This document shows, piece by piece, positions 1 through 64,000 of a stretch of 64,000 nucleotides of DNA. Location of the stretch: assembly GCA_965213925.1 (NCBI GenBank), contig OZ243927.1, forward strand, positions 3,616,001 to 3,680,000, written 5' to 3'. Numbering within the stretch: the first letter of the stretch is position 1; each line of letters begins with the position of its first letter. The notes below the pieces were generated by a model. The model saw only the letters and a list, made by a program, of their open reading frames with translations, did not search any database and was not told where the DNA came from. Made by a program: the position numbers and the translations under genes. The stretch is from Trueperaceae bacterium. GTDB taxonomy: Bacteria > Deinococcota > Deinococci > Deinococcales > Trueperaceae.

Positions 1-303
1 GGTAAAGGTCTTGCCGCACTCCCGCGTCATGGTTTTGGCAAGCTCGCCTAAGTGTTCTTCGAGTAACCTCTTGAGCTTGAAGAGCGGCTGGATGCGGTCG
101 GTCACGGGCGTCATGCGCCACTCGGGGTAGGCTTTTAGTGCCACTTCGACAGCCTCCGCGACCTCTTCTTTGGCGGAGAGTGGGACCTGGGCTAGAACTT
201 GCGCAGTCGCCGGGTTGTGGACGTCATCGTAACTGTTCGTCTGCGAGCGGTGCCACTCTCCGCCGATATAGTTGAGCAGTTCAGTTTGTGTTGTCGTTGC
301 CAT
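1..303 (-). CDS. mmsA: CoA-acylating methylmalonate-semialdehyde dehydrogenase (aldehyde dehydrogenase family), N-terminal part, runs off window start
   Basis: Manual translation from ATG at 303: MATTTQTELLNYIGGEWHRSQTNSYDDVHNPATAQVLAQVPLS...WRMTPVTDRIQPLFKLKRLLEEH...RECGKT, a typical ALDH/MmsA N-terminus. AGGAG RBS upstream. Confidence 0.75.
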   Translation of the reverse strand, partial: MATTTQTELLNYIGGEWHRSQTNSYDDVHNPATAQVLAQVPLSAKEEVAEAVEVALKAYPEWRMTPVTDRIQPLFKLKRLLEEHLGELAKTMTRECGKTFT

Positions 304-622
304 TAAACGCTCCTAACTCCGCGATTGTGTTCTCGGTATTCTGTTGTGCGCGCTCGAGCCCCACTTTTTGACCCGCTTGAGCACTCGCTTGAACGATAAG
401 TATAAATGCTGGGTGTAAGACTAAGACGCAACCTCTCAGTTGTGGGCAATATTGCTTTAATCTACCTTATCAAAGAAGAATTTGCACGTCCCGATTTTCT
501 GAATTGGAGTCAACAGCGTACGTGGATAGCTTTTATCTTTCTTGATTTAACAACGGAATACCCTGCCAGCTCAACGCTACTTACGTGCGCCACCAACTTA
601 AGCGCCAAACGAAAACACAAAG

Positions 623-650
623 AACAGGGAGGCATATTCGCCTCCCTGTT
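623..650 (-). terminator. Intrinsic terminator downstream of citrate synthase, possibly bidirectional
   Basis: AACAGGGAGGC-atattc-GCCTCCCTGTT 11-bp stem with T-rich tails on both strands. Confidence 0.8.
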
Positions 651-668
651 TCTTTTGGGGCCCCTGCT

Positions 669-1811
669 TTAGCGCTCGCCCAGCGGCGTGAACGTCTTGC
701 CGGTCGGACCTTCATACACGAGGCGCGGGCGCATGATGCGGTTGCCGTCGTACTGCTCCAAGAGGTGCGCCATCCAACCGCTAATTCTCGCCACGGCGAA
801 AATGGGCGTGTACATGTCGGACGGAAAGCCGAGCATCCGGTAGACGGAGGCGGAGAAGAAGTCCACGTTAGGCTTGACCTGCTTATCCTTCTTGTCCATC
901 TCGCGCGCCATGACGCGCTTCATCTCCTGGCTCATCTCGAACCACTTAGAATCGCCGGACTCTTCGGCTAAATCCTGCGAGACGCGCTCTAAGATGACCG
1001 CTCGCGGGTCGATGACGCGGTAAACGCGGTGCCCGAAGCCCGGCACGCGCCCGCTCTCTTCGCTGAGTTTATCCATCACGAACGCCTCGACGCCCTCGAT
1101 ATCGCCGATCTTCTCCAGGGCGTTCATCACGGCGGTGTTCGCGCCGCCGTGTAGCGGTCCCTTGAGACTGCCCACCGCCGCTGAAATCGCGCTGTAAACG
1201 TCAGTCAGGGTCGAGGCGGTGGTGCGGGCGGTGAAGGTGCTCGCGTTCGAGCCGTGCTCGGCGTGGAGTACAAGCGCCACGTCCATCACGCGCACGGCGG
1301 CTTCCGTAGGCTCCTCGCCGTTAAGCATGTAGAGGAAGTTCTTGGCGATACCGTACTCGGGATTCGGCGCGACGGGGTCTTTGCCCTGGCGCAGCCGCTC
1401 TAAAGTTGCGACGAGCGTCGGGAACTGCGTGACGAGCTTGAGCCCGATGTTGCGCACGTTCTCTAAACTCACGTCCTCCGACTCGTCGTCGAACGACGCG
1501 AGGGTCGAAACGGCGCTCTGCAGCGCGTGCATGGGCTGGGTCTCTTTGGGCAACAGGCGGAAGAGCTGGATGATCTCGTCGGGCACAGCGAAGTGGGGCT
1601 TGAGTTCTTTCTGGAACGCCTCGAGCTGTGACTTAGTCGGCAAGTCGTCATTCCACAGCAAGTAGATGACCTCTTCAAAGCTCGCCTTGTCCGCCAGCTC
1701 GCTAATGTCGTAGCCCCTATAGATGAGCTTTCCTTGCATGCCGTCGATCTGACAAATCTTCGTCGTATCGATATGTACGTCTTCTAAACCGCGATAAATC
1801 GTCTTTTCCAT
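669..1811 (-). CDS. gltA: Citrate synthase (or 2-methylcitrate synthase)
   Basis: Motifs LHAEHGSNASTF, GPLHGGAN, GFGHRVY, PNVDF. Confidence 0.93.
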   Translation of the reverse strand: MEKTIYRGLEDVHIDTTKICQIDGMQGKLIYRGYDISELADKASFEEVIYLLWNDDLPTKSQLEAFQKELKPHFAVPDEIIQLFRLLPKETQPMHALQSAVSTLASFDDESEDVSLENVRNIGLKLVTQFPTLVATLERLRQGKDPVAPNPEYGIAKNFLYMLNGEEPTEAAVRVMDVALVLHAEHGSNASTFTARTTASTLTDVYSAISAAVGSLKGPLHGGANTAVMNALEKIGDIEGVEAFVMDKLSEESGRVPGFGHRVYRVIDPRAVILERVSQDLAEESGDSKWFEMSQEMKRVMAREMDKKDKQVKPNVDFFSASVYRMLGFPSDMYTPIFAVARISGWMAHLLEQYDGNRIMRPRLVYEGPTGKTFTPLGER

Positions 1812-1870
1812 GATCCTCCGGGGGTGTGGTTTCGCGCTTTGCGGCTCACCTTTTTGGCTTACCTCTTGCC

Positions 1871-1930
1871 AAGTATTCTACTCTTGGGCATTTCAATCTC
1901 GGGTACTTCACTGCTGGGTACTTCACTGCC
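1871..1930. repeat. Degenerate 15-bp tandem repeat upstream of citrate synthase
   Basis: aagtattctactctt / gggcatttcaatctc / gggtacttcactgct / gggtacttcactgcc. Confidence 0.55.
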
Positions 1931-2078
1931 AGACGCTTAGGTGGCTCAGGTTGTTAGTCTCGGCAAGTCCGCGCAGCATTTCGTCCAAATAGTACAGGAC
2001 AGTCTACCCAATAGAGTGCGCTTTGTCTGTCATGAACGGCGAGAGAAGTACAAGCGGCTAGCCTCGTAGCGAGATGGG

Positions 2079-2984
2079 CTAAGAAGCTTCGTCGGCGGGC
2101 CGCTCGCCTCTTAGCACGCGCAAGATCGTCTCGCCGTACTGCTCGAGCTTCACCGGTCCAATCCCCTTAACTTTGCTGAGTTCGTCCAAGGTCTGCGGGT
2201 TTCGCTGCGCGATCTGCGTCAAGCTCTCGTTGCGCAAGATGATGTAGGCGGGGCGACTTTCCGAGCGGGACGTCTCCCTGCGCCACGTCTCCAAAAGGTG
2301 ATAGCGCTCCCTCTCGTCGGCGTTCAGTCCCGGCTCGTCCAGTGCGGGCGCGTTGCCTTCGGCGGGGCGTTCGGTCTTTTGTGCGGCGGCTTCCTTGGGG
2401 CTAGAGGCGGCGCTCGCGGCGCTTTGAGGTGGCGCTTTGGCAGTGCTCACGCTCCCTTGTCCCTCGCCCACTTCCGCCTGACCGGTCGCCCCTGCGGACG
2501 TATCCTGCCCCGATACATCCCGCGCTGACACGTCCTGCCCCGGCTGCTCCGAGGGCGTCGGCGCGCCGCTCACTTCGTCCTTTTCGCGCAGAAGCAGGTA
2601 AGCGCCGCCCGCGATGAAGATGAGCGCCGTCCAGAAGGAATCGAAGATGTTGCCCACGCCGTAGAGGAGCCCGACGCCCGCGAGGACGCCCGCGAGGTAG
2701 AGCGGCCAGCGGTTCGGGCGCGGCTCCACGCGGTCGACGGCTAAAAGGCCCGCTCCCAAGCTGATGAGGACGCCGCTCGGCGTGCCGATGAGCGTACCGA
2801 CGCTGAGACCCGCGCAGATGCTGCCCGCGACCAAAAACCCGTAGTTCTTGCGCGTCACGTAGCCCGCCAAAAGCGCCGCCGCGACCAGCGCGATCCAGAG
2901 CCAGTCGGCGCTACCTAGCCTCGAGAGCAGCGCCACAACCCCCACAGCGATAAGAACATAAGCGATCAGACGCTCGTTTTTCAT
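2079..2984 (-). CDS. Membrane protein with C-terminal HRDC domain
   Basis: About six hydrophobic N-terminal segments, a low-complexity linker, then LETWRRETSRSESRPAYIILRNESLTQIAQRNPQTLDELSKVKGIGPVKLEQYG (HRDC). ATG at 2984 follows GGAGG. Confidence 0.85.
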   Translation of the reverse strand: MKNERLIAYVLIAVGVVALLSRLGSADWLWIALVAAALLAGYVTRKNYGFLVAGSICAGLSVGTLIGTPSGVLISLGAGLLAVDRVEPRPNRWPLYLAGVLAGVGLLYGVGNIFDSFWTALIFIAGGAYLLLREKDEVSGAPTPSEQPGQDVSARDVSGQDTSAGATGQAEVGEGQGSVSTAKAPPQSAASAASSPKEAAAQKTERPAEGNAPALDEPGLNADERERYHLLETWRRETSRSESRPAYIILRNESLTQIAQRNPQTLDELSKVKGIGPVKLEQYGETILRVLRGERPADEAS

Positions 2985-3352
2985 GCGCCTCCTCCTTAGC
3001 ATGACCGTCATCCGGTCTCAGAACAGAAGTCGCAAGCGCCCTCTTGCGAGAAAGTAGAGGCAGCGCTCGACCTTAAAAAGATAGGGCTCGCATCAACTCG
3101 CTTTAGCGCGTTCTATAGCTGAGCCTCAACTTGAACGTCCAATATAGCGCACATTTCTTTGCAGGTATACGAGGGTGACACAGCGGCTCGCCCGGAGTTT
3201 TCTTACCTCGCGACGCTCGGGGGCTCGACCTCTCGGGCGAGCCTCCGCAACCTCATACTCTCCTACCCTTAATAGTTGAGCCAGCCTTAATGTGTACTCG
3301 AGTGTATGACGTGTAAACTTCGCCGCGAGCGCGCAAGTGCTACCATAGTGAG

Positions 3353-3575
3353 GTTAGTGACATAGAACGCACCGGACATGCACGAGATATACCGAATATG
3401 TAGCGCGAAGGTTGAGGGCTCGAGGAGAAACGAATATGGTGTCACCTTTAGTAAACTATCTAGCACCCTACCTGCCGAGCGAAGCAGCTTACTCGGTGAT
3501 TGGTCTAGCTAAGCCGAGTAACGAGCTAAATAGTTTATGGTCCACCTTCGCCCCAGCCAACGCTGGGCTTTTTTG
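3353..3575 (+). ncRNA. Candidate structured RNA / attenuating leader upstream of the BCKDH operon
   Basis: Extended -10 tgcTACCAT (3341-3346). Nested helices 3405-3412/3544-3551, 3452-3459/3530-3537 and 3489-3496/3514-3521. Ends in a terminator. Confidence 0.5.
3552..3574 (+). terminator. Intrinsic terminator about 90 nt upstream of the E1-alpha start
   Basis: CCCAGC-caac-GCTGGG-c-TTTTTT. Confidence 0.7.
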
Positions 3576-3659
3576 TGCTTTTACCTGCGCACCTGCGATT
3601 CGCGCACAAAGAAGCTTTTCAGCTAGGCGGGTCCAGCTTAGCCGGACTCAATAAAGTAA

Positions 3660-4761
<1,102 letters not shown>

Positions 4762-4763
<2 letters not shown>

Positions 4764-4811
4764 TCAGCCAGTCAGCTAGTCAGAAAAGCCTAAAAACCTG
4801 ACATGCTGACT
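4762..4811. repeat. 8-bp-period AGTCAGCY tandem repeats with inverted CTGAC copies
   Basis: AGTCAGCC AGTCAGCT AGTCAG ... CTGACATG CTGACT. Confidence 0.6.
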
Positions 4812-4943
4812 TAGGTGAAGGCACAGGTTATCGCTGAAAGCGATTTACTTCGCCTCTGGCGAAAACTGCGTAACTGCGATGATGACCTACAAGAGCCTTT
4901 GAGCTTTGCTCTAGCCTACGCTGACATGCTTTCCGGAGGAAAC

Positions 4944-5921
4944 GTGGCAACACTCAACATGGTGCAGACCATCGCCCGCACGCTAGACGAAGAGATGGCG
5001 CGTGACGAGCGCGTGGTGGTGATGGGCGAGGACGTCGGCAAACGCGGTGGCGTCTTCCTGGCGACGGAGAAGTTATTCGACAAGTACGGTCCTGACCGCG
5101 TGCTCGACTCGCCCTTGTCCGAAGCGGCGATCATCGGCGCGGCTGTCGGGATGGCGGCGCACGGGCTCAGACCCGTCGCAGAAATTCAGTTCGCCGACTA
5201 CGTCTATCCCGGCTTCGACCAACTCGTCTCGCAAGCGGCGAAGCTCCGCTACCGCTCCGGCGGGCAGTTTCACGCGCCCTTAGTCGTGCGAATGCCTGCG
5301 GGTGGCGGCGTTAAGGGCGGACACCACCACTCGCAAAACCCCGAGACGCATTTCGTCCATACGCCGGGGCTCAAAGTCGTCTACCCTTCGACGCCGACCG
5401 ACGCTAAAGGGCTCCTTAAAACGGCGGTGCGTGACGAAGACCCGGTCATATTCATGGAGCCTAAGCGCTTATACCGCGCAGTCAAAGAGGATGTGCCGGA
5501 CGACGCAGACTTTCTTATCCCATTAGGAAAGGCGCGGGTGAGGCAAGAGGGCGACGACCTCGTTTTAGTTTCTTATGGCGGCAGCGTCGCCGAGACGATG
5601 AAAGCGGCGCAGGCGCTCGCTGAGCAGAGCATTTCCGCGCACGTCCTCGACTTGCGTTCGCTCATGCCCTGGGATAAAGATACAGTTTTAGAAGCCGTCG
5701 CCCGAAGAGGTCGCGCTGTCTTAGTCAGCGAAGCGCCCAAAACAGCGGGTTTCGCTGCTGAAATCGCCGCGACGATCTGCGAAGAGGTGCTAGATTCTCT
5801 CTTAGCGCCGCCTCTGCGCGTTACAGGTTTCGATACGCCTTACCCCTACGCCCAGGACAGAGAGTACCTGCCCGGCGTCAACCGGATTCTTAAAGCTGTG
5901 CAGAAGGTATTAGATTACTGA
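4944..5921 (+). CDS. bkdA2: Branched-chain 2-oxo-acid dehydrogenase E1 beta
   Basis: [41 protein letters not shown] start at 4944 after GGAGG. Confidence 0.9.
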
Positions 5922-5985
5922 AAGCGTGTCAGCATTTCAGCAACTCAGCATTTCAGGTTTTCCTGATTAGCTGATGGGCTGACCC
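5920..5985. repeat. 8-bp-period TCAGCA repeats with inverted CTGA copies
   Basis: gtcAGCATTTC AGCAACTC AGCATTTC AGG...CCTGATTAG CTGATGGG CTGAC. Confidence 0.6.
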
Positions 5986-6004
5986 GCTCTCCGAAGGAGA
6001 ACGA

Positions 6005-7414
6005 ATGCCCAAAGAACTCTTGCTTCCCGAACTCGCCGAGTCTGTCGTCGAGGGTGAAATCGTCAAATGGCTCATTGCGGAGGGGGAAAGCGTTGAAGAG
6101 GACCAGCCCGTCGTCGAGGTGATGACGGATAAGGTCACGGTTGAATTGCCGAGCCCGTACGCAGGCACGCTCCAGAAGCAACTCGTCAAAGAGGGCGACG
6201 TGGTGGCGGTGCACGACCCTATCGCACTGTTCGGAGATGACGCCGAAGGCGAACAAGAGGACGTGCCTACCCAAAATGGCGAAGCCGAGAGCGGCGAGAA
6301 TGTGCAGGCGCAAGAGGAACGCTCCATCGTCGAGCCGGGTAGCGATAAGGAAGAGGACGACGGCGATAGCCTGAGCCTCTTCAAAGCCTCTGCGGACGAC
6401 GACACGACGCCGACCTACCAGGTCAAACGCAAAGGTCAAGCTGAAGATAAAGCGCAGACTAATGGCGAGGTGCAAGCGACTGGACCCTACGGGCGCGTTT
6501 TAGCCGTGCCAGCCGCGCGGAAGTTAGCAAGGGAGCTAGAGCTCGACCTCTCAGACGTTTCTGGCAGCGGTCCGAACGGGCGCATCCGCGTAGATGACGT
6601 GAAAGCGCACGCTGAAACGCAGACGCAAGAGGAGCCGAAACGCGCCCCGCAGCCTTCCAGCGCACCGCAACGAGAGCGCATCTCCTACAAAACGCCGCAG
6701 GGCTACGAAGACTTAGAAGAGCGCGTCCCCGTACGTGGGCTGCGCCGCGCGATTTCCAACCAAATGGTCGCCTCGCACCTGCAAAGCGTGCGCACGCTCC
6801 ACGTGGACGAAGCCGACGTCACCGAACTCAGCGCGATGCGCGAACGTCTCAAACCGCTAGCCGCGAAGCGTGACGCGAAGGTCTCGTATCTGCCTTTTAT
6901 TATGAAAGCGACCGTTGCGGCGCTCAAGAAGTTTCCGGTACTTAACTCGAGCCTCGACGAAGATAAGAGCGAAATTGTCACCAAGTACTACTACAACTTA
7001 GGCATGGCGGTTGCCACGGATGTAGGCTTAGTCGTTCCCGTTATTAAAGATGTAGACCGCAAGAGCATCTTGGAGCTCGCTGGAGACATTCGCGGTCTAG
7101 CAACCAAAGCGCGTGAGGGCAAACTTGCGCCAGATGAGGTCAAAGGGGGCACCTTTAGCATCACCAACATCGGCACCTTGGGCGGGCTCTTTAGCTTCCC
7201 CATCATCAACGTGCCCGAAGCGGCGATTCTAGGCGTTCACAGCATTAAAAAGCGTCCGGTCGTTTTAGAAGACGACTCCATCGTGGCGCGGCAGATGATC
7301 TACCTCAGCATGTCCTTCGACCACCGCGTCGTGGACGGGGCGGAAGCGGCAATGTTCACGAGCTACTTGATCGAGCTTTTGGAGACGCCAGAGGGATTGC
7401 TGCTCGAGGGGTGA
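6005..7414 (+). CDS. bkdB: Dihydrolipoamide acyltransferase E2 of BCKDH
   Basis: Lipoyl domain (EVMTDKV), E3-binding domain (AVPAARKLARE...GSGPNGRI), catalytic FDHRVVDG. Confidence 0.92.
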   Translation: MPKELLLPELAESVVEGEIVKWLIAEGESVEEDQPVVEVMTDKVTVELPSPYAGTLQKQLVKEGDVVAVHDPIALFGDDAEGEQEDVPTQNGEAESGENVQAQEERSIVEPGSDKEEDDGDSLSLFKASADDDTTPTYQVKRKGQAEDKAQTNGEVQATGPYGRVLAVPAARKLARELELDLSDVSGSGPNGRIRVDDVKAHAETQTQEEPKRAPQPSSAPQRERISYKTPQGYEDLEERVPVRGLRRAISNQMVASHLQSVRTLHVDEADVTELSAMRERLKPLAAKRDAKVSYLPFIMKATVAALKKFPVLNSSLDEDKSEIVTKYYYNLGMAVATDVGLVVPVIKDVDRKSILELAGDIRGLATKAREGKLAPDEVKGGTFSITNIGTLGGLFSFPIINVPEAAILGVHSIKKRPVVLEDDSIVARQMIYLSMSFDHRVVDGAEAAMFTSYLIELLETPEGLLLEG

Positions 7415-7421
7415 CGTTTAC

Positions 7422-7449
7422 AGGGCGTTTTCCTTCTAAAAAACGCCCT
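7422..7449. terminator. Hairpin terminator after E2
   Basis: AGGGCGTTTT...AAAACGCCCT. Confidence 0.65.
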
Positions 7450-7515
7450 TCATCCAGGTAATCGTTGAGAGTCAGTAAATTCTAAAAATAGGTTGCAGGG
7501 TGGTCTGTGCACCCG

Positions 7516-7617
7516 CTAATCGTCCTTTTGGCAAACCCAGCTTACGAGGGACCAACCCACACCGAAGAGCCCGAGCCCCAAGGAGCCTGCCCAAGGGTAG
7601 TGTAACCCCTCGAGCAT
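7516..7617 (-). CDS. Putative 33-aa membrane microprotein
   Basis: MLEGLHYPWAGSLGLGLFGVGWSLVSWVCQKDD. ATG overlaps the upstream stop (TGATG), with GAGGAG just upstream. Confidence 0.45.
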   Translation of the reverse strand: MLEGLHYPWAGSLGLGLFGVGWSLVSWVCQKDD

Positions 7618-7730
7618 CACTCCTCATCGCGCTCGGTGAAAATCTGAATCAGTACCACCGGCCATACCAGCGCGATGAGGTAAAACGCGGCGTGTTGTAA
7701 CCAGGGGTATTGGGTAATCCATTCCTGCAT
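7617..7730 (-). CDS. Putative 37-aa membrane microprotein
   Basis: MQEWITQYPWLQHAAFYLIALVWPVVLIQIFTERDEE. AGGAGG 6 nt upstream of ATG. Confidence 0.55.
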   Translation of the reverse strand: MQEWITQYPWLQHAAFYLIALVWPVVLIQIFTERDEE

Positions 7731-7896
7731 CGTTAACCTCCTGATGTGAATCATGCCCAAGACCTTCTGAGCGCGACCTGAAAAACCTCACAGCAGTTTT
7801 CTGGTAGTGTGCAAAAGTGACATAGTTGGGTCTTTGTTCAGTTTTTTATCCTGCACCTTTCCGAGGCAAGTACAAAGAAAGGACGGTGAATAGGCG

Positions 7897-8517
7897 ATGA
7901 ATATTCTTCTCTTTGGCTCTACAGGCAGAGTGGGTAAAGCTGTCACCGAGAAAAGTCTCAGGGCGGGTCATCACGTCGTAGCTTTTGGACGAAGTAGAAA
8001 AAGAATGCCCTTCGAGCACGAACATTTAGCGTTTGTTGAGGGTGACATTTACAGCGAGGCAAGTCTGTCGGCGCTGAGCAAGCAAGACTTCGGCGTAGTG
8101 GTCAACGTCATCGGGGCTGACCCCCTAAAACCGTCCACTCTCTTCACGGATACGACAAAAGCCATCATCGCCTTGCAGTCCAAAAAGTCTTTCGAGAGGT
8201 ATTTCGCTATCACTGGCACGGCGCAAATGGAAAAGACGCGTTTTGGCAAGCTCAGCGCAGCGATTTTGAAACGTACTCCTGTACGGCACGGCGTCAAAGA
8301 TCACCAAGACGCCTACGAACCCGTGACCCGTTCTAACCTCAGTTGGACGCTCGTCGGCTGCCCGTATATCCGAGATGGGGAGGAGCAGGGGCGCTATAAA
8401 ACCGCCCGAGTCTTCCCTGGCGGCTTCAAAACAGTGCACCCTCCAGACGTTGCGAGCGAAATCGTCAAGCAAATGGGTGAAGAAAATGAAGATGAAATTA
8501 TCGGTGTTTGGTATTGA
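7897..8517 (+). CDS. NAD(P)H-binding protein (atypical SDR / flavin-reductase-like)
   Basis: N-terminal Rossmann motif ILLFGSTGRVG, VEGDI, SNLSWTLV. Confidence 0.85.
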   Translation: MNILLFGSTGRVGKAVTEKSLRAGHHVVAFGRSRKRMPFEHEHLAFVEGDIYSEASLSALSKQDFGVVVNVIGADPLKPSTLFTDTTKAIIALQSKKSFERYFAITGTAQMEKTRFGKLSAAILKRTPVRHGVKDHQDAYEPVTRSNLSWTLVGCPYIRDGEEQGRYKTARVFPGGFKTVHPPDVASEIVKQMGEENEDEIIGVWY

Positions 8518-8705
8518 CTGAAACGTCAGCACTGGCTCGGGAACTCGAGCACACGCAGTAAGTTTGAGTTATATCTGAAAGTGGGCGTGGTGAGATGCGT
8601 GGCGAGCATGTCTCGAGAAAAGAGGTCGGGTAGCGTAATCCTCCGCTGAGAAAATAATTCCAAAGGACGCTTTTTTGGGCTTAGCAGCGGTATAATCAAG
8701 CTCGC

Positions 8706-10490
8706 ATGACCGCAGACGACCTTCCTGTACTCCCTACGCAACCTGGCTGTTATCTCTACCACTCCCCTGAGGGAGAGGTCATCTACGTCGGCAAAGCTGT
8801 CAACTTGCGCAGCCGCGTAAGGAGTTACTTCAATCAGGCAGCCGAGAAAAAAGCGCGGCTTATCCGTGAGGGAGCGCAGCGCTTAGAATTCATCGTTACC
8901 AAGAGCGAAGTCGAGGCGCTCATCCTAGAAGCGAACCTCATTAAACGCTACAAGCCGCACTTCAACGTGCTCTTAAAAGACGACAAGAGCTATCCCTTTT
9001 TGAAGCTCACCAACGAAGCATACCCGATGCTTATGTTTACCCGGCGCGTCTTCAAGGACGGCGCGACCTACTTCGGGCCCTACCCTAATCCCGGCTCGGT
9101 GCGGCGCGTGCAAGACCTCGTGGCGTCGGTCTTTCCCCTACGGCAGAACAGCGGCTACCCGATGAAGCGGCGCAAAAAGCCCTGTTTGCGCTTTCACATG
9201 GGACGCTGCTTAGCGCCCTGTATTGGCGAGGTGACACCCGAAGAGTACGCCAAAGTCGTCAAACAGGTCAAGACGTTTCTGGAGGGTAACGTCGCTGAGA
9301 CCGCCGAGCAGCTCAAAACGGAGATGCGTGAAGCGGCGCAGCGGCAGGACTTCGAGTTAGCCAAAATCTACCGCGACCGCATCCAAGCGCTTCAGCGGCT
9401 GACGGGTTACGACTCGGACGTGGCGCGGGCGACCGACGACGATTTGGACTTCTTGGGGCTAACCCAAGCGGGCAACTACGCGATGGTGCAGCTTTTCCAG
9501 ATGCGGCGCGGGCGCGTCGTCGGGCGAGACAAGAGGTTCTTAACCAACGCGGACAACGCGACCCCGGCTGAAATCTTAGAGCGGTTTATGGCGGACTACT
9601 ACGCGCAAGCGATGCAGGTGCCGCCCCTTATTCTCATTCCCAACGAAATCGACATGGACATCTGGCAGACCTTTTTGAGCGAACGAGCCGGTAAAAGGGT
9701 GGAGCTGCGCCTGCCCCGACGTGGCGACAAGTTGGAACTCATGGCGATGGCGGAACGCAACGCGGTAACGGGGTTGGAGGCTGAGTTGGCGCTCTTGGAG
9801 AAACGCGGCGAAGCCCCCGGCGTCAAGGAGTTGCAGCAGCTTGCCGAGTTGGAGAACCCGCCCTACCGCATCGAAGGCTACGACATCTCGAACCTGATGG
9901 GGACGCACACAACAGCTTCCATCGTCGTGTTTGAAGGCGGGCGTTCGCGCAAGAGTGAATACCGGAAGATGCGCATTACAGGTTTGGAGCAGCCCGACGA
10001 CTTCTACTCGATGCATCAGGTGATCTACCGCCGCTTCACGGGCTCACTAGCGGACAAGATGCCCACGCCCGACCTCTTGCTGATTGACGGCGGCAAAGGG
10101 CAGCTCTCCTCGGCACGGCGGGCGCTCAACGAGGCGGGCATCGACATCCCGATGCTCGGGCTTGCCAAGAAGCAAGAGACGATTATTCGCGAGGGCGCGG
10201 GTCCTATCCTCGTGCCCGAAACGCACCCCGCTTTGCGTATGCTCATCAACATCCGCGACGAAGCGCACCGCACCGCGGTCGGGTACAACCGCAAGCAGCG
10301 CGGCGCGGCGATGACCAAAAGCATCTTAGACGACGTGCCGGGCATCGGTCCCAAGCGCAGAGACGCGCTCTTGGCGCACTTCTCGAGCGTTGACCAACTC
10401 AAAAGCGCCGACGTTGAAGAATTGGCGAATATTCCCGGCGTCGGGCGCAACGCAGCGGAGGCGGTTAAAGACTTTTTCGCCCCCCGCTAA
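8706..10490 (+). CDS. uvrC: Excinuclease ABC subunit C
   Basis: GIY-YIG domain (PGCYLY...IYVGKAVNLRSRVRSYF), UVR domain, RNase-H-like IEGYDIS / LIDGGKGQ, C-terminal HhH. Confidence 0.97.
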   Translation: MTADDLPVLPTQPGCYLYHSPEGEVIYVGKAVNLRSRVRSYFNQAAEKKARLIREGAQRLEFIVTKSEVEALILEANLIKRYKPHFNVLLKDDKSYPFLKLTNEAYPMLMFTRRVFKDGATYFGPYPNPGSVRRVQDLVASVFPLRQNSGYPMKRRKKPCLRFHMGRCLAPCIGEVTPEEYAKVVKQVKTFLEGNVAETAEQLKTEMREAAQRQDFELAKIYRDRIQALQRLTGYDSDVARATDDDLDFLGLTQAGNYAMVQLFQMRRGRVVGRDKRFLTNADNATPAEILERFMADYYAQAMQVPPLILIPNEIDMDIWQTFLSERAGKRVELRLPRRGDKLELMAMAERNAVTGLEAELALLEKRGEAPGVKELQQLAELENPPYRIEGYDISNLMGTHTTASIVVFEGGRSRKSEYRKMRITGLEQPDDFYSMHQVIYRRFTGSLADKMPTPDLLLIDGGKGQLSSARRALNEAGIDIPMLGLAKKQETIIREGAGPILVPETHPALRMLINIRDEAHRTAVGYNRKQRGAAMTKSILDDVPGIGPKRRDALLAHFSSVDQLKSADVEELANIPGVGRNAAEAVKDFFAPR

Positions 10491-10520
10491 TCTCTCGGTA
10501 ACTGCTACAATGGCTTTACT

Positions 10521-10730
10521 ATGAGTGATACAACCTTAGAATATATCTCCGACGAGGCGGGCAACCTCAAGAGTGTCATCGTCCCCATTGAGGTGTGGAA
10601 CGAGATTGCCTCAGAGCTAGAAACCCGCTATCTATTGCAGAGTGAAACAATGAAACGCCGCCTTTTAGAGGCTAAAGGACGACAAGAAGGTTTATCCTTA
10701 GAGGAAACGCTTGAAAAGCTTGGAGTTTGA
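10521..10730 (+). CDS. Antitoxin (Phd/YefM-like) of a type II TA pair
   Basis: 69-aa acidic protein with ETRYLLQSETMKRRLLEA, overlapping the downstream toxin. Confidence 0.8.
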   Translation: MSDTTLEYISDEAGNLKSVIVPIEVWNEIASELETRYLLQSETMKRRLLEAKGRQEGLSLEETLEKLGV

Positions 10731-10965
10731 CGCTGCAGCCTTTGAAAATTTGGCTTGGTGGATTAAACAGGACCGTAAAACAGCTTTACGGGTAGTCAAA
10801 CTTATTGAAGTTCAGCGCGACCCCTTCAAAGGCTTAGGCAAGCCCGAACCGCTCAAGTACGACCTGGCGGGCTGCTGGTCAAGGCGAATCGACAAGGAGC
10901 ACAGACTCGTCTATGAAGTGCAAGAGACAAAAATTCGTATTTTAGCCCGTCGCTATCACTACTGA
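10711..10965 (+). CDS. yoeB: Txe/YoeB family toxin
   Basis: GLGKPEPLKYDLAGCWSRRIDKEHRLVY...RYHY. Confidence 0.9.
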   Translation: MKSLEFDAAAFENLAWWIKQDRKTALRVVKLIEVQRDPFKGLGKPEPLKYDLAGCWSRRIDKEHRLVYEVQETKIRILARRYHY

Positions 10966-10974
10966 TTTTGCAGA

Positions 10975-12855
10975 TTACTCCGGCAACGATGCGTAAACCT
11001 TTGTCCCTTGATTCGGGCTCGAGACCACCTCAAACTCCCCGCCCCGCGCCAAGATACGCTCGCGCATCTGCCTGAGCCCCAAACCGCCTGCGCTCGTCAC
11101 CCGGTCGGAAACGTCCGCAAGGTCGAAGCCGCGTCCGTCGTCTTTAATCTCGATGTAGCCGCAACTGTCGCACGTCCTGCCGAGCGTGACCCACATGTGC
11201 CGCGCTCCGGCGTGTTTGGCGACGTTATTGAGCGATTCCTGAAAGATGCGAAAGAGCACCGCCTCGCTCTTCAAGGTGAGGCGCGGGGTGCTCTCCACAT
11301 GGAGTGACACGTGCACGTCATTCTGCTGGTGATAGTCCAGGCAGTAACGGCGGATGGTCTCGACGAAGCCGTGGCGTTCCAAGTCAATCGGGCGCAGCGC
11401 AAAGATCGAGCGGCGCACCTCTTTGATGGTCTCGCGGATAGTTTTTTTGGCGTTGGAGAGTTCGTCTAGTGCTTTGCCTGTGTTTCGCTCATCTTGGGTG
11501 ACGAGCCTCGAGACCAAATCCAACTTGAGCGCGCTGAACGCTAAAGACTGCGCGACGCCGTCGTGAATCTCGCGGGCGATGCGCGCCCGCTCCTCGGCGA
11601 TGGCGAGTTCTTCGGACTGCAAGTACGCCCGCGCGTTGCGAACGGCTAAACTGACCTGACCTGCCAAGAGGTTCAAAAAGGGTAAATTCGCCTCGCCAAA
11701 GTGGTTCGGCTTAGCGTGCGCCAACACGACGCTGCCCAAAAGTTCTTCCTCTGTGCGTAGGGGCAAGCTGATGGCGCTGCCCGCCCTCGCCAACACGGGG
11801 TCGGTTTGCGCCTCGCCTAAACAGCCCGCCACGCGCGGCTCCGCCTCCGCCGCCGCCTGACCGATAAAGCCTTCGCCTAAGCGCAACGAGGAAGGCGTCA
11901 CTGCACCCTCTAACCCCTGCCACGCCCTGAGTTGTAAACGCCCTCCGTCCGTCGCGCCCTCAGTCCTGCCGTCCGCAGGGTCATCGAAGAGGTAGACGCC
12001 GCCCATCTGCGCGTCCGCCCGGACCATAATCTGCGTGAGGAGCGTTTCCAAAAGGCGCTCTAAGTTGCCCTCGGCGCGGATGCTCTGGTCCACCTCGACC
12101 AAGGTCAAGAGGTCTTTGGTGCGGCTGCGCGTCGCTTCGGTGGCGGCGGAGAACTCGCTGGATAAGATGCTAAAACTCTCGCGCTGCTCGGGGCTGGGTG
12201 GCTGCTTATAGTAAGCGTGAACGCTGCCGCCGAACTTCCCGCCCCAGACGAGCGGCGCGGACAAGACCCGGTAAGTCTGCGCGTCTGCCTGGACCTGTTC
12301 GGGAAGCCTTTCGCCGCGCCGACTTATCCGGTTACGCGCCGCCGCGTTTTTCTCCAGAGCAGGGCTGAGTTCGAAGCCTCTCGTCACGCCTAAGCTACCC
12401 GAAGCGATGAGGATGGCGGTCGCCTCCGCGTTCGTTACCTCGGCGATGCCCTCGCTCGCCGCCGAGAGCACCGCGTCTAAGTCCGTCGCTGAGGCGAAAC
12501 GCTCGGTCACGGTCTGGATCGTGCTGAGGAGCGTGTGAGAGCGCTGCAGTTCGTGATAGAGGCGCGTCAGCTCGGTTTGCGCCCGCTCGCGCTCCCTCAC
12601 CTCCGAAGCGATCCAGGTGAGCGTGAGGTACGTCGCGAGGGGTCCGACGATGCTGTAGAAGAGAATCTCCGACCAGAACTGCCAGCGCTGACCCCCTTGC
12701 GGCACGACGAAAAGTTGATAGACGAGCACCACGCCCACGATGGCGACGGGCAGCCACACGCGCGCGAACTTGATCTGCTGGTGGAGGCTCCCCTCCAAGC
12801 GGCGCGGCGAGACCTCCCGCTCTCCTTCGGGGCGCTCCAGGGGCTTCGTCGTCAC
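10975..12855 (-). CDS. Membrane GAF-domain sensor histidine kinase (HisKA_3/NarX-like)
   Basis: Two TM helices, GAF domains, EERARIAREIHDGVAQ, QESLNNVAKHA, DDGRGF, GLGL. Confidence 0.92.
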   Translation of the reverse strand: MTTKPLERPEGEREVSPRRLEGSLHQQIKFARVWLPVAIVGVVLVYQLFVVPQGGQRWQFWSEILFYSIVGPLATYLTLTWIASEVRERERAQTELTRLYHELQRSHTLLSTIQTVTERFASATDLDAVLSAASEGIAEVTNAEATAILIASGSLGVTRGFELSPALEKNAAARNRISRRGERLPEQVQADAQTYRVLSAPLVWGGKFGGSVHAYYKQPPSPEQRESFSILSSEFSAATEATRSRTKDLLTLVEVDQSIRAEGNLERLLETLLTQIMVRADAQMGGVYLFDDPADGRTEGATDGGRLQLRAWQGLEGAVTPSSLRLGEGFIGQAAAEAEPRVAGCLGEAQTDPVLARAGSAISLPLRTEEELLGSVVLAHAKPNHFGEANLPFLNLLAGQVSLAVRNARAYLQSEELAIAEERARIAREIHDGVAQSLAFSALKLDLVSRLVTQDERNTGKALDELSNAKKTIRETIKEVRRSIFALRPIDLERHGFVETIRRYCLDYHQQNDVHVSLHVESTPRLTLKSEAVLFRIFQESLNNVAKHAGARHMWVTLGRTCDSCGYIEIKDDGRGFDLADVSDRVTSAGGLGLRQMRERILARGGEFEVVSSPNQGTKVYASLPE

Positions 12856-12858
12856 AAC

Positions 12859-13158
12859 TTACTTGCTCCCGCCTATTTTCCCTTTAGCGTTTTCTCTAGC
12901 GGCGTTTTTAGGTCTAAATTCGCTCATGATAAAGGGATAAAAGGGAATATAGACCGCTAACATGATGAGCAGTTGCACCCAGAAGTTCTGCGTGACCGAT
13001 AGTCCTGCAAGTTCTAATACCATCACGACGAGCGCGACCAACAGGGCGAAAACCAGTGACTTGAGGAACAGGCGGAAGAGCTTACCCGCCGTGACGCGGC
13101 GCGCCTCTTTCGACTCCGCTTGCGCCGCCTTGCGCTGTTTTCTCGAGCGTTTAGCCAT
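12859..13158 (-). CDS. Small two-TM hypothetical membrane protein
   Basis: Two hydrophobic helices. TATAAT 6 nt before ATG. Stop lies 3 nt before the kinase start. Confidence 0.75.
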   Translation of the reverse strand: MAKRSRKQRKAAQAESKEARRVTAGKLFRLFLKSLVFALLVALVVMVLELAGLSVTQNFWVQLLIMLAVYIPFYPFIMSEFRPKNAARENAKGKIGGSK

Positions 13159-13304
13159 ACCCTCATTATACAGTTTGCGGCGCTCGAGGGTCTTTTGAGG
13201 GTTTACAGATGAGCCTGAAAGAAATGTGTGATTTACCTATCTATGTAGATGTAGATTTTTAACGTGAAGAGAGGTGTTTTACATCGTCTGTGACGTGCTT
13301 TCTA

Positions 13305-13337
13305 GTAAGAATCTTGTCAGAAGTGTGAGACTACTAT
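13305..13337 (+). promoter_or_regulatory. Direct-repeat box plus -10 element (leaderless promoter)
   Basis: GTAAG-N6-GTCAG-N11-TACTAT-N6-ATG. Confidence 0.55.
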
Positions 13338-13343
13338 AGGGTC

Positions 13344-14930
13344 ATGCGAACGAGCATACGATACCTACTCAGTACAGTCGGCCTCGTTGCACTCCTCGGG
13401 GGGTGCGTGACTCAAAATGAACCTCTAGCTAACAGCGCGATTCCAGCGCCGCTGAAACCCGCTTTACAAGGTCCTTCGCCTTTAGCCATCCTCTCTGACG
13501 CCTTAGAAAAGGAGGGTTACTCTCTTGACTGGTCACGCGCCGAAAGCGGTGAGCAGGACGGACTGACCGCGACGACCCTCCCACTCTCTGAAGTCATGGG
13601 TCAAGTCATCATTGGCGAACAGGGTGGCGATGTTGTTTACGCGCAGCTTTCACTTTTTCAAAAGGATGGTCAGCCGCTCGAGGACTGGGCAGTCTGTCAC
13701 CGTCCTCCCGGCAATCCTGCGAATGCTCACACCATTTACGTGGGTTATCCGGCAGTAAGTACACACCTTTCAAAGCACGGTGACTCGCTCGGATTCTGCG
13801 GAGACGATGCAATTAACGCCGACACAAGCTCAATTTACGTTGTTCTTACCGCTGGCAACCCTCCGCTAACGGGGAAAGTGACCTATGACGTTCAGGGCAA
13901 TCCTATCGTCGGAGAGGCTGGGGAATCTATTGGTACAAACTCTTTAGAAGCGCTTACCTCAGTCAAACCTTTACCGCCAGTTGAAGAGATAGACACGGGT
14001 CTCGAGGAATTCGCCGATTTTCTGCGTGAAACGCTAGGCGATGAAGCTGATCCCTTCTTAGAAAAGATTCCAGCAAGTATGGGCGGCACAGGACCGGAGC
14101 TTGATTCCACGTTGTTGCCTAATTTTTCATCGGATGTAATTCTTAGACCCCAAGGACCAACAGGACCATGCGGGCAGTATGGCGAGGAATGTAAGGAGGA
14201 AGAGGACCCGCCTAGTGAGGGCAATCCTGGAGGGGATGGCAGCGAAGGGGAGGAAGAAGAAGAGGAAGAAGAAGAAGAGGAAGAAGAAGAAGAAGGCTCA
14301 CCATCAAGTGGACCTTCCTACGATACCGCAGAACTCGACCGACTAGAGACGAATGTCGAAAAAGCAGAATCTGACCGTGACGCATTCCAGCGCGAGCTAG
14401 ATACACTGAAAGGTGCAATAGATGAGGAGTTGAAGAAAGCCGACGAAAAACTTGCCGAGCTAGACGATGTAGTCGGCGGCAACCGACACGAGAATGACAC
14501 GAGTCTTGCCGAGAGAGAAAAAGAGATTGAGAAGTTGGGCGAAGAACTTGAGCGAGCAAATAGCTCAATACGGAATAATGCTTCAATAACTGTAGGTACT
14601 GCTGTTGGAACCGCATTAAGTTGTACGAGGAGCCCCGCAGCGTGTGAAGCTGGAATTTTAGTTACTACAGGTAGCGCAGGGGCAACTCTTGATGCTATGG
14701 AGGAGAAAGCTGAGATACAGAGTGAAAGGAATGCTTTAGTTAGTGAGCAAGAAACAGCAATGTTAGAAGGGGAAACTGCTTCCCTAGCTGCAAAAGTTCA
14801 CCTCCTAAACGTTCGAGACCTGGAAGAGAAAGTTGAGGAAGTAGAACCCAAGCTAGAGGAGGCGCAAGCTCAGCTCAATGAAGCCGTGGATGAACTGAAT
14901 GGTTTTAAGAGACGAAATGATATCGACTAG
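13344..14930 (+). CDS. Lipoprotein with CHxPPGNP motif, poly-Glu tract and coiled-coil C-terminus
   Basis: Lipobox LGGC, VCHRPPGNPANAHTIYV...HLSKHGDSLGFC, E15 run, long heptad regions flanking a Gly/Ala/Cys-rich hydrophobic segment. Confidence 0.75.
   Translation: MRTSIRYLLSTVGLVALLGGCVTQNEPLANSAIPAPLKPALQGPSPLAILSDALEKEGYSLDWSRAESGEQDGLTATTLPLSEVMGQVIIGEQGGDVVYAQLSLFQKDGQPLEDWAVCHRPPGNPANAHTIYVGYPAVSTHLSKHGDSLGFCGDDAINADTSSIYVVLTAGNPPLTGKVTYDVQGNPIVGEAGESIGTNSLEALTSVKPLPPVEEIDTGLEEFADFLRETLGDEADPFLEKIPASMGGTGPELDSTLLPNFSSDVILRPQGPTGPCGQYGEECKEEEDPPSEGNPGGDGSEGEEEEEEEEEEEEEEEGSPSSGPSYDTAELDRLETNVEKAESDRDAFQRELDTLKGAIDEELKKADEKLAELDDVVGGNRHENDTSLAEREKEIEKLGEELERANSSIRNNASITVGTAVGTALSCTRSPAACEAGILVTTGSAGATLDAMEEKAEIQSERNALVSEQETAMLEGETASLAAKVHLLNVRDLEEKVEEVEPKLEEAQAQLNEAVDELNGFKRRNDID
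14250..14294 (+). repeat. GAR trinucleotide tract encoding 15 Glu
   Basis: gag(gaa)3 gag(gaa)4 gag(gaa)5. Confidence 0.85.
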
Positions 14931-14945
14931 TGAATCACTTTCAGG

Positions 14946-14973
14946 ACCTGCTCTAATTTTAGAGCAGGTTTTT
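14946..14973 (+). terminator. Intrinsic terminator
   Basis: ACCTGCTCTA-attt-TAGAGCAGGT-TTTT. Confidence 0.8.
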
Positions 14974-15002
14974 CACCTTATAGTAAAGGGGAATGTGTAG
15001 TT

Positions 15003-15425
15003 ATGCCTTTGTGGATTGTGATTGTAATTATACTAGCGCTACTTTCACTCTTGAGTTATGGAAAGCTAGCTGCCGCATTGTTCCTTCACTTAGCGCTATT
15101 TGTTTTTAGGATTCAGACAGAGCTGTGGGATGAATATCCTACAGTAGGAGAGCCCTACGGCATACCTCGCACAATAGTTCAGCTAACTTTAATTATCTTC
15201 ATTCTTCTTTTCGAATTCACTCCTCTTAAAATTGTGATTCGAAAAAAACTAAAACTCGTTATCGGACTATTTCTGTTAGGAATTTCCCTCTACTGGGTCG
15301 GGAAACCTTATATTGTCGCTTTAGATGTTTACGCCTATACTCCTGTCACGCTGGCGCTGATAGCAGGCTTACCGCTACTTGGCGCAGTGATTTTGAGTAG
15401 AAAGAAACAAAGAGGAGAAAGATGA
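15003..15425 (+). CDS. AT-rich small multi-pass membrane protein
   Basis: 140 aa with 4-5 hydrophobic segments. Stop overlaps the next start (ATGA). Confidence 0.7.
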   Translation: MPLWIVIVIILALLSLLSYGKLAAALFLHLALFVFRIQTELWDEYPTVGEPYGIPRTIVQLTLIIFILLFEFTPLKIVIRKKLKLVIGLFLLGISLYWVGKPYIVALDVYAYTPVTLALIAGLPLLGAVILSRKKQRGER

Positions 15426-16165
15426 ATCTAATTCGAGCAATTCTTATCGCTTTTGCGCTTGTGACTTTGGCTGGATGCGGTAGTACATCGGATGAAACAC
15501 CTAAGAGTACGCCGGTGGGGGAGAAATCCTTGAATGCAGCTATCGGTACACTCAACTATAGCAACCGAGTTGGCACGAGCTTCATGCTCGTTTTTAACCT
15601 GGATGCGGCTCCACCTATAGAAGGCTTTGAGGTACAAATCTTTGGTCCTCGAGGCTGGAACGGGGGCGACCCGGCTAGACGCACTTTTCGTTATAATGAG
15701 GCGGGTAGGCACGCAACTTGGGTCAACATCTTTCGCGATAACGATGGCAATAGCATGGAAGCTGTGAGCGGTCCTTACATCATTCAAGCGGAGATTGACG
15801 GCGAACCGCGCCGCGCCGAAGTAGACCTTGATGCGAGCAAGCTTCTGCCTAAGCCAACGAATTTCACTGTGACGAAGGGGAGCATGTCCACCGTCACAGC
15901 ATCTTGGGGCGCTGTACCGGGTGCGGAGTCTTATCTAGTCGAACTTTTTGAAACAGAGACTGGCAATCTGGACGAGCCTGTTACCCTCTATACAACGACG
16001 TTGGAAGCCACGCTCGAGGGACTGAATCTCGAGGTCGGCGGTGAGTACCGGCTCGGGGTCTCTGCTCTACCCGTCGACTTCACCGATAGAGCAGCCAAAA
16101 CCCTACCGCAAGGGCAGTTCAACACCTCATTTACGAGCCAGCGGTTTGTTGTAACTGCTGAATAA
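15422..16165 (+). CDS. Lipoprotein with C-terminal fibronectin-type-III-like domain
   Basis: Lipobox LAGC, PKPTNFTVT...VTASWGAVPGAESYLVE...LEGLNLEVGGEYRLGVSA. Confidence 0.75.
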   Translation: MNLIRAILIAFALVTLAGCGSTSDETPKSTPVGEKSLNAAIGTLNYSNRVGTSFMLVFNLDAAPPIEGFEVQIFGPRGWNGGDPARRTFRYNEAGRHATWVNIFRDNDGNSMEAVSGPYIIQAEIDGEPRRAEVDLDASKLLPKPTNFTVTKGSMSTVTASWGAVPGAESYLVELFETETGNLDEPVTLYTTTLEATLEGLNLEVGGEYRLGVSALPVDFTDRAAKTLPQGQFNTSFTSQRFVVTAE

Positions 16166-16241
16166 CTCCTTAAAACCTTACGAACACAGTCTAGGGCGAC
16201 TTTTCTTAAAGCTGTTATTAGAGGGGTTGTCCTAATTTACG

Positions 16242-16823
16242 CTAAGATCGGCTCGCCTCAGCCTCCGACGCCATCCCCGAGGCGTCACGCTGCTCCGCTA
16301 ACCAGCGCCCCCTCCTTAGCTCCATCTGCACGTCGGTACGCCCTTTCCCGGCGGGTACGCGCCTACGCTCTACGAAACCCACCTTCTTAAAGGCGCTCTG
16401 CGCGCGCGGGTTGTCCTCGAACGTACTGAGCGTCACGCGCTCCAAGCAAAGGTCCTCGAAGGCGTACGCCAAAAGCGCCCGGATCGCCTCGGGACCGAAC
16501 CCCTTACTCCAGTGCGATCTCTCGCCGATGATGATGCCCAGCGTCGCTTCGGTGCGCTTTATGTCGTAAAGCTCGATGGTGCCGATATAGACCTCTTGCG
16601 AATGCGTCGTGTCGAAGATGCCGAACGTCGCGCGGTCGCTCCTGCGGCTGTCCGCCTTGAGGATGCGTTTAAGTAACCAGAGGGGCATTCGGCTCGGCGG
16701 GGTGCCGTTGAGGTGCGCAATTTCGGGGTCGCGGAAGTGTTCGTAGACGCGCCGCCAAGCGTCTTGCTCCAGCTCAGCGAGCGGCTTGAGGACGACGCGC
16801 CCGTAGCCAAGAGGTGGGCTCAT
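16242..16823 (-). CDS. GNAT N-acetyltransferase (RimJ/RimL-like)
   Basis: LGIIIGERSHWSKGFG, NPRAQSAFKKVGF. TATAGT 6 nt before ATG. Confidence 0.88.
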   Translation of the reverse strand: MSPPLGYGRVVLKPLAELEQDAWRRVYEHFRDPEIAHLNGTPPSRMPLWLLKRILKADSRRSDRATFGIFDTTHSQEVYIGTIELYDIKRTEATLGIIIGERSHWSKGFGPEAIRALLAYAFEDLCLERVTLSTFEDNPRAQSAFKKVGFVERRRVPAGKGRTDVQMELRRGRWLAEQRDASGMASEAEASRS

Positions 16824-16883
16824 CACTCTACTATAGCCTCATCTTTGGGCTGAGAGTGCGTCCTCTAAAGCAATAGCGGGCAT

Positions 16884-17699
16884 GTGAAATATCAGTTAAG
16901 CAGGGTGCCGAAAGATAAAGAGGGCGAGCAGGATTCAGAGCCTATCACCGCGCCTTCTAAATTCGTTCATACTGCGGAAGTGGACGAAGCCGCGCGGACG
17001 CTGCCCTTAAAAATAGAAGAGGTCGGCGTCGTCACCTCGACGCAGGACGTGATGAAAGCGCGGCTTTCAGCGGGCGAGCGCGTTCACGGTCTGGTGCTCC
17101 GCGCCGCAGCGCAGACGCTCGGGCGCGGGCAGAGAGCGCGGGCTTGGCAGAGCGGCGTGGGCGGCAGCTACCAGACGCTCGCCGTTCACCTGCCCGAACT
17201 GCGCGCCCTGCCCCATACTCAGCCTCGAGCCCCCCTCGCCGTCGCCCTAGGTCTAGCGCAAACCCTGCCGCGCTACGGGGTCAAAGTTGGCATCAAGTGG
17301 CCCAACGACCTCTTCTACCGCCGCAAGAAGTTAGCGGGTATCCTGCTCGAGTACGCCCACCAGCACCTCCTCATCGGCGTCGGCGTGAACGTGAATAACG
17401 AGGTTCCGCCGGGCGCGGTCGGGCTCAGAGGGTGGGACTTGGCGGGGGTCCACGCGGTCGTGTTGGAGGGGATACAGGTCGGTTTAGACTGGCTGTTCGC
17501 GCCCGGCCTCGCCGCGGCGTATGCGCCTTACGACCTGCTTTATGGGCAAGAGGTCGCGCTCGTGCAGAATAAAGAGAGGCTCGTGGGTCGCGCCGAAGGG
17601 GTGAGCGAGTCGGGCTGCTTGTACGTTTTGCGCGCGGACGAGAAGCTCGAGGTCTGCCAAGGGCATGTAGAGCGCTTTATGCTCCGCAGTGATAGGTAA
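16884..17699 (+). CDS. birA: Biotin--[acetyl-CoA-carboxylase] ligase (no HTH); start may be GTG at 16980
   Basis: STQD, QTLGRGQRARAW, IKWPNDL, KLAGIL, IGVGVNV. Confidence 0.9.
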   Translation: MKYQLSRVPKDKEGEQDSEPITAPSKFVHTAEVDEAARTLPLKIEEVGVVTSTQDVMKARLSAGERVHGLVLRAAAQTLGRGQRARAWQSGVGGSYQTLAVHLPELRALPHTQPRAPLAVALGLAQTLPRYGVKVGIKWPNDLFYRRKKLAGILLEYAHQHLLIGVGVNVNNEVPPGAVGLRGWDLAGVHAVVLEGIQVGLDWLFAPGLAAAYAPYDLLYGQEVALVQNKERLVGRAEGVSESGCLYVLRADEKLEVCQGHVERFMLRSDR

Positions 17700-17716
17700 C
17701 GTCCGTACCGCTCTAC

Positions 17717-17926
17717 TGATACACCGTTAATTAAGTATTGATACTTATTGCTGATGTCACCCTGTTCACGCAGTCAGACGAAGTCCGGCGAAGGCGTGAG
17801 GGTCTCGCCTTTCGTTCTCTGTCAGAGGAGTCAGCAAGGTCAGAGATTCTTTCACTCCACGGAGCCTGCCCTGGTGAGGGTTCCGCTCAGAATGACATGC
17901 TTCATTTTTTAGCTAACAGAGTACTG
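17717..17926. repeat. REP/MITE-like palindromic element, copy 1
   Basis: TGTCACCCTG...AGATTCTTTCACTCC...CTCAGAATGACA. Termini ACACCGTTAA / TAACAGAGTA. Inverted homolog at 18828-19044. Confidence 0.7.
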
Positions 17927-18167
17927 AAGACGCCGCAGACGAGGGCTTTACGTTCTTATTGAGCATAGCTGCGCGGCAGAATCAGTGGGACGGCGTTCGA
18001 AGAGGTCTATCAGTGTAAATAGAAATTGCGACTTGATTTACACTGTGTTGTCAGCTAAAGACGTGTGTAATCTAACCCATTCAATGAAACCATGTAGAAT
18101 AGTATGAATATACTTATAGCAAGTCTCAATCTACATGCAAACGATTTCTTAATTGAAGGGGAAAGTC

Positions 18168-18812
18168 ATGGCTGAAACGATACGGGTACTGCTCGCGGAC
18201 GACCATCCGCTGGTGCGCTCAGGCATCCGCGCGACGTTAGCGGGCGAGCCTGGGGTGGAACTGGTCGGCGAGGCGACCGACGGCAACGAGGCTCAGGAGA
18301 TGTGCTCGGCGCTGCGCCCTCACATCATGCTGCTCGACCTCAGTATGCCCGGACCTTCTCCCTTAGAGACGATCGCTTACGTACGTGAACAGACCGACGA
18401 GACGAAGGTCCTCATCCTCACCGCTTACGACGACGACACCTATATCCGCGGGCTGATGGGCGCAGGTATCGACGGGTACCTGCTCAAAGACGAGGCGACC
18501 GAAGCGCTCATGAACGCCATCATCACGATTCACGGCGGCGGCACGTGGTTTAGCCGCTCGGTCGCGCAAAAGATGTTCGAGTGGCGCTCCGGGGAGAAGA
18601 GCGCCGCGTTCGACCTGACGCGGCGCGAGGAGGAGATGCTAGCGGGCATCGCCCAGGGCTGGGACAACCGGCGCATCGCCGACGAGTACTCCTTAGCGGA
18701 GCAGACGGTTCGCAACTACATTAGCCGCATCTACGACAAGCTCAACTTGCACTCGAGGGCTGAAGTCGTGGTCTGGGCGCGGCAGCAGGGCTTCGCTAAA
18801 GATTCAGTTTGA
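18168..18812 (+). CDS. NarL/LuxR-family response regulator
   Basis: LLADDHPLVRSG, LLDLSMP, GYLLK, LTRREEEML...VRNYISRIYDKL HTH. Confidence 0.95.
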   Translation: MAETIRVLLADDHPLVRSGIRATLAGEPGVELVGEATDGNEAQEMCSALRPHIMLLDLSMPGPSPLETIAYVREQTDETKVLILTAYDDDTYIRGLMGAGIDGYLLKDEATEALMNAIITIHGGGTWFSRSVAQKMFEWRSGEKSAAFDLTRREEEMLAGIAQGWDNRRIADEYSLAEQTVRNYISRIYDKLNLHSRAEVVVWARQQGFAKDSV

Positions 18813-18827
18813 GCCTGCGCTCGCTCT

Positions 18828-19044
18828 TAGCACACCGTTAAGTAAAAAATGAGCTATGTCATTCTGAACGAAGCGAAGCGGAGTGAAAGAATCTCGTCCC
18901 CTATTCTCGATTAGCTGAGATTGCGAGTTACAGAGTTTTGGCAGTAGCCAATCACGGAGTTTTAGCGTAGCTAAACGAGACCCTTCGTCAACCAGGCTTC
19001 GCCGTACTTCGTGAACAGGGTGACAACAGTGTTGATGTACTTAG
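18828..19044. repeat. REP/MITE-like palindromic element, copy 2 (inverted relative to copy 1)
   Basis: CACACCGTTAA...AAAAAATGA..ATGTCATTCTGA...GGAGTGAAAGAATCTC...GAGACCCT...GTGAACAGGGTGACA. Confidence 0.7.
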
Positions 19045-20267
19045 GTCGCTACGGGCTCCCCGAGTGCAATGTTCTGACGGTGCGGCGCAGTCTCTAGGGG
19101 CAGCCAGACGCTGAATACCGCGCCGCCCGCTTCGCTATTCGCCGCTAAAACTCGTCCGCCGTGCAACTCGACCAACGCCCGCACGATCGCGAGCCCTAAG
19201 CCGCTCCCGCCCGTTGTGCGCCCTCGACTCACGTCGGCGCGGTAAAAACGGTTGAAGACCTTGCCGAGCGCCTCCTCGGACAGCCCCCGCCCCGAGTCGA
19301 TGACGCTCAGCTTGACCTCGCCCGCGCAGCGCTCCGCGCGCAGCGTCACCTTACCCCCCGGCGGCGTGTGGCGCAGGGCGTTGCTGAGAAGGTTTCCCAT
19401 CACCTGTAAGAGCCGGTCGGGGTCGGCGCGAACGGGCAAGGAGCCGGGCAGCTCGAGCCCGATCGTGGTTCCCTTAGCCCTGGCACCCCCAGCGAACGCC
19501 GCCTTGCATTCCCTCACGAGTTCGGTGAGGTCGACCTCGCGGCGCTCCAAAGAGAGCCTGCCTGCGTCCGCGAGCGAGAGGGTGCGCAAGTCGGCGACGA
19601 GCCGCGACAAGAGCTGCGTCTGTTTCGTCAGCGTGCCGAGCGCGTCCGCGTCGAGGGGCAACACGCCGTCCTCCATCGCGTCAATATGACCCTGCAAAAT
19701 CGTCAGGGGCGTGCGGAGTTCGTGCGCGATGTCGGCGATCATCGCCTGGCGCTCGCGCTCCAAGCGCTCCAAAGACTCCGCCATCGCGTTGAAGTTGTGG
19801 GTGAGTTCGCCGATTTCGCCGACATGCCTGGGCGAAGGCGGCACGACGCGGGCGCTCAGGTCGCCGTGCGCCACCCGCCGCGCCGCTCTCGACACGTTGG
19901 TGATCGGCTTGGAGATGTGCCGAGCGATGAGGAGCGCGACCAGCGCGCCGAAAGGAACGGCGACGAGCGCAGCGATGAGGAGCGAACGTAACCGCCCGTT
20001 GATGATATTGAGTAGCACGTCGAGAAACCGCTCGAAGTTTTCGTCCGAGATGAGGAGCGTTTGAAAGAGGTCCTTGACGAGCAGAAGCTGCTCCGCGTCC
20101 GAGAGGTTAGGGTCCTCGACCACCCGATCGATACCGTTGCGGAAGTCGGTGGGCAGGCTCTCGTACTGCCGCGACATGCTGTACATCTCGATCACGACGA
20201 GGAGCGCGATGGTGCTCGCGACCGCCGTGACGATAAAGATAGTGAGGCGAGCTGCGAGCCGCTTCAC
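19041..20267 (-). CDS. HAMP-domain sensor histidine kinase (BaeS-like)
   Basis: Two TM helices, HAMP, ADIAHELRTPL, NLLSNALRH, DSGRG, GSGLGL. Confidence 0.93.
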   Translation of the reverse strand: MKRLAARLTIFIVTAVASTIALLVVIEMYSMSRQYESLPTDFRNGIDRVVEDPNLSDAEQLLLVKDLFQTLLISDENFERFLDVLLNIINGRLRSLLIAALVAVPFGALVALLIARHISKPITNVSRAARRVAHGDLSARVVPPSPRHVGEIGELTHNFNAMAESLERLERERQAMIADIAHELRTPLTILQGHIDAMEDGVLPLDADALGTLTKQTQLLSRLVADLRTLSLADAGRLSLERREVDLTELVRECKAAFAGGARAKGTTIGLELPGSLPVRADPDRLLQVMGNLLSNALRHTPPGGKVTLRAERCAGEVKLSVIDSGRGLSEEALGKVFNRFYRADVSRGRTTGGSGLGLAIVRALVELHGGRVLAANSEAGGAVFSVWLPLETAPHRQNIALGEPVAT

Positions 20268-20295
20268 GTCGTTACGTCCTGTTTCATGATCCCCC

Positions 20296-20970
20296 TTATT
20301 CTGCCAAGCGGTAGCCCACGCCGCGCACCGTTTGGAGAAGCCCGTCCGCGCCCTGTTCGCCCAACTTACGGCGCAAGTTGCGCAGGTGAACGTCTACAAC
20401 GCGCTCGAGCGCCTCGCTCTCGGGCAGCGCCGCCTCCAAGAGTTCGGCGCGGCTGAAGGTGCGCCCTTCGGACCTCGCCATGTGGTAGAGCAAGCGAAAC
20501 TCGGTCGCGGTGAGCGGCAGCGTCGCGCCGTGCACGGACGCTGTAGTGCGGCGCGGGTCGACCTCTAAAGGACCGACGCGCGCCGGGGCTTCGCTCAAGG
20601 GCTCGTGCAGGTGAGCGCGGCGCAAGACCGCTTTCACCCGCGCCATCACCTCGCGCGGGCGGAAAGGTTTAGTTACGTAGTCGTCCGCGCCTAGCTCGAG
20701 CCCCACTAACTTATCGACCTCTTCCGCTCGAGCCGAAAGCATGATCACGGGCGTCATGCTTTCGGCGCGGATCGCCTTCAGGACCTCCACGCCGTCGAGT
20801 TCGGGCAACATGATGTCTAGGAGCACCAGGTCAGGGCGGCTCGCCCGAAAGAGCGTCAGCGCCGCTCGGCCGTCTTTCGCCCGCTCGGTGCGGTAGCCCG
20901 CCCTCTGCAAGTAGCCCTCTAACACCCTGGCAATATCTAATTCATCTTCAACGACCAACACGAGCGCCAT
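20296..20970 (-). CDS. OmpR/PhoB-family response regulator (BaeR-like)
   Basis: VLVVEDE, LLDIMLP, GADDYVTKPF, winged-helix C-terminus TVRGVGY. TACAGT 7 nt before ATG at 20970. Confidence 0.93.
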   Translation of the reverse strand: MALVLVVEDELDIARVLEGYLQRAGYRTERAKDGRAALTLFRASRPDLVLLDIMLPELDGVEVLKAIRAESMTPVIMLSARAEEVDKLVGLELGADDYVTKPFRPREVMARVKAVLRRAHLHEPLSEAPARVGPLEVDPRRTTASVHGATLPLTATEFRLLYHMARSEGRTFSRAELLEAALPESEALERVVDVHLRNLRRKLGEQGADGLLQTVRGVGYRLAE

Positions 20971-21108
20971 GTCCCTTACTGTAGCGCTTCGGCGAACGTC
21001 TGTCATCTGCGGCGTCTTGTCTCGCATCACGTTCACTATAAGAGGCGCTTGTTAAGGTCTCACGAAGAGAACGGTTGAGCGCGCCCTGTTCGTGATACGC
21101 TCCCCTAC

Positions 21109-22122
21109 GTGCCCGATGTCCTTAGCGCCCAAGACCTCACCCTCTCCAAAGAACGCACCCTCCCCCGGTTCAGCCCGCCGCCGCGCTTTGGCGAGACGAG
21201 CTTCGCAGGCTATAAGCCGCAGCATCCGAGCCAGGCGGAAGCCTCTAAAAAGAGCCAAACATTCGCTCAAGAGGTGACGCAGCGCGAGCCGACGGGCTTC
21301 CGCTGGCCCTGGCAAAAAGAGCGCGTACAACAGGGGCGCGGTCTCTACCTAGACGGCGGCTTCGGCACAGGCAAGACGCACCTCTTAGCGGCGGCGTATC
21401 ACGCCTGTGATGCGCCCGAAGCGGACAAGGCGTACTTGTCGTTTCAAGAGCTGGTCTACGTAATCGGCGCACGGGGGATGGCGCAGGCGAAAGAGAAGCT
21501 CACCTACAAGCTCTTCTGCGTCGACGAGTTCGAACTCGACGACCCCGGCAATACTCTCATTGTTAAGACCTTTTTGTCGCACGCTTTCGAGCGCGGCAGC
21601 TTCGTCATGACCACCTCGAACACGCCGCCCGAGGCGCAAGGGCAAGGGCGCTTTAACGCCTCGGACTTCAAGCGCGAAATCCAGAGCATCGCGGAGCGTT
21701 TTGACGCCGTGCTTTTGGAGGGTCCAGACTATCGGCAGCGCGACCACTTGGCGGAACTCATCAGTGAGGAGAGGTTGCAAGACCTTCTCGAGACCGAAGA
21801 CGCCCCGACGCCCAAAGTCCACCTCCAGTGGCGCGAACTCCTCACCCTCTTAGGCGAGCATCACCCCATCCGCTACAGCGACCTCTTAGGGCAGATCGGC
21901 ACGCTCTACCTGAGCGGGATGCGCGCGCTACCCGAGCAAAACGACGCGCTCAGATTCGTATACTTCATCGACAAGCTCTACGACCTCAAGGTGGGCTTTC
22001 GCGGGTCGGGCGAGGTCGCTTTGGAGGACCTCTTCAGCGCGAACTACCGCAAGGGAGCGTACGCCAAGAAGCACTACCGCTGCTTGTCGCGGCTCTCGGA
22101 GCTGTTAGAAGAGACATACTGA
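21109..22122 (+). CDS. zapE: Cell division ATPase ZapE (AFG1 family)
   Basis: GLYLDGGFGTGKTHL, CVDEFELDDPG, TTSN, ALRFVYFIDKLYD, RCLSRL. Confidence 0.9.
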   Translation: MPDVLSAQDLTLSKERTLPRFSPPPRFGETSFAGYKPQHPSQAEASKKSQTFAQEVTQREPTGFRWPWQKERVQQGRGLYLDGGFGTGKTHLLAAAYHACDAPEADKAYLSFQELVYVIGARGMAQAKEKLTYKLFCVDEFELDDPGNTLIVKTFLSHAFERGSFVMTTSNTPPEAQGQGRFNASDFKREIQSIAERFDAVLLEGPDYRQRDHLAELISEERLQDLLETEDAPTPKVHLQWRELLTLLGEHHPIRYSDLLGQIGTLYLSGMRALPEQNDALRFVYFIDKLYDLKVGFRGSGEVALEDLFSANYRKGAYAKKHYRCLSRLSELLEETY

Positions 22123-22139
22123 CCTCTACAGCAGGTGCG

Positions 22140-22778
22140 TCATACTGCGGATGACCGGGCGGCTTCCCCTAGCAGCGCGCTCACCTCGTCGTCGCTCGTC
22201 TGCGAAAACTGCTCGTACCACGCGCCGACGCCGTAAAAGTTTTCAGGCGTTTTCAAGCAGATGACCTCATCCACTTCTGTTTTTAGTTCAGCGCAAGAAT
22301 CCACCGCCGCAACCGGCACGGCGGCAGTCAGGTGTTCGGGCTGCAGCGCCTTACACGCCTGCACCGCCGCTCGCATAGTCGCGCCCGTAGCCAGACCGTC
22401 GTCGACTAGGATAACCGTGCGCCCTTGCACCTTTGGCGCACCGCGTTCGCCTCGGTAGCGCTGCTCACGCCGCGCCAACTCGCGCTGCTCGCGTTCAGTC
22501 ACTTCATTTAGGTAGTCCTCGGAGACCCTGAGCCTCCGGATAAGGTCGTCGTTCAAGACCCGCACGCCGCTCGCGACCGCGCCTAGCGCCAACTCCTCGC
22601 GCCGCGGCGCGCCGAGCTTGCGCACCACGAACACGTCGAGCGGGCTTTCCAAAGCTTTGGCCACCTCGAAGGCGACGGGTACGCCGCCTCGAGGCAGCGC
22701 TAACACGAGGGCGTCCGAACCGTAGTGCGAGAGCGCCGCGGCGAGCTTGCGTCCCGCGTCGCGCCGGTCCTTATACAT
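22140..22778 (-). CDS. Phosphoribosyltransferase family protein
   Basis: DRRDAGRKLA, LPRGGVPV, ILVDDGLATGATM. Confidence 0.9.
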   Translation of the reverse strand: MYKDRRDAGRKLAAALSHYGSDALVLALPRGGVPVAFEVAKALESPLDVFVVRKLGAPRREELALGAVASGVRVLNDDLIRRLRVSEDYLNEVTEREQRELARREQRYRGERGAPKVQGRTVILVDDGLATGATMRAAVQACKALQPEHLTAAVPVAAVDSCAELKTEVDEVICLKTPENFYGVGAWYEQFSQTSDDEVSALLGEAARSSAV

Positions 22779-23568
22779 AGCGGCGCTTGCGCCGCTGACC
22801 CAACACGTAGCGCCCTAGGGAGTAGAGCGTCAGCGCCGCGGCGACAAGCGCTCCGACGACGACCAGCAGCTCCGATCCCCACTGCTTCGCGGCGATACCT
22901 ACAAACGCCCAGACTAAAACGAGATTGAAAGCCGCGTCGCCTTTGTTCTCTAGCATGAGATAGCCGACGCCGACAGCAGCGGCGATGGCGATAACCGTCC
23001 AGAGGGGCGCGAGCCACCCTCCCGTGACGCCGTAGTTGAGCAGCGTGACGGACGTATTCGCGACCGTCGCCACCGTGATCCAGCCCAAGTAGACGCTGAA
23101 CGGGAGCCGGACGCAAAAGGCCTCAGCGCGCGAGACCTCGCGCTCACCGGTGCCCAACTTCAAGTAGCACACGATGAGCGACGCGAGCAGACCGAACATT
23201 AGAAGCTGCGACAGGCCGATCGCGCCGTAGTGCCACGCGAGCAGCCAGGAGACGTTGAGCAAACAACTGAGGGCGAACCAGTAACCGAGCCGTTCTAAGC
23301 GCGGGTTGTCCTTCTGTGAGGGCAGTGCCTGGTAAACGACAAAAACGAGGAGCAGCGTGTAGATGAACCCCCAAATGCTAAACACATAGCCCGCCGGCGT
23401 GAAGAGGCTCGGGAAGGTGTCGGAGACCTCACCCGTCGTCACGCCGTTGATGGGCAAGATATTCGCCAGCGCATTGATGGTGAGGACCGTGCCTAGCGCG
23501 AAGATATTCGTGATCTGCCGCTTGACCGTGGGGCTAAGCGCGCTCGAGCTTGCCGCTTGTGTTGCCAT
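22771..23568 (-). CDS. TspO/MBR-like tryptophan-rich membrane protein
   Basis: FTPAGYVFSIWGFIY, FSVYLGWITVATVAN, multiple TM helices. Confidence 0.8.
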   Translation of the reverse strand: MATQAASSSALSPTVKRQITNIFALGTVLTINALANILPINGVTTGEVSDTFPSLFTPAGYVFSIWGFIYTLLLVFVVYQALPSQKDNPRLERLGYWFALSCLLNVSWLLAWHYGAIGLSQLLMFGLLASLIVCYLKLGTGEREVSRAEAFCVRLPFSVYLGWITVATVANTSVTLLNYGVTGGWLAPLWTVIAIAAAVGVGYLMLENKGDAAFNLVLVWAFVGIAAKQWGSELLVVVGALVAAALTLYSLGRYVLGQRRKRRYV

Positions 23569-23605
23569 GCTGACCTCCTAGAGATAGTGTTTCCGAAGAA
23601 CTTCG

Positions 23606-23920
23606 TTAGAAAAACGACCTGACGCTCAGGTTGAAGGTGAGAACCGTCGCCGCTTCACTGAAGCGTCTGCTGAAGAGCGCGGTGAGTTCGAAGTCGCCTA
23701 GCGCGGTGTAGGTCACTGTTGGAATGAATTCTACTCCTGTTTAGCCGTGTAGCGCATCGCCTTAGCCGGTGCTGTATTCGCCGCGATACGCGCGGGCTAC
23801 AGCGCGGCGAGGATCGCGGCTGCAGCGGCGAAGCCGACGGCGAGGAGCACCTGCCAGGGTTCTATGGAGTAGAAGACGTTCGGCAAGACGAATAGCGAAT
23901 AGATGACGATGACGCCCGTA
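23606..23920 (-). pseudogene. Gene remnants: C-terminus of an FtsX/LolE-type ABC permease (internal stop) followed by a beta-barrel-like C-terminal fragment
   Basis: ...PWQVLLAVGFAAAAAILAAL*PARIAANTAPAKAMRY (TAG at 23797-23799), then VTYTALGDFELTALFSRR...LTFNLSVRSFF* (23606-23716). Confidence 0.5.
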
Positions 23921-23982
23921 CAGGCTGACAGCGACGCGCTCGAAGATTCTTTGCAGAGAGCTACGTCGATGACGCAAATCCT

Positions 23983-24903
23983 CTAACGCTTAGCAGGCGC
24001 AGCCTCTAACGCCGCGTAGCGCACGCCTGTGAGCCGCTCCGACTCCGCCCACAACTGCCGCGCCACCCCGACATCTTGCGACTCCTCCGAGGAGTCCACC
24101 CGAGTCGGATAGCCTCTTATCTCCTGAAACCCGCTCGGACCGAAGTATTCGTTGCCCCGCACGTCCGGCGCGATCGCCGCGTAGAGCGTCGGCAGTGCGC
24201 CCATCTCCGGCTCTTGCATGATGAGGTTGAGAAGCGGTCGCCAGAGGCGCGACATGTTGCTCTGTAGGTTCGTTTTGGTGCCACCAGGGTGCGCGGCGAC
24301 GGCGATGGTGTCGGTGTCCGCGGCCTCCAGACGGTTTTGCAGCTCCAAGGTAAAGAGCAAGTTCGCCAATTTGCTGCGCCCGTAAGCTTGCCAGGGTTTG
24401 TAGCCCTGTTCCGCCTGGAGGTTCTCGAAGTCCATCTCGCCCATGCGGTGTGCGCCGCTGCTAACCGTGACGACTCTCGAGCCCTGCGCCTTTAGCAACC
24501 GCTCCAAAAGGTGTCCCGTCAGCGCAAAGTGCCCCAAGTGATTTGCGCCGAACTGCAACTCGAAGCCGTCTTCTGTCGTCGTGTAGGGCGGCACCATCAC
24601 GCCCGCGTTATTGACGAGTAAATCAAGGCGGTCGTACTTCGCTTTGAAACTCTCGGCAAAGGTGCGCACCGAGGCGAGGCTCGCCAGGTCGAGCGGGATG
24701 ACCTCTAGGTCAGCCGCCGGAACCTCTCGCCTGATCTCCTCAGCGGCGGCGCTGGCTTTGTCCAGGTTGCGACACGCCATGACGAGCGTGGCACCTCTAT
24801 TTGCTAACGCCTTCACGGTCTCCAAGCCGATGCCGCTGTTCGCGCCCGTCACGACCGCTACGCGCCCGGTCTGGTCGGGGATGTCTGCTGCGCTCCATCT
24901 CAT
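23983..24903 (-). CDS. Short-chain dehydrogenase/reductase (retinol dehydrogenase-like)
   Basis: WSAADIPDQTGRVAVVTGANSGIG, NNAG, NHLGHF, YGRSK. ATG at 24903 after GGAGG. Confidence 0.92.
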   Translation of the reverse strand: MRWSAADIPDQTGRVAVVTGANSGIGLETVKALANRGATLVMACRNLDKASAAAEEIRREVPAADLEVIPLDLASLASVRTFAESFKAKYDRLDLLVNNAGVMVPPYTTTEDGFELQFGANHLGHFALTGHLLERLLKAQGSRVVTVSSGAHRMGEMDFENLQAEQGYKPWQAYGRSKLANLLFTLELQNRLEAADTDTIAVAAHPGGTKTNLQSNMSRLWRPLLNLIMQEPEMGALPTLYAAIAPDVRGNEYFGPSGFQEIRGYPTRVDSSEESQDVGVARQLWAESERLTGVRYAALEAAPAKR

Positions 24904-25051
24904 AGTGTCCTCCGCCCTCATTATGCCCCTAAACGCTGTGCATTCAACCGCCGCGCCTTCCTCTGGAGTAGAAAGCGCGGTTTGTTGAACTAAAGGCACC
25001 CGCCTCAAGGAGAATAAGGGATTTACAAAAGCGAAGGGAAGCAGGCTCCTT

Positions 25052-28000
25052 CTACTTGATGCTCACCCTGTAGCAAACCTTGCCCGCCTCGCCCGCGCCG
25101 ACCTCGCCGATGGTGACGTACACAACGCCGCCATCCAGTTTACCCGCGTCGCTATCTGCGGCAGCGCTTAGGGGCGTCACCGCGCCGTCATGCGTCCACT
25201 CGATGTCTCCATCTTGCCCTGCGCCGCCGTAAACGCCCGTTGCAAATGAGGTGAAGAAGGGGATAGGGTCGCTAAAGAGGGTTTGCGTCAAGGGCTGCGT
25301 GCCCAGGTTCTGATACGCGATGCAGTACTCGAGCACCTCTCCCGGCTTGCCCGCGCCCAGCGTCGTAAAGGCTGTTCCTTGGTCGACGTTGCGAACGCGC
25401 TTGGTCAGCTCGAGCTGACCGCCCGCCGTGACCGTCGTGACGTCCGTGACCGTCTGTACGTCCGTGACATCGTCGGGATTATTGTTATAGACAAGGCTGG
25501 CGCTCAAGGTGGCTAGGTCGATGCGTCCGCTCGACTCGCCTTGGGGAACGAAGACGCGCAGCTCCAGAGCGCACGGAGCGAGGGAGCCGTCTTCCGCTCT
25601 AGGCCACGTGCTATCAACAGTGAAACCACCAGGGAGCACGTCCACCTGTTCGTTCGTTTGGATGATGCCGTCGCAGTTCGCGTCTCTAAAAACTTGGTAG
25701 GTGTACGTTCCCGAGACGTTTAACTCAACCTCGCCTAATGTGCCTGGCGCGTAGAGGTGCGTATAGCTGACCGTGCTGCCGGGGGCGACTTGTCCGCTCC
25801 CGTCGGGGCGCAAGCTGCTGGGTCTCGCGACGCCGAAGTTGTAGGTCGCACTGTCTGTGAGGGAGAAGGTAACGCTCGAGGCGTCCGCATCACCGTAGCT
25901 GTCCGCTTGCTTAATCACGCTCGAGCCGTCATTGTAGCCCGTCGCAGGCTGCTGCGAATGCGACACGGTGATGTCGTTACCGAACGTGTCGGGAATGATG
26001 AGGGTGTAGTTGCCTGCACCGTCCGTGACGGTCGTGACGGTGTTCGCGCTGTTCGCATCGTCCGTCGCCGTGATGGTCACGCTAGACACACCATGCTCGC
26101 CGACCTCTTGCAGCGCGTTGTTCGCTACGCCGCCGCTCAAACCGTCGTCATAAAAGAGCGTGCCTGAGACGATTTTACTAAACACATTGTTGTTCTGCGC
26201 GACGCTGGTGACGAGCGCGACGGTGCCTACTTCGCGGGCGTCGCTGTCTCTCGTCGGCACGTAGCTTCCGCAACGTCCGTCCGCGTCGCCGCTCGTAGTC
26301 GGCTCCCAGCAGGCACTCGTATTTGAATCCACCCCGTTAGGCGTCAAGCTGATGGATTGACCTTTGTTCGTGTTACGCAGCGAAACGTAACTACTCGGCT
26401 CGGCATCCCACAGTTTCAAAGATGCAGGCGGAGGCGTATTGATGGGCTGCTTGTCGGTGGTATTCGAGCCGTACGCGACGTAGTCTACGATGCGTCCCTC
26501 AGCGTCGTAGAGCCACATGTCGTCGCCTTCATTGCTGAGCCTCGCGCTCCTGCCCAACCACGCCTGAAACGCCGCGGGGCTCACGTCGCGGCTCACGGTA
26601 CGCTCGCCCACCCAAATGACCGCGTATTCACCCGGCGCTAACTGCACGGCGGGGAAGGTGTAGGGAATCGCCGCGTTATCAGCGTTACCGTTGATATTGC
26701 CGTTACGCCCGTCCGCGTCGTTTTCTATAAGGTTGGCGTCAACGAGTCTCCAACCGGAGAGGTCAACCGGGTCACTACTCGAGTTGTAAAGCTCAATAAA
26801 TTCGTCGTTGTTCGCGGCGCTCGTGGTGCCGCTCTGGTCGAAGAGGAGTTCGTTGATGACGATACCGCCAGCCGCCGGGGAGACGCTATAGACGTTGAAA
26901 CTCGTTGACGCTTCGTTATTGTCCAGGTCAGGGTCGGAAGCGTCTTCACCCCGACTTACCTCCGCCGTATTCGTGACCGCGCCCGTCGTGGCTTCCTCAA
27001 CGGTTGCGGTAATGGTAAACGTCGCGGTCGCGCCGCGCTTCAAGTTGACAGTTGTATCGATATCGCCTACGCCCGAGCTTGCGCCGCAGCTGCTTGCGGC
27101 TAGAGGCTCACCAGCCTGCGCGCCTTCGGTGGTGATTTCACACGTCCAGGAAATGTCGGTTAAGCTCGGCGGAAAGGTGTCTGTCACAGCTGCGTTTACC
27201 GCGTCGACCAAGCTATCTTCGGCGTTGGTCACGGTGAGGGTGTAGCTGACCGGGCCACCCACGACGATAGACGCCGGGCTGTGCGTTTTAGTGATGGAGA
27301 GGTCCGCCTCGCGGATTTCGATGCTGGCTTGTTTGGGCTCGGCGGTGGGGTAGTAGACCCAAGTGTCGATGCCTCTATGGTTGCCGAAGTCGCCCGTAAA
27401 GCTGTGCGCGGCGGGCGGCGTGACGACGCCGTCAAGCTCCCTCTGACCATCCGTAAAGATGCTGTCGTCGAAATAAATACGTCCGGGGTCGGCGATACCC
27501 GTGGTGCTGCTACCCGCAGGCGTGTTGAGGCGCGTGATGGTGACGCCTGTCGGCGCGTCTTCGACGTCCAAAAGGGGAAAGTGGACCTCACCCGCGAAAA
27601 GCCTGACCGTGGCGGTGAAGTCGCCGCTGCCCGCGGGTACGTCGTCGCCGTTGCCGTCCTTGCCGTCCCAAAAAGCTTCGGTGGTCGTGCCGGGGACGGC
27701 TGTGCCTGCTAGGACGCGCTTGGGTAAGCCGTCCCCGAACTCGAGCGTGATGTTGTAAGCGTTCGGCACGTCGTCGGCGCTCTCGCGCGGGTTCGTAAAG
27801 AAGAAGCTCCCGCCCAAGCCTGTCCCCGCTTGGTTCTCCGTTCCGTCCCTCCCGGTAAAGGTGAAATTTTGCGGGATCGGCGGCGCTTTAGGGTCCGGGC
27901 GGTAGAGCCACGTCGAGGCGGGCGTGCCCGGTCTCGCCGCTGTTGCGGGCATACTTGGGTCGGGCTCATTCAAGAAGATTTTGTGCGTGATTTCGTTGCT

Positions 28001-28186
28001 GGGGATGTCGTCGGGGTCGTCGGGCGCGTGGAAGTCCTGTCCGGCCTGGAGTTCATCGTTATCCGTCAACTGAATCGAGCGGTAGAGCGCCTTGCCTGTC
28101 TGCGTCCCGAAAGCCCTTGCGGTTGGTAAAGAAGACGAAGCCGAAGGGCTCGATGTCTTGCTCGAGTTCGTAGCGGTAGCCGTCAA
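25052..28186 (-). CDS. C-terminal part of a large secreted DUF11 / lamin-tail / SdrD-B-like surface protein (putative tip adhesin), split by frameshift
   Basis: ADLSITKT...TYTLTVTN...VTDTFP...NTAEV (DUF11), IVINEL...EFIELYN...VDLSGWRL (LTD), SGTLFYD...TDGAGNY, truncated final DUF11. No credible own start. Confidence 0.8.
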   Translation of the reverse strand: MTATATNSSKTSSPSASSSLPTARAFGTQTGKALYRSIQLTDNDELQAGQDFHAPDDPDDIPSNEITHKIFLNEPDPSMPATAARPGTPASTWLYRPDPKAPPIPQNFTFTGRDGTENQAGTGLGGSFFFTNPRESADDVPNAYNITLEFGDGLPKRVLAGTAVPGTTTEAFWDGKDGNGDDVPAGSGDFTATVRLFAGEVHFPLLDVEDAPTGVTITRLNTPAGSSTTGIADPGRIYFDDSIFTDGQRELDGVVTPPAAHSFTGDFGNHRGIDTWVYYPTAEPKQASIEIREADLSITKTHSPASIVVGGPVSYTLTVTNAEDSLVDAVNAAVTDTFPPSLTDISWTCEITTEGAQAGEPLAASSCGASSGVGDIDTTVNLKRGATATFTITATVEEATTGAVTNTAEVSRGEDASDPDLDNNEASTSFNVYSVSPAAGGIVINELLFDQSGTTSAANNDEFIELYNSSSDPVDLSGWRLVDANLIENDADGRNGNINGNADNAAIPYTFPAVQLAPGEYAVIWVGERTVSRDVSPAAFQAWLGRSARLSNEGDDMWLYDAEGRIVDYVAYGSNTTDKQPINTPPPASLKLWDAEPSSYVSLRNTNKGQSISLTPNGVDSNTSACWEPTTSGDADGRCGSYVPTRDSDAREVGTVALVTSVAQNNNVFSKIVSGTLFYDDGLSGGVANNALQEVGEHGVSSVTITATDDANSANTVTTVTDGAGNYTLIIPDTFGNDITVSHSQQPATGYNDGSSVIKQADSYGDADASSVTFSLTDSATYNFGVARPSSLRPDGSGQVAPGSTVSYTHLYAPGTLGEVELNVSGTYTYQVFRDANCDGIIQTNEQVDVLPGGFTVDSTWPRAEDGSLAPCALELRVFVPQGESSGRIDLATLSASLVYNNNPDDVTDVQTVTDVTTVTAGGQLELTKRVRNVDQGTAFTTLGAGKPGEVLEYCIAYQNLGTQPLTQTLFSDPIPFFTSFATGVYGGAGQDGDIEWTHDGAVTPLSAAADSDAGKLDGGVVYVTIGEVGAGEAGKVCYRVSIK

Positions 28187-28940
28187 TCGTTTGTACGTAA
28201 ACGTCTAAGTTGACTCTCTGGTTACCCCCTCCGAGGTTGAGTGCGTAGTAGCGGGCGAAGACACGTCCGCTCTGCGCTACACCACCGTCAAACACAGTGA
28301 CGTCCCAGGCGGTGACCCAATTGTCGTCTGGAAGTTGGCTTTGAGTTTGATCTTGACTATCTTGCACGGTCCACTCGGCAGATACCGCGAGCGGCGGCGG
28401 GTTCGTATTGTTCGCCGTCGCGGGCTGAGTGAAGTCCACCTCGTAAATACCGTCACTCGGCACGGTGAAGGTGCAAGGACGATAGCCTGACGTATTTGCG
28501 CCGAGGGGATAGTTGGGTCCAGCAACCTCTTGGGCTCGGTTGAGGATTTTGCCCGTGTTGTCCGTGCCGGGGGTTGGGCAGTTAAAGGTATAGCCGCTCG
28601 GCCCACGCACGTTGATAGCTCCCGAACCGATGCCGTTGGCAGAGGAGCCTAGCGCTACCACTTCATCTTTGTTGGCGTAGACCCGGATGACCGTGACGCG
28701 CGGGATGCCCGCTGTAATATAGTCGCCGCTCGTGCCCGTGCGGTGCTCCAAGTAGGCACGGTTGCCGCCGTTGCGAATGAGGTCTTTACTCCCTTCGGCA
28801 TAGACGGTCTGGAAAATTAAAGACGCGAAGAGGACGAGGAGTCCAAAACACCGAAAGAAGATTTGTCGCGTAGCGAACTTGTGTATAGAATCATTCATAA
28901 GGGTGTTGCTTTCAGGTGTAGAAGTGGAGCGGCGCATCAC
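28059..28940 (-). CDS. N-terminal part of the same surface protein (signal peptide; frame shifts near 28097)
   Basis: Signal peptide ...FQTVYA|EGSKDL. Reads FFTNRKGFRDAD and continues as GKALYRS in the other frame. Confidence 0.75.
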   Translation of the reverse strand: MMRRSTSTPESNTLMNDSIHKFATRQIFFRCFGLLVLFASLIFQTVYAEGSKDLIRNGGNRAYLEHRTGTSGDYITAGIPRVTVIRVYANKDEVVALGSSANGIGSGAINVRGPSGYTFNCPTPGTDNTGKILNRAQEVAGPNYPLGANTSGYRPCTFTVPSDGIYEVDFTQPATANNTNPPPLAVSAEWTVQDSQDQTQSQLPDDNWVTAWDVTVFDGGVAQSGRVFARYYALNLGGGNQRVNLDVYVQTIDGYRYELEQDIEPFGFVFFTNRKGFRDADRQGALPLDSVDG

Positions 28941-31900
28941 TGACCCCCACCGAGCAGTTCAAAGCGTAGATGCAACCCGCTCCGCGTATCTTCGTTAAGC
29001 CCATCAAAGCCTTCAAAGGTGTAACCGAGCGCCAGCCACAGGTCGTCGATCACCCGGAGCGAACCCTCGACGCTAAAAGCAGTCGCGCTACTGCTCGCTG
29101 CAGGCTGCCACTCGTGATAGACCGAGCCGCCCACGCCCGCGTCGTCCGTAAGGTAGTAGTGCCCGCCCAACGAGGCTAAGAAGGTGCTCCTCCGGTCGTT
29201 CCACAAGGGAACGCGGTAGGCAAAACCGGGGCGCAGTTGCCACCCTTTACTTGGGTGCAATGTCGGGGCGAGTTCACCCTCTAATTCGCTGCCTTCTTCG
29301 CCGCCTGTCTCCAAAGTGTGATAGGTCGAGAGGGTGAGGTAGCGGCTCCTGAGTGCGTAAGCGGCTGTAAATTCACCTTCCGCTTCGGAGGTGAGCTGAT
29401 AGGTCGCGTCGAAGGAGAGGACTTGCTGGTGGTCTAGTTGTCCGGACGCGCCGCCCCTAAAGGTGATCTTGAAGGGGTCGTCCTGCGCGCTGTCGTAACT
29501 CACCTCAGAGGACGCAGTGGCGACGAAGTCGCCCTTGCTGTAACGCGCGCCTGCGCCCGCGCTCGCTAAGGTGTTGCCGCCATTGAAGTCTTGGTCTACG
29601 TTCGCAGAGAGATCTAAGCTCCAGGCGTCGCTGAGCGGTAAGGGCGTCTCAATGCCGAAGCGGGCGCGGTTGCCGCGTCCGTCTGCGCCGGGGAGCTGAT
29701 AGGAAACCGAGAGGTTGCCGCGTCCTAAATCTTGGACTAGGGCGACGGTGCCGATGAGTTCGCCGCCCCAGGTGTAATTGATCCCTAAATCCGCCGCTAA
29801 GTTCTCGTCAATTTGATAGCTCACGCGGAAGTCGCTGATGGGGTCGGCGTCACCGAAGGGTTGCGTGTGGGCGAGTTGGAAGTTGGCGCGACCCGCCCGG
29901 TAGCCCACGCGGGCGACGGCGCTAAAGGTCTGCGCTTCCCACAAGTAGCCCGTCCCTAAGCCGAAGGTCAAGGCGTCAACGTCGAGTTCGTACAAGGCGT
30001 TCGTCTGGTTGCGGTCGCCACGAGCGCTGTGTTCGACCACGGCGCGTTGCCCTTCGCTGAAGCTGTAAGCGACTCTCGCTTGACCTTGGAGCGCGTCCGT
30101 ATAGTTGATGTTCGCGCTGGCGTCTAGCACACCTTGCGTCAGCGTACCTGAGACACCGAGTTGAGCGCGCAGGTCCTCGTCGTAGCGGTAGGTGACGCTA
30201 AAGCTCGAGCCCGCCCCCGCATAGTCCGCGTACGCGCCAAAGTGAACGCCCTCGAGTGAAACGAGCCCCGCGCCAAACGCCCAGTCACCGGTCTGGTAGC
30301 TCACGCCAGCGCCAGCGGCGAGCGTCTCGCGGGGGCTGTCGGTGGGCGCGTAGGTGACTTCGATGTGGGTTTCGACGCCGTTCACATCTGTCGGGAAGAG
30401 CGGCTTGGAGAGCGTGAGCGCGCCCGTCACGTCGTTCAAGGTGTAGTCCTCTAGGCGCTCCAGCACGCGCTCCTGTGCGCCCGTGCGCACCGTCACAGTC
30501 TCGCTGTTGGACCTGATCGGCGCAGTGCTCAAGGTGTAGCGCCGCGTGCCGTCAGGGATGATGGCTTCGGTGAGTTGGCCCTTCGGCAGGAGGCTAGCGA
30601 AGGCTCTGCCGACGAGGTCGCCGCCCGCGAAGTCGGTGCGCACCTCGCCCTGCAACGCAGTGCCGCTCGCCACGCCGTCTAACCCGGGCACGCCTAAGCC
30701 GTCGGCGTAGTAGCCCACGCTGAAGGTATCGTCATCGTAACGCGCCGCGACGAGGTCGTCCGAGCGCAAGGCGGGCTGCGCGTCGTTGCCGCTGCCTGTC
30801 AAGGGGAAGCGGCCGGAGGGGTCGTCTTGCTCAGCGATGTCGCCGCCCGTGTCGAGTGCGCCCTGAAGCGTGCCGCTCCCTAAAGGCATCTCGGCGTAGC
30901 CGCGCGCGACGCCGTTATAGCTCAGCTCACCCCTCGTCAGGTGCACGCTCACGCTGCCCTGGTAGAGGTAGAGCGGTTCGTCCGCGCCGCCCAAGTAGAA
31001 GGTCTCCTGCGTCTCTAGGTCGTTGAAGCGCGCGGTCAAGCTCGCCTCTTGCGCGGTGAGAACGGGCTCTAAACGGACGGTCGCCACGCCGTCCTCTAAA
31101 AGAACTTGATAGCCGGATTCGCCCGGAAAGGCGTCCGCCTCGAGCGGCTCTAAGTCCGTTTGCAGCGTCACCGCGCCGAAGCCGTTGGTCACGCCGAACT
31201 CGTCTGAGGCGCGGATTTTGAACGCAACCGGGGTGACGCCGTCCGCCTCGAGCACACTCGGCACGATCTCTAAAGCCTCCGGGTTGCCCGCGCGGAAGAC
31301 CTCGACCTGATCGCGCGCGCCGCCTAGCGCGACCTCGACCACGTTGCGACCGACCTCTAAAGGCACGCCGAAGTACTCGAGCCTCAAGGTCCCGTTTTGC
31401 TCGTCGACTACGCGCTTGCCCAGGGCGTCGTTCGCCACAGGAGCGCCGTTCAGTAAAACCTCGACTTCCGTGCTGAGCGGACCTTGAATGATGACGGTCG
31501 CCGCGTCCGTTGTGCGGTAGACCGTGCCGGGAAGAGGCTCGCGGATGAGCCCGTCGCGCTCAGTAGGGGCGGCGGTGTCTCGAGCGTCCCCGACCTCTTC
31601 AAAAGGGACCTCGCCCTCTAAGAAGAGGTCGCGGTTGCCGAACTTGAGCGTCAGCGAGGGTTCGGCTAGAGCGTCTAGGCTCTCTTGGTGGGTGAGGGTA
31701 TAGCGGAGCGCGCCCGCTCGCATGTAGGGAAGCTCCCAGTAGAGGTAGGTGAGCGTTTCGCCGCCCTCGTCGACTGTGCGCGTCAGGGGGTCGGGGGTCG
31801 GGTTGCCGCCTAGTCTTGAGGAGCCCGCCTCGTACGCCGCACCTGCCGGAACACGGTGGCGCACGAGCAACCTGCCGCCGTTCGCGTCCTCGACCTCTTG

Positions 31901-33643
31901 GAGGGTTCTGCCTTCGACTTGAACGCTGAAAGGAAGCGTCACCAAAGAGGTGCGCTCGGGCGTGAGAACGGGCTTGACGTCCAAGCGCGCGCCAGCGGGG
32001 AAGCCAGCAGGCGTCTGACCGATGAAGACCGAGGCTTGGTTGTCGAGCGTACCCGTGCGCCCCGGCGTCGCGACGAACTCGAAGGTTTTGCTCTCGTTCG
32101 CCTCCAAGGTAACGGGGATGACGAGGTCGCCCTCTAAACCCAACCCCTGCTGCGGCGACTCGCGCAGTTCGAAGGAGACGGTGCGTCCCAAGGGGTTCGT
32201 CACGCGCACGGTAAAGCGCGTCTCTTGACCCTCCAAAGCCGTCTCGGTCTCGGCACGCTTTTCGACCAGGATGAGGCGTCGCGTGAGCGTGTCAGGCGCG
32301 GCCACGTCACCCACAGAAGAGGTCAGCCGCGCCGTAAACTCGCCCGTTTCCTCCGCGCCGAAGCGCACGGAGGCTTCGTAGGTGTGCGTCACAGCGTCGC
32401 CCGCGGCTAAGGTGCCTTCGAAGAGCGGTGGCTCTAAAGGCTCCAACCACTCGGGCGGCAGGTCGCTCAAGGTGTAGGAGACGCTTTCGTCGCTGTCGTG
32501 GCTCACGGTCAGAGAGACCGTAACGACTTCGCCGGGCAAGACCTCGTCTAAGTCGAGGTCTCTGGTCAACATCACTGCAGCTTGCGCTTCGGGTTCCGGC
32601 GTCGGCTCGGGTTGCGGCGTTATAGGTTCTGGCGTCACCGGCTCTGGGTCCGGCTCGGGCTCCAGTTCCGTCCCGGTAGTCTGCTCCAAGACGTAGCGCA
32701 CCTGCCCGCCTCCAAAGCCAAAGTCGACCCGCGTCCCCTCACCTCTTGCGCCGTCCGTCTCGATGTCGACGAGCCTATACTCGCCCGGCACCTCCAGCGT
32801 GACGGTGCGTTCGCTGTAGCCTGTGATGCGGACGGGAATATCTAAAGGATTGCCCGCCGTATCCACCACCTCGGCGACGACGGGCTCAGGGTAGAGCGTC
32901 TTCGTCGCGACGGTGTTGGAGTACTGATACGCGCCTTTGGGTTGACGGAGGTAGACGGTGTAGGTACCGGCCTCGTCGAACTCCCAGACCTGCCACGCCA
33001 AGTCCTCCGAGACGGGCAAGCTGCGCTCGCTGCCGTCCGCCATGACGACCTTGGCCTCTAGCTCGCCCGCGCCGTCGCCGTCGTAGAGCGCGTAACGCGC
33101 GGGCACGCCCTCGCGGGGCAGCTTGGCTTGAAAGGCTTGCGTCCACTCGCCCCCGCGCACGTCGAAGAGTTCGACGCCTTCGGCGAAGCGGAGCGAGCTG
33201 ACGCTCGGGTCGGGTGTCGTTACGCGGATGATAAAGGCGTTTTTGCCGAGCCCGGTGAAGCGGCTGCGCAGGGTGTACGCGCCCTTCTCCAAGGTGCCTT
33301 CGAAGAGCGTTTCCCACTCGTGTTGCTCCACTTCGTAGCGCCTTTCGGCAATGGTGTCGCCATCTTCTAAAACGAACGCTCCGACGAGCGGCGTATCGCC
33401 GTAGCGTTCGTCGCCCAGCTCCTCGCGCCCGTCCAAGGCGGCGCGGTAGTCGTCCGGGTCGAAGCCGGGGGAGTAGATTTCGAGCTTCACCGGGCTGTCC
33501 TGACCGAGCGAGAGCGTCATCACGACCTCTTCGATTTCCCAGCCCAAAGCGTCGCCGGGCACGATGCCTTTGACCGTGTTGTTACTCTCATCAGCGAGCG
33601 CGAAAGAAGCAAATAAGGTCAGAAATAGATATAAGTACTTCAC
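28937..33643 (-). CDS. Large secreted protein with Ig/DUF11-like domains and a large C-terminal outer-membrane beta-barrel (putative usher-like platform)
   Basis: Signal peptide, Pro/Glu linker, and a C-terminal region of several hundred residues of amphipathic Gly/Tyr-rich strands ending WLALGYTF...GLHLRFEL. Confidence 0.75.
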   Translation of the reverse strand: MKYLYLFLTLFASFALADESNNTVKGIVPGDALGWEIEEVVMTLSLGQDSPVKLEIYSPGFDPDDYRAALDGREELGDERYGDTPLVGAFVLEDGDTIAERRYEVEQHEWETLFEGTLEKGAYTLRSRFTGLGKNAFIIRVTTPDPSVSSLRFAEGVELFDVRGGEWTQAFQAKLPREGVPARYALYDGDGAGELEAKVVMADGSERSLPVSEDLAWQVWEFDEAGTYTVYLRQPKGAYQYSNTVATKTLYPEPVVAEVVDTAGNPLDIPVRITGYSERTVTLEVPGEYRLVDIETDGARGEGTRVDFGFGGGQVRYVLEQTTGTELEPEPDPEPVTPEPITPQPEPTPEPEAQAAVMLTRDLDLDEVLPGEVVTVSLTVSHDSDESVSYTLSDLPPEWLEPLEPPLFEGTLAAGDAVTHTYEASVRFGAEETGEFTARLTSSVGDVAAPDTLTRRLILVEKRAETETALEGQETRFTVRVTNPLGRTVSFELRESPQQGLGLEGDLVIPVTLEANESKTFEFVATPGRTGTLDNQASVFIGQTPAGFPAGARLDVKPVLTPERTSLVTLPFSVQVEGRTLQEVEDANGGRLLVRHRVPAGAAYEAGSSRLGGNPTPDPLTRTVDEGGETLTYLYWELPYMRAGALRYTLTHQESLDALAEPSLTLKFGNRDLFLEGEVPFEEVGDARDTAAPTERDGLIREPLPGTVYRTTDAATVIIQGPLSTEVEVLLNGAPVANDALGKRVVDEQNGTLRLEYFGVPLEVGRNVVEVALGGARDQVEVFRAGNPEALEIVPSVLEADGVTPVAFKIRASDEFGVTNGFGAVTLQTDLEPLEADAFPGESGYQVLLEDGVATVRLEPVLTAQEASLTARFNDLETQETFYLGGADEPLYLYQGSVSVHLTRGELSYNGVARGYAEMPLGSGTLQGALDTGGDIAEQDDPSGRFPLTGSGNDAQPALRSDDLVAARYDDDTFSVGYYADGLGVPGLDGVASGTALQGEVRTDFAGGDLVGRAFASLLPKGQLTEAIIPDGTRRYTLSTAPIRSNSETVTVRTGAQERVLERLEDYTLNDVTGALTLSKPLFPTDVNGVETHIEVTYAPTDSPRETLAAGAGVSYQTGDWAFGAGLVSLEGVHFGAYADYAGAGSSFSVTYRYDEDLRAQLGVSGTLTQGVLDASANINYTDALQGQARVAYSFSEGQRAVVEHSARGDRNQTNALYELDVDALTFGLGTGYLWEAQTFSAVARVGYRAGRANFQLAHTQPFGDADPISDFRVSYQIDENLAADLGINYTWGGELIGTVALVQDLGRGNLSVSYQLPGADGRGNRARFGIETPLPLSDAWSLDLSANVDQDFNGGNTLASAGAGARYSKGDFVATASSEVSYDSAQDDPFKITFRGGASGQLDHQQVLSFDATYQLTSEAEGEFTAAYALRSRYLTLSTYHTLETGGEEGSELEGELAPTLHPSKGWQLRPGFAYRVPLWNDRRSTFLASLGGHYYLTDDAGVGGSVYHEWQPAASSSATAFSVEGSLRVIDDLWLALGYTFEGFDGLNEDTRSGLHLRFELLGGGQ

Positions 33644-36456
33644 GGGTATCTCCAGCGGGCGTCAGGGTCAGTGAGACCGATAGGGGCGTTTAGGTCATAC
33701 GTCAGCGTTTGCTCGCCCTCGAACGCCTCGAAGGTGAAGCGGCGCGGAGCCGCGCCGGGGACGGGGTCGCTGACGACCAGCTCGGGGAGGGGCTCGGGGC
33801 TCGAGAGGGTTAGCACCACGCGCACCCCTTCGCCCCCGTCCGGCTGGGGCAGCGCGATGAGGCGCTTCTCCACGCTGAGCGGTCCGAAGCGCAAGGTCGT
33901 CTGCCGGTAGGCGCGAATCGTCCCCGCTGGCGCAACTAGGGGAAAGTCGCTCACCGTCAGCCCTTGTAAGACCGCGCGGTGCTGGTAGCCCTCCCTCAAC
34001 CCTTCGGGATGCGGCAGCGGCGCAAAGGGCGCGGACGCCGCGTCCAGCGTCACGGACCACGCGCCCGGCGTGAGGTCGCGGAAGGTGTAGCGCCCCTCGG
34101 CGTCGGTCAGCGTCTGCCAACCGTTCGGGAGCAGCACCCGTGCGCCGGGCAGGGGAACGTCGAGGCCGCGCTCGTACGCGCAGTTCTGATTGACGTCTAA
34201 GTAGACGCGCCCGCTCAAGAGGGCGTCGGGGCGACCTAAGACGCGCTCGTCTAACGCGACGTCCACTTGCACCTCGTCGCTCACCACGACAACGCCTGAA
34301 ACCGCACCGTCGCCGAACGTGCCGCGGGCGTACGCCGTATTGCGCAGCGGGCTGCTCGCGCCGGGCTGCACGCTGAGGGCGTACGACACGCTCACGCGGT
34401 CGCGCCCGTCCGCGCTGCCTTTAGGCTCTAAAAGGAAGTCCGGCTCATTCGTCAAGTCCCACACCAGTTCGTCGCCGCGCGCTTGAGGTTCGGTGGCACT
34501 TTCGTTCGCGCCGCTTTTCACGACCGCGCTGCCCGCCACGTACGCCGTGCGCTCAGGTGGGGTGTCGATGAGGGTCAGCTCGAGCGCCACGTCGTTCGGG
34601 TTCGAGACCGTGACCGTGTAGTGCAGCGTGTCGCCGATACGCACGACCTCTTCTTCCACCGTCTTTTCGATGTTGAGGCTCAGGAGGGGAAAGGCGTGCG
34701 TGACCTCGTTCGAAGCCTTAGGCTCGGGCAACTCCTGCGCCGCCACGCGGAAGCGGTTACGCAACACAAAGCGCGCGCTGTCAGGCACATCTTCGGGCAT
34801 CTTCACGCCGAGCGTGAACGTCACGCTTTCGCCCGCGCCCAATTGCGAAACGCGCCAGGTCACGGTGCGCGTGTCCGCGTCGTACGTGCCTCCGTCCGAC
34901 GCGGACACGAAGGTCGGCGCAGGCACGCCCAGCGCGCTCCCTCCGTCCACATTTTCGAAGCCCTGCAAGGTGTCGCTGACGCGCACGTCATTTAGGTCGA
35001 AGTCGTGGTCGTTCGTCACGCTGAGCGTGTAGGTGAGCAACTCCCCTTCTCCGACCGACCCCTCCGGCTCGGCGCGTTTGACGAGGTCCAGTTCGGGACC
35101 CGCCGCGACGACCTCGTCTACGCGGTCGTAGGTGAGGTTCGTCCTGCCCGTCTGCGAAGTCGCCGTGAGGGTGACGGTGAAAGGCTGAACGAGGTCATTC
35201 GCCGTCACGCAGAACTGAAAGTTGCGGCGTTCGCCCGCGCGCAGCTCGAGGGTGCGCGGCAACGGCTCGCCACCTACACTTCTAAGCGTGCCCGTGACGC
35301 CCGCAGGCAAGCCGCTGAAGGAGACCTCGTAACGGTCTCGAGCGGTGCTCGCGTTCTCCAGCGTGTGCGTGAAGCAGCTCGCCTGAGCGTAGACGAGCCG
35401 CCCGGTTTGGGTGTCGTCGGCGCTGCCTTCGCCACCAGGATTCGCCCGAGGGTTGCCGCCCGGTCCTAAAAAGTGGAGGTTATCTCTAGTGACGTCGAAC
35501 TCGGCGCTGGCCTCGGCGGGTCCGCCGGGTCCGGTCGCGAAGGCGCGGTTCTGACGCGCGCCCGCCGCCGCACCAAAAGTGACGCGCAGGTCGAAGCGGA
35601 GAAAGGCCGCGCCGCCGACCGCGAGCGAATCGAGCCGCAGACGAACGCCGCGCACCGCCGCTGGCTCATTTTGCGTCCAGGTCGAGCCGTCCGAGTATTC
35701 GACCGTGCCTTGCGTCGCCGCCGCCGAGCCCGCCACAAAGGTGAGCCCGTCCAAGTTAGCGAGGTCGAAGTCGTCCGTGAGGACGGGACCGATAGAAGGC
35801 TGAGAGCCGTCATTGAGCAGGCGCACTTCGAAGCGTGCGGTGTCGCCGGGGCTCAAGGTAGGGCTCGAGACCGTCTTAAAGAGTTGCAGCGCCGAACCCT
35901 GGACGATCTGCACGAGCCCGTAGTTCTCCGCGTCCTCCTCGGCTGTCCCCTGACAGGTCGCGGCGGGCGAGAGCGTTTTATCGCCCGCCGCATCCGAGGG
36001 CGTCGCGACCTCTAGGATGAGCGCGGCGTCCGCGCCGCGCTCTAAGGTGAGCGACGAGACGGCCGTCTCGCCCGCGTCCAGGCGTCCGTTGCGGTTGACG
36101 TCCTCGTAGAGCGCGGTTTCGCTCGGCGTCCAGCCGCCTGCTCCTTGCGCTACGGACAGGTCGAAGGTGAAGCGGTCGTTACCAGCGTTCGTGAGCGTAT
36201 AGGGCAGATAGGCGCGCGCGCCCGCGCCCACGCTGACGCTTTGTCCCGGCGCGGCGGGCGTCCCGTTCGGCGTCAGATTAGGGGCGCAGACGGTCCGGAC
36301 CGTGGTGTCCACCTCGTTCGAGAGGTAGGTTTCGCCGTTCGCTTGCGCGCTCGCTTGGTTGCGGATAACCGTACCCGCGGGTGTGCCTGCGCCCCACGCG
36401 GCGGCGGCGATAAGCAGTGCCAAAATGCAGTGAATTGTCCTTTTCACGTGCGTCAT
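33640..36456 (-). CDS. Secreted multi-DUF11 protein with N-terminal GTPAGTxIxNQA segment and SdrD-B-like domain (putative base subunit)
   Basis: Signal peptide from ATG 36456, three K..D..N DUF11 repeats, SGRVYLDVNQN...TDAEGRYTF. Confidence 0.8.
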   Translation of the reverse strand: MTHVKRTIHCILALLIAAAAWGAGTPAGTVIRNQASAQANGETYLSNEVDTTVRTVCAPNLTPNGTPAAPGQSVSVGAGARAYLPYTLTNAGNDRFTFDLSVAQGAGGWTPSETALYEDVNRNGRLDAGETAVSSLTLERGADAALILEVATPSDAAGDKTLSPAATCQGTAEEDAENYGLVQIVQGSALQLFKTVSSPTLSPGDTARFEVRLLNDGSQPSIGPVLTDDFDLANLDGLTFVAGSAAATQGTVEYSDGSTWTQNEPAAVRGVRLRLDSLAVGGAAFLRFDLRVTFGAAAGARQNRAFATGPGGPAEASAEFDVTRDNLHFLGPGGNPRANPGGEGSADDTQTGRLVYAQASCFTHTLENASTARDRYEVSFSGLPAGVTGTLRSVGGEPLPRTLELRAGERRNFQFCVTANDLVQPFTVTLTATSQTGRTNLTYDRVDEVVAAGPELDLVKRAEPEGSVGEGELLTYTLSVTNDHDFDLNDVRVSDTLQGFENVDGGSALGVPAPTFVSASDGGTYDADTRTVTWRVSQLGAGESVTFTLGVKMPEDVPDSARFVLRNRFRVAAQELPEPKASNEVTHAFPLLSLNIEKTVEEEVVRIGDTLHYTVTVSNPNDVALELTLIDTPPERTAYVAGSAVVKSGANESATEPQARGDELVWDLTNEPDFLLEPKGSADGRDRVSVSYALSVQPGASSPLRNTAYARGTFGDGAVSGVVVVSDEVQVDVALDERVLGRPDALLSGRVYLDVNQNCAYERGLDVPLPGARVLLPNGWQTLTDAEGRYTFRDLTPGAWSVTLDAASAPFAPLPHPEGLREGYQHRAVLQGLTVSDFPLVAPAGTIRAYRQTTLRFGPLSVEKRLIALPQPDGGEGVRVVLTLSSPEPLPELVVSDPVPGAAPRRFTFEAFEGEQTLTYDLNAPIGLTDPDARWRYP

Positions 36457-36538
36457 GCGGTGACCTCGTCCTCGCTGATGGAGGCGGAATAGAATAGGTG
36501 CGTCATAAAAATAGGTGATAGAGGGTGCGTAAGATACT

Positions 36539-36572
36539 CCCTGCCCCGGCACGAGAGCGTACCGGGGCAGGG
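36539..36572 (-). promoter_or_regulatory. Strong intra-operon hairpin without U-tract
   Basis: Minus strand CCCTGCCCCGGTACG-ctct-CGTGCCGGGGCAGGG (15 bp including one G-U), 9 nt after the 914-aa gene stop. Confidence 0.7.
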
Positions 36573-36581
36573 CGAGAGGGT

Positions 36582-39326
36582 TTACTGCACGGTCACTTCG
36601 AAGGTGAGGGTGACTTCCGCGTTGGCGGGGAAGGTGTCGTCGTCATCGTTCACGACGCCGTCGCCGTCCGTATCCACGTAGACGTAGATGCTCTCGCCTG
36701 CCTCGAGGCTGAGGGGGTCGCCTGTAGTGCCGTCGCCATTTTCGTCGTCTAGGTCGTCGGTGTAGGTCACGCCGTCCACGGAGTAGAGCAGCGTAGGCGC
36801 GGACGCGAAGCCGCTCGCGCTGGCGCTCACCGAGACGAAGTCTGTAAAGGCGGGCAAGGGGTCGGAGATGACGACCTCGGTGAGGTCGGCGTTGCCCAGG
36901 TTCTTAGCGACAACGGTGTAGGTGATGGTTTCGCCGGGCGCAGCCGTGGCTTTGTTCACCGATTTGTCGAGGCTCAGGTCGCCGCTGACTACGGTGGTGC
37001 GGTCGATGACAGAAGCCTGGGCGGTGTCCGTGTCGCCGGTGACAGAATCCGGGAAGGTCGCGGTTGCGGTGAGCGTTAAGACGTTGACGTCATCAGGGTT
37101 GTAACCCTGGGGCGCACTCACCCGGACGAAGAGGGACTGCGTGTCGCCGGGCTCGAGCGTCGCAGGCAGCGTGAGGCTCGAGTCGTTGAGCCCATAGAAG
37201 GTGGTGCCGTCATACGAATAGCTGTAGTCGAAGTCCACGCCGCTCTCGCTCTCCGTAAGGCTGATCGCGGTGAGGTCCCGGTTACCCGTGTTGGTGATCG
37301 TGTGCTCGTAAGTCACCGTGCCGGGCGAGGTGATGTCGCTGTCGCGGTCCGGCGAGAAGGTGAAGGTGTTAGCCTCGTTCACCGTGACGGTGTTGAGGTT
37401 GAAGGTCACGGGCGCGATATCGGGCGAGTCGATAGTCTGGTTGACGGTCGCCGTCTGCGGCGTCGCGCCGCTCGGCACGCTCACAACTGCGAAGACGGTG
37501 ATCTCTTCGTCCGGGTCGACCGAGCCGGTGTTCGTGATCGGGGTGAGCGCGTCCAGCTCAGCCTGGGTCACGGTGCCGTCGCCGTCTGCGTCTGGGTCGG
37601 TCGCGTAGTAGACCACGCTGACGGTCGTGGGTCCGAAGGTGACCGAGCCGTCCAGGGTGAACGTATCGCTGTTGCCGCCCGTATTCACCACGTCCATCGG
37701 GAAGACGACGATGTCGCTGGAGTCAGCGTCTTCGTTGACGCTGTTCGCATTGTCCACTCGCCCGTCGGTATCGTCAGCGACGATATCGTTACCGGCATCG
37801 TCGGCGTCTGCGTCGTTACCGAACGCCACGCCCGCGCCCACGATGTCGTTAATGGTGTTCGTAGTCGGGTCTGACGTGGAGCTGTCCGTGACTGAGGTCG
37901 CAGTGACGACGACGCTATGAACCACGTCACCGGTGTCGCCGCCATCATTATCGGTTGGCGTGTCGCCAGGAATCCGCACGCGGACGATGAAGTCGAAGGT
38001 TTCGCCTGCGCCTAGCGGTCCGGTATCCGGCACGCCGTCGCCGCCGGTCGGCAGCGCCGCGCCACTTGTCGAAAGGAGCTGGACGGTCGCGTCACTCGGT
38101 AGGTTGAGGTCGTCCGTATTCACTGTGAGGTTGAAGGTGTCGGTGTCGGTGCCTGTGTTCTGGACGGTATTGGTGAAGTCTACGGTGCTACCAGCGTTAG
38201 CGCTCGCGACAGTCTGAACGTCGCTGGGATCGCCATCAGGGTCGCCGTCTGGACCGAGTGCGACGCCGATGGAGGCTTGTACGTTGGTCGTAGCGGTGTT
38301 CGTCGTGATCGTTCTCGTCGTCCCAGCGTTGTTCGTGTAGGTGACGTCCGCGTCGTTATTGATGGAACCTGGCGTAGTCTTCGTGACGGTCACGGGGATG
38401 GTGAGGGTCACGCTCTGGCGGGCGGCGACGGTAGCGAAGGTCGCGGTGATTTCGGGTGTGGCTCCGGAGGTGTCTACGCTGACACTACCGCTCGTAGGGG
38501 AGGTAGTGGCGGGGTTGCTGGTGTCGTAGGAGACGCCACTAGGCAGCGTATCGCTAATCACAATGTTCGTCGCGTCGGCTGACCCCGTGTTCTCCACGGT
38601 GATGGTGTAGGTGAGTGAGCGCGCGCCGCTGGCGGGAACGGACGTCTGACTGACCGACTTGTTCGGGACGATCGCCGCGTCTTCTACGACGTTCGTCCGG
38701 TGGTAGTTGTTGTTGTCGACTTTGGTTGCATCGCCCTGGCTCGTGGCGACCGGGGTGGCGATGACGACGTCGTCGCTCGAGTCGGTCGTGTCGACGCCTG
38801 CCGGGACGTCATAAGCCATGATGAGCTTGCGCGTGTTGGCACCGTCCGTCGTCGTGGCGGGCAGCGTGACCTCGGTCACGGCGGTGTTTTCGCCGGACTG
38901 CAGCACACCGTCACCGTTGTCGTCGATGTAAAAGGTGATGTTGGCGGGCGTGACGTGGGTGGCGTCTGTTAGCGAGGTGTCTACGGTGCTCGTCAACTGG
39001 AAGGTGTCCGTGCCGTTCCCCGTGTTGGTGAGCGTGTAGGGGTAGTACACAGGGCTGCCGGGGATGGCGTCGCGGGTCTGACCGGGCGCGGCTACGTTGC
39101 CGTCAGGCGTCACGCTCACGCCGTAGACCTGCTGCACGGTGGTGATGACCAGGTCGGAGTTGACCGACTGCGGGTTGCCCGCCGAGTCGATATAGTCGGC
39201 GGTCGCCTGGTTCTCAATCTGGGTGCCTGCGGCGGTGCCGGCGGGGGTCTGTGTCTGCGCGAACGCTTGCGGCGCGAGGACCAGAGCCGCGAAGAGCAGC
39301 GCCAAGGCGGGGCGTATAGGTATCAT
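36582..39326 (-). CDS. Secreted acidic multi-Ig/DUF11 protein (putative major fibre subunit)
   Basis: Signal peptide AFA|Q, repeated TxTNTGNxxDTFxL domains, DxDGDG loops, N-terminal donor segment and truncated C-terminal DUF11. GGAGG RBS. Confidence 0.85.
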   Translation of the reverse strand: MIPIRPALALLFAALVLAPQAFAQTQTPAGTAAGTQIENQATADYIDSAGNPQSVNSDLVITTVQQVYGVSVTPDGNVAAPGQTRDAIPGSPVYYPYTLTNTGNGTDTFQLTSTVDTSLTDATHVTPANITFYIDDNGDGVLQSGENTAVTEVTLPATTTDGANTRKLIMAYDVPAGVDTTDSSDDVVIATPVATSQGDATKVDNNNYHRTNVVEDAAIVPNKSVSQTSVPASGARSLTYTITVENTGSADATNIVISDTLPSGVSYDTSNPATTSPTSGSVSVDTSGATPEITATFATVAARQSVTLTIPVTVTKTTPGSINNDADVTYTNNAGTTRTITTNTATTNVQASIGVALGPDGDPDGDPSDVQTVASANAGSTVDFTNTVQNTGTDTDTFNLTVNTDDLNLPSDATVQLLSTSGAALPTGGDGVPDTGPLGAGETFDFIVRVRIPGDTPTDNDGGDTGDVVHSVVVTATSVTDSSTSDPTTNTINDIVGAGVAFGNDADADDAGNDIVADDTDGRVDNANSVNEDADSSDIVVFPMDVVNTGGNSDTFTLDGSVTFGPTTVSVVYYATDPDADGDGTVTQAELDALTPITNTGSVDPDEEITVFAVVSVPSGATPQTATVNQTIDSPDIAPVTFNLNTVTVNEANTFTFSPDRDSDITSPGTVTYEHTITNTGNRDLTAISLTESESGVDFDYSYSYDGTTFYGLNDSSLTLPATLEPGDTQSLFVRVSAPQGYNPDDVNVLTLTATATFPDSVTGDTDTAQASVIDRTTVVSGDLSLDKSVNKATAAPGETITYTVVAKNLGNADLTEVVISDPLPAFTDFVSVSASASGFASAPTLLYSVDGVTYTDDLDDENGDGTTGDPLSLEAGESIYVYVDTDGDGVVNDDDDTFPANAEVTLTFEVTVQ

Positions 39327-39367
39327 CTTTCCTCCATAAAATGTGGGATTAAATTGACGTCGCGGGC

Positions 39368-39895
39368 TTAGAGCACCCGCACGCGGTAGACGAACGTGCG
39401 CGCCTGACCCGGACCTAGTTCGCTGAGCAACTCCCAGCGCACCGCGTCGTACTGCGCGGGCTCGGCCGCCACCTCTTGCGCGTCGCCGTTTTCGTCCATA
39501 ACGGTGACGGTCGGCGCGGCGCTAAAGCTTTCACCTTCGTCGGCGCTAAAGGTGAGGTCGGACCCTCCTTCGCCCGTCGCCGACGCCGCGAGGTAGTGCG
39601 TGCGCTCGGGCACCGGACCCGTCGCCGCGACGCCTTCAGGGATCACCGTTTCGCTCTCGTTCTCGAGCGTGAGGTGATACTCCAGAACCTGACCCGGCTC
39701 GGCGACGTCGGTAGGGACGAGCTGTTCCTCGACTGTGCCGTCCTCTAATATCACCTCCGTCACAAGATAGCTCTCCAAGGTGACCGCCAACGGCGTTTGC
39801 GCCTGGGCGACGCCCATGGACATCCCTACGACGCCAAAAATAAGGGCGCAACAAAAGATGGGGCAGAAACCTAGAGCGGACCGGTAGTGTTGCAT
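39368..39895 (-). CDS. Small secreted single DUF11-like domain protein (putative chaperone-like subunit)
   Basis: Signal peptide AQA|Q, AEPGQVLEYHLTLEN...GPVP...VRWEL..LGPGQARTFVYRVRVL. GAGGAGG RBS. Confidence 0.8.
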   Translation of the reverse strand: MQHYRSALGFCPIFCCALIFGVVGMSMGVAQAQTPLAVTLESYLVTEVILEDGTVEEQLVPTDVAEPGQVLEYHLTLENESETVIPEGVAATGPVPERTHYLAASATGEGGSDLTFSADEGESFSAAPTVTVMDENGDAQEVAAEPAQYDAVRWELLSELGPGQARTFVYRVRVL

Positions 39896-39959
39896 GTAGC
39901 CTCCTCTTCATCAGGTGCACGTCAAATTTTGAGGGTATAGAAAACTCGTATAAAGTGCA

Positions 39960-39975
39960 CTGACAAGCAGCTTAC
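39960..39975 (-). promoter_or_regulatory. Direct-repeat box upstream of the DUF11 operon
   Basis: Minus strand GTAAG-ctgctt-GTCAG. Confidence 0.45.
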
Positions 39976-40336
39976 AAAGTACCGCTGTACCTCCTTGGTG
40001 GCATCTTCCACACGTCAAGTGCGCGCACACGCCGGATGTCTAAAACCTCACAAGAGGTAAAAAAATGTGAAAAATTAACGGTATCGAGGGTTACTCAGGG
40101 GGTTTTTTGGCAAAGGTAAGCGCTGAAGAGGCGATAAAACGAGGAAAAGTTTCAGGTGACTCTATGCCGAGAGGTCGTTCTTCCCACCTCTTCTGATGTA
40201 GTGCACCTGTACTTATACGGACACCTCACGCTAAAGAGGTTCGTCGCCAGCTTTCGCTACTCCGGCTCGGTGAGCGGCTAGCGTGACGCGAAGCGTTTGC
40301 ACAGCGTCAAACAGGGCGAGAAATACGGCGGACAGC

Positions 40337-40370
40337 AACAAAAAAGCGCCACGTTCCAGACGCGGCGCTT
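40337..40370 (-). terminator. Intrinsic terminator downstream of the SLH gene
   Basis: Minus strand AAGCGCCGCGT-ctgga-ACGTGGCGCTT-TTTTGTT. Confidence 0.7.
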
Positions 40371-40488
40371 ACAGAAGATGCTATGAACATAAGGCTGTTT
40401 CGGTTCAGTGCTTAGCGCAAAACCTTAGAGAGGCTCAACCTCGAGCAGAACCAACTTTACATGGCTACAACACAGCCTGATTCACTAG

Positions 40489-41568
40489 CTAAAAACGCAG
40501 GTTGACGCCCACCGTGAACGCGGCGTCCGCGCTGCTCACGGGCGCGAAGCCGTAGCTCGTGATGAGCTGCCCGAACAAACCGACGCGCGGCGTCACGAAG
40601 TATTCCGCGCCGAAGGGGACCTCGAGCAAGAGCGCGTCGCCGTCAGGCCTTAGCGTGTAGCCGACGCCTAAGCCGCCGTAGAGGTCGAGGTCGGCGGTGA
40701 GCGCGTCTAAACGCAGGAGCGTGTCCACGCTGAAACGCAACTCGTCGTCGCCGCCGTTAAAGGTGAGGCGGCTTGCGAAGCCGACGGGACCGATGAGGTT
40801 ATCGTAGCCAGCTTGCACGCTCAAGTGGACCTCGCCCGCCGTCGAGATGACGCCGGGCGCGACGCCGAGGTAGAAGGGGTAGAGAGGTCGCTGGCTGAGG
40901 CGCACGCGGCTCACGCCGCCATTATCTTGGCTGTTATTCTGAACAACCGGACCGCCCGGTGTGCCCTCTCGAGCTGCCTGCCGCGCCGCGCTCCAAGCTG
41001 AGCGCTCACCCTGCGAACCGTCCTCTAAGGTGGCGGGGAATTCCTCCGTACCGCGCTCCACGTTGAGAACCCTCTCGAGGGCGACTAAGCGCCCCTCGAG
41101 CCTGCGCACATAGTCGAGCGACGCCGCGTCGCTCAGCGCCGCTTCCAGGCTCTCCGTGCGCTCTAAGAGGCTAGTGCGTCCTAAAGAGACCTCGTCGCGG
41201 CGCATCCGCTCCTCGAAGCGTGCGCCTGGCACCGCGCCTAAAATCTGGTCGGTGTAGTCGATGAGCCGCGCCGCGACCAAGGCGAGTTCGTAGCGCGACG
41301 CGCTCTGCTCGCCCCGGTAGTCGCCCCCCGGATAGCCCGTCAAAACGCCCAGCCGGGCGAGCGCGTCGACCGCCGGGTAAGCCCAATGAGAGGCCTGTAC
41401 GTCATTAAACTCGTCCGGGGCGGGACCTAGTGCGCCCGCTGGGAGCGGCGCTTGCGCGCTCACGCCCGTCATCAAAAGCGCGGCGAGAATCGCAGCAGAG
41501 AATACGCCGAGACGCCCAACAATGTACCTTGACTTGCGCCCATTTTCACTGCACTCACCTGCTCGCAT
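40489..41568 (-). CDS. S-layer homology (SLH) domain protein with coiled coil and small C-terminal beta-barrel
   Basis: FNDVQASHWAYPAVDALARLGVLTGYPGG..ASRYELA, C-terminal strands ending VGVNLRF. GGAGG before ATG at 41568. Confidence 0.85.
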   Translation of the reverse strand: MRAGECSENGRKSRYIVGRLGVFSAAILAALLMTGVSAQAPLPAGALGPAPDEFNDVQASHWAYPAVDALARLGVLTGYPGGDYRGEQSASRYELALVAARLIDYTDQILGAVPGARFEERMRRDEVSLGRTSLLERTESLEAALSDAASLDYVRRLEGRLVALERVLNVERGTEEFPATLEDGSQGERSAWSAARQAAREGTPGGPVVQNNSQDNGGVSRVRLSQRPLYPFYLGVAPGVISTAGEVHLSVQAGYDNLIGPVGFASRLTFNGGDDELRFSVDTLLRLDALTADLDLYGGLGVGYTLRPDGDALLLEVPFGAEYFVTPRVGLFGQLITSYGFAPVSSADAAFTVGVNLRF

Positions 41569-41711
41569 TATGACCTCCACTTCAGAGTATGCCAGTTTAA
41601 CAGGGCGATGATGTGTTGCATGGTGAAGTGTAGATGAGGAACTCTTCATGGAGCGTTGGCGCGGGGAGATCAGGGCCGCCTCCGCATAGCGGTCTCCACA
41701 CAACAATAGTT

Positions 41712-41738
41712 GAGGGGAGGCTACTCGAGCCTCCCCTC
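41712..41738 (-). terminator. Hairpin terminator after the DUF2203 gene
   Basis: GAGGGGAGGCT-actcg-AGCCTCCCCTC. Confidence 0.65.
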
Positions 41739-41764
41739 CTCAATCCGCAATTTCACTGATAACG

Positions 41765-42166
41765 TTAAGCTGTAGCCGTCTGGCTCACACTTTCGCTCGG
41801 CAAGGGCTGCCGCGCCTTGACCTCTTGGTTGAGGCGGTGATAATGCGTCACCGCGTCCTTACCTTGCTCCCAGCACAAGTAGATGACTTCCGCGCCTAAG
41901 CGACTCGGAAAGTCCACGAGCCCGGTCTCGACATCTTGCAAATGAACGCCCATGCTGTCGAGTTCCAGCTTTTCCTGCTGCACCACGCCGAGCAAAAACT
42001 TGATCTCTTCGGCGGTCTGCTGCGCTTCTAAACTCAGACCGTTCATCGGCTGAAGCGCCTCGCGGAGCGCCAGAATATCCTTGATCGCCCCCTGCATCTC
42101 GCTCAATTTCTGGTCGACGACGGGGATGAGGTTGTTCGCTTCCTGAACTGTAAAAAGTTTGTACAT
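41765..42166 (-). CDS. DUF2203 family protein
   Basis: FTVQEANNLIP...GVHLQDVETGLVDFP...YLCWEQG...HYH. Confidence 0.85.
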   Translation of the reverse strand: MYKLFTVQEANNLIPVVDQKLSEMQGAIKDILALREALQPMNGLSLEAQQTAEEIKFLLGVVQQEKLELDSMGVHLQDVETGLVDFPSRLGAEVIYLCWEQGKDAVTHYHRLNQEVKARQPLPSESVSQTATA

Positions 42167-42301
42167 CGTCTACCGCCCTTTCGGTGACAGGGGTCATCTG
42201 GTCGCTAACACGCTCGGTCAAAGAGGTATGCCGTAAGTTTGCACGTTGCGAGATGACTCCTGTAGCGATCCTGATTAAGACGTCTTCAGAACCGCCTCAT
42301 T
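42167..42301 (-). ncRNA. Candidate structured 5' leader / small RNA
   Basis: TATAAT at 42308-42313, 13-bp helix 42187-42199/42251-42263 with inner helices. Confidence 0.4.
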
Positions 42302-42492
42302 GACATTATTATAAGGCGCTGGATACTAAAATTGTGTCATCAATTATACAAAATCTTAGTGAAGTATTATCAAGTCTGAAGAAAGCGTTAAGGCTAGATG
42401 TGAGGGGGTGTTGCGGCTCAGTTTGACGGCAGATGGGCGAGAAGTCTGTAGCCCTTTTCTCAGGGCACCTGTGCGGTGTTACACTCCTCTTT

Positions 42493-43803
42493 GTGTCTAC
42501 TCTTTCTGCGTCTACTCCCCTCGCCGAACGGTTGCGTCCGCACTCGCTGGACGAGGTTGCCGGCCAGTCTCACCTCGTCGCGCCGGGCAAGCCCTTGCGC
42601 GTCGCCTTAGAGGGGGGGCGGCTGCGCTCAGTTTTGCTGTGGGGACCGCCCGGCGTGGGCAAAACGACGCTGGCGCGGCTTATCGCGGAAGCGAGCGGCG
42701 CACACTTCGCGCAACTCTCCGCCGTGACTTCGGGCGTGAAAGAGGTGCGCGCGGTGGCGAAAGAGGCGCTTTCAAAGCGTGAAGCGGGCGAGCAAACCGT
42801 GCTCTTTTTAGACGAAGTTCACCGCTTCAACAAAGCGCAGCAGGATTTGCTCTTGCCGTTCGTCGAGGACGGCACCCTGACGCTCATCGGCGCGACGACG
42901 GAGAACCCCTCCTTTGAGGTGAACGGGGCGCTCCGCTCGAGGATGCAACTCTTCGTCCTCCAACCTCTCTCGGAAGAGGACTTAGCGGCGGTCATCCAGC
43001 GCGCGCTAGCGCACCTCGAAGGCTTCGCAAATGCGCTCACGGTAGACGAGGATGCCGTCGCACTGCTGACCTCTTGGGCGGACGGCGACGCGCGGCGGGC
43101 GCTTTCGGCGCTGGAGGTGGCGGAGGGCTACGCTGTCAATAATCACCTCAATGCGGAGCAGGTCAAACGAGCTCTAGGCGCGAAGGCGATCGCTTTTGAC
43201 AAAGGGGGCGAGCATTTCTACAACCTCATGAGCGCCCTGCACAAGTCGGTGCGCGGCTGCGACCCCGACGCCTCGCTCTACTGGCTGGCGCGGCTTTTAG
43301 GTGGCGGCGCGGACCTTATGTATGTCGCGCGCCGCCTGGTGCGTATGGCGAGTGAGGACATCGGTCTGGCAGACCCTAATGCCTTGCGTTTGGCGATCGC
43401 AGCAAGGGACGCCGCGCAGTTCTTGGGACAGCCCGAAGGCGAACTAGCGTTGGCGGAACTCGCCGTTTACCTGGCAGTTGCACCTAAGTCGAATGCGATT
43501 TACACCGCCTGGAAACGCGCCCGCAAGGAGGCGGAGCGCCACGCCTCGGTACCCGTGCCGCTCAACTTGCGCAACGCGCCTACTGCGATGATGAAAGGGC
43601 TCGGCTACGGCGAAGGCTACCGCTACTACTTCGACGACAAAGAGGCGAGCTTTTTACAGCCTTACTTGCCTGAAGAGGTGCGAGGGGGCCTCTACCACGC
43701 GGACGGGGAGGGCTGGGAGGTCAAGGTGAGAGAGAGGCTCGAGACCTTCAGAAGGTTAAAAGAGGGCGAAACGTTAAAAAAGGACAGAGCGGCTCGACGC
43801 TAA
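42493..43803 (+). CDS. rarA: Replication-associated recombination protein A (RarA/MgsA AAA+ ATPase)
   Basis: [58 protein letters not shown] at 42493 lies 7 nt after TACACT. Confidence 0.95.
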
Positions 43804-43818
43804 AAGTGGACGTGAATT

Positions 43819-45009
43819 GTGGCTGAATCTGAACGTCAATCCGAACCGATAACCCTATCAGAAACTTCCCCCATCTTAGTCGTCAACGCGGGCAGCTCGT
43901 CGCTCAAGGTGAAGCTGTTGCCGCAAGACCACACCTTCTTAGTCGAGCGCATCGGCGGCGCGGCGTCGGCGAAAACGAGTTTAGAGGGTGAGGTCGATAC
44001 TGACAGCATCACGGACGCTGAAAGCGCGTTGAAAGCGTGCTTAGAGGTGCTTCGCCGAGAGGTTGATTTGGACACCATCACCGCCGTAGGACACCGCGTG
44101 GTCCACGGCGGCGAGCGTTATACTGAAACGACTCGTTTAACTAAAGAGGTCATCGCGGATTTGGAGACGCTCTCGCCCCTCGCTCCGCTCCACAACCCCG
44201 CAAATTTAGCAGGTATCCGCGCCGCTATATCACTCTTGCCGGGCGCGGTTCACGTCGCCGTCTTCGACACCGCCTTCCACAGTACGCTGCCGCCACACGC
44301 CTATCTCTACGGTCTGCCGCGCTCCGCGTACGAGAAGGGCGTGCGGCGCTACGGTTTCCACGGCACCTCGCACGACTTCGTGACGCGCCGCGCGGCTGAG
44401 GTGCTAAGCAAACCTCGAGACACGCTTAAGCTCATCTCGCTACACCTGGGCAACGGGGCGAGCGCCGCCGCTGTCAAGTATGGCGCGTCGGTAGACACGA
44501 CGATGGGCATGACGCCACTCGCAGGGCTGCTGATGGGCACCCGCTCGGGCGACGTGGACCCCGGCGCGCTCCTCTACCTCTTGGAGCAGGGCACCTCGGC
44601 GGAAGAACTGGATACGCTCCTCAATAAAAAGTCCGGGTTGTTAGGACTCTCGGGCGTCTCGAACGACATGCGTGATGTTCACGCGGCAATCGAAAAAGGA
44701 AACGCCGAGGCGAAAGAAGCGTTCGACGTCTTTTGCTACCGCATCCGTAAAACTGTCGGCGCGTACGCCGCCGCGATGGAGGGACTGGACGCGGTTGTCT
44801 TCACGGGCGGCATCGGTGAGAACGACGCGAAGGTGCGGGCACGTTCGGTGGCGGGCTTGGAATTTTTGGGGCTCGAGCTTGACCCACAAAGAAACGCGAG
44901 GAGCGAGGGGACGATTAGCACACCTAACAGCAGCGTCCACCTCCTCGTTGTTCCCACCGACGAAGAGCGCATGATCGCAGAAGCCACCCTGAGCGTCGCC
45001 TCGCCGTAA
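43819..45009 (+). CDS. ackA: Acetate kinase
   Basis: NAGSSSLK, GHRVVHGG, APLHNP, RRYGFHGTSH, HLGNGAS, FTGGIGEN. Confidence 0.96.
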   Translation: MAESERQSEPITLSETSPILVVNAGSSSLKVKLLPQDHTFLVERIGGAASAKTSLEGEVDTDSITDAESALKACLEVLRREVDLDTITAVGHRVVHGGERYTETTRLTKEVIADLETLSPLAPLHNPANLAGIRAAISLLPGAVHVAVFDTAFHSTLPPHAYLYGLPRSAYEKGVRRYGFHGTSHDFVTRRAAEVLSKPRDTLKLISLHLGNGASAAAVKYGASVDTTMGMTPLAGLLMGTRSGDVDPGALLYLLEQGTSAEELDTLLNKKSGLLGLSGVSNDMRDVHAAIEKGNAEAKEAFDVFCYRIRKTVGAYAAAMEGLDAVVFTGGIGENDAKVRARSVAGLEFLGLELDPQRNARSEGTISTPNSSVHLLVVPTDEERMIAEATLSVASP

Positions 45010-45163
45010 CTGCAACCTCAGCCGTAAACAGGTGTCGTTCCCTCAAACGCACAGCTTTACTAGAATGGACCTGAGGCGTACTATCAGCTATGTCACATTC
45101 AGCTATGGCGTCCGGTATCTTGGGGCGCACTCACGGCAGAACATCTCAACGGACACGCCCTTT

Positions 45164-45212
45164 CCTTTCCCACCTCTTACTTCTCACTTCCCACCTCTCG
45201 CTTCTCACTTCT
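45164..45212. repeat. Seven-copy heptamer tandem repeat (consensus CACYTCY)
   Basis: cctttcc cacctct tacttct cacttcc cacctct cgcttct cacttct. Confidence 0.75.
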
Positions 45213-45220
45213 TCCCGCTC

Positions 45221-46108
45221 ATGAAAACCCTCGGCTTAGACTTGGGCGGCACCAAAATCGCCGCCGCCATCGTCGAAGACGGCGAGATGCTCAGCCAACA
45301 CCAGGTCAGCACCCCGCATTCGGGCTATGACGATGTGTTGGGAGCGCTGAGCGAGGCGGCGAAGTTCGTCCTGGCGGACTACCCCGACGTCGAGCACGTC
45401 GGTCTCGGCTCGCCCGGACCGCTCGACTTAGAGGCGGGCAAGGTGCTCTTTGCGCCGAATATTCCGGGCATGGAAGACGTTAGCATCGCTAAAGATTTAG
45501 GGGAGCACTTGGGGCGCGCCGTCGTGCTGGAGAATGATGCCAACGCTGCAGGCTACGCCGAACACCTCTTCGGGGCGGCGCGCGACCTAACCAGCAGCAT
45601 CTACGTCACCATTTCGACGGGCGTTGGCGGCGGCCTCTTTTTAGGTGAAGACATCGTTCACGGCGCGGACGGCGTTGCGGGCGAAGTCGGGCACATGACC
45701 CTGCAGCTCGGCGGACCCCTATGCGGCTGCGGTCACTATGGCTGCTGGGAGGCAGTCGCGGCGGGGCGGGCGATCGCCAGAGACGCCTCACACAGTTACG
45801 GCGAAGACTTGAAGACTCGTGAGGTCTTCGAGCGAGCTAAAGCGGGCGAGCGCAAAGCCCTCCAAGCCGTGGACCAAGCGGCGCGCTATACGGGGCTCGG
45901 GCTCGCCAACTTGCTCAAAGCCTTTAACCCCGACGGGTTCGTGATCGGTGGCGGGCTGATCCGCGCAGGCGACTTCTACATCGACAAGATTCAGGCGGCA
46001 GCAGACGAGTTCTGCGTAGGCTATCCAAAGGTGGAGATACGCATCGCCGAACTCGGCACGGACGCGGGCGTGATTGGGGCGGCGAGCGTGGCGACGCGGG
46101 AAGTGTAA
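45221..46108 (+). CDS. glk: ROK-family sugar kinase (glucokinase-like)
   Basis: GLDLGGTK, ENDANAA, STGVGGG, GEVGH, CGCGHYGCWE. Confidence 0.88.
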   Translation: MKTLGLDLGGTKIAAAIVEDGEMLSQHQVSTPHSGYDDVLGALSEAAKFVLADYPDVEHVGLGSPGPLDLEAGKVLFAPNIPGMEDVSIAKDLGEHLGRAVVLENDANAAGYAEHLFGAARDLTSSIYVTISTGVGGGLFLGEDIVHGADGVAGEVGHMTLQLGGPLCGCGHYGCWEAVAAGRAIARDASHSYGEDLKTREVFERAKAGERKALQAVDQAARYTGLGLANLLKAFNPDGFVIGGGLIRAGDFYIDKIQAAADEFCVGYPKVEIRIAELGTDAGVIGAASVATREV

Positions 46109-46245
46109 CACTGGTTCCGCATGAACCTTGACACACGTAATTAAGTACTCGTACATAGTTGCATTACAACTTTTGAGCCGTCCGTCGAGCATGAGGTTTG
46201 ACTCGAGCCCCCTGTTCTCTCTAAGCTCAACCGTTAAACTAAAGC

Positions 46246-46857
46246 ATGATCGACATTACCAGAGCCCTCAAGACCAAATACCCAACCTGGCCCGGCGACA
46301 CCGACTTCAAGCTTAAAGACACCGCCAACATGCGCGACGGCTCGCCCGTGAACATCATGGCGATAAAGACGACGACGCACGTCGGCACACATTTAGACGC
46401 GCCCTACCACTACACGGATGAGGGCGACAGGCTCAGCGCAGTGCCCCTAGAGCTGCTCGTCGGCGACGCGCAGGTGCTGCACGCGCTCGCCTACGACGCG
46501 GTGCCCGCCGAGACCGTCGAACCTTTTGACGCGCTACCCGAGCGCGTCCTCTTCTTCACCGGACAGCCTGACGTGTGGGCTGAGTTTCCCGAGGACTTCA
46601 CCGCGCTCACCCCCGAACTCATCCACGCGCTCAGCGAGCGCGGCGTGAAGGTCGTCGGTATTGATAGCCCGAGCGTGGACCAATTCAACAGCAAGGACTT
46701 GCCCGTTCACAAAGCGTGCGCCGAGACGGGCCTCTACATCGTCGAAGGCTTGAATTTGCAGGGGGTGGACGAGGGGCGCTATCACCTCATCTGCTTGCCG
46801 CTCAACATGCCCGACGCCGACGCTTCGCCGGTGCGAGCGGTGTTGACCAAACCGTGA
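46246..46857 (+). CDS. kynB: Kynurenine formamidase (cyclase family)
   Basis: HVGTHLDAPYH, GIDSPSVD, DASPVRA. Adjacent to kynureninase. Confidence 0.88.
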   Translation: MIDITRALKTKYPTWPGDTDFKLKDTANMRDGSPVNIMAIKTTTHVGTHLDAPYHYTDEGDRLSAVPLELLVGDAQVLHALAYDAVPAETVEPFDALPERVLFFTGQPDVWAEFPEDFTALTPELIHALSERGVKVVGIDSPSVDQFNSKDLPVHKACAETGLYIVEGLNLQGVDEGRYHLICLPLNMPDADASPVRAVLTKP

Positions 46858-46864
46858 GCCGCCC

Positions 46865-48046
46865 GTGAAGCGCGAAGCGTTTTTGCTCCCTAAAGGCATC
46901 TATCTGGACGGCAACTCGCTCGGACCGCTCTCTTACGGGGCGCAAGCCGCCATCGAGCGGCGGCTCAAGCAGTGGCAGGTGTACGGCGTGAGCGCGTGGG
47001 AGGAGTGGTTCGCGCTCTCCGAGCGGCTCTCCCCTGCGCTAGCGAAACTCGTCGGCGCGAAACCGGCTGAGGTCATCGCGACCGGAACGCTGACGGGCAA
47101 CCTCCACGCTCTGCTCGCTACCTTTTACCAACCCGAAGGAAAGAAGCGCAACCTGCTCGCCACCTCGCTCGACTTCCCGAGCGACCTCTACGCGCTGCAA
47201 GCTTGGGCGGAGCGCATGGGCGCAGACCTCAAACTCATCCCCGCGAGAAACCCCCACACCCTCCACCCCGACGACATCCGCGACGCGCTCACGGACGACA
47301 TCGCGCTCGCCGTTCTCCCCACCGTGCTCTACCGGAGCGGGCAACTTCTGAACGTCCGAGAGGTCACGGCGCAGGCTAAAGAAAGAGGGATTACGGTCGG
47401 TTGGGACGCGGCGCACTCGGTCGGCGCGGTGCCGCACGCCTTTCACGAGGCGGGCGCGGACTTCGCGGTGTGGTGCTCGTACAAATATCTGAACGCCGGA
47501 CCGGGCGCACCGGGCGGCCTGTTCGTCCACGAAGAGCACCATCACCTCAAACCGGGACTGCCCGGCTGGTGGGGTCACGAAAAGGCGACGCAGTTCGAGA
47601 TGAACCACGACTTCACGCCCGCGGCGGGCGCGGGCGCGTATCAGATGAGTACGCCTAGTATCTTGGCGTTGGGGGGGCTCGAGGGCGCGCTCTCCCTCTT
47701 CGAAGAGGTCGGCATCGAGGCGGTGCGCCGACGTTCGCTGGAGTTGACCGACACCTTCATCAAACTCGCGGACGAACACCTGCCCGAGATGACCTTGCAG
47801 ACGCCGCGCAGCCACGCCGGGCGAGGCGGCCACATCGTCCTGGAGCACCCGAACGCGAAGCAGCTCAGCGCCGCCCTGCGTCAGCGCGACATCATCCCGG
47901 ACTACCGCGAGCCCGACCTCTTGCGGCTCGCCCCCACCGCGCTCTACAACACCGAAGCGGAAATCGAAGAGGTTGTCGGAGTGCTCAGGGAACTGTTGGA
48001 TAGCGGGAGTTATCAAGAGGTCGAGGCTGAGCAGCAGGTGACTTGA
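46865..48046 (+). CDS. kynU: Kynureninase
   Basis: YLDGNSLG, DFPSD, WDAAHSVG, WCSYKYLNAGPG, GWWGH. Confidence 0.95.
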   Translation: MKREAFLLPKGIYLDGNSLGPLSYGAQAAIERRLKQWQVYGVSAWEEWFALSERLSPALAKLVGAKPAEVIATGTLTGNLHALLATFYQPEGKKRNLLATSLDFPSDLYALQAWAERMGADLKLIPARNPHTLHPDDIRDALTDDIALAVLPTVLYRSGQLLNVREVTAQAKERGITVGWDAAHSVGAVPHAFHEAGADFAVWCSYKYLNAGPGAPGGLFVHEEHHHLKPGLPGWWGHEKATQFEMNHDFTPAAGAGAYQMSTPSILALGGLEGALSLFEEVGIEAVRRRSLELTDTFIKLADEHLPEMTLQTPRSHAGRGGHIVLEHPNAKQLSAALRQRDIIPDYREPDLLRLAPTALYNTEAEIEEVVGVLRELLDSGSYQEVEAEQQVT

Positions 48047-48076
48047 ATCCCTTCGGTATTGCTCTAGGCTAAAGTT

Positions 48077-50755
48077 TTGATAGTATTGATTGTGTTAAGC
48101 GAAATTCAGAGCCTTCACAATGAAAGTGACGTGGAGCAGAAGCTCATATTTCCTCTGCTCACGTTACCAGAACCGCAGGGACTAGAGTACCCTGAATCAC
48201 AGATTCGGACTAAACCGGATATTCGACAGTTCTATATAGGAAAAGGAAAAGAGAAAAAGTTGTACTTTCCTGATTATATAGTGCTCGCATCTGGACATCC
48301 TGTTCTACTTATAGAAGCTAAAGGTCCCGGTGAAGACCTTGAAGAAGCATATAGAGAAGCGAGACTTTACGTAACAGAACTGAATGCTCAGTACAAAGCA
48401 GATTTCAATCCACTTACCCGAATTATTTGTACAAATGGCAACTTACTTATCGCTGGTAGGTGGGACACAAACCAGTACGAGCACAGCTTGTCGATTGATA
48501 AATTGCAAGTTGGAAATCCTGAGTTCGCCACTTTTGTAAGTTCTTACTCCAATTCTACCCTTCTTAAAGAAATAGAAGCATTTTTAGATACGTTGGTTGA
48601 AAGACCCTTTCATATGCCTATTCGCCTTATAGGTGGACAAGCTATTCAGAATGCAGAAATTGGACGAAATGGTTTTGGTAATACATTAGCTTTAGAGTAC
48701 CGTCACTTATTCAATCCTTCATCGCGGAAAGAACGGGTAAACATAGTAAGTAACGCATACGTCTCATCTAAGCATCGAGAGCGATATATCGACCCTATTG
48801 ATCGAATTATTCGAGCAGCTTTGCCATCAAGTAGGGCTGATTCAAAACTCATTGCAAATGTAGACAATCCTAGAGAACTTTTAAGTATTCTCTCCCGGGG
48901 TAAAGAGTTGGAGCAACAAGTTCTTCTCCTAATAGGCGGAGTTGGAACGGGGAAATCAACTTTCATAGACTACCTGAGAGCAGTTAAGTTACCTGATGAT
49001 CTTGTAAAAACTACTAACTGGGTACATATCAACATGAATAGGGCTCCTATCAACCCGGAAGCTATTTACCAGTGGATCGCTGATGAGATCGTCTCCGCAC
49101 TTCAGCAAGATTACTCAGATATCGATTTCGAAGAGCTGGAAATTATTCAGAGAGTTTTTTCGGTTGAACTTAATCGTCAGCGGAAAGGACCGCTAAAATT
49201 ACTGACGCCTAGGAGCGAAGCATACAATACTCGTCTCGCGGATGCCATTACAAATCTGCAAAATGATTGGAAGGCGTCTGCCAATGCTCATATCAGATAT
49301 TTGTGCGCTGAACGAGGCAAGCTGTTGATTATCGTTTTGGATAATTGCGATAAGCGGCTCCGCGATGAGCAGTTATTAATGTTCGAGGTGGCTCAGTGGC
49401 TTCAAGGAGAATTTCGATGCCTCGTTATCCTTCCTTTGCGAGAGGAAACGTACAATAACCATCGGGCTGAACCACCATTAGATACAGCTCTAAAAGATTT
49501 AGTTTTCAGGATTGAACCTCCTCCATTCCATAGAGTCCTTCAAGAAAGAGTCAATCTCATGATCAAAGAAATGAGAGAGAGAGACAATGGACGCAATTTT
49601 TCATTTGATTTACCGAATGGGGTGCGAGTAACATTCACCCTGGAAGAACAAACGAAGTACCTGAATACCCTTCTCAAGTCTCTATTTCTCCACAACAATT
49701 TCATCAAAAATATGATCGTGGGCTTGTCAGGTCGCAACCTCCGTCAGGCGATGGAAATATTTATAGATCTATGTACGAGCGGTTACATCGGCGAGGATGA
49801 AATCTTCAGAATTCGTCAAGCAGAAGGTGACTATTCGATACCATTTCACGTAATTTGCAGGGTTTTACTTCGACTTAACAGACGTTACTACAATGGTGAT
49901 GATTCATATATCAAAAATTTGTTTCAGGCTGACCCACAAGACGCTAATCCAAACCATTTTGTCAGGTTAGCAATTCTAAGATGGCTACAAGATAGGTTTC
50001 AAATGGAAGGTCCAAGTAGCGTAAAAGGTTTCTTTCCCCTGAGGAATATAAAGGCAGATTTAACACTACTTGGGGTAAATGAACAGGTAATTCACCGTGA
50101 GTTGATTTATCTGCTGAAATCCCGGTGCATAATTGCAGAGCATCTGGGCAATGATAAAGTAGTAGATGATGACTTAGTATGTTTAGCGCCGGCTGGTTTC
50201 GTACATTTAGACTTAGTTGAGAAGGTGGATTACTTCGCAGCTATTGCTGAGGACACTTGGTTTGATCGTGAAGCTGAGGCTCGGCAAATCGCTCATAGAA
50301 TTGGCTCAGACAGTCATCTAAAAATAAATGCTCAGGCACGAAATGCGGAAACAGTAGTAAACTACCTAAAGGATAAATTGGAAAATGCGCTCCCGCATCC
50401 CGAAGGCTTTCTGCTTAATTCTCCGTCTGAGCGCTTACTTGACTTCTCCAAATCTGTGGAAGGTGTAAACAAGTTCTTACGTATGCGAGCTGCCAAAGAC
50501 CCTTGGTTTGCGGTAAATGAGCGATATCAAATTGGTCAAGTCGTAACTGGAGTTGTCCGGAGAAATCATCCTGAACTTGGCGTCTTCATTGAAATTGAAC
50601 CAGGTATAGATGGGCTAGCACACAAGAGAGGGTTTTCCAATCAAGGTTTTGAAGAAGGATTGGTTTATGATCAAAGGATTTCAGTAAAAATCTTAGACAT
50701 TCAAGATTTGAGAGAGCGAATGAGCTTGAAAGTGGTTTTCGATGGTTATGCTTGA
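48077..50755 (+). CDS. AT-rich protein: HsdR-N-like PD-(D/E)xK nuclease + P-loop NTPase + C-terminal S1 domain (putative defence protein); likely start GTG 48092
   Basis: NESDVEQK...PDYIV...LIEAK, Walker A GGVGTGKST, Walker B IIVLDNCD, GQVVTGVV...GVFIEIEPGIDGLAH...VKILDI. Confidence 0.75.
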   Translation: MIVLIVLSEIQSLHNESDVEQKLIFPLLTLPEPQGLEYPESQIRTKPDIRQFYIGKGKEKKLYFPDYIVLASGHPVLLIEAKGPGEDLEEAYREARLYVTELNAQYKADFNPLTRIICTNGNLLIAGRWDTNQYEHSLSIDKLQVGNPEFATFVSSYSNSTLLKEIEAFLDTLVERPFHMPIRLIGGQAIQNAEIGRNGFGNTLALEYRHLFNPSSRKERVNIVSNAYVSSKHRERYIDPIDRIIRAALPSSRADSKLIANVDNPRELLSILSRGKELEQQVLLLIGGVGTGKSTFIDYLRAVKLPDDLVKTTNWVHINMNRAPINPEAIYQWIADEIVSALQQDYSDIDFEELEIIQRVFSVELNRQRKGPLKLLTPRSEAYNTRLADAITNLQNDWKASANAHIRYLCAERGKLLIIVLDNCDKRLRDEQLLMFEVAQWLQGEFRCLVILPLREETYNNHRAEPPLDTALKDLVFRIEPPPFHRVLQERVNLMIKEMRERDNGRNFSFDLPNGVRVTFTLEEQTKYLNTLLKSLFLHNNFIKNMIVGLSGRNLRQAMEIFIDLCTSGYIGEDEIFRIRQAEGDYSIPFHVICRVLLRLNRRYYNGDDSYIKNLFQADPQDANPNHFVRLAILRWLQDRFQMEGPSSVKGFFPLRNIKADLTLLGVNEQVIHRELIYLLKSRCIIAEHLGNDKVVDDDLVCLAPAGFVHLDLVEKVDYFAAIAEDTWFDREAEARQIAHRIGSDSHLKINAQARNAETVVNYLKDKLENALPHPEGFLLNSPSERLLDFSKSVEGVNKFLRMRAAKDPWFAVNERYQIGQVVTGVVRRNHPELGVFIEIEPGIDGLAHKRGFSNQGFEEGLVYDQRISVKILDIQDLRERMSLKVVFDGYA

Positions 50756-50794
50756 AGTGATAAGCGTTCGTGAGAATCTGAGTGTCTAGCAATA

Positions 50795-53416
50795 CTATAG
50801 TGGCAGCCTCAATCCCACCCTATACCAAAACCCGTCCGCGTAGCCCAAGGTTACGCTAAAGCTCGTCGGCGCACCGTAGTTGACAACTGTGTCGAGCGAG
50901 AGGGTGAAATCCGCGCCGACGTGAAGCTTGGAGTCCAGCCAGGTGCGCACTCTGGGCTCTAAAGACACGCGCTCGGCGGCGTAGAGCCCGTCGCCATAAC
51001 GGAGCGTGAGGGGCAAACTGCGGCGGTAGCCCACGGTGAAGGTGGTGTTTAGGTCGGTATCCGTTGGGGCGGGAATGAGCTTCGCCGGGCGGTAGCCGCT
51101 GCGTCCGCTAAGCTCTAGGGTTCCCGCCGACAGGGGCGCGTAGTAGGCGGCGTCTAGCCAAGCCCCCAGCGAGGGACGTTCCGGCGTCGCACTCCACACC
51201 CCTGACACGCCCCCTCTAAATCCCCGTATTCGGTAGTCCCAGTTATCGCTGCGCAGCTTTGAAAGGGACGCGCTCGTGTAGCCGTCGAACTGGAGATCGC
51301 CGCGCGACGGCAGGCGGAGCGCGCCCGCTCGGAGGAAGGCGTAGAGCGTCCACTGGTCAAGGGGCAGCCGCGCCGCCACGTCGCCCATTAGCCCGAACGC
51401 GACCTCTTCGGCTCTTTTGAGGTGTGGGTCGTGCGGCCACAGCCCCGCACGCACGCCGAAACTTAGCGGCTGCTGCGCCTCTAAAAGCCCGCCCTCGCCG
51501 TAAGCATAGCGGAGATTCGAGAAGAGACCCAAGGGCGTCCCCGAGAGGCGCGTGTCGAACCCGAGCGCCACACTGTAGTTGTGAACGCCGCTGTTATCTT
51601 GCCCTAACACCAACGCGCTCGCCGCCACGTTCAGAGGCGAAAATGCCACCTCGCTCCCCGTCGGCAACCAACCATACGGGAGGAGGCTAGGGAACGGTGA
51701 GTAGTCTCTTACCGGAAAGGGTCGCGCCACCTCTACGTCAGTAGCGGGGAGCGGCTCTCTTACGAGTTCTGCGGACAGGTCTAAAGGATCGTCTAAAAAA
51801 GCGAGGTTGTAGCCCTTGGTACCTAAGCGCGTGTAGAGAAATCCGTCTTCACTCACCTCCGGACTAAACGCGCCGCCGACGGTGCGCGTCAGTTGGGTAA
51901 GGGTTTGGGAGGACAGCGCCAAGCTGTAAAGCTCGAAGACCTCTTCCCCGTTCGCGTCTCTATCCGAGCGGAAGACGATTTCCGTCTCACCGCGCCAGGT
52001 GGGGTCTAAGTCCTGCGCGGCGTCTTGGGTGAGGTAGCGCAGCCTGCTCTCTTCCAACACCGCCAAGTCCACAAACCCCGCCCGCCACACGCTGAGCGCG
52101 ACGCGCCCCGCGTCACTCGCGGAGAGTCCGACGACGTGCTCGCCGTTCGGTGCGCGCCAGAGCGTCTCGGTCTCCCCGTCACACCAGCGCCGCACCTGCG
52201 AGGGCTCGGTCACGATGTCGTGGACGTAGAGGATGCACCCGTCTGGAGTCGGAGTCGGAAACTGCGTCCGCGCGCCCTCTGTCAACTGCGTTTCTTTGCC
52301 CGTCACCACGTCCAGCGTGAAGAGTTCGGAGAATTCGCTCCCTGGGCGGCGCACGGGGCGAGCGTAGAGGAGCGTCCGCTCGTTCAACCACGCCAGCGTG
52401 CTCGGCAGCCTGTCGCGGATGAGTTGGCGCTGATTTGAAAGTTCGCCGTCTATAAAGTCCGCGACGACGATAGCGGGCGGCCACGAGACCCACGCGAGCT
52501 TCGTTCCGTCGCGGCTCGAGGCGGGCGCGCGGGTGTACCAGTTCGTCTCGGTGAGCGTGCGCCCCGCCTGAACGTCGTCCGCCTTAGCCTCGGCGACCTC
52601 TTTGGCTGAGTCCCACCACGCCTCCCACTCGTCCGCTAAATCCGTCCCGACCGCCCGCTGCCACGCGCTAGCGAAGGGCGTGAAGAATGCGCCAGCGTTG
52701 TAGATGCGCAACGTCTCTAATATCGCCTCGAAACTGTGCCGCTCGATCAAATAGTCAATAAACGCCGCGCCGTAGAGGTAGCGCGCCGCGCCGCCGGGCC
52801 ACGCGCCATACGTCGTCAAGCTCACGTCGCTAAGGGGAGGATGCTCGCCCAGCGCCGCGCTCCGCACGAGTCCGGTGGTGAGCGCATCTTCTAAGCGCCC
52901 CCCTAGAGTGAATTCAGACTCCACCCACACCGCCAAACCCTCGATGAGCCAAGGGGGAGGCACGGCGGCGAGGTCTTCGCCGACGATGCCCAAGCGCGGC
53001 AGACCAGGCGTTTCACCCTCAGGGAGCGCGTTGTAGCTGAGTTGAATATTGTGGGTGAGTTCGTGCAGGAGCAAGAGCGTGAGGTCGTCCTGGGTGCGGT
53101 AGCCCAAACTCAGGTCGTTGGGAAAGAGGGCGCGAAGCGCGACTTTGGGGCGGGGCAGGGCGAACGCGGTGGCGTTGTAAACGTCGGTGGTGGGGTCGAT
53201 CGTCAGGGTGATGGTGTCTGGCGCGAAGTCGAACAGCGGGATGAGCACGTCCAGTGCCTCTTCCGCTTCCGCTGCGACGCGCTGGGCGAAAGGTTCTAAG
53301 CTAGGGTCGTCGAAGAGGACGCGCACGCGCGGCGCAACGACCTCTTGTGTCGCCGACGCGCAGGGTGTTAGGACGAAGAGGAGAGCGAACAGTAAGCAGG
53401 CTTTAGCGTAGCGCAC
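50795..53416 (-). CDS. Secreted protein: HExxH metallopeptidase-like domain + TolB/PD40-like propeller + C-terminal beta-barrel
   Basis: LLLHELTH...PWLIEGLA, DLDPTW...FRSDR / AFSPEVS repeats, amphipathic strands ending YRVGLRLPL. Confidence 0.7.
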   Translation of the reverse strand: MRYAKACLLFALLFVLTPCASATQEVVAPRVRVLFDDPSLEPFAQRVAAEAEEALDVLIPLFDFAPDTITLTIDPTTDVYNATAFALPRPKVALRALFPNDLSLGYRTQDDLTLLLLHELTHNIQLSYNALPEGETPGLPRLGIVGEDLAAVPPPWLIEGLAVWVESEFTLGGRLEDALTTGLVRSAALGEHPPLSDVSLTTYGAWPGGAARYLYGAAFIDYLIERHSFEAILETLRIYNAGAFFTPFASAWQRAVGTDLADEWEAWWDSAKEVAEAKADDVQAGRTLTETNWYTRAPASSRDGTKLAWVSWPPAIVVADFIDGELSNQRQLIRDRLPSTLAWLNERTLLYARPVRRPGSEFSELFTLDVVTGKETQLTEGARTQFPTPTPDGCILYVHDIVTEPSQVRRWCDGETETLWRAPNGEHVVGLSASDAGRVALSVWRAGFVDLAVLEESRLRYLTQDAAQDLDPTWRGETEIVFRSDRDANGEEVFELYSLALSSQTLTQLTRTVGGAFSPEVSEDGFLYTRLGTKGYNLAFLDDPLDLSAELVREPLPATDVEVARPFPVRDYSPFPSLLPYGWLPTGSEVAFSPLNVAASALVLGQDNSGVHNYSVALGFDTRLSGTPLGLFSNLRYAYGEGGLLEAQQPLSFGVRAGLWPHDPHLKRAEEVAFGLMGDVAARLPLDQWTLYAFLRAGALRLPSRGDLQFDGYTSASLSKLRSDNWDYRIRGFRGGVSGVWSATPERPSLGAWLDAAYYAPLSAGTLELSGRSGYRPAKLIPAPTDTDLNTTFTVGYRRSLPLTLRYGDGLYAAERVSLEPRVRTWLDSKLHVGADFTLSLDTVVNYGAPTSFSVTLGYADGFWYRVGLRLPL

Positions 53417-53613
53417 GCGCCAGTATACCGGGAGAGCGGCCTCGCTTCTTTCAGCTATCTCACTTGCGTCCTATCTTTTACGGGTCGTCAAGCGTGAGGC
53501 GGAGCTACCTGCATCCGAGACGCCGCCTCGCGCTCACTTGTACAAAGAACGTCAAACACCACCTAACGTTCACCGCAAAGCGCAATTCAAAATCCTACTT
53601 ATTTGGAGTCACT

Positions 53614-53646
53614 GTCAGAACTTTGTAAGAGGTCGAGGCGTACAGT
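53614..53646 (+). promoter_or_regulatory. Direct-repeat box plus -10 element
   Basis: GTCAG-N6-GTAAG-N11-TACAGT. Confidence 0.55.
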
Positions 53647-53783
53647 AGGCGCAATGCAAGCGTTGTCAGGTCCACTGCAACCTTGTAAGAGGCGCTGACC
53701 CACCTAACACATCCCATCGGGCGCTAGGACAGGTGGTGAGCCAAGTGGCGCGACCGGCTTACAGAGAGTAGCAAGAAAGGATC

Positions 53784-55109
53784 GTGTATTACGCTATGCA
53801 GTGTAACCCTAAAAAACCCGTCACCAAATTTTTGAGGACGTGGCTGAGAGCCACGCTCCCTCCCCTACTCGCCACCGCGCTGGTCGCTTGCGGCGGTCTA
53901 ACCGTCAAAGAGGTCACGTCACCCCAGGGCGCGCCGGAGCGCTTCGACTACTCGCTCAACGTGGACGTTGCGGTGGACGCGAAACGAGCGGACGTCGAAG
54001 CGCTTTATGGCGGCGAGGTCGTCGTGTGGCGACCCGAAGCGGGCTTCGCGGTGCTCGGTTTGAACGATACGGGAGAGTTGAGCACGCTCAGCAAGAAACG
54101 GAGGAATAAGAACGTAGTCAAGTCTCCCGAGGTGATGGCGAGCGGCGCTCAAAGCGGCGGGCGCTCAGCTTGGAGCGGTGGGCGCTCGGCCTGGAGTGGC
54201 GGACGTTCGGCTTGGAGCGGCGGCGAACCGACGACGTTCACTGAGAACCTCAAGTTTTGGGACCAGATCAATTTAGCCGATGCTCAGCGGACGGCGCGCA
54301 ATCTAGGGCGCGGCGTCAAGGTCGCCGTGATCGACACCGGCATCGACCTCAACCACCCAGGCTTCGAGGGCAAGCTGGCTCCCACTCACGAGTGGAAAGA
54401 CTTCGTCGACGGAGACCGCTATCCGCAAGAGGTCGAAGGCTCCAACTACGGCCACGGCACAGGCGTCGCGAGCGTCGTCATTCAAGTCGCGCCCCGCGCG
54501 ACCATCCTGCCCTTACGCGCCCTCAGACCCGACGGGAGCGGCGACGTAACTGACGTGACTGCCGCGGTGGACTGGGCCATTGCGCAAGGGGCAGACATCA
54601 TCAACCTTTCGCTTGGCACGGTGGACTACGACCGCTCCATCCAAAGGATGGTCGAATACGCGGCGCGTAAAAAGGTCTACGTGGTCGCCTCAGCCGGGAA
54701 TAGCGGCGACCGGCGCGTCACCTACCCGGCGGCTAACGGCGATGACGGTAGCGGCGACACCAAGAATTTCGTTCTGGGCGTAGGTAGTGTCAACCAACGG
54801 GACAAGAAGTCGAGCTTCTCGACCTACGGGGACCAGCTCGAGCTGCTCGCTCCCGGTGAGAACATGCTTACGCTCGCGCCTGAACGCAAGGTTGCTTTCT
54901 GGAACGGCACCTCTTTCGCCGCGCCAGTTGTCTCGGGTGCCCTCGCCCTAGCTTACGGTGAAAGGCTGGACAGCCGCGACGAATACGAGAAGCTCGCTGA
55001 CCACATTAACTCCTCGGCGAAAGACATCTCTGATCAAAATCCAGACATCACTCTGGGCTTCGGACGCCTCGACCTCAGGAGCTTCCTTAGAGATGAGCTA
55101 GACCTCTAA
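53784..55109 (+). CDS. S8 subtilisin-family serine protease, lipoprotein
   Basis: Lipobox LVAC, VAVIDTG, HGT, ASAGN, GTSFAAP. Confidence 0.93.
   Translation: MYYAMQCNPKKPVTKFLRTWLRATLPPLLATALVACGGLTVKEVTSPQGAPERFDYSLNVDVAVDAKRADVEALYGGEVVVWRPEAGFAVLGLNDTGELSTLSKKRRNKNVVKSPEVMASGAQSGGRSAWSGGRSAWSGGRSAWSGGEPTTFTENLKFWDQINLADAQRTARNLGRGVKVAVIDTGIDLNHPGFEGKLAPTHEWKDFVDGDRYPQEVEGSNYGHGTGVASVVIQVAPRATILPLRALRPDGSGDVTDVTAAVDWAIAQGADIINLSLGTVDYDRSIQRMVEYAARKKVYVVASAGNSGDRRVTYPAANGDDGSGDTKNFVLGVGSVNQRDKKSSFSTYGDQLELLAPGENMLTLAPERKVAFWNGTSFAAPVVSGALALAYGERLDSRDEYEKLADHINSSAKDISDQNPDITLGFGRLDLRSFLRDELDL
54153..54224 (+). repeat. Coding heptapeptide repeat (SGGRSAW)x3 + SGG
   Basis: Identical peptide encoded with synonymous codon differences. 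Confidence 0.85.
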
Positions 55110-55133
55110 AACAGAGAGCAGTTGGCAGTGCAG

Positions 55134-55159
55134 GCGGTGTGACGCTTACGTCACACCGC
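55134..55159 (+). terminator. Hairpin after the S8 gene
   Basis: GCGGTGTGACG-ctta-CGTCACACCGC. Confidence 0.7.
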
Positions 55160-55255
55160 TTCGCATTTATCTAGCAGCGTTAATAAGTGACTCGGCTTCG
55201 CTAACCTAAACTATCTCAATGAGACCTTAAGGCGGGCTTTGGCAGCATTATCTGG

Positions 55256-55368
55256 TTTAGATTATTTCGGTTAGAGTGCTTCGGCTTCGAAGACCTGAAC
55301 CATATTAGAAAAATTTTTTACGCTCAAGACGGACTTCGCCGGTATTTTCCAATTTAGATTATTTCGGT
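55256..55368. repeat. Perfect 16-bp direct repeat in intergenic DNA
   Basis: TTTAGATTATTTCGGT at 55256-55271 and 55353-55368. Confidence 0.8.
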
Positions 55369-55430
55369 GCACCTACTAAGTACTTAGAAGGCAGAATTTT
55401 CGTTAGGAGCAACGTATTTCGCAATCCTTT

Positions 55431-55463
55431 GTAAGAATCAGCTAAGAGGTCACGCCTTAAACT
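55431..55463 (+). promoter_or_regulatory. Direct-repeat box plus -10 element
   Basis: GTAAG-N6-CTAAG-N11-TAAACT. Confidence 0.5.
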
Positions 55464-55491
55464 AAAGAATAGAAATGGAGGAGCGTCCTAC

Positions 55492-57276
55492 ATGACCCGC
55501 GCGAGCGTTCAAATTGAACAAGAGCAGAGCGTCAGCCACAAGGTTGACGAGCTTAACGCGCTCGCTTGGGAGCTGCGCCGCACCGACACAAAGCGCTCGC
55601 TCGTGCTCGCTGAGGAGGCGCTCCGGCTCGCCCGGGCTGAGGGGTATGACGGCGGTCAGGCGTACAGCCTGCTCGCGCTAGGCTACGGCGCGATGCGCTC
55701 GTCCGACCTGCGAGCGGCGCAGACGAAAGTGCAGCGCGCCGCCGAGTTCTTCGGCGCTTCCGGTGATCAAGAGGGCAGTCGCCGAGCGCTCAACACGTTA
55801 GGCATTATCAATGGACAGTCCGGCAACTACGCGGGAGCACTTAAAACGTTTCTCACCTTGCAGCGTTTGTGCGCCGCAGCAGGCGAGCCTAAAGCGCTAG
55901 CGGACGCGCTCAACAACACGGGCATCGCGTATTTTCATCTCGGCGACCACACCAACGCCCTGAACTACCACTTTAGAGCGCTAGACGCTTTTCGCGAAGC
56001 AGCGTATTCACCTGGCGAAGTCACTACGTTTATCAACATCGGCATGGTCTACTTCGAGCGAGGTCACTTTGGGGAGGCGTTGGGCGCGTTTTTACAGGCG
56101 AAAAACGGCGAGGTCGAGGACAAGTACACGCACGCCCTCTTGCGTAACCACCTCGGGCGCACCTATTTGCAGCTCGGTCAGTTCGAACAAGCGCTCGTCC
56201 ACAACCAAGAGAGCTTAACCCTTATGACCGCCCTAGACGACCGCTTGGGCGCGAGCTACGCCCAAGACGACCTCGCGGCGATCTACGTCAAGCTCGGGCA
56301 GACGGAGCAAGCCGAAGCGTGTCTGACGCAGAGCTTAGGGACCAAAAGGGGCGCGGGCGACATCAAAGGGGAAGCGGAGGTCTGCTTGCAGCTCGGCGAC
56401 CTCTACTTGCGGATGGGAAGGCTCGAGCTTGCCTTAGACACGCTGCACGAAGGGCTCGACAACGCGGAAAAGAGCGATGCGGGAGACGAAGTCCGCAAGG
56501 CGCACCGCGCGCTCGCCGCTGTATACAAGAAAAACCGCCAGTTTCGCGAGGCTTGCTTGCACTTAGAAAAGCACGAAGACTTCAGCCAAGAAGCCTTCAA
56601 CCGCGACTCCGACCTCCGGCTCCAAGCCTTGCGCGTACAGCATGAGGTCGAGCAGACCGAGCGCGAGAAGGAACTCTACCGCCTTAAAAACGTCGAGCTT
56701 GCGCAGGCGGTCGAGGCGCTCCGCGAGCTGACCGCGTCGCTACAAGCAGCCAACGACGAAAAAGCCACCTTGCTGAGCCAGTTGGAGAAGCAGTCATGCG
56801 AGGACGGTCTCACGGGTCTTTACAACCGCCGCTACTTGGACGAGTCGTTAGCACAAGCCTTCGCAGACGCCAAGCGTTACGGCCGCGAACTGAGCGTCGT
56901 CGTATGCGACATCGACCACTTCAAGCGCGTCAACGACACCTTCTCGCACCAGATGGGCGACGTGGTGCTTAAAGAGGTCGCGCGGCTTCTTAAAAGCGGC
57001 GTTCGTCAAGGCGACACCGTCGCGCGTTACGGCGGTGAGGAATTCGTCATCGTGCTGCCCGAAGCGTGCGCGCAAAGCGCAGCGCATATCGTCGAGCGCA
57101 TCCGCCAGACGATTCAAAACCACCCCTGGCACACCTTCCACCCCGGGCTTAAAATCACGATGAGCGCCGGTCTCTCGGACGACCTCTCCTCCGAAAATTA
57201 CGAAAAGTTAGTCGGCACTGCTGACAAAAAGCTCTACGAGGCGAAGCGCGGGGGCAGAAATCGGCTCGTCGTGTAA
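55492..57276 (+). CDS. TPR-repeat diguanylate cyclase (GGDEF)
   Basis: Multiple TPRs (ALNTLG, ALNNTG), DGLTGLYNRR, DIDHFKRVND, RQGD I-site, RYGGEEF. Confidence 0.93.
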   Translation: MTRASVQIEQEQSVSHKVDELNALAWELRRTDTKRSLVLAEEALRLARAEGYDGGQAYSLLALGYGAMRSSDLRAAQTKVQRAAEFFGASGDQEGSRRALNTLGIINGQSGNYAGALKTFLTLQRLCAAAGEPKALADALNNTGIAYFHLGDHTNALNYHFRALDAFREAAYSPGEVTTFINIGMVYFERGHFGEALGAFLQAKNGEVEDKYTHALLRNHLGRTYLQLGQFEQALVHNQESLTLMTALDDRLGASYAQDDLAAIYVKLGQTEQAEACLTQSLGTKRGAGDIKGEAEVCLQLGDLYLRMGRLELALDTLHEGLDNAEKSDAGDEVRKAHRALAAVYKKNRQFREACLHLEKHEDFSQEAFNRDSDLRLQALRVQHEVEQTEREKELYRLKNVELAQAVEALRELTASLQAANDEKATLLSQLEKQSCEDGLTGLYNRRYLDESLAQAFADAKRYGRELSVVVCDIDHFKRVNDTFSHQMGDVVLKEVARLLKSGVRQGDTVARYGGEEFVIVLPEACAQSAAHIVERIRQTIQNHPWHTFHPGLKITMSAGLSDDLSSENYEKLVGTADKKLYEAKRGGRNRLVV

Positions 57277-57370
57277 GCTGCAGAAACAAGAAGCGCTCGA
57301 GCCCTCTCCCATAATCGACGCGGTACAATCAACATGGTGCGAACGTCAGCCGAACCTGCTGACACACCGT

Positions 57371-58510
57371 CTACACCTTGTTCTTTCTCAACTCTGAGAG
57401 CGAATAGCGCGTACCCCGCCACGAAATACTCCCGCGCCACAGGGCCTTAGCAACTGCCTCTAAGGTCGCGTAACAAACCAGCGTGACGCCAAAAGGGTGC
57501 AGCGCCGCGTACCACACGGGCAATTTGGAAAGCCGCTTATTCCAAGCATAGACAAAGAATACGGTGACGACGGAGAAGGCGAACAGCCAACGCGCCAACC
57601 CCTCCGCGAAAAATACCGCGATGAAAGGGAGCACGTTGGTTACGAAGAGGCTGGCAACACCGAGTAGAGCAAGAGGTAGCGAGTAATTCAGCCCCGCAAA
57701 GGCGTTTTTATTGAGTCCGCGAATCGCCTCGCGCAGGCCCGTATACCACTCCACTTGCATGAGTTCAGGCGCAAAAACCGCCTCTTGCTTGTAGCCCGCC
57801 CTCTTCACGAGCTTACCGAGCTTCATGTCGTCGTCCGGGCGCAGGGCGATAGCTTGGTGCGTGCCCACCTTTTCGTACACCTCTTTCTTCAAGAGGTTGA
57901 ACGCGCCGATGCCGATGTGCCACCTCGAATTAGGCTTACTCGCACGCCACGGCTGGCTATAAATGCTAAAGAGGAGCGAAAACGCCGAGACAAACGCCTT
58001 GAGTGGGACGCTTTTGGCTTCTAAATAGGGCAGCGCGGCGAGGTGGTCTAGGTTTTGCCTTTGAGCGTAAGCGACAGCGATAGCGAGTGCGTGCGCGTCG
58101 AAACGTACATCCGCGTCCGTGAAGAGGAGCCACTTCCCTCTTGCCCTCTTCGCACCCACATAAAGCGCATGGTTCTTGCCGAGCCAGCCTTCGGGCAAGG
58201 TCTCGATGTGGATGACCTCTAAGCGCGAAACCCTCTTCTTCATCCCCTCCAAAATCTCGCCTGTGCGGTCGGTCGAGCGGTCATTTAAGACGATAATCTC
58301 TAAGTTTGGGTAATCCTGCGCTAAGACAGACTCCAAACTCCGCTCGAGGTCTCGCTCCTCGTTGAGCGCAGGGATAATCACCGAAAGCGTCGGGTAGGCA
58401 TCCAACATCGGTTCGCCGTGCGTGAGCTGGGTGATGCGGCGCATCCCCCTGTACCAATCCAAACCGAGAACGAGCCAGGAAAGGAGAATCGCGCCAGCGA
58501 GCCATGTCAT
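57371..58510 (-). CDS. Glycosyltransferase family 2 (membrane-bound; carotenoid/lipid glycosyltransferase-like)
   Basis: SVIIPALNEE, NDRSTD, GWLGKNHA, FTDAD, DDMKLG, C-terminal TM helices, ISWRG. Confidence 0.85.
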   Translation of the reverse strand: MTWLAGAILLSWLVLGLDWYRGMRRITQLTHGEPMLDAYPTLSVIIPALNEERDLERSLESVLAQDYPNLEIIVLNDRSTDRTGEILEGMKKRVSRLEVIHIETLPEGWLGKNHALYVGAKRARGKWLLFTDADVRFDAHALAIAVAYAQRQNLDHLAALPYLEAKSVPLKAFVSAFSLLFSIYSQPWRASKPNSRWHIGIGAFNLLKKEVYEKVGTHQAIALRPDDDMKLGKLVKRAGYKQEAVFAPELMQVEWYTGLREAIRGLNKNAFAGLNYSLPLALLGVASLFVTNVLPFIAVFFAEGLARWLFAFSVVTVFFVYAWNKRLSKLPVWYAALHPFGVTLVCYATLEAVAKALWRGSISWRGTRYSLSELRKNKV

Positions 58511-58609
58511 CGTTTTTTATCTTAGCGCCGTCACCCCCTAAGAGGTCGCGTTGGGCTTACGTCAAGAGGCGCGTCCTCGGTTTCTTCGGGGAGGTGGTAT
58601 GAAAGAGGT

Positions 58610-59545
58610 ATGGCTGTTTTTGTCGTGGACAAACCTCTCGGCGTCACCTCGCACGACGTTGTAGCGCGGGCGCGAAAACTCCTCAAAACCAAGCGGGTCG
58701 GTCACGCGGGCACGCTCGACCCTTTGGCGACGGGCGTGCTCATCATCTTGACCAAAGACGCCACCAAACTCTCCCCTTTTCTCACTGAGTCGGACAAAAC
58801 TTATCTCGCTTGGGTCTCGTTCGGCGCGAGCACGCCGACGCTGGACGCTGAAGGACCGATTGAAGAAAGTGGGGACGCTTCACACCTCACATGCGAAGAG
58901 GTCGAGAGGGCGTTGCCGCTCTTTTTGGAGTTGAGCGAACAGCTTCCGCCACAGTATTCCGCGATTAAAAAGGGGGGCGTGAAAGGCTACGAAGCGGCGC
59001 GAAAGGGTGAGGATTTGGAACTGCCGCCGCGTTCGGCGGGTTACAAATCCATCCAGCTTCTAGGCTTTGCAGATAAGAGAGACGCGCTGCCGAGCGCGTT
59101 TAGCCCTACGGAGAGAGGGTGGACGCCGAGCGAAAACGGGCAGACGTTCGACCTCCCCGAACCTCTTTCTACGCTGCCTACGGCGCTCCTCTCAGTAGAG
59201 GTACAAGCAGGGACATATATTCGGGCATTTGCCAGGGACTTAGGGACAGCGCTAGGTGTGCCCGCGCACCTCTCAGGCTTGGTGAGGACGCAAGCGGGGC
59301 GCAGTAAACTGGAAGAGGCGGTGAGGCTCGAGACCCTCCCCAGCGAACAAGGCAAGAGCAAAGCCGACGCGCTTCCCTATCCGCTGATTAAGTTGGATGA
59401 ACAAGAGGTCACGAGAGTACGCCAGGGACAGCGGCTCAGCTTAAACCTCACAGAGCGCGTCGGGCTCGTAGATAAAGTGGGGGAACTCGTGGCTGTTGCC
59501 GAGCCGCAAGGGGATAGATTCAGCTTACTGCGGGTCTGGCAATAG
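58610..59545 (+). CDS. truB: tRNA pseudouridine(55) synthase
   Basis: DKPLGVTSHDVV, GHAGTLDPLATG, PPQYSAIK, GTYIR. Confidence 0.96.
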   Translation: MAVFVVDKPLGVTSHDVVARARKLLKTKRVGHAGTLDPLATGVLIILTKDATKLSPFLTESDKTYLAWVSFGASTPTLDAEGPIEESGDASHLTCEEVERALPLFLELSEQLPPQYSAIKKGGVKGYEAARKGEDLELPPRSAGYKSIQLLGFADKRDALPSAFSPTERGWTPSENGQTFDLPEPLSTLPTALLSVEVQAGTYIRAFARDLGTALGVPAHLSGLVRTQAGRSKLEEAVRLETLPSEQGKSKADALPYPLIKLDEQEVTRVRQGQRLSLNLTERVGLVDKVGELVAVAEPQGDRFSLLRVWQ

Positions 59546-59548
59546 CGT

Positions 59549-60259
59549 TTGTTGCGGGTGTTTTCACAGTGCCTATACAATGTACTCGAGATTTTCGGTC
59601 AATCAGTACGTTGTTACGGGGGTGAATTTGTGCGAGCAAGGCAGCGACGTAGAAAGCGGGCGAAAGTTTTTCTTCTGTCCAATCTCTCTATCATCGCGCT
59701 TATTGCTGCGTTCTTCTTCGGCTATCGTTGGTTTTTTAGTGACCCGAGTCTAAAACCTGAGAGCTTCTCAGCCGACTTGCCACAGGATAGAGCTGCCGGA
59801 GCCCTCCACGAGGATATCGTCAATGGTGACGTCACGCTCCGCGTCACCTCTTACGAGCGCTTTAGCGCCGACGAGCTTCCGCCGGATATGGAGTTGGGCG
59901 CAAGGGCGACACCTGGGCGGACAACGCATTATGTCGCGCTCGAGCTCACCCTCCAAAATCGAGGGGACGAGCCCGTGTCGGCTGACTACTACGGGCAAGT
60001 TCAGTGCATGGACTTCCTGCTGGGCTCGAGGCAACCTACACCTCAAACGTATCTACCCGCGCTCCCTCGCGAGACCGAACGTGTTGCGGAGGCAACCGCC
60101 CTGCCGCCCCAGGCAATTCCTCCTAAAGAAGTGTTGCAGGGTTTCCTCGTCTTTCCTATCCCCGCATCTGCTAAAGCGCTGTCTCTGTTCGCGCTACCGC
60201 AAGCGGGGTGTACTGAGGCGCTACCGGCGTTTGAAGTTGGGCTCGAGCCCACCCCTTAA
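59549..60259 (+). CDS. Membrane-anchored hypothetical protein (DUF4352-like Ig fold); start probably about 59629
   Basis: Basic patch plus a single TM helix, YVALELTLQNRGDEP...IPPKEVLQGFLVFPIP. Confidence 0.6.
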   Translation: MLRVFSQCLYNVLEIFGQSVRCYGGEFVRARQRRRKRAKVFLLSNLSIIALIAAFFFGYRWFFSDPSLKPESFSADLPQDRAAGALHEDIVNGDVTLRVTSYERFSADELPPDMELGARATPGRTTHYVALELTLQNRGDEPVSADYYGQVQCMDFLLGSRQPTPQTYLPALPRETERVAEATALPPQAIPPKEVLQGFLVFPIPASAKALSLFALPQAGCTEALPAFEVGLEPTP

Positions 60260-60320
60260 AGTTGTATAAAAGTCTGAATACACCGTGTAGTTCGTCTCTC
60301 AAAGTGTCGTACACTACCTT

Positions 60321-61448
60321 ATGAAACTAGGCATCCCAAAAGAGGTCAAACGGCACGAGTACCGCGTCTCGGCGACGCCGGGCGCGGTCAAGGCATTTGT
60401 AGACGCGGGGCATGAGGTCGTCGTCGAGACGCAAGCAGGCGTCGGCAGCGGCTTTTCCGACGGTGACTACGAGGCGCAGGGCGCGAGGGTCGTGGACAGC
60501 GCGGAGGAGGCGTGGGCGCAGCCGATGGTCATGAAGGTCAAGGAGCCTATCGAGCAGGAGTACGGCTTTTTACGTGACGAACAGTTGCTCTTTACCTATT
60601 TACACCTCGCCGCCGACAAGCCGCTCACCAAGGCGCTCCTGAGCGCAGGCACGACGGCGGTGGCGTACGAGACGGTGCAGCTTCCGGACAAGTCGCTCCC
60701 GCTCCTCACACCGATGAGCGAGGTTGCGGGGCGCATGGCGTCGCAGGTGGGGGCGTTCTATCTGAGCAAGTTTTTGGGCGGGCGCGGGCTGCTCTTAGGC
60801 GGTGTGCCGGGCGTGCAAGCGGGCGAGGTCGTCGTGTTAGGCGGCGGCGTCGTCGGGACGAACGCGGCGAAGATCGCGCTGGGGCTCGGGGCCAAGGTGA
60901 CGATTTTGGATATCGACCACTCGAGGCTCCAATACTTCGACGACATCTTCGGCAGCCGCATCCAGACGCTCGCCAGCACGCCCGCCAACATCGCGGAGGT
61001 GGTCACGAAGGCGGACCTCTTGGTGGGCGCGGTTTTAATTCCTGGCGCGAAAGCGCCGAACCTCGTCACAAAGGCGATGGTCGGCACGATGAAAGCGGGC
61101 AGCGTTATCGTGGACGTGGCGGTGGACCAGGGCGGCTGCATCGAGACGAGCAAACCCACTACGCACGACGAGCCGACCTTCGTGGTGGACGACGTGGTGC
61201 ATTACGGGGTGGCGAACATGCCTGGAGCGGTGCCGAATACGAGCACGATCGCGCTCTCGAACCAGACACTCTCTTACGCGCTCGAGCTTGCCAAACACGG
61301 TACTAAAGCCCTGCAAGACGACGACGCCTTGCTGAAAGGCTTGAACGCGCACCAGGGTCAGCTCACGCATAAAGGCGTGGGGGAGGCGTTCGGGCTCGAG
61401 TCCGTGTCCCCGGAGAACGCCCTCTCCGAGTCTCCGCTGTTTGCCTGA
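60321..61448 (+). CDS. ald: Alanine dehydrogenase
   Basis: GIPKEVK..EYRV, KVKEP, FTYLHLA, PMSEVAG, GGGVVG, DVAVDQGG, VANMPGAVP. Confidence 0.97.
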   Translation: MKLGIPKEVKRHEYRVSATPGAVKAFVDAGHEVVVETQAGVGSGFSDGDYEAQGARVVDSAEEAWAQPMVMKVKEPIEQEYGFLRDEQLLFTYLHLAADKPLTKALLSAGTTAVAYETVQLPDKSLPLLTPMSEVAGRMASQVGAFYLSKFLGGRGLLLGGVPGVQAGEVVVLGGGVVGTNAAKIALGLGAKVTILDIDHSRLQYFDDIFGSRIQTLASTPANIAEVVTKADLLVGAVLIPGAKAPNLVTKAMVGTMKAGSVIVDVAVDQGGCIETSKPTTHDEPTFVVDDVVHYGVANMPGAVPNTSTIALSNQTLSYALELAKHGTKALQDDDALLKGLNAHQGQLTHKGVGEAFGLESVSPENALSESPLFA

Positions 61449-61527
61449 TTCCTTAGTTTGTAGAGGTGTACCCTGGACTCATCGTAAAGGTGGCTTACAG
61501 GGTACACGCGAGCGTCGCCGCAGCAAG

Positions 61528-62988
61528 CTACCCCTTCACGACCTCTTTGCGCGCTCCGAGCTTCCAGCGCACCCCTTCGGGCGTATCCTCCAGCACCACG
61601 CCGAGCGCCGCCAACCTGTCCCGAATCGCGTCCGCCGAACCGAAGTCGCGCCTGATTCGCGCCTCTTGCCGCTGCTCGCTTACCAGGTTGATAAGCCCGT
61701 CCAAGAGGTCGGTCCGGTCGTCCGACGGGGCGACATGACCGCTGCCGAGTACGCCCAAGACCTCGCCCGCAAGGTCGTCATAGAACGCCCTAGCCGCTCG
61801 TAAGAAGTTTTGGTCAGGCGCTTTAGCCAGTTTCGCGTTGATCTCCCTCGTCGCGTCGAACAGGGCGGCGACCGCGCGGGGCGTGTTGATGTCGTCGTCC
61901 ATCGCCGCGTCGAACTGGTTGCGGTATCCCTTCAGAGGGTCATCCTGAACCTCTTGACCGGCGTCATCCAAGCGGCGCGACACCTCGGCGTAGGTCTCCT
62001 GGATGCGCCTGAGTCCCTGCGCGCTGCCGCGCAAGCTCTCCTCGCTGAAGTCCGAAACCGAACGGTAATGCGTGCCCAGGAGGTGAAAGCGCACCGCGAC
62101 GGGGTCGTGCTCGGCAAAGAGGTCGGCGAGCGTGACGAAATGCCCTTTCGACTTCGCCATCTTTTCGCCGCCCAAAGTCACCATGTTGAAGTGCATCCAC
62201 GTGTTCGCGAACGCTTTGCCCGCCGCTTTCGCCTGCGCGATCTCGCATTCGTGGTGCGGAAAGATGAGGTCTAAGCCGCCGCCGTGGATATCGAAGTGGT
62301 CGCCCAGATACTTGGTGCTCATGACCGAGCACTCGATGTGCCAACCCGGATAGCCCTCGCCCCAGGGGGACGGCCAGCGCATGATGTGACCCGCTTCGGC
62401 TTTTTTCCACAACGCGAAGTCGCGCGGGTCGTCCTTCTCGCCGCGCACTTGTACACGGGTCCCTTCAACAAGGTCGTCCGTGTTGCGACCTGAAAGTTCG
62501 CCGTAATCGTCCCACGCGGACACGTCGAAGTAGACGCTGCCGTTACGTTCGTAGGCGACGCCCGCTTCGATGAGCGCACTAGCGAGTTCGATCTGTTCGG
62601 TGATGTGACCCGAGGCGCGCGGCACGACGTCGGGTCGGCGCACGTTGAGACGCTCGAGCGCGTCGAAATAGGTCCAGAAGTACTTCTCGGCGATCTCCAT
62701 CGGCTCGAGCCGCTCTAACTTCGCCCGCTTGAGAAGTTTATCTTCCCCTTCGTCCGCGTCGTCGGTCAAGTGCCCTACGTCGGTGATGTTCGAAACCATA
62801 CGGACGCGGAGTCGCTTGCGCTCTAAGTAGCGCTTCAACACGTCGAACGTGACGGGACCTCTCGCGTGCCCCAGATGCGGTTCGCTGTAGACGGTCGGCC
62901 CGCAGAAGTAGATGCCGACGTGACCTTCACTAATGGGCTTAAAGGGTTCTTTGGTGCGGGTCAAGCTGTTGTAAAGCTCGAGGGGCAT
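61528..62988 (-). CDS. cysS: Cysteine--tRNA ligase
   Basis: [40 protein letters not shown]. Confidence 0.97.
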
Positions 62989-63090
62989 AGTGACAAGCTC
63001 CTTTACAGGCTAAGAGGTGTAACCGTGTGTTTTTAAGGAAAAAAGGTATGGGTTTATCCGTGTGCCGGGAGGACTCGGAAGTCTGACCCG

Positions 63091-63135
63091 CTAAGCAGCT
63101 TTACAACATCGTTCGGTATGGACCTTAAACATCAT
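63091..63135 (-). CDS. Putative cysS leader peptide MMFKVHTERCCKAA
   Basis: 14-aa ORF with tandem TGT-TGT codons, 9 nt after TAGACT, followed by GC-rich sequence and a U-tract before cysS. Confidence 0.55.
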   Translation of the reverse strand: MMFKVHTERCCKAA

Positions 63136-63189
63136 CGTTCTGAAAGTCTAGCACGAATGCGCGGGCGAGGTACGTTAAACTGGTAGACC

Positions 63190-63804
63190 GTGTCTAAAAC
63201 CTCTTACTTCACCGTCGCCAAAGAGACCGAATTCGAAGAGGTCGTGAAGGGCTCGAGGTTTATCGGGCGGGTCTCGAGCGCTCGAAGCGTCCAAGCAGCA
63301 CTCGCCAAACTCGAGGCGGTTCGCGCCACCTACCCCGACGCCACGCACCACCCTTGGGCGTATCTCATCGGCAGTGAGTTGCGCTTTTCGGATGACGGTG
63401 AGCCGGGGGGAACGGCGGGTCGTCCGATGTTAGAAACGCTACAAAAACATGGGCAGAAACGCGCGCTCGACCGCGTAGTCGGCGTCGTGACGCGCTACTA
63501 CGGCGGGACGAAACTCGGGGCGGGCGGCTTGGTGCGGGCGTACGGCGGGACGCTCGCGAAGACCTTGGACGCAGCCGGCGTCGTCGAAGTTAAACCTACC
63601 GTGACACTTTTTGTCAACGTACCGTTTACCGAGCTGGACACCGTACATCGGCTTTTGGATGCGTGGCGCGGGTTGCGCAAGGGGGAGCCCGAGTACACAG
63701 CGCAGGGACTGCGCTTAGCGGTGACGTTGTTCGCGGAAGATGAGGAGAGGTTGGCGCGGACGCTTACAGAGGTGACGCGGGGGCAGGTCGTTCTCAACGC
63801 TTGA
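63190..63804 (+). CDS. yigZ: YigZ/IMPACT family protein
   Basis: VKGSRFIG, ATHHPWAY, SDDGEPGGTAGRP, VTRYYGGTKLGAGGLVRAY. Confidence 0.93.
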   Translation: MSKTSYFTVAKETEFEEVVKGSRFIGRVSSARSVQAALAKLEAVRATYPDATHHPWAYLIGSELRFSDDGEPGGTAGRPMLETLQKHGQKRALDRVVGVVTRYYGGTKLGAGGLVRAYGGTLAKTLDAAGVVEVKPTVTLFVNVPFTELDTVHRLLDAWRGLRKGEPEYTAQGLRLAVTLFAEDEERLARTLTEVTRGQVVLNA

Positions 63805-63830
63805 AAAACCGGAGGGTAAGGCGGCGCGGT

Positions 63831-63859
63831 GTAGGGGCGGGTTTCAAACCCGCCCCTAC
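63831..63859. repeat. GTAG-type REP palindrome
   Basis: GTAGGGGCGGGTTT-C-AAACCCGCCCCTAC between convergent genes. Confidence 0.8.
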
Positions 63860-63909
63860 GTAATAGCGCTGCACACGAATGAAGAGGTGCGGTGACTCAA
63901 GCGAAATTC

Positions 63910-64000
63910 TCAGCGGAAGTAGTCGCGCAAGATGTCTTGATATTCCACCGGGATGCGTCCCTCGTTGATGGCTTCTTCGGCGGCGCGTTCGTACTCGGCG
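63910..64000 (-). CDS. C-terminal end of a hypothetical protein, runs off window end
   Basis: ...AEYERAAEEAINEGRIPVEYQDILRDYFR*. Confidence 0.6.
   Translation of the reverse strand, partial: AEYERAAEEAINEGRIPVEYQDILRDYFR

Follow-up and report, generated by a model that had tools for sequence, protein, structure and literature searches.

Five adjoining genes (g1 to g5) in a Trueperaceae bacterium encode secreted proteins among which the two parts of a split Ig-like domain, DUF11 (CLIPPER), are distributed. We propose, with a probability of roughly 0.6, that the cluster makes a fibre or stalk on the cell surface, its subunits complementing the split, self-crosslinking domain in trans. This would likely be a new type of bacterial surface fibre; the underlying principle, strand exchange plus a lock, is known already from BsaA and from archaeal threads. 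An earlier note on this DNA had described the split domains and interpreted them as a covalent, sortase-independent fibre; its observation is confirmed and its interpretation is supported in part.

Layout of the cluster

The window is the whole 64,000-nucleotide stretch analysed (GCA_965213925.1, contig OZ243927.1, positions 3,616,001-3,680,000); in its numbering, used throughout, the cluster spans 25,052-39,895. The main features are:

40344..40370, minus strand: terminator-like hairpin closing the upstream SLH gene (11-bp stem with 7 G-C pairs, then a T run)
39368..39895, minus strand: g1, 175 aa, secreted single truncated DUF11-like domain with acceptor shape (open reading frame and local HMM)
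36582..39326, minus strand: g2, 914 aa, tandem Ig-like/DUF11 protein, candidate shaft (Pfam DUF11, E 5e-24)
36552..33640, minus strand: g3 as a 970-aa open reading frame (open reading frame list)
33640..36456, minus strand: g3 from Met33, 938 aa, with donor, DUF11 stalk and C-terminal module, candidate base (a signal-peptide-like segment follows Met33)
28937..33643, minus strand: g4, 1568 aa, with signal peptide, conserved N-terminal domain, Pro/Glu-rich linker, DUF11-like and Ig-like domains and C-terminal beta-barrel
28940..28059 (293 aa) and 28186..25052 (1044 aa), minus strand: g5 as two frames (open reading frame list)
25052..28940, minus strand: g5 as one frame of 1295 aa with base 28098 omitted, candidate tip
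28091..28100, minus strand: one-base frameshift site in g5 (one extra base near 28098)

All five open reading frames lie on the minus strand, and inspection by eye shows a hydrophobic segment resembling a signal peptide at the start of each, in agreement with the earlier description of five co-oriented secreted proteins; the overlapping stop and start codons reported for the last three genes correspond to 4-nt overlaps, as called, at g3/g4 and g4/g5. An SLH-domain gene lies just upstream and is closed by the terminator-like hairpin; a separate transcription unit therefore begins with the cluster. Pfam DUF11 matches above the cut-off were found in g2, g3 and g5, whose internal domains carry a complete Lys/Asp/Asn triad (by eye), and the cluster accounts for all 7 DUF11 matches that the genome (4.75 Mb) contains. 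The earlier note had seen no sortase, LPxTG, prepilin or PapD/PapC-like sequence, and the searches agree: the genome (96.9% complete) has no match to the Sortase, PapD_N or Usher families, and a motif search found no LPxTG, lipobox or prepilin motif in this system.

The window copy of g5 is one base longer at the frameshift site than that of a same-genus genome (G002), whose frame is intact (1962 aa). Base 28098 is left out in the public contigs of runs X1 and X2 (two runs, one sample), and the result is one 1295-aa frame, close to the ~1290 aa expected earlier for the repaired protein.

Distribution of the split domain

The terminal half-domains and the C-terminal module of g3 are located as follows:

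39129..39257, minus strand: g2 donor, residues 24-66, two strands with Asn39 (codon 39212-39210; local HMM)
36585..37004, minus strand: g2 acceptor, residues 775-914, DUF11 cut after HMM position 94 (HMM and Pfam)
36298..36390, minus strand: g3 donor, residues 55-85 of the open reading frame, with Asn65 (codon 36360-36358; motif read by eye)
33643..34335, minus strand: g3 C-terminal module, about residues 740-970 (SdrD_B/CarboxypepD_reg-like part, small Lys896/Asp929 domain and tail ending in RWRYP)
25055..25474, minus strand: g5 acceptor, last 140 residues, truncated DUF11 (Lys codon 25402-25400, Asp codon 25270-25268)

When compared with a local HMM of 134 positions built from complete DUF11 domains, the last residues of g2, g5 and g1 in the window fall at positions 93-95, a break point common to all three acceptor types. 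The last residue of g2 corresponds to position 94-95 in 20/20 sequences, and on the Pfam DUF11 profile the g2 acceptor covers positions 1-59 of 114 only. Its Lys788 (codon 36965-36963) and Asp822 (codon 36863-36861) are kept in 20/20 orthologues, and their spacing of 34 matches the spacing of 33 in the solved CLIPPER triad (PMC12617251). The g5 acceptor ends at positions 90-95 in 18 of 24 sequences, the HMM having missed the other 6, and its Lys and Asp are kept in 23/23 orthologues. The remainder of the domain is found at the N-terminus of g2: residues 28-64 of the window copy correspond to HMM positions 95-129, and a match at about 95-132 was obtained in 18/18 orthologue N-termini, each of them weak (iE 0.008-8.5). 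N39, Q40 and A41 are invariant in all 17 g2 sequences of the orthologue alignment (A2, n=17), and Asn39 is also invariant in 10 sequences spanning several phyla.

The g3 donor motif was recognised by eye in 16 of the 19 orthologue N-termini listed; the local HMM missed the window copy and gave no truncated-acceptor match at the C-terminus of window g3 or of 27 g3-like open reading frames from other loci. This C-terminus is instead occupied by the module, with a Pfam SdrD_B match at residues 782-838, preceded by a TIGR04226 match (residues 627-741, E 1e-10); its tail is kept in most of the C-termini listed. The g5 protein is arranged as head, complete DUF11, lamin-tail domain, stalk and C-terminal acceptor. 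Its head matches no known family, and no donor was found in 27 g5 N-termini (26 loci and the window) save one chance-level match (iE 27). Thus g5 has an acceptor only, g2 a donor and an acceptor, g3 a donor only and g1 the acceptor shape only, so that g3, g5 and g1 cannot complete themselves. This distribution fits tip, shaft and base (g5, g2 and g3) and lends in silico support to the earlier view that the half-domains are divided as an assembly line needs.

We considered whether these proteins might be separate monomeric envelope adhesins, with the N-terminal strands of g2 folding onto its own C-terminal domain and the other truncated domains degenerate. The AF2 monomer model of g2 (all-beta, pLDDT 78.8) places the donor segment at pLDDT ~89, so that g2 may complement itself, and TasA monomers are described as self-complementing (PMC9715654). 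However, g3 has a donor with no acceptor, and g5 and g1 have the acceptor shape with no donor, yet the g5 Lys and Asp are invariant; one break point is shared by three acceptor types, and the partner genes are kept together in distant lineages. We therefore regard this explanation as highly improbable.

The g1 protein has the truncated shape of the domain without the catalytic residues. Residues 63-175 correspond to HMM positions 14-95 of 134, an end at the break point that agrees with its earlier description as a lone acceptor-like domain; 7 of 16 orthologues end there, the acceptor match being missed in the other 9. The Lys column holds Lys in 0/16 and the Asp column Asp in 0/16 (Ile, Gly or Val there). 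These data bear on the idea that strands are complemented without a covalent lock, in the manner of chaperone-usher pili or the Pam pili of CPR bacteria, with Lys, Asp and Asn serving fold stability only. Many pili are strand-complemented and non-covalent (PMC13278184; PMC10104325), the bond is reported absent from some DUF11 domains (PMC12617251), and Ser replaces the donor Asn in two base proteins of other lineages (L076 and L119). Against this, the three residues are invariant in orthologues with an overall identity of only 36-46%, the triad residues are lost together precisely in g1, and in the solved domain the bond is formed by this very triad (PMC12617251). Complementation with no lock thus appears improbable.

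A model of the g2-g2 junction and of assembly

The pairing of the g2 C-terminal domain with the g2 N-terminus, a check proposed in the earlier note, was modelled with residues 770-914 and residues 24-220 in three runs alongside three controls. The complex was predicted confidently, with an ipSAE of 0.83 (runs 0.82, 0.83 and 0.83) compared with 0.00 for the best control; the same mark is reached by 116/157 solved complexes and by 2/215 mismatched pairs. At least 93% of contacts agree between runs, partner pLDDT is at least 89, and the predicted interface joins acceptor residues 782-790 and 813-823 to donor residues 37-48 and 55-67. This test passes close cousins of a true partner, and trans and same-chain pairing look alike to it; the pass may reflect mere likeness to an intact DUF11 domain.

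Based on these results we propose the following model. All five proteins would be exported by Sec, as their N-termini suggest. Both g5 and g2 terminate in a CLIPPER domain without the final two strands but with the first-strand Lys and the catalytic Asp, and those two strands, the partner Asn included, open mature g2 and g3. The donor of one subunit is predicted to enter the acceptor of another and complete its fold; Lys, Asp and Asn would then meet, and an autocatalytic Lys-Asn isopeptide, to judge from the solved CLIPPER triad, would lock the junction. The product would be g5 - (g2)n - g3, with n at least 1 and every N-terminus distal: the g5 head of unknown fold and the lamin-tail domain would form the tip, and the g3 C-terminal module would face the cell. 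The giant barrel of g4 would sit in the outer membrane, hold the base and probably let the folded chain pass. In what is the weakest step, g1 would be a periplasmic cap or chaperone, most likely binding free donor strands reversibly until a reactive acceptor displaces it.

Gene order and apparent fusions in other genomes

The earlier note had suggested examining gene order across Deinococcota, and the order proved to be conserved. All five genes occur in order at 12 of 37 loci of the phylum, most others being interrupted by contig ends. Similarly, in metagenome loci a g1-like gene lies directly upstream of a g2-like gene at 40 of 44 with enough flank, a g3-like gene follows a g2-like gene at 27 of 29, and a truncated acceptor is encoded at 36 of 37. 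Among the 28 loci with 1 kb or more of upstream sequence, a hand count gave 25 at which a g3-like gene directly precedes the g4-like gene.

Three loci each encode one giant single-chain protein. In L029, a protein of 3076 aa starts with a g5-type head and ends with the g3 C-terminal module, and a g4-like gene comes just after; this domain order is colinear with the proposed chain. The giant of L023 (2751 aa) has a g5-type head, with the g3 module in the next open reading frame beyond a masked stretch, and in L030 (3330 aa, 5′ end cut) the g3 module alone is visible. The length of such giants is close to that of g5, g2 and g3 added together, one copy of each, and fits n = 1 as well as a polymer. 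The product may be a ligated adhesin of three pieces, in which single copies of g5, g2 and g3 are each joined once to give a stalk of ~3100 residues on g4, with no polymer, and the operon would be a giant adhesin gene cut inside two CLIPPER domains. Besides the length of the giants and their g5-type heads and/or g3 modules (both in one chain only in L029), the g2 and g3 donors and the g2 and g5 acceptors are of distinct conserved sequence types, which would permit specific pairing, and g2-g2 pairing is based on one model of a kind that cousins of the true partner can pass. On the other hand, g2 has both a donor and an acceptor, the g2-g2 model far exceeds its controls, and the sequences show no bar to repeated insertion. 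We hold the three-piece product to be rather unlikely, and retain the fibre or stalk with n at least 1 as the preferred reading.

At divergent loci, the third gene combines a donor-like start with a g4-like end (hhalign probability 98.4%, E 8e-15, in the one locus tested); from sequence, base and barrel appear to be fused in other lineages. One locus (L024) has three g5 paralogues in tandem, an arrangement that suggests exchangeable tips and is silent on copy number.

The predicted outer-membrane barrel

28940..31006, minus strand: g4 barrel region, residues 880-1568 (689 residues; AF2 model)

The large beta-barrel attributed to the 1568-aa protein in the earlier note is borne out by a confident AF2 model (pLDDT 86.8, pTM 0.77) with ~38 long beta strands; residues 141-223 of the model form a small Ig-like insert. 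Foldseek returned LptD, MtrB and FimD/PapC at TM 0.17-0.32, and VIA-align gave porins (Z ~13), PapC (Z 10.9) and the Deinococcus SlpA complex (Z 9.3, a weak likeness). In a sample of 301 genomes of the phylum, 195 contain the g4 family (E <= 1e-20); the family is thus far commoner than the five-gene cluster as seen here, and the role of g4 may extend beyond it. At 3 loci a g4-like gene stands with no partner open reading frame on the same strand. Because g4-like genes occur alone at these loci, and base and barrel are apparently one protein elsewhere, the sequences would favour an anchor at least as much as an usher.

The frequency of the family, its solitary copies, the neighbouring SLH-domain gene and the weak SlpA likeness would also suit an envelope scaffold, in which g4 has a structural task in the outer membrane of Deinococcota, and g1-g3 and g5 attach to it as accessory layers or as tethers in the periplasm. 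However, a strong terminator separates the SLH gene from the cluster, the g5 head varies among loci with only the tail conserved, as in adhesins, and the same gene set recurs at loci outside the phylum. A scaffold of this kind seems to us quite improbable, and we favour a fibre or stalk held by g4.

Comparison with known systems

The earlier note knew of no described mechanism for such clusters, a statement now dated, since BsaA and the Sulfolobus threads both describe strand complementation with an isopeptide. BsaA of Clostridium perfringens, a TasA-family protein, assembles by 'donor-strand exchange and lock' with an autocatalytic Lys-Asn bond, in which donor Asn N35 links to acceptor Lys K74 with E56 as acidic catalyst (bioRxiv 10.1101/2024.11.04.621531). 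As in the proposed model, an N-terminal segment enters the beta sheet of the next subunit, an Asn-Lys bond locks it and sortase is unneeded. The fold family differs, the cluster having no TasA-type Pfam match; furthermore, as described there, BsaA is a single-domain subunit of a monoderm, without an outer-membrane barrel or dedicated genes for tip, base or cap, whereas the cluster encodes multi-domain subunits of 900-1300 aa in a diderm. BsaA is also backed by mutagenesis, the assembly of the cluster being predicted from sequence and models. The threads of Sulfolobus acidocaldarius (Saci_0406) are heat-stable and likewise combine donor-strand complementation with a proposed intermolecular isopeptide and no sortase (PMC9715654). 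That bond runs from the N-terminal amine of Asp24 to Asn57 of subunit n+2, in contrast to the Lys-Asn bond predicted here between neighbours, and the subunits, as presented there, are small, glycosylated, archaeal and unrelated in sequence.

CLIPPER fibrillar adhesins share the domain family and the triad (solved as Lys715/Asp748/Asn806); the survey treats the bond as intramolecular, whereas the terminal domains of the cluster are split over two polypeptides, and the term 'strand complementation' is absent from its text (PMC12617251). CPR Pam pili are built of multi-domain pilins whose truncated Ig-like domain, at the C-terminus, receives the donor strand of the next subunit and is thereby completed, and a terminator anchors the fibre; unlike the cluster, they are described as non-covalent, with membrane-anchored strand-donating chaperones and no outer membrane, and 'isopeptide' and 'covalent' have 0 occurrences in the text (PMC13278184). 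In sortase-built Gram-positive pili, the Ig-like domains of the pilins contain Lys-Asn (or Lys-Asp) bonds (PMC5487036; PMC6539128). In these natural pili the subunit bond is made by sortase at LPxTG, both of which are missing in the cluster. In isopeptag and SpyTag-SpyCatcher, an Ig-like isopeptide domain is split in two pieces that religate spontaneously; these pairs are laboratory constructs, whereas the split in the cluster appears natural.

The layout divides its tasks as chaperone-usher pili (Fim, Pap, CupE) do, which have an acceptor-only tip adhesin, a shaft with donor and acceptor and a donor-only terminator; encoded with these are a small helper in the periplasm and a large barrel in the outer membrane. 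In contrast to these systems, the genome has no PapD_N or Usher match, two strands rather than one would be donated, the link is predicted to be covalent, and the helper would hold donors and not give a strand. Ushers have 24 strands, whereas the barrel of the cluster has ~38, is C-terminal and is apparently fused to the base subunit in other lineages.

Organization of the gene cluster

The cluster consists of five minus-strand genes, designated g1 to g5, which are the candidate cap/chaperone, shaft, base, barrel and tip genes, respectively; with the two frames of g5 (g5a and g5b) taken separately it comprises six open reading frames (ORFs).

Features of the cluster and of its upstream neighbor (positions in the window)
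40489-41706, minus strand, SLH-domain gene, 405 aa, just upstream of the cluster
40370..40344, minus strand, strong terminator-like hairpin that ends the SLH-domain gene
39895..39368, minus strand, g1, ORF of 175 aa
39326..36582, minus strand, g2, ORF of 914 aa
36552..33640, minus strand, g3, ORF of 970 aa; 938 aa from Met33
33643-33680, minus strand, C-terminal tail of g3 (LTDP..RWRYP)
33643..28937, minus strand, g4, ORF of 1568 aa
32582-32683, minus strand, Pro/Glu-rich low-complexity linker of g4 (residues 321-354), between the N-terminal domain and the Ig-like domains
28940..28059 and 28186..25052, minus strand, g5, in two frames of 293 aa and 1044 aa

All five proteins have a signal-peptide-like start when read by eye, and the ORFs as called share 4 bases at both the g3/g4 and the g4/g5 boundaries, which confirms the five co-oriented, secreted-type genes with stop/start overlaps described in an earlier note on this DNA. 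In Pfam searches g2, g3 and g5 matched DUF11 (PF01345) with 85.2, 87.7 and 65.9 bits (curated cut-off 24.6); the same three proteins matched TIGR01451, and the cluster accounts for each of the seven DUF11 matches in the 4.75-Mb genome. A lamin-tail domain was additionally found in g5 (Pfam) and an RrgB-type isopeptide domain in g3 (NCBIfam). The g1 protein returned zero matches in Pfam and fell under the cut-off in the DUF11-type family test (18.6 vs 24). Sequence searches against solved structures with g3, g5b, g5a and a g2 profile produced nothing useful, the sole match being a chance antibody light chain, and a protein atlas queried with the g4 N-terminal domain and the g5 head gave scores of 0.87 at most. 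An unrelated short-chain dehydrogenase lies downstream of the cluster. The upstream SLH-domain protein may be a tether of the SlpA kind, joining outer membrane to peptidoglycan, and the Pro/Glu-rich linker of g4 might cross the periplasm or the cell wall.

At the break in g5 the window has one extra base relative to a same-genus genome, in which g5 is an intact frame of 1962 aa. One base, at 28098, is absent from the Logan contigs of two sequencing runs (one sample and one study, possibly the source sample of the genome): in run X1 the contig lacking it is the sole contig across 28098, and in run X2 the corresponding contig is otherwise identical to the window. Once this base is dropped, as in the public contigs, g5 becomes a single frame of 1295 aa, in agreement with the roughly 1290 aa anticipated for the repaired gene. 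Based on the intact frame in the same genus and the contigs without the extra base, we consider g5 probably intact; the frameshift probably reflects an error of assembly or else a minor variant. The genome record probably has an indel error at 28098, and caution is therefore warranted for other apparent frameshifts in the same assembly. Programmed frameshifting was considered and rejected: the site is neither a slippery run nor a homopolymer, the same-genus orthologue is in frame, and the public contigs do not have the extra base. The g5 orthologue of the same-genus genome G001 (loci L040/L042) is broken elsewhere: its match falls into two parts around query residues 117-159 and contains internal stops. 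Either frequent inactivation of tips or a type of error common to these assemblies would account for this.

A DUF11/CLIPPER domain is divided between protein termini

Pfam gave no match to the short donor peptides alone, even at E 10; we therefore built a local HMM of 134 positions from the complete domains of the cluster proteins and their orthologues. The last domain of g2 ends at HMM position 94-95 in 20/20 sequences, exactly where the protein itself ends. That of g5 ends at positions 90-95 in 18 of 24 (most of the six that were missed are Meiothermus forms carrying an insert), and g1 ends at positions 94-96 in 7/16. The first ~40 mature residues of g2 match HMM positions ~95-132 in all 18 sequences, each match being weak (iE 0.008 to 8.5); the N-termini of g3 (16 sequences, the window g3 not being among those reported) align to the same positions with even weaker matches, and by eye the g3 donor motif is readily recognized in 16 of the 19 printed orthologues. 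At the N-termini of g5, g1 and g4 the local HMM detected nothing donor-like except one chance-level hit. These end points and donor matches place the break in the same loop of three protein types, with the missing piece on two other N-termini. The half-domains are thus distributed as first read from the sequence: g2 carries both the donor (an N-terminal two-strand segment) and the acceptor (a C-terminal domain without its last two strands), g3 a donor, assigned by eye, g5 an acceptor and g1 a lone acceptor shape. When a g1 profile was searched against 1.84 billion representatives, it returned 21,044 matches. Nearly all of the best 150 are giant proteins with DUF11 repeats that align solely to the N-terminal, generic half of the profile, and the count is therefore uninformative on the frequency of g1.

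The conserved tail of the g3 orthologues, LTDP..RWRYP, is preceded by a small domain with an invariant Lys and Asp. The Asp of the tail may close this small domain via a Lys-Asp bond, or the tail may dock on g4. We rejected the N-terminus of g4 as the strand supplier for the last domain of g3: no donor-like match was found in the window g4 or in 38 g4-like ORFs, and by eye the conserved Asp of the g3 tail could itself close the domain.

The reactive residues are divided between donor and acceptor

DUF11 has recently been renamed CLIPPER, and crystallography has shown an intramolecular isopeptide bond with the residues Lys715, Asp748 and Asn806 (PDB 9IFR; PMC12617251). By eye, the internal domains of the cluster proteins hold a complete Lys/Asp/Asn triad. 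A CLIPPER domain has its Lys on the first strand, a catalytic Asp, and its Asn on the penultimate strand; among the terminal domains this triad is divided, the tail of g2 holding Lys788 and Asp822 and its head Asn39. The Lys-to-Asp spacing of the g2 acceptor is 34 residues, compared to 33 in the solved CLIPPER domain (PMC12617251). Both acceptor residues are invariant in g2 (20/20) and g5 (23/23), and at the same columns g1 has neither the Lys (0/16) nor the Asp (0/16), with Ile, Gly or Val at the Asp column. On the donor side, Asn39, Gln40 and Ala41 are invariant in 17 g2 orthologues with an overall identity of only 36-46%, and Asn39 and Asp822 remained invariant when the alignment was widened to proteins whose names point to Polaromonas, to Usitatibacter and to a genome of Sericytochromatia.

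The complementarity of the two halves was also assessed by structure prediction. The g2 tail (residues 770-914) and the g2 head (24-220) gave a predicted complex with an ipSAE of 0.83 (runs 0.82, 0.83 and 0.83) as against 0.00 for the best of three controls, in a test that is blind to trans versus cis pairing and may be passed through likeness to one intact domain. The ipSAE mark applied is reached by 116/157 solved complexes vs 2/215 mismatched pairs. The runs share at least 93% of contacts, with a partner pLDDT of at least 89, and the predicted interface joins residues 782-790 and 813-823, including Lys788 and Asp822, to residues 37-48 and 55-67, including Asn39. The multimer check proposed in the earlier note, of C-terminal domains with N-terminal segments, gives for the g2 tail/g2 head pair a confident prediction of contact that leaves trans and cis inseparable. 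As a monomer, g2 was modelled as an all-beta array (pLDDT 78.8, pTM 0.39) with a confident donor segment, and a fold search with this model returned generic tandem-Ig proteins. The main argument for trans rather than cis pairing comes from sequence and conservation, independently of the fold model: g3 carries a donor but lacks a truncated acceptor, and g5 and g1 have the acceptor shape and no donor. These proteins would be unable to satisfy themselves, yet the Lys and Asp of g5 are invariant, which argues for pairing in trans.

g4 is predicted to form a very large outer-membrane barrel

The last 689 residues of g4 were modelled with 31 sequences (pLDDT 86.8, pTM 0.77). By our own DSSP count the model contains ~38 long antiparallel strands, which could be one barrel or two, and a small Ig-like insert; the prediction agrees with the large outer-membrane beta-barrel that had been assigned to the 1568-aa protein. 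Foldseek returned LptD, MtrB and the FimD/PapC ushers with TM 0.17-0.32, and a VIA search returned porins (Z ~13), PapC (Z 10.9), the Deinococcus SlpA complex (Z 9.3) and NalP (Z 8.8). The model therefore shows a predicted outer-membrane barrel that exceeds all of its fold matches in size and points to no specific kinship; the fold searches, which matched generic outer-membrane barrels only, neither named nor excluded a specific family.

With the g4 barrel region as query we found 75 relatives, and all the named ones are from Deinococcota. The g4 family occurs in 195/301 sampled genomes of the phylum (177/260 of those of good quality) at E <= 1e-20, and has no functional name in the source annotations. 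One homologue is named from Meiothermus silvanus, which reportedly attaches to steel by thread-like organelles (PMC3035272, citing its reference 14); we take these threads as a lead only, as they could equally be type IV pili.

Gene order and gene fusions

A genome scan identified 37 loci in Trueperaceae, Meiothermus, Calidithermus, Thermus, Oceanithermus and Deinococcales. All five genes occur in the same order in 12 of them, most others ending at a contig edge, so that the conservation of gene order across Deinococcota, a check named in advance, holds within these limits. Individual genes went undetected at L015 (g1) and L022 (g5). By hand count, a g3-type gene lies directly before a g4-type gene at 25 of the 28 loci whose upstream flank measures 1 kb or more. 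At three loci (L031, L034 and L035) a g4-like gene with the conserved N-terminal domain has no same-strand ORF resembling g1, g2, g3 or g5 in its flanks, and the barrel family may therefore also act independently of the other genes.

Giant single-chain proteins occur at three loci. Locus L029 encodes a 3076-aa protein that begins with a g5-type head and ends with the g3 C-terminal module, just before a barrel gene. At L023 the head is present in a protein of 2751 aa, and the g3 module is found in the next ORF beyond a masked stretch; at L030, a protein of 3330 aa with its 5′ end cut, only the g3 module is seen. The L029 protein is colinear with the proposed chain and fixes its polarity, with the head distal and the g3 module proximal. 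At L029 (255-23073) the giant adhesin and its barrel gene are directly followed by a split g1-g2-g3-g4 set, fused and split forms thus standing side by side. A Meiothermus locus (L024, 15869-25809) has three g5-like genes in tandem; they differ at the N-terminus but share the conserved acceptor tail, and look like a set of exchangeable tips.

A metagenome scan with g2 gave 80 loci, 50 of which passed a filter for a donor-bearing g2-like ORF; the other 30 consist largely of short contigs or of ORFs whose starts are over-extended. Within the filtered set of 50, the truncated acceptor ends 36/37 complete g2-like ORFs, a g1-like gene is immediately upstream of g2 in 40/44, and a g3-like gene is next after it in 27/29. 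At divergent loci the third gene encodes 1464-2260 aa with a donor-like start and a C-terminal half resembling the g4 barrel (HMM E 2e-10 to 2e-5); a profile comparison of the third gene of L085 with g4 gave 98.4% probability (E 8e-15, 852 columns). Base subunit and barrel appear to be one protein at these loci, an apparent fusion that ties g3 to g4. The likeness of the fusion proteins to g3 is confined to a common SdrD_B-like domain, and the assignment as a fusion consequently rests on donor and barrel rather than on the RWRYP tail.

Comparison with known fibre systems

The earlier note had seen no sortase, LPxTG motif, prepilin motif or PapD/PapC-like sequence, and family searches of the genome and motif scans of the six ORFs agree with this. 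In the 96.9%-complete genome neither the PapD-like chaperone family (PapD_N, PF00345), for which an E. coli control was positive, nor Usher (PF00577) was matched, and Pfam did not place g4 among the ushers; at the level of fold, FimD and PapC come up just as members of the generic large barrels (TM 0.2-0.32, Z 10.9), a result compatible with a remote kinship or with none. In chaperone-usher pili the N-terminal extension of a neighbor completes an incomplete Ig fold; the complex model (ipSAE 0.83 vs 0.00 for the best control) predicts a similar pairing, which could be in trans or in cis and may score through likeness to an intact domain. For sortase-dependent pili, PF04203 is absent from the genome matches and LPxTG from the six ORFs, which also have no prepilin motif. 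Type V (Bacteroidia) pili derive from lipoprotein precursors that carry a lipobox and mature by proteolysis; none of the ORFs shows a lipobox pattern within its initial 45 residues. The C-terminal barrels of type Va autotransporters (Autotransporter family) have 12 strands, compared to ~38 in the modelled g4, which has no Pfam autotransporter match and resembles NalP only at Z 8.8.

Closer parallels lie in mechanism. For BsaA of C. perfringens, a study that includes mutants describes how exchanged strands are then locked autocatalytically by a Lys-Asn link (bioRxiv 10.1101/2024.11.04.621531). The donor Asn39/Asn65 and the acceptor Lys with its Asp catalyst, invariant among the aligned sequences, resemble the TasA/BsaA fibres in mechanism only: the six ORFs have no Pfam match to a subunit of the TasA/camelysin type, and the cluster subunits are DUF11 arrays. 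Archaeal threads are reported to combine strand complementation with an unusual isopeptide (PMC9715654), and CPR bacteria to have multi-domain pilins that end in a truncated Ig domain and are joined non-covalently (PMC13278184). The DUF1102 'tafi' fimbriae, which surfaced by word-start matching only, are unrelated. Our literature search, thin in its coverage of subscription journals, turned up no paper on strand-complemented DUF11/CLIPPER fibres of diderm bacteria. Relative to what is in print, four elements would be new: the use of a split CLIPPER domain of the CnaA type as the fold, a giant barrel dedicated to the system in a diderm, a gene set made up of tip, shaft, base and cap, and a distribution across phyla.

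A model for split-domain ligation

These observations provide good grounds, in sequence and conservation, for a model of split-domain ligation. We propose that the Lys-Asn bond would form autocatalytically after seating of the donor, giving a chain in which g5 is followed by at least one g2 and finally by g3, the N-termini being distal. The g4 protein would hold g3, and the folded chain may go through the barrel; g1, having no reactive residues, might bind donors reversibly as a cap or chaperone, which is the least-supported step. The fibre interpretation first offered is partly supported, in its split-domain logic; the bond, a polymer of several g2 copies and the functions proposed for g1 and g4 are putative.

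The broadest reading, to which we assign a probability of roughly 0.35, is that these 'split-CLIPPER pili' are a widespread, undescribed class of diderm surface fibre, exported through and anchored in a ~38-strand barrel that would be among the largest single-chain barrels. At each junction an isopeptide domain of the CnaA type, shared between two polypeptides, would serve as a naturally occurring tag/catcher pair, so that polymerization would need neither a sortase nor a PapD/PapC pair. The g1 protein would be a catalytically dead copy of the acceptor and a new kind of chaperone, which holds strands rather than donating them, and the class would span Deinococcota, Proteobacteria and Sericytochromatia. 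If this is true, outer-membrane bacteria have a further route of pilus building that is covalent, self-catalysed and independent of sortase and chaperone-usher systems, and the tag/catcher trick of protein engineering has a natural counterpart. The giant barrel family of about two thirds of the sampled Deinococcota genomes would then gain a role, and thermophiles such as Thermus and Meiothermus would be a source of heat-stable natural ligation pairs.

Variant forms were also seen. The base/barrel proteins of two loci (L076 and L119) have a Ser at the position of the donor Asn, and their junction would be non-covalent. Two Deinococcus proteins of 513-520 aa (P0170 and P0174) have a donor start of the g2 type and a last domain that by eye seems to extend past the usual break; they may represent a self-sufficient or differently wired variant.

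Follow-up and report, generated by a model that had tools for sequence, protein, structure and literature searches.

Genes and features of the locus

The window, a stretch of 64,000 nucleotides of contig OZ243927.1 (assembly GCA_965213925.1) from a Trueperaceae bacterium, carries on its reverse strand a five-gene cluster that includes the gene for a 914-aa protein, here called the shaft subunit (Table 1). The SLH-porin gene upstream is followed by a terminator-like hairpin, which would, judged by its match to the consensus, set this cluster apart as a transcription unit of its own.

Table 1. Features of the cluster, in positions of the window
Feature	Position	Strand	Basis
Tip-like gene in two frames that overlap (one of 293 aa with signal peptide, one of 1044 aa)	25052..28940	-	acceptor HMM 1.6e-16
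1568-aa protein: signal peptide of its own, large predicted C-terminal transmembrane beta-barrel	28937..33643	-	AF2 and fold search
Donor-bearing 970-aa protein, no C-terminal acceptor	33640..36552	-	donor HMM 1.7e-6
Shaft subunit gene	36582..39326	-	ORF, 914 aa
C-terminal acceptor domain of the shaft, aa 781-914	36585..36986	-	Pfam DUF11, conservation
Internal complete CLIPPER domain of the shaft, aa 214-352	38271..38687	-	fold comparison, conservation
Donor element of the shaft, aa 27-68: PAGT motif and hairpin with N39	39123..39248	-	conservation, donor HMM, predicted complex
Sec signal peptide of the shaft, aa 1-23	39258..39326	-	read from the sequence; AFA cleavage inferred
Small secreted acceptor-like protein, 175 aa	39368..39895	-	acceptor HMM
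Terminator-like hairpin following the SLH-porin gene upstream	40344..40370	-	11-bp stem with 7 GC pairs, then a T run; consensus match only

The shaft subunit starts with a signal peptide and a donor hairpin and ends with an acceptor domain; between them lie five Ig-like domains, one of which is a complete CLIPPER domain. The protein belongs to the CLIPPER/DUF11 family (PF01345), which it matched in three stretches with 85.2 bits (cut-off 24.6); DUF7507 and DUF7619 were matched as well, and TIGR01451 with 90.8 bits (cut-off 24). We found 433 homologues, and among the 120 matches listed the length was mostly about 860-950 aa, with three shorter proteins and one of 1017 aa. Overall identity within the family is only about 30-50%. 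The AF2 monomer had a pLDDT of 88.9 and a pTM of 0.50, with a helix predicted at low pLDDT for residues 7-22 of the signal peptide. The first 45 residues of the operon proteins contain no lipobox, the mark of the Type V pili of Bacteroidia. Searching the PDB by sequence, whether with the 914-aa protein, with the family profile or with the 175-aa protein, brought up nothing significant, so that the link between the shaft and the solved CLIPPER domain 9IFR rests on Pfam and fold comparison. Foldseek on the whole shaft model returned generic Ig-domain chains only (ciliary proteins, complement, alpha-2-macroglobulin).

The internal domain was more informative and gave the standard by which the missing part of the C-terminal domain could be defined. 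Its modelled residues 214-350 superposed on 9IFR with Z 13.4 and an rmsd of 2.6 over 121 of 123 residues (VIA-align 2). By the same method BcpA gave Z 15.1 and SpaD Z 13.9, and BcpA, SpaD and RrgB lay at Z 12-15. The triad K223, D259 and N324 was conserved in 95%, 99% and 100% of 117 relatives, respectively, with a spacing similar to that of K715, D748 and N806 in 9IFR, a member of the same Pfam family in which the Lys-Asp-Asn bond was seen by crystallography (PMC12617251). As modelled, the internal domain has the genuine fold of a CLIPPER or pilin isopeptide domain. Another fold match of this domain, TTHA1873 (7wrk, Z 12.9), was considered as a solved relative of the 175-aa protein and set aside, having no sequence link to it and no informative paper that we could find.

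The partner genes were viewed against 79 loci surveyed in many phyla, the recurring gene order being read from the loci listed among them. Cultured carriers of the operon include Meiothermus taiwanensis, Deinococcus caeni and Polaromonas sp. JS666. In these listed loci an arrangement with acceptor-only tips and donor-only anchors recurs, and wherever a small acceptor-like gene is present it lies immediately upstream of the shaft. The 175-aa protein of the window matched the acceptor HMM over aa 60-174 (3.3e-9), up to position 128 of the 129 in the profile; it has the same cut-off fold as the acceptor, without the Lys and the Asp. Across loci this small paralogue carried the Lys in 3/68 and the Asp in 14/68 cases, while the fold residue P825 was present in all 68. 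Complete tip-like proteins of other loci kept both Lys and Asp (18/18 each). Since the paralogue retains P825 and has lost the two residues that the tips keep, Lys and Asp appear to be maintained for chemistry and not for folding. We propose that the 175-aa protein acts as a decoy or chaperone for donor hairpins.

The donor of the 970-aa protein comprises aa 56-88 (36289-36387), and translation of this protein probably begins with the Met of residue 33. A by-eye reading of its C-terminus (SVEKRL...VVSDPVP) as an acceptor was dropped, as the acceptor HMM gave no match. Outside the Deinococcota, single chains of about 1,800-2,140 aa unite its N-terminal part with the barrel protein. The donor Asn was found in 27 of 33 anchor-like proteins and replaced by Ser or Ala in the other 6, so that the joints cannot all be covalent.

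The gene for the 1568-aa protein overlaps that of the 970-aa protein by 4 nt at its start. Its residues 880-1568 (28940-31006; 689 aa) were modelled by AF2 as a barrel of about 40 long antiparallel strands with a pLDDT of 79. In VIA-align 2 the top 26 rows were transmembrane beta-barrels, among the matches VDAC (Z 11.6), FhaC (11.3), the PapC pore (10.8) and BrkA (10.6), and a few lower rows were not barrels. Look-alikes in the Atlas were named 'outer membrane protein' (0.94). We propose this predicted barrel as the outer-membrane base of a fibre. The tip-like protein carries its acceptor domain at the very C-terminus of the second ORF (aa 922-1044; 25055-25423), covering the full profile, and gave no match to the donor HMM. 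Its two frames overlap by 128 nt, and with the tip gene divided in this way the system may not be intact in the Trueperaceae genome.

The donor hairpin and the acceptor domain

The donor element at the mature N-terminus is the counterpart of the final strands in a CLIPPER domain. The first-pass annotation had stated that aa 37-65 (39132-39218), IENQATADYIDSAGNPQSVNSDLVITTVQ, align without gaps to a segment of the internal domain with 9/29 identities, and the ORF translation bore this out: the partner segment is aa 322-350 and the BLOSUM62 score is 48. The runner-up among all 29-residue windows in aa 67-914 reached only 24, and none of 100,000 shuffles attained 48 at the same place, from which we conclude that the split is real and beyond chance. 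Anywhere in the protein, that score was reached in 0 of 3,000 shuffles. A donor HMM built from the N-terminal element of 66 relatives matched the shaft N-terminus with an E-value of 4.5e-18 and also picked out the internal hairpin 321-350 (i-E 0.015). In the AF2 monomer the strands 36-39, 42-46, 52-56 and 60-64 mirror the pattern 320-324, 327-331, 337-341 and 345-350 of the internal domain.

This N-terminal element is the best-conserved part of the shaft family. I37, N39 and A41 were invariant in the 117 relatives, which come from many phyla (N39 in 117/117), and Q40, A43, Y45, D47, S57, V60, T62 and V64 were each conserved in at least 95% of them. N39 (codon 39210-39212) was also present in 73/73 shafts of the genome loci. 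The hairpin leads straight into domain 1 (..TTVQ-QVYGVSVTPDG), much as the internal domain leads into the next one (..TNVQ-ASIGVALGPDG). The likeness of these two junctions suggests that a polymer would simply continue the rod.

At the other end of the chain, the C-terminal repeat indeed keeps the Lys (K788, codon 36963-36965) and the Asp (D822, codon 36861-36863) and stops before the Asn hairpin, as had been read from the sequence at the outset. The shaft ends with ...VTLTFEVTVQ, right after the strand that precedes the Asn hairpin in internal domain aa 214-352, and its best Pfam DUF11 stretch, aa 783-841, covers profile positions 1-59 of 114. The span of 36582-36977 previously given for this domain needed a trivial correction: the domain itself was confirmed, and aa 783-914 occupy 36585-36980, the earlier range having been three bases low and having started on the stop codon. 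K788 and D822 were each conserved in 99% of the 117 relatives, and in the genome loci the shaft acceptor had the Lys in 72/72 and the Asp in 71/72 cases. All 117 relatives end 3-7 residues past V911, in the last strand; none has a C-terminal hairpin, nor thus the room for one of its own. Donor and C-terminal acceptor occurred together in 68 of the 69 complete shaft-like ORFs of the loci. The internal domain holds the whole PF01345 triad in one domain, and the C-terminal domain does not. With K788 and D822 but without the Asn strands, the latter is a split variant and not a standard CLIPPER member.

Predicted docking and the proposed joining of subunits

Prediction of a complex between the hairpin and the C-terminal domain gave scores of 0.83, 0.82 and 0.84 in three runs, with 0.00 for the best control. 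The partner pLDDT was at least 90, and at least 92% of the contacts were common to the runs. A prediction of this strength was obtained for 116 of 157 solved complexes and for 2 of 215 mismatched pairs; the two parts of a split domain can pass by their likeness to solved folds, and the method is blind to whether joining occurs within or between chains. Donor residues 29-31, 35, 37-48 and 60-67 touched the acceptor. Strand 37-46 lay antiparallel to 816-824 (pairs 819:44, 818:45, 820:43 and 822:41), a pairing that would place N39 and D822 on one face of the sheet, and the strand of K788 (782-790) was also part of the predicted interface. With the hairpin the acceptor had a pLDDT of 83-86, versus 64-71 with unrelated partners.

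The proposal of the first-pass annotation that a natural split isopeptide-type domain joins the subunits head to tail is thus supported by the triad conserved across the split, the ends of 117/117 relatives, the docking score of 0.83 and the operon partners. We estimate a probability of about 0.7 that the 914-aa protein serves as the shaft subunit of a fibre on the cell surface, put together head to tail from a split CLIPPER (DUF11, CnaA-like) domain and locked by isopeptide bonds. After Sec export, the mature N-terminus presents the last CLIPPER strands including N39. The hairpin of one subunit would insert into the C-terminal domain of the next and rebuild a complete domain, which would carry the rod of tandem domains on from chain to chain. 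K788 and N39 would then react autocatalytically, with the help of D822, so that an isopeptide bond between the two subunits would render the joint irreversible; the covalent bond itself is an inference. The acceptor-only tip protein would form the distal end of the chain. The 970-aa donor protein and the 1568-aa barrel, one polypeptide in other phyla, would root it in the outer membrane, and the small protein without Lys and Asp would hold donor hairpins non-covalently until assembly.

Subunits could instead be joined by non-covalent donor-strand complementation, as in chaperone-usher pili or TasA, with Lys, Asp and Asn merely forming hydrogen bonds in the core. The missing Asn in 6/33 anchor donors would fit such a joint, as would the small paralogue, which is predicted to take the hairpin without K or D. 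Bonds are also absent from some DUF11 domains (PMC12617251), and BsaA oligomers with the N35A exchange are still SDS-stable until heated (PMC11580942). Against this stand the conservation of N39 in 117/117 and of K788 and D822 in 99% each, the loss of K and D solely in the paralogue that should not lock, and the fact that the same triad is bonded in the solved 9IFR (PMC12617251). We therefore consider purely non-covalent joining unlikely.

The hairpin might also close onto the C-terminal domain of its own chain, giving a circularly permuted, discontinuous CLIPPER domain and, with the isopeptide bond, a covalently closed, monomeric adhesin. The AF2 monomer is confident both at the hairpin (pLDDT 92-94) and at the C-terminal domain (>90), which probably reflects intra-chain docking in that model. 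Discontinuous isopeptide domains that hold other domains as insertions do exist, for example GBS104-like_Ig with segments 137-211 and 587-717 (Table 1 of PMC12617251), and self-complemented 'closed' monomers were modelled for TafA (PMC11821415). The acceptor-only tips and donor-only anchors of the loci listed, however, cannot self-close: they need another chain for completion, which argues for joining between chains. Moreover, the hairpin runs straight into domain 1, so that a polymer continues the rod, whereas a covalent bond inside one chain would block assembly. We regard closure as the final state as improbable, although in a free monomer the hairpin may first dock onto the C-terminal domain of the same chain.

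An ordinary monomeric fibrillar adhesin, with the N-terminal likeness as the remnant of a decayed repeat and a C-terminal domain that is merely truncated, would suit the commonness of DUF11 tandem-repeat adhesins (PMC12617251) and the generic Foldseek matches of the whole model, but this reading fails on the N-terminal element being the best-conserved part of a family of such low identity, on a split universal among the 117 relatives and on a complex prediction that passes its controls, and we give it hardly any credence.

Relation to known systems and significance

SpyTag/SpyCatcher and isopeptag/pilin-C are man-made split pairs, and they demonstrate that an isopeptide domain, once split, is able to religate spontaneously. 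SpyCatcher was derived from a CnaB2 domain. The comparison with SpyTag/SpyCatcher drawn initially is apt as an analogy and goes no further, since the domain here is a CnaA-like CLIPPER. Sortase-assembled pili of Gram-positive bacteria have Lys-Asn pilin domains (BcpA, SpaD, RrgB) of the same fold class as the internal domain. The bond between their subunits is made by the enzyme, from a Thr carboxyl to a Lys. A search of the genome, which is 96.9% complete, gave no match to sortase PF04203, and no LPxTG motif was present in the six operon ORFs.

In CLIPPER domains described so far the triad lies in one domain and the bond is intramolecular, whereas here the C-terminal copy is cut and its Asn strands are N-terminal; in the available part of PMC12617251, intermolecular bonds are named only for systems other than CLIPPER. 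While CLIPPER (9IFR) is the nearest known domain, the nearest known mechanism is 'exchange and lock', described for BsaA, a TasA-family protein of Clostridium perfringens, and it follows the logic proposed here. Its N-terminal donor segment enters the sheet of the next subunit, N35 bonds to K74 with the help of E56, and mutants lose oligomers (PMC11580942). BsaA differs in having an unrelated fold and family, a Gram-positive host, a need for the SipW signal peptidase and a single donor strand instead of a hairpin from a repeat domain; it also lacks an outer-membrane barrel and the set of tip, anchor and decoy. No TasA-type family came up when the five operon proteins were compared with Pfam.

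Chaperone-usher pili such as type 1 and P pili likewise have a tip subunit with a groove and no donor, and a barrel in the outer membrane as their base (PMC11821415, PMC9715654). An incomplete Ig fold made whole by a neighbour's N-terminal extension is found here too, by prediction (0.83 versus 0.00 for controls) and with a conserved split, the donor being a hairpin. In contrast to the joint proposed here, their subunits are not covalently linked and their chaperone donates a strand, where the small protein here is acceptor-like; the subunit here, a multi-domain rod of 914 aa with a hairpin donor, is also unlike theirs. The modelled barrel is no closer to the PapC pore (Z 10.8) than to other barrels (VDAC, 11.6). 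The same genome gave no match to usher PF00577, for which an E. coli control was positive, and PapD-like chaperone PF00345 was matched neither in the genome nor in the five operon proteins scanned.

Archaeal threads (Saci_0406) share head-to-tail donor-strand complementation together with a proposed intermolecular isopeptide bond (PMC9715654). According to the same source they differ in that the bond connects subunits n and n+2, from Asn57 to the alpha-amino group of Asp24, and in their archaeal host, without a Pfam domain or an outer membrane. Two further candidates for the same system were discarded. The DUF11 'grappling hook' of Litorilinea is a single-chain fibre of 6,596 aa, and the haloarchaeal tafi use donor strands, but the family named in PMC11821415 is DUF1102, not DUF11, with isopeptide bonds unmentioned in the available part of that paper. 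In our search of the literature we found no published description of a split DUF11/CLIPPER pilus or of its gene cluster.

More tentatively, and with somewhat less than an even chance of being right, the loci may represent an undescribed class of pili of double-membraned bacteria in more than 10 phyla, made by natural 'click' ligation and dispensing with both sortase and a classical chaperone-usher pathway. The decoy without Lys and Asp would then be an inverse chaperone that prevents donor hairpins from reacting in the periplasm, and the giant barrel the root of the fibre and possibly its passage through the outer membrane.

If true, this would add a new route of pilus building to those by chaperone-usher, type IV, type V, curli and sortase systems, and would carry autocatalytic 'locking' by intermolecular isopeptide bonds beyond one family of Gram-positive matrix proteins, to a widespread system in bacteria that have an outer membrane. 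Ligation of the SpyTag/SpyCatcher type would thereby have a counterpart in nature, and the many divergent pairs of donor and acceptor could be mined as orthogonal tools for protein coupling. How irreversible polymerisation is restrained in the periplasm and how the fibre passes the outer membrane would become testable questions.

The divided domain and its conservation

The 914-aa protein, a putative fibre subunit (hereafter shaft, numbered as precursor), is probably cleaved after AFA (residue 23), as its sequence suggests; inspection found no Cys, LPXTG motif or lipobox in it. It matched Pfam DUF11 (85.2 bits, cut-off 24.6), likewise DUF7507 and DUF7619, and NCBIfam TIGR01451. Passages of a 2025 survey (PMC12617251) rename DUF11 CLIPPER and describe it as a CnaA-like Ig domain with an Asp-catalysed intramolecular Lys-Asn isopeptide bond, with 9IFR as crystal structure (triad K715, D748, N806). 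The AF2 model of the 914-aa protein had a pLDDT of 88.9 and a pTM of 0.50. Its internal complete domain 214-352 superposed on 9IFR with Z 13.4 and rmsd 2.6 over 121 of 123 residues, and on the isopeptide pilin domains of BcpA (Z 15.1), SpaD (13.9) and Mfa5 (13.8).

The first-pass annotation had proposed a natural split isopeptide-type domain, with a C-terminal domain (the acceptor) that retains its Lys and Asp and ends before its last segment, and an N-terminus (the donor, with Asn39) that supplies this segment; Lys and Asp of the acceptor are K788 and D822, and the segment is the Asn hairpin. Residues 37-65 indeed read as it had given, the chain stops at ...VTLTFEVTVQ, and the gapless alignment of 37-65 to 322-350 of the internal domain was reproduced, scoring 48 by BLOSUM62 with 9/29 identities. 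The C-terminal domain was as observed too, its coordinates being off by three bases, the sole blemish. The second-best 29-residue window within aa 67-914 scored 24, and 48 was reached by none of 100,000 shuffles at the 322-350 site and by none of 3,000 anywhere. N-terminal strands in the AF2 model (36-39, 42-46, 52-56, 60-64) mirror those at 320-324, 327-331, 337-341 and 345-350. The split, and the triad conserved across it, are computed and the observation is confirmed; docking of the hairpin is predicted. The acceptor also holds an acidic Asp/Gly-rich insert (DDLDDENGDG...DTDGDGVVNDDDD; aa about 846-898) resembling calcium-binding loops, with a low pLDDT of 52 and gapped in most relatives.

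A search returned 433 homologues. The 120 listed came from Trueperaceae, Deinococcus, Meiothermus, Riflebacteria, Polaromonas, Glaciimonas, Ramlibacter, Opitutales and Angelobacter, by source name, and mostly had 860-950 aa, with three shorter and one of 1017 aa; the 117 of at least 850 aa were aligned and the three shorter fragments left out. Overall identity to the query was just 30-50% in these 117, and the N-terminal element was their best-kept part: I37, N39 and A41 were invariant, and Q40, A43, Y45, D47, S57, V60, T62 and V64 were each kept in at least 95%. K788 and D822 were both at 99%, the internal triad at 95% (K223), 99% (D259) and 100% (N324). All 117 chains end 3-7 residues past the V911 column, so that none has room for a C-terminal hairpin of its own.

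Predicted docking of the hairpin

Complexes of acceptor 775-914 with N-terminal fragment 24-220, each with a 66-row alignment, scored 0.83, 0.82 and 0.84 in three runs; the highest-scoring of three controls gave 0.00. Among solved complexes 116 of 157 reach the mark applied, as do 2 of 215 mismatched pairs, and split-domain halves can pass it through likeness to solved folds. The docked partners had a pLDDT of at least 90, at least 92% of contacts were common to the runs, and acceptor pLDDT was 83-86 with the hairpin versus 64-71 with unrelated partners. Donor residues 37-46 paired antiparallel with 816-824 (819:44, 818:45, 820:43, 822:41), residues 60-67 lay against 792-797 and 913-914, and the interface included the K788 strand (782-790). 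By this register N39 and D822 would face the same side of the sheet, and the alternation of conserved residues (I37, N39, A41, A43, Y45; V818, I820, D822; L784, L786, K788) would fit a buried triad.

The operon and its recurrence

Features of the window, with matches to donor and acceptor HMMs built from the 914-aa family
Feature	Position	Strand	Donor	Acceptor	Remark
175-aa protein	39368-39895	minus	no	3.3e-9, C-terminal, acceptor-like	
914-aa protein	36582-39326	minus	4.5e-18	1.8e-27, C-terminal	Sec-type signal peptide
Residues 37-65	39132-39218	minus			
Acidic insert	36700-36790	minus			
970-aa protein	33640-36552	minus	1.7e-6	none, C-terminal	
1568-aa protein	28937-33643	minus	no	no, C-terminal	
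293 + 1044 aa, tip-like	25052-28940	minus	no	1.6e-16, very C-terminus	
Overlap of tip-like frames	28059-28186	minus			128 nt
Terminator-like hairpin	40344-40370				
SLH-domain protein	40489-41706	minus			PF00395 3e-8; por_somb weak
c-di-GMP-II riboswitch aptamer	53679-53768	plus			RF03169, 52.2 bits, gathering score 40
Low G+C	14001-16000				0.475; elsewhere about 0.60
Low G+C	48001-50000				0.417

The five-gene cluster is tight (gaps 41, 29, -4, -4 and -128 nt) and is preceded by a terminator-like hairpin. This hairpin, a strong one, follows the gene directly upstream of the operon, whose product has an SLH domain and, apparently, a porin-like region at its C-terminus. The tip-like gene is spread over two frames that overlap: one ORF of 293 aa, which has a signal peptide and ends at 28059, and one of 1044 aa, which has none and starts at 28186. 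This looks like a frameshift, either real or an assembly error; in relatives the gene product is a single chain of about 1,000-1,400 aa, or longer.

Scanning one genome per species yielded 79 loci in Deinococcota, Krumholzibacteriota, Latescibacterota, Betaproteobacteria, Verrucomicrobiota, Armatimonadota, Acidobacteriota, Desulfuromonadales, Gemmatimonadota, Nitrospirota, Bipolaricaulota and others. A single gene order recurs among the loci listed: small acceptor-like protein, shaft of ~900 aa, donor-bearing protein of about 1,800-2,140 aa, and a protein (1,000-1,400 aa, or longer) that lacks a donor and carries an acceptor at its C-terminus. The third gene is two genes in Deinococcota, homologues of those for the 970-aa and 1568-aa proteins; outside this phylum both match within one polypeptide (single-sequence matches, loci listed). 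Both elements were present in 68 of 69 complete shaft-like ORFs. The exception, a 4,139-aa Nitrospirota protein (locus L035, 121-12540), has a donor and a shaft-like core without the C-terminal acceptor and may be a shaft-anchor fusion.

AF2 (pLDDT 79) gave ~40 long antiparallel strands for the last 689 aa of the 1568-aa protein. The best 26 rows of a structure search with this part were all transmembrane beta-barrels, including VDAC (Z 11.6), FhaC (11.3), the PapC pore (10.8) and BrkA (10.6), with a few lower rows otherwise; Atlas look-alikes of the protein bear the name outer membrane protein (0.94). No sortase, usher or PapD family was found by family search in the genome (96.9% complete).

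Proposed joining of chains and assembly

The complex prediction is blind to joining within or between chains. A hairpin folded onto the C-terminal domain of its own chain is probably what the single-chain AF2 model shows, both parts having a pLDDT above 90, and may be a precursor state. Such closure leaves the acceptor-only and donor-only operon partners unexplained, which can be completed just by another chain; it is these surroundings that decide between one chain and two.

Complementation between chains could also occur without a covalent bond. Shaft acceptors had the Lys in 72/72 and the Asp in 71/72, and complete tip acceptors both in 18/18, after 13 of 31 tip-like ORFs were left out as cut by the locus end, under 700 aa long or pieces of frameshifted shafts. 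Among small acceptor-like proteins the Lys was present in 3/68 and the Asp in 14/68; P825, a fold residue, is conserved in all 68, and the fold can therefore do without Lys and Asp. Both residues thus appear to be retained in just those proteins that would profit from a lock, and the small paralogue may serve as a natural control for the chemistry. The donor Asn was present in 73/73 shaft donors and in 27 of 33 anchor-like donors; the other six (5 Ser, 1 Ala), mostly from Krumholzibacteriota, indicate that a covalent anchor joint is not always needed. An N-terminal element that is a functionless repeat remnant fails on its conservation.

An orphan second copy of the small protein lies in the source genome far from the operon (locus L083, 1498-2004; contig C1, about 459.9-460.4 kb), next to a gene for a large multi-pass membrane protein. 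It has 168 aa, including a signal peptide, carries Gly in place of the Asp and ends in ..FVYRVVVQ.

In the proposed covalent joining between chains, the hairpin of subunit n+1 would complete subunit n's C-terminal domain, and the polymer would therefore prolong the tandem-domain rod. A K788-N39 isopeptide bond would then form with assistance of D822. The acceptor-only protein would be the distal cap, or tip, and the 970-aa protein, or the anchor, would plug its donor into the last shaft subunit and thereby link fibre and barrel. In the periplasm the small acceptor, lacking Lys and Asp, would hold donor hairpins reversibly, as a chaperone reversed relative to PapD.

SpyTag/SpyCatcher and isopeptag/pilin-C are engineered splits. 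No published description of a split CLIPPER/DUF11 fibre system was found in the literature searched. The nearest mechanism in print, as far as the source passages go, is that of BsaA from Clostridium perfringens, where donor-strand exchange is followed by an E56-catalysed N35-K74 bond, supported by mutants and termed 'exchange and lock' by its authors (PMC11580942). Archaeal threads, in passages of PMC9715654, pair donor-strand complementation with a bond proposed to link Asn57 and the N-terminal amine. As described in these passages, both systems are without the shaft's fold, the outer-membrane barrel and the small protein proposed as a decoy. The interpretation in the first-pass annotation, by which Asn39 would complete, and may be cross-linked to, the C-terminal domain of the next subunit, has computational support. 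On this reading the shaft system would belong, as a variant, with donor-strand fibres having an autocatalytic lock.
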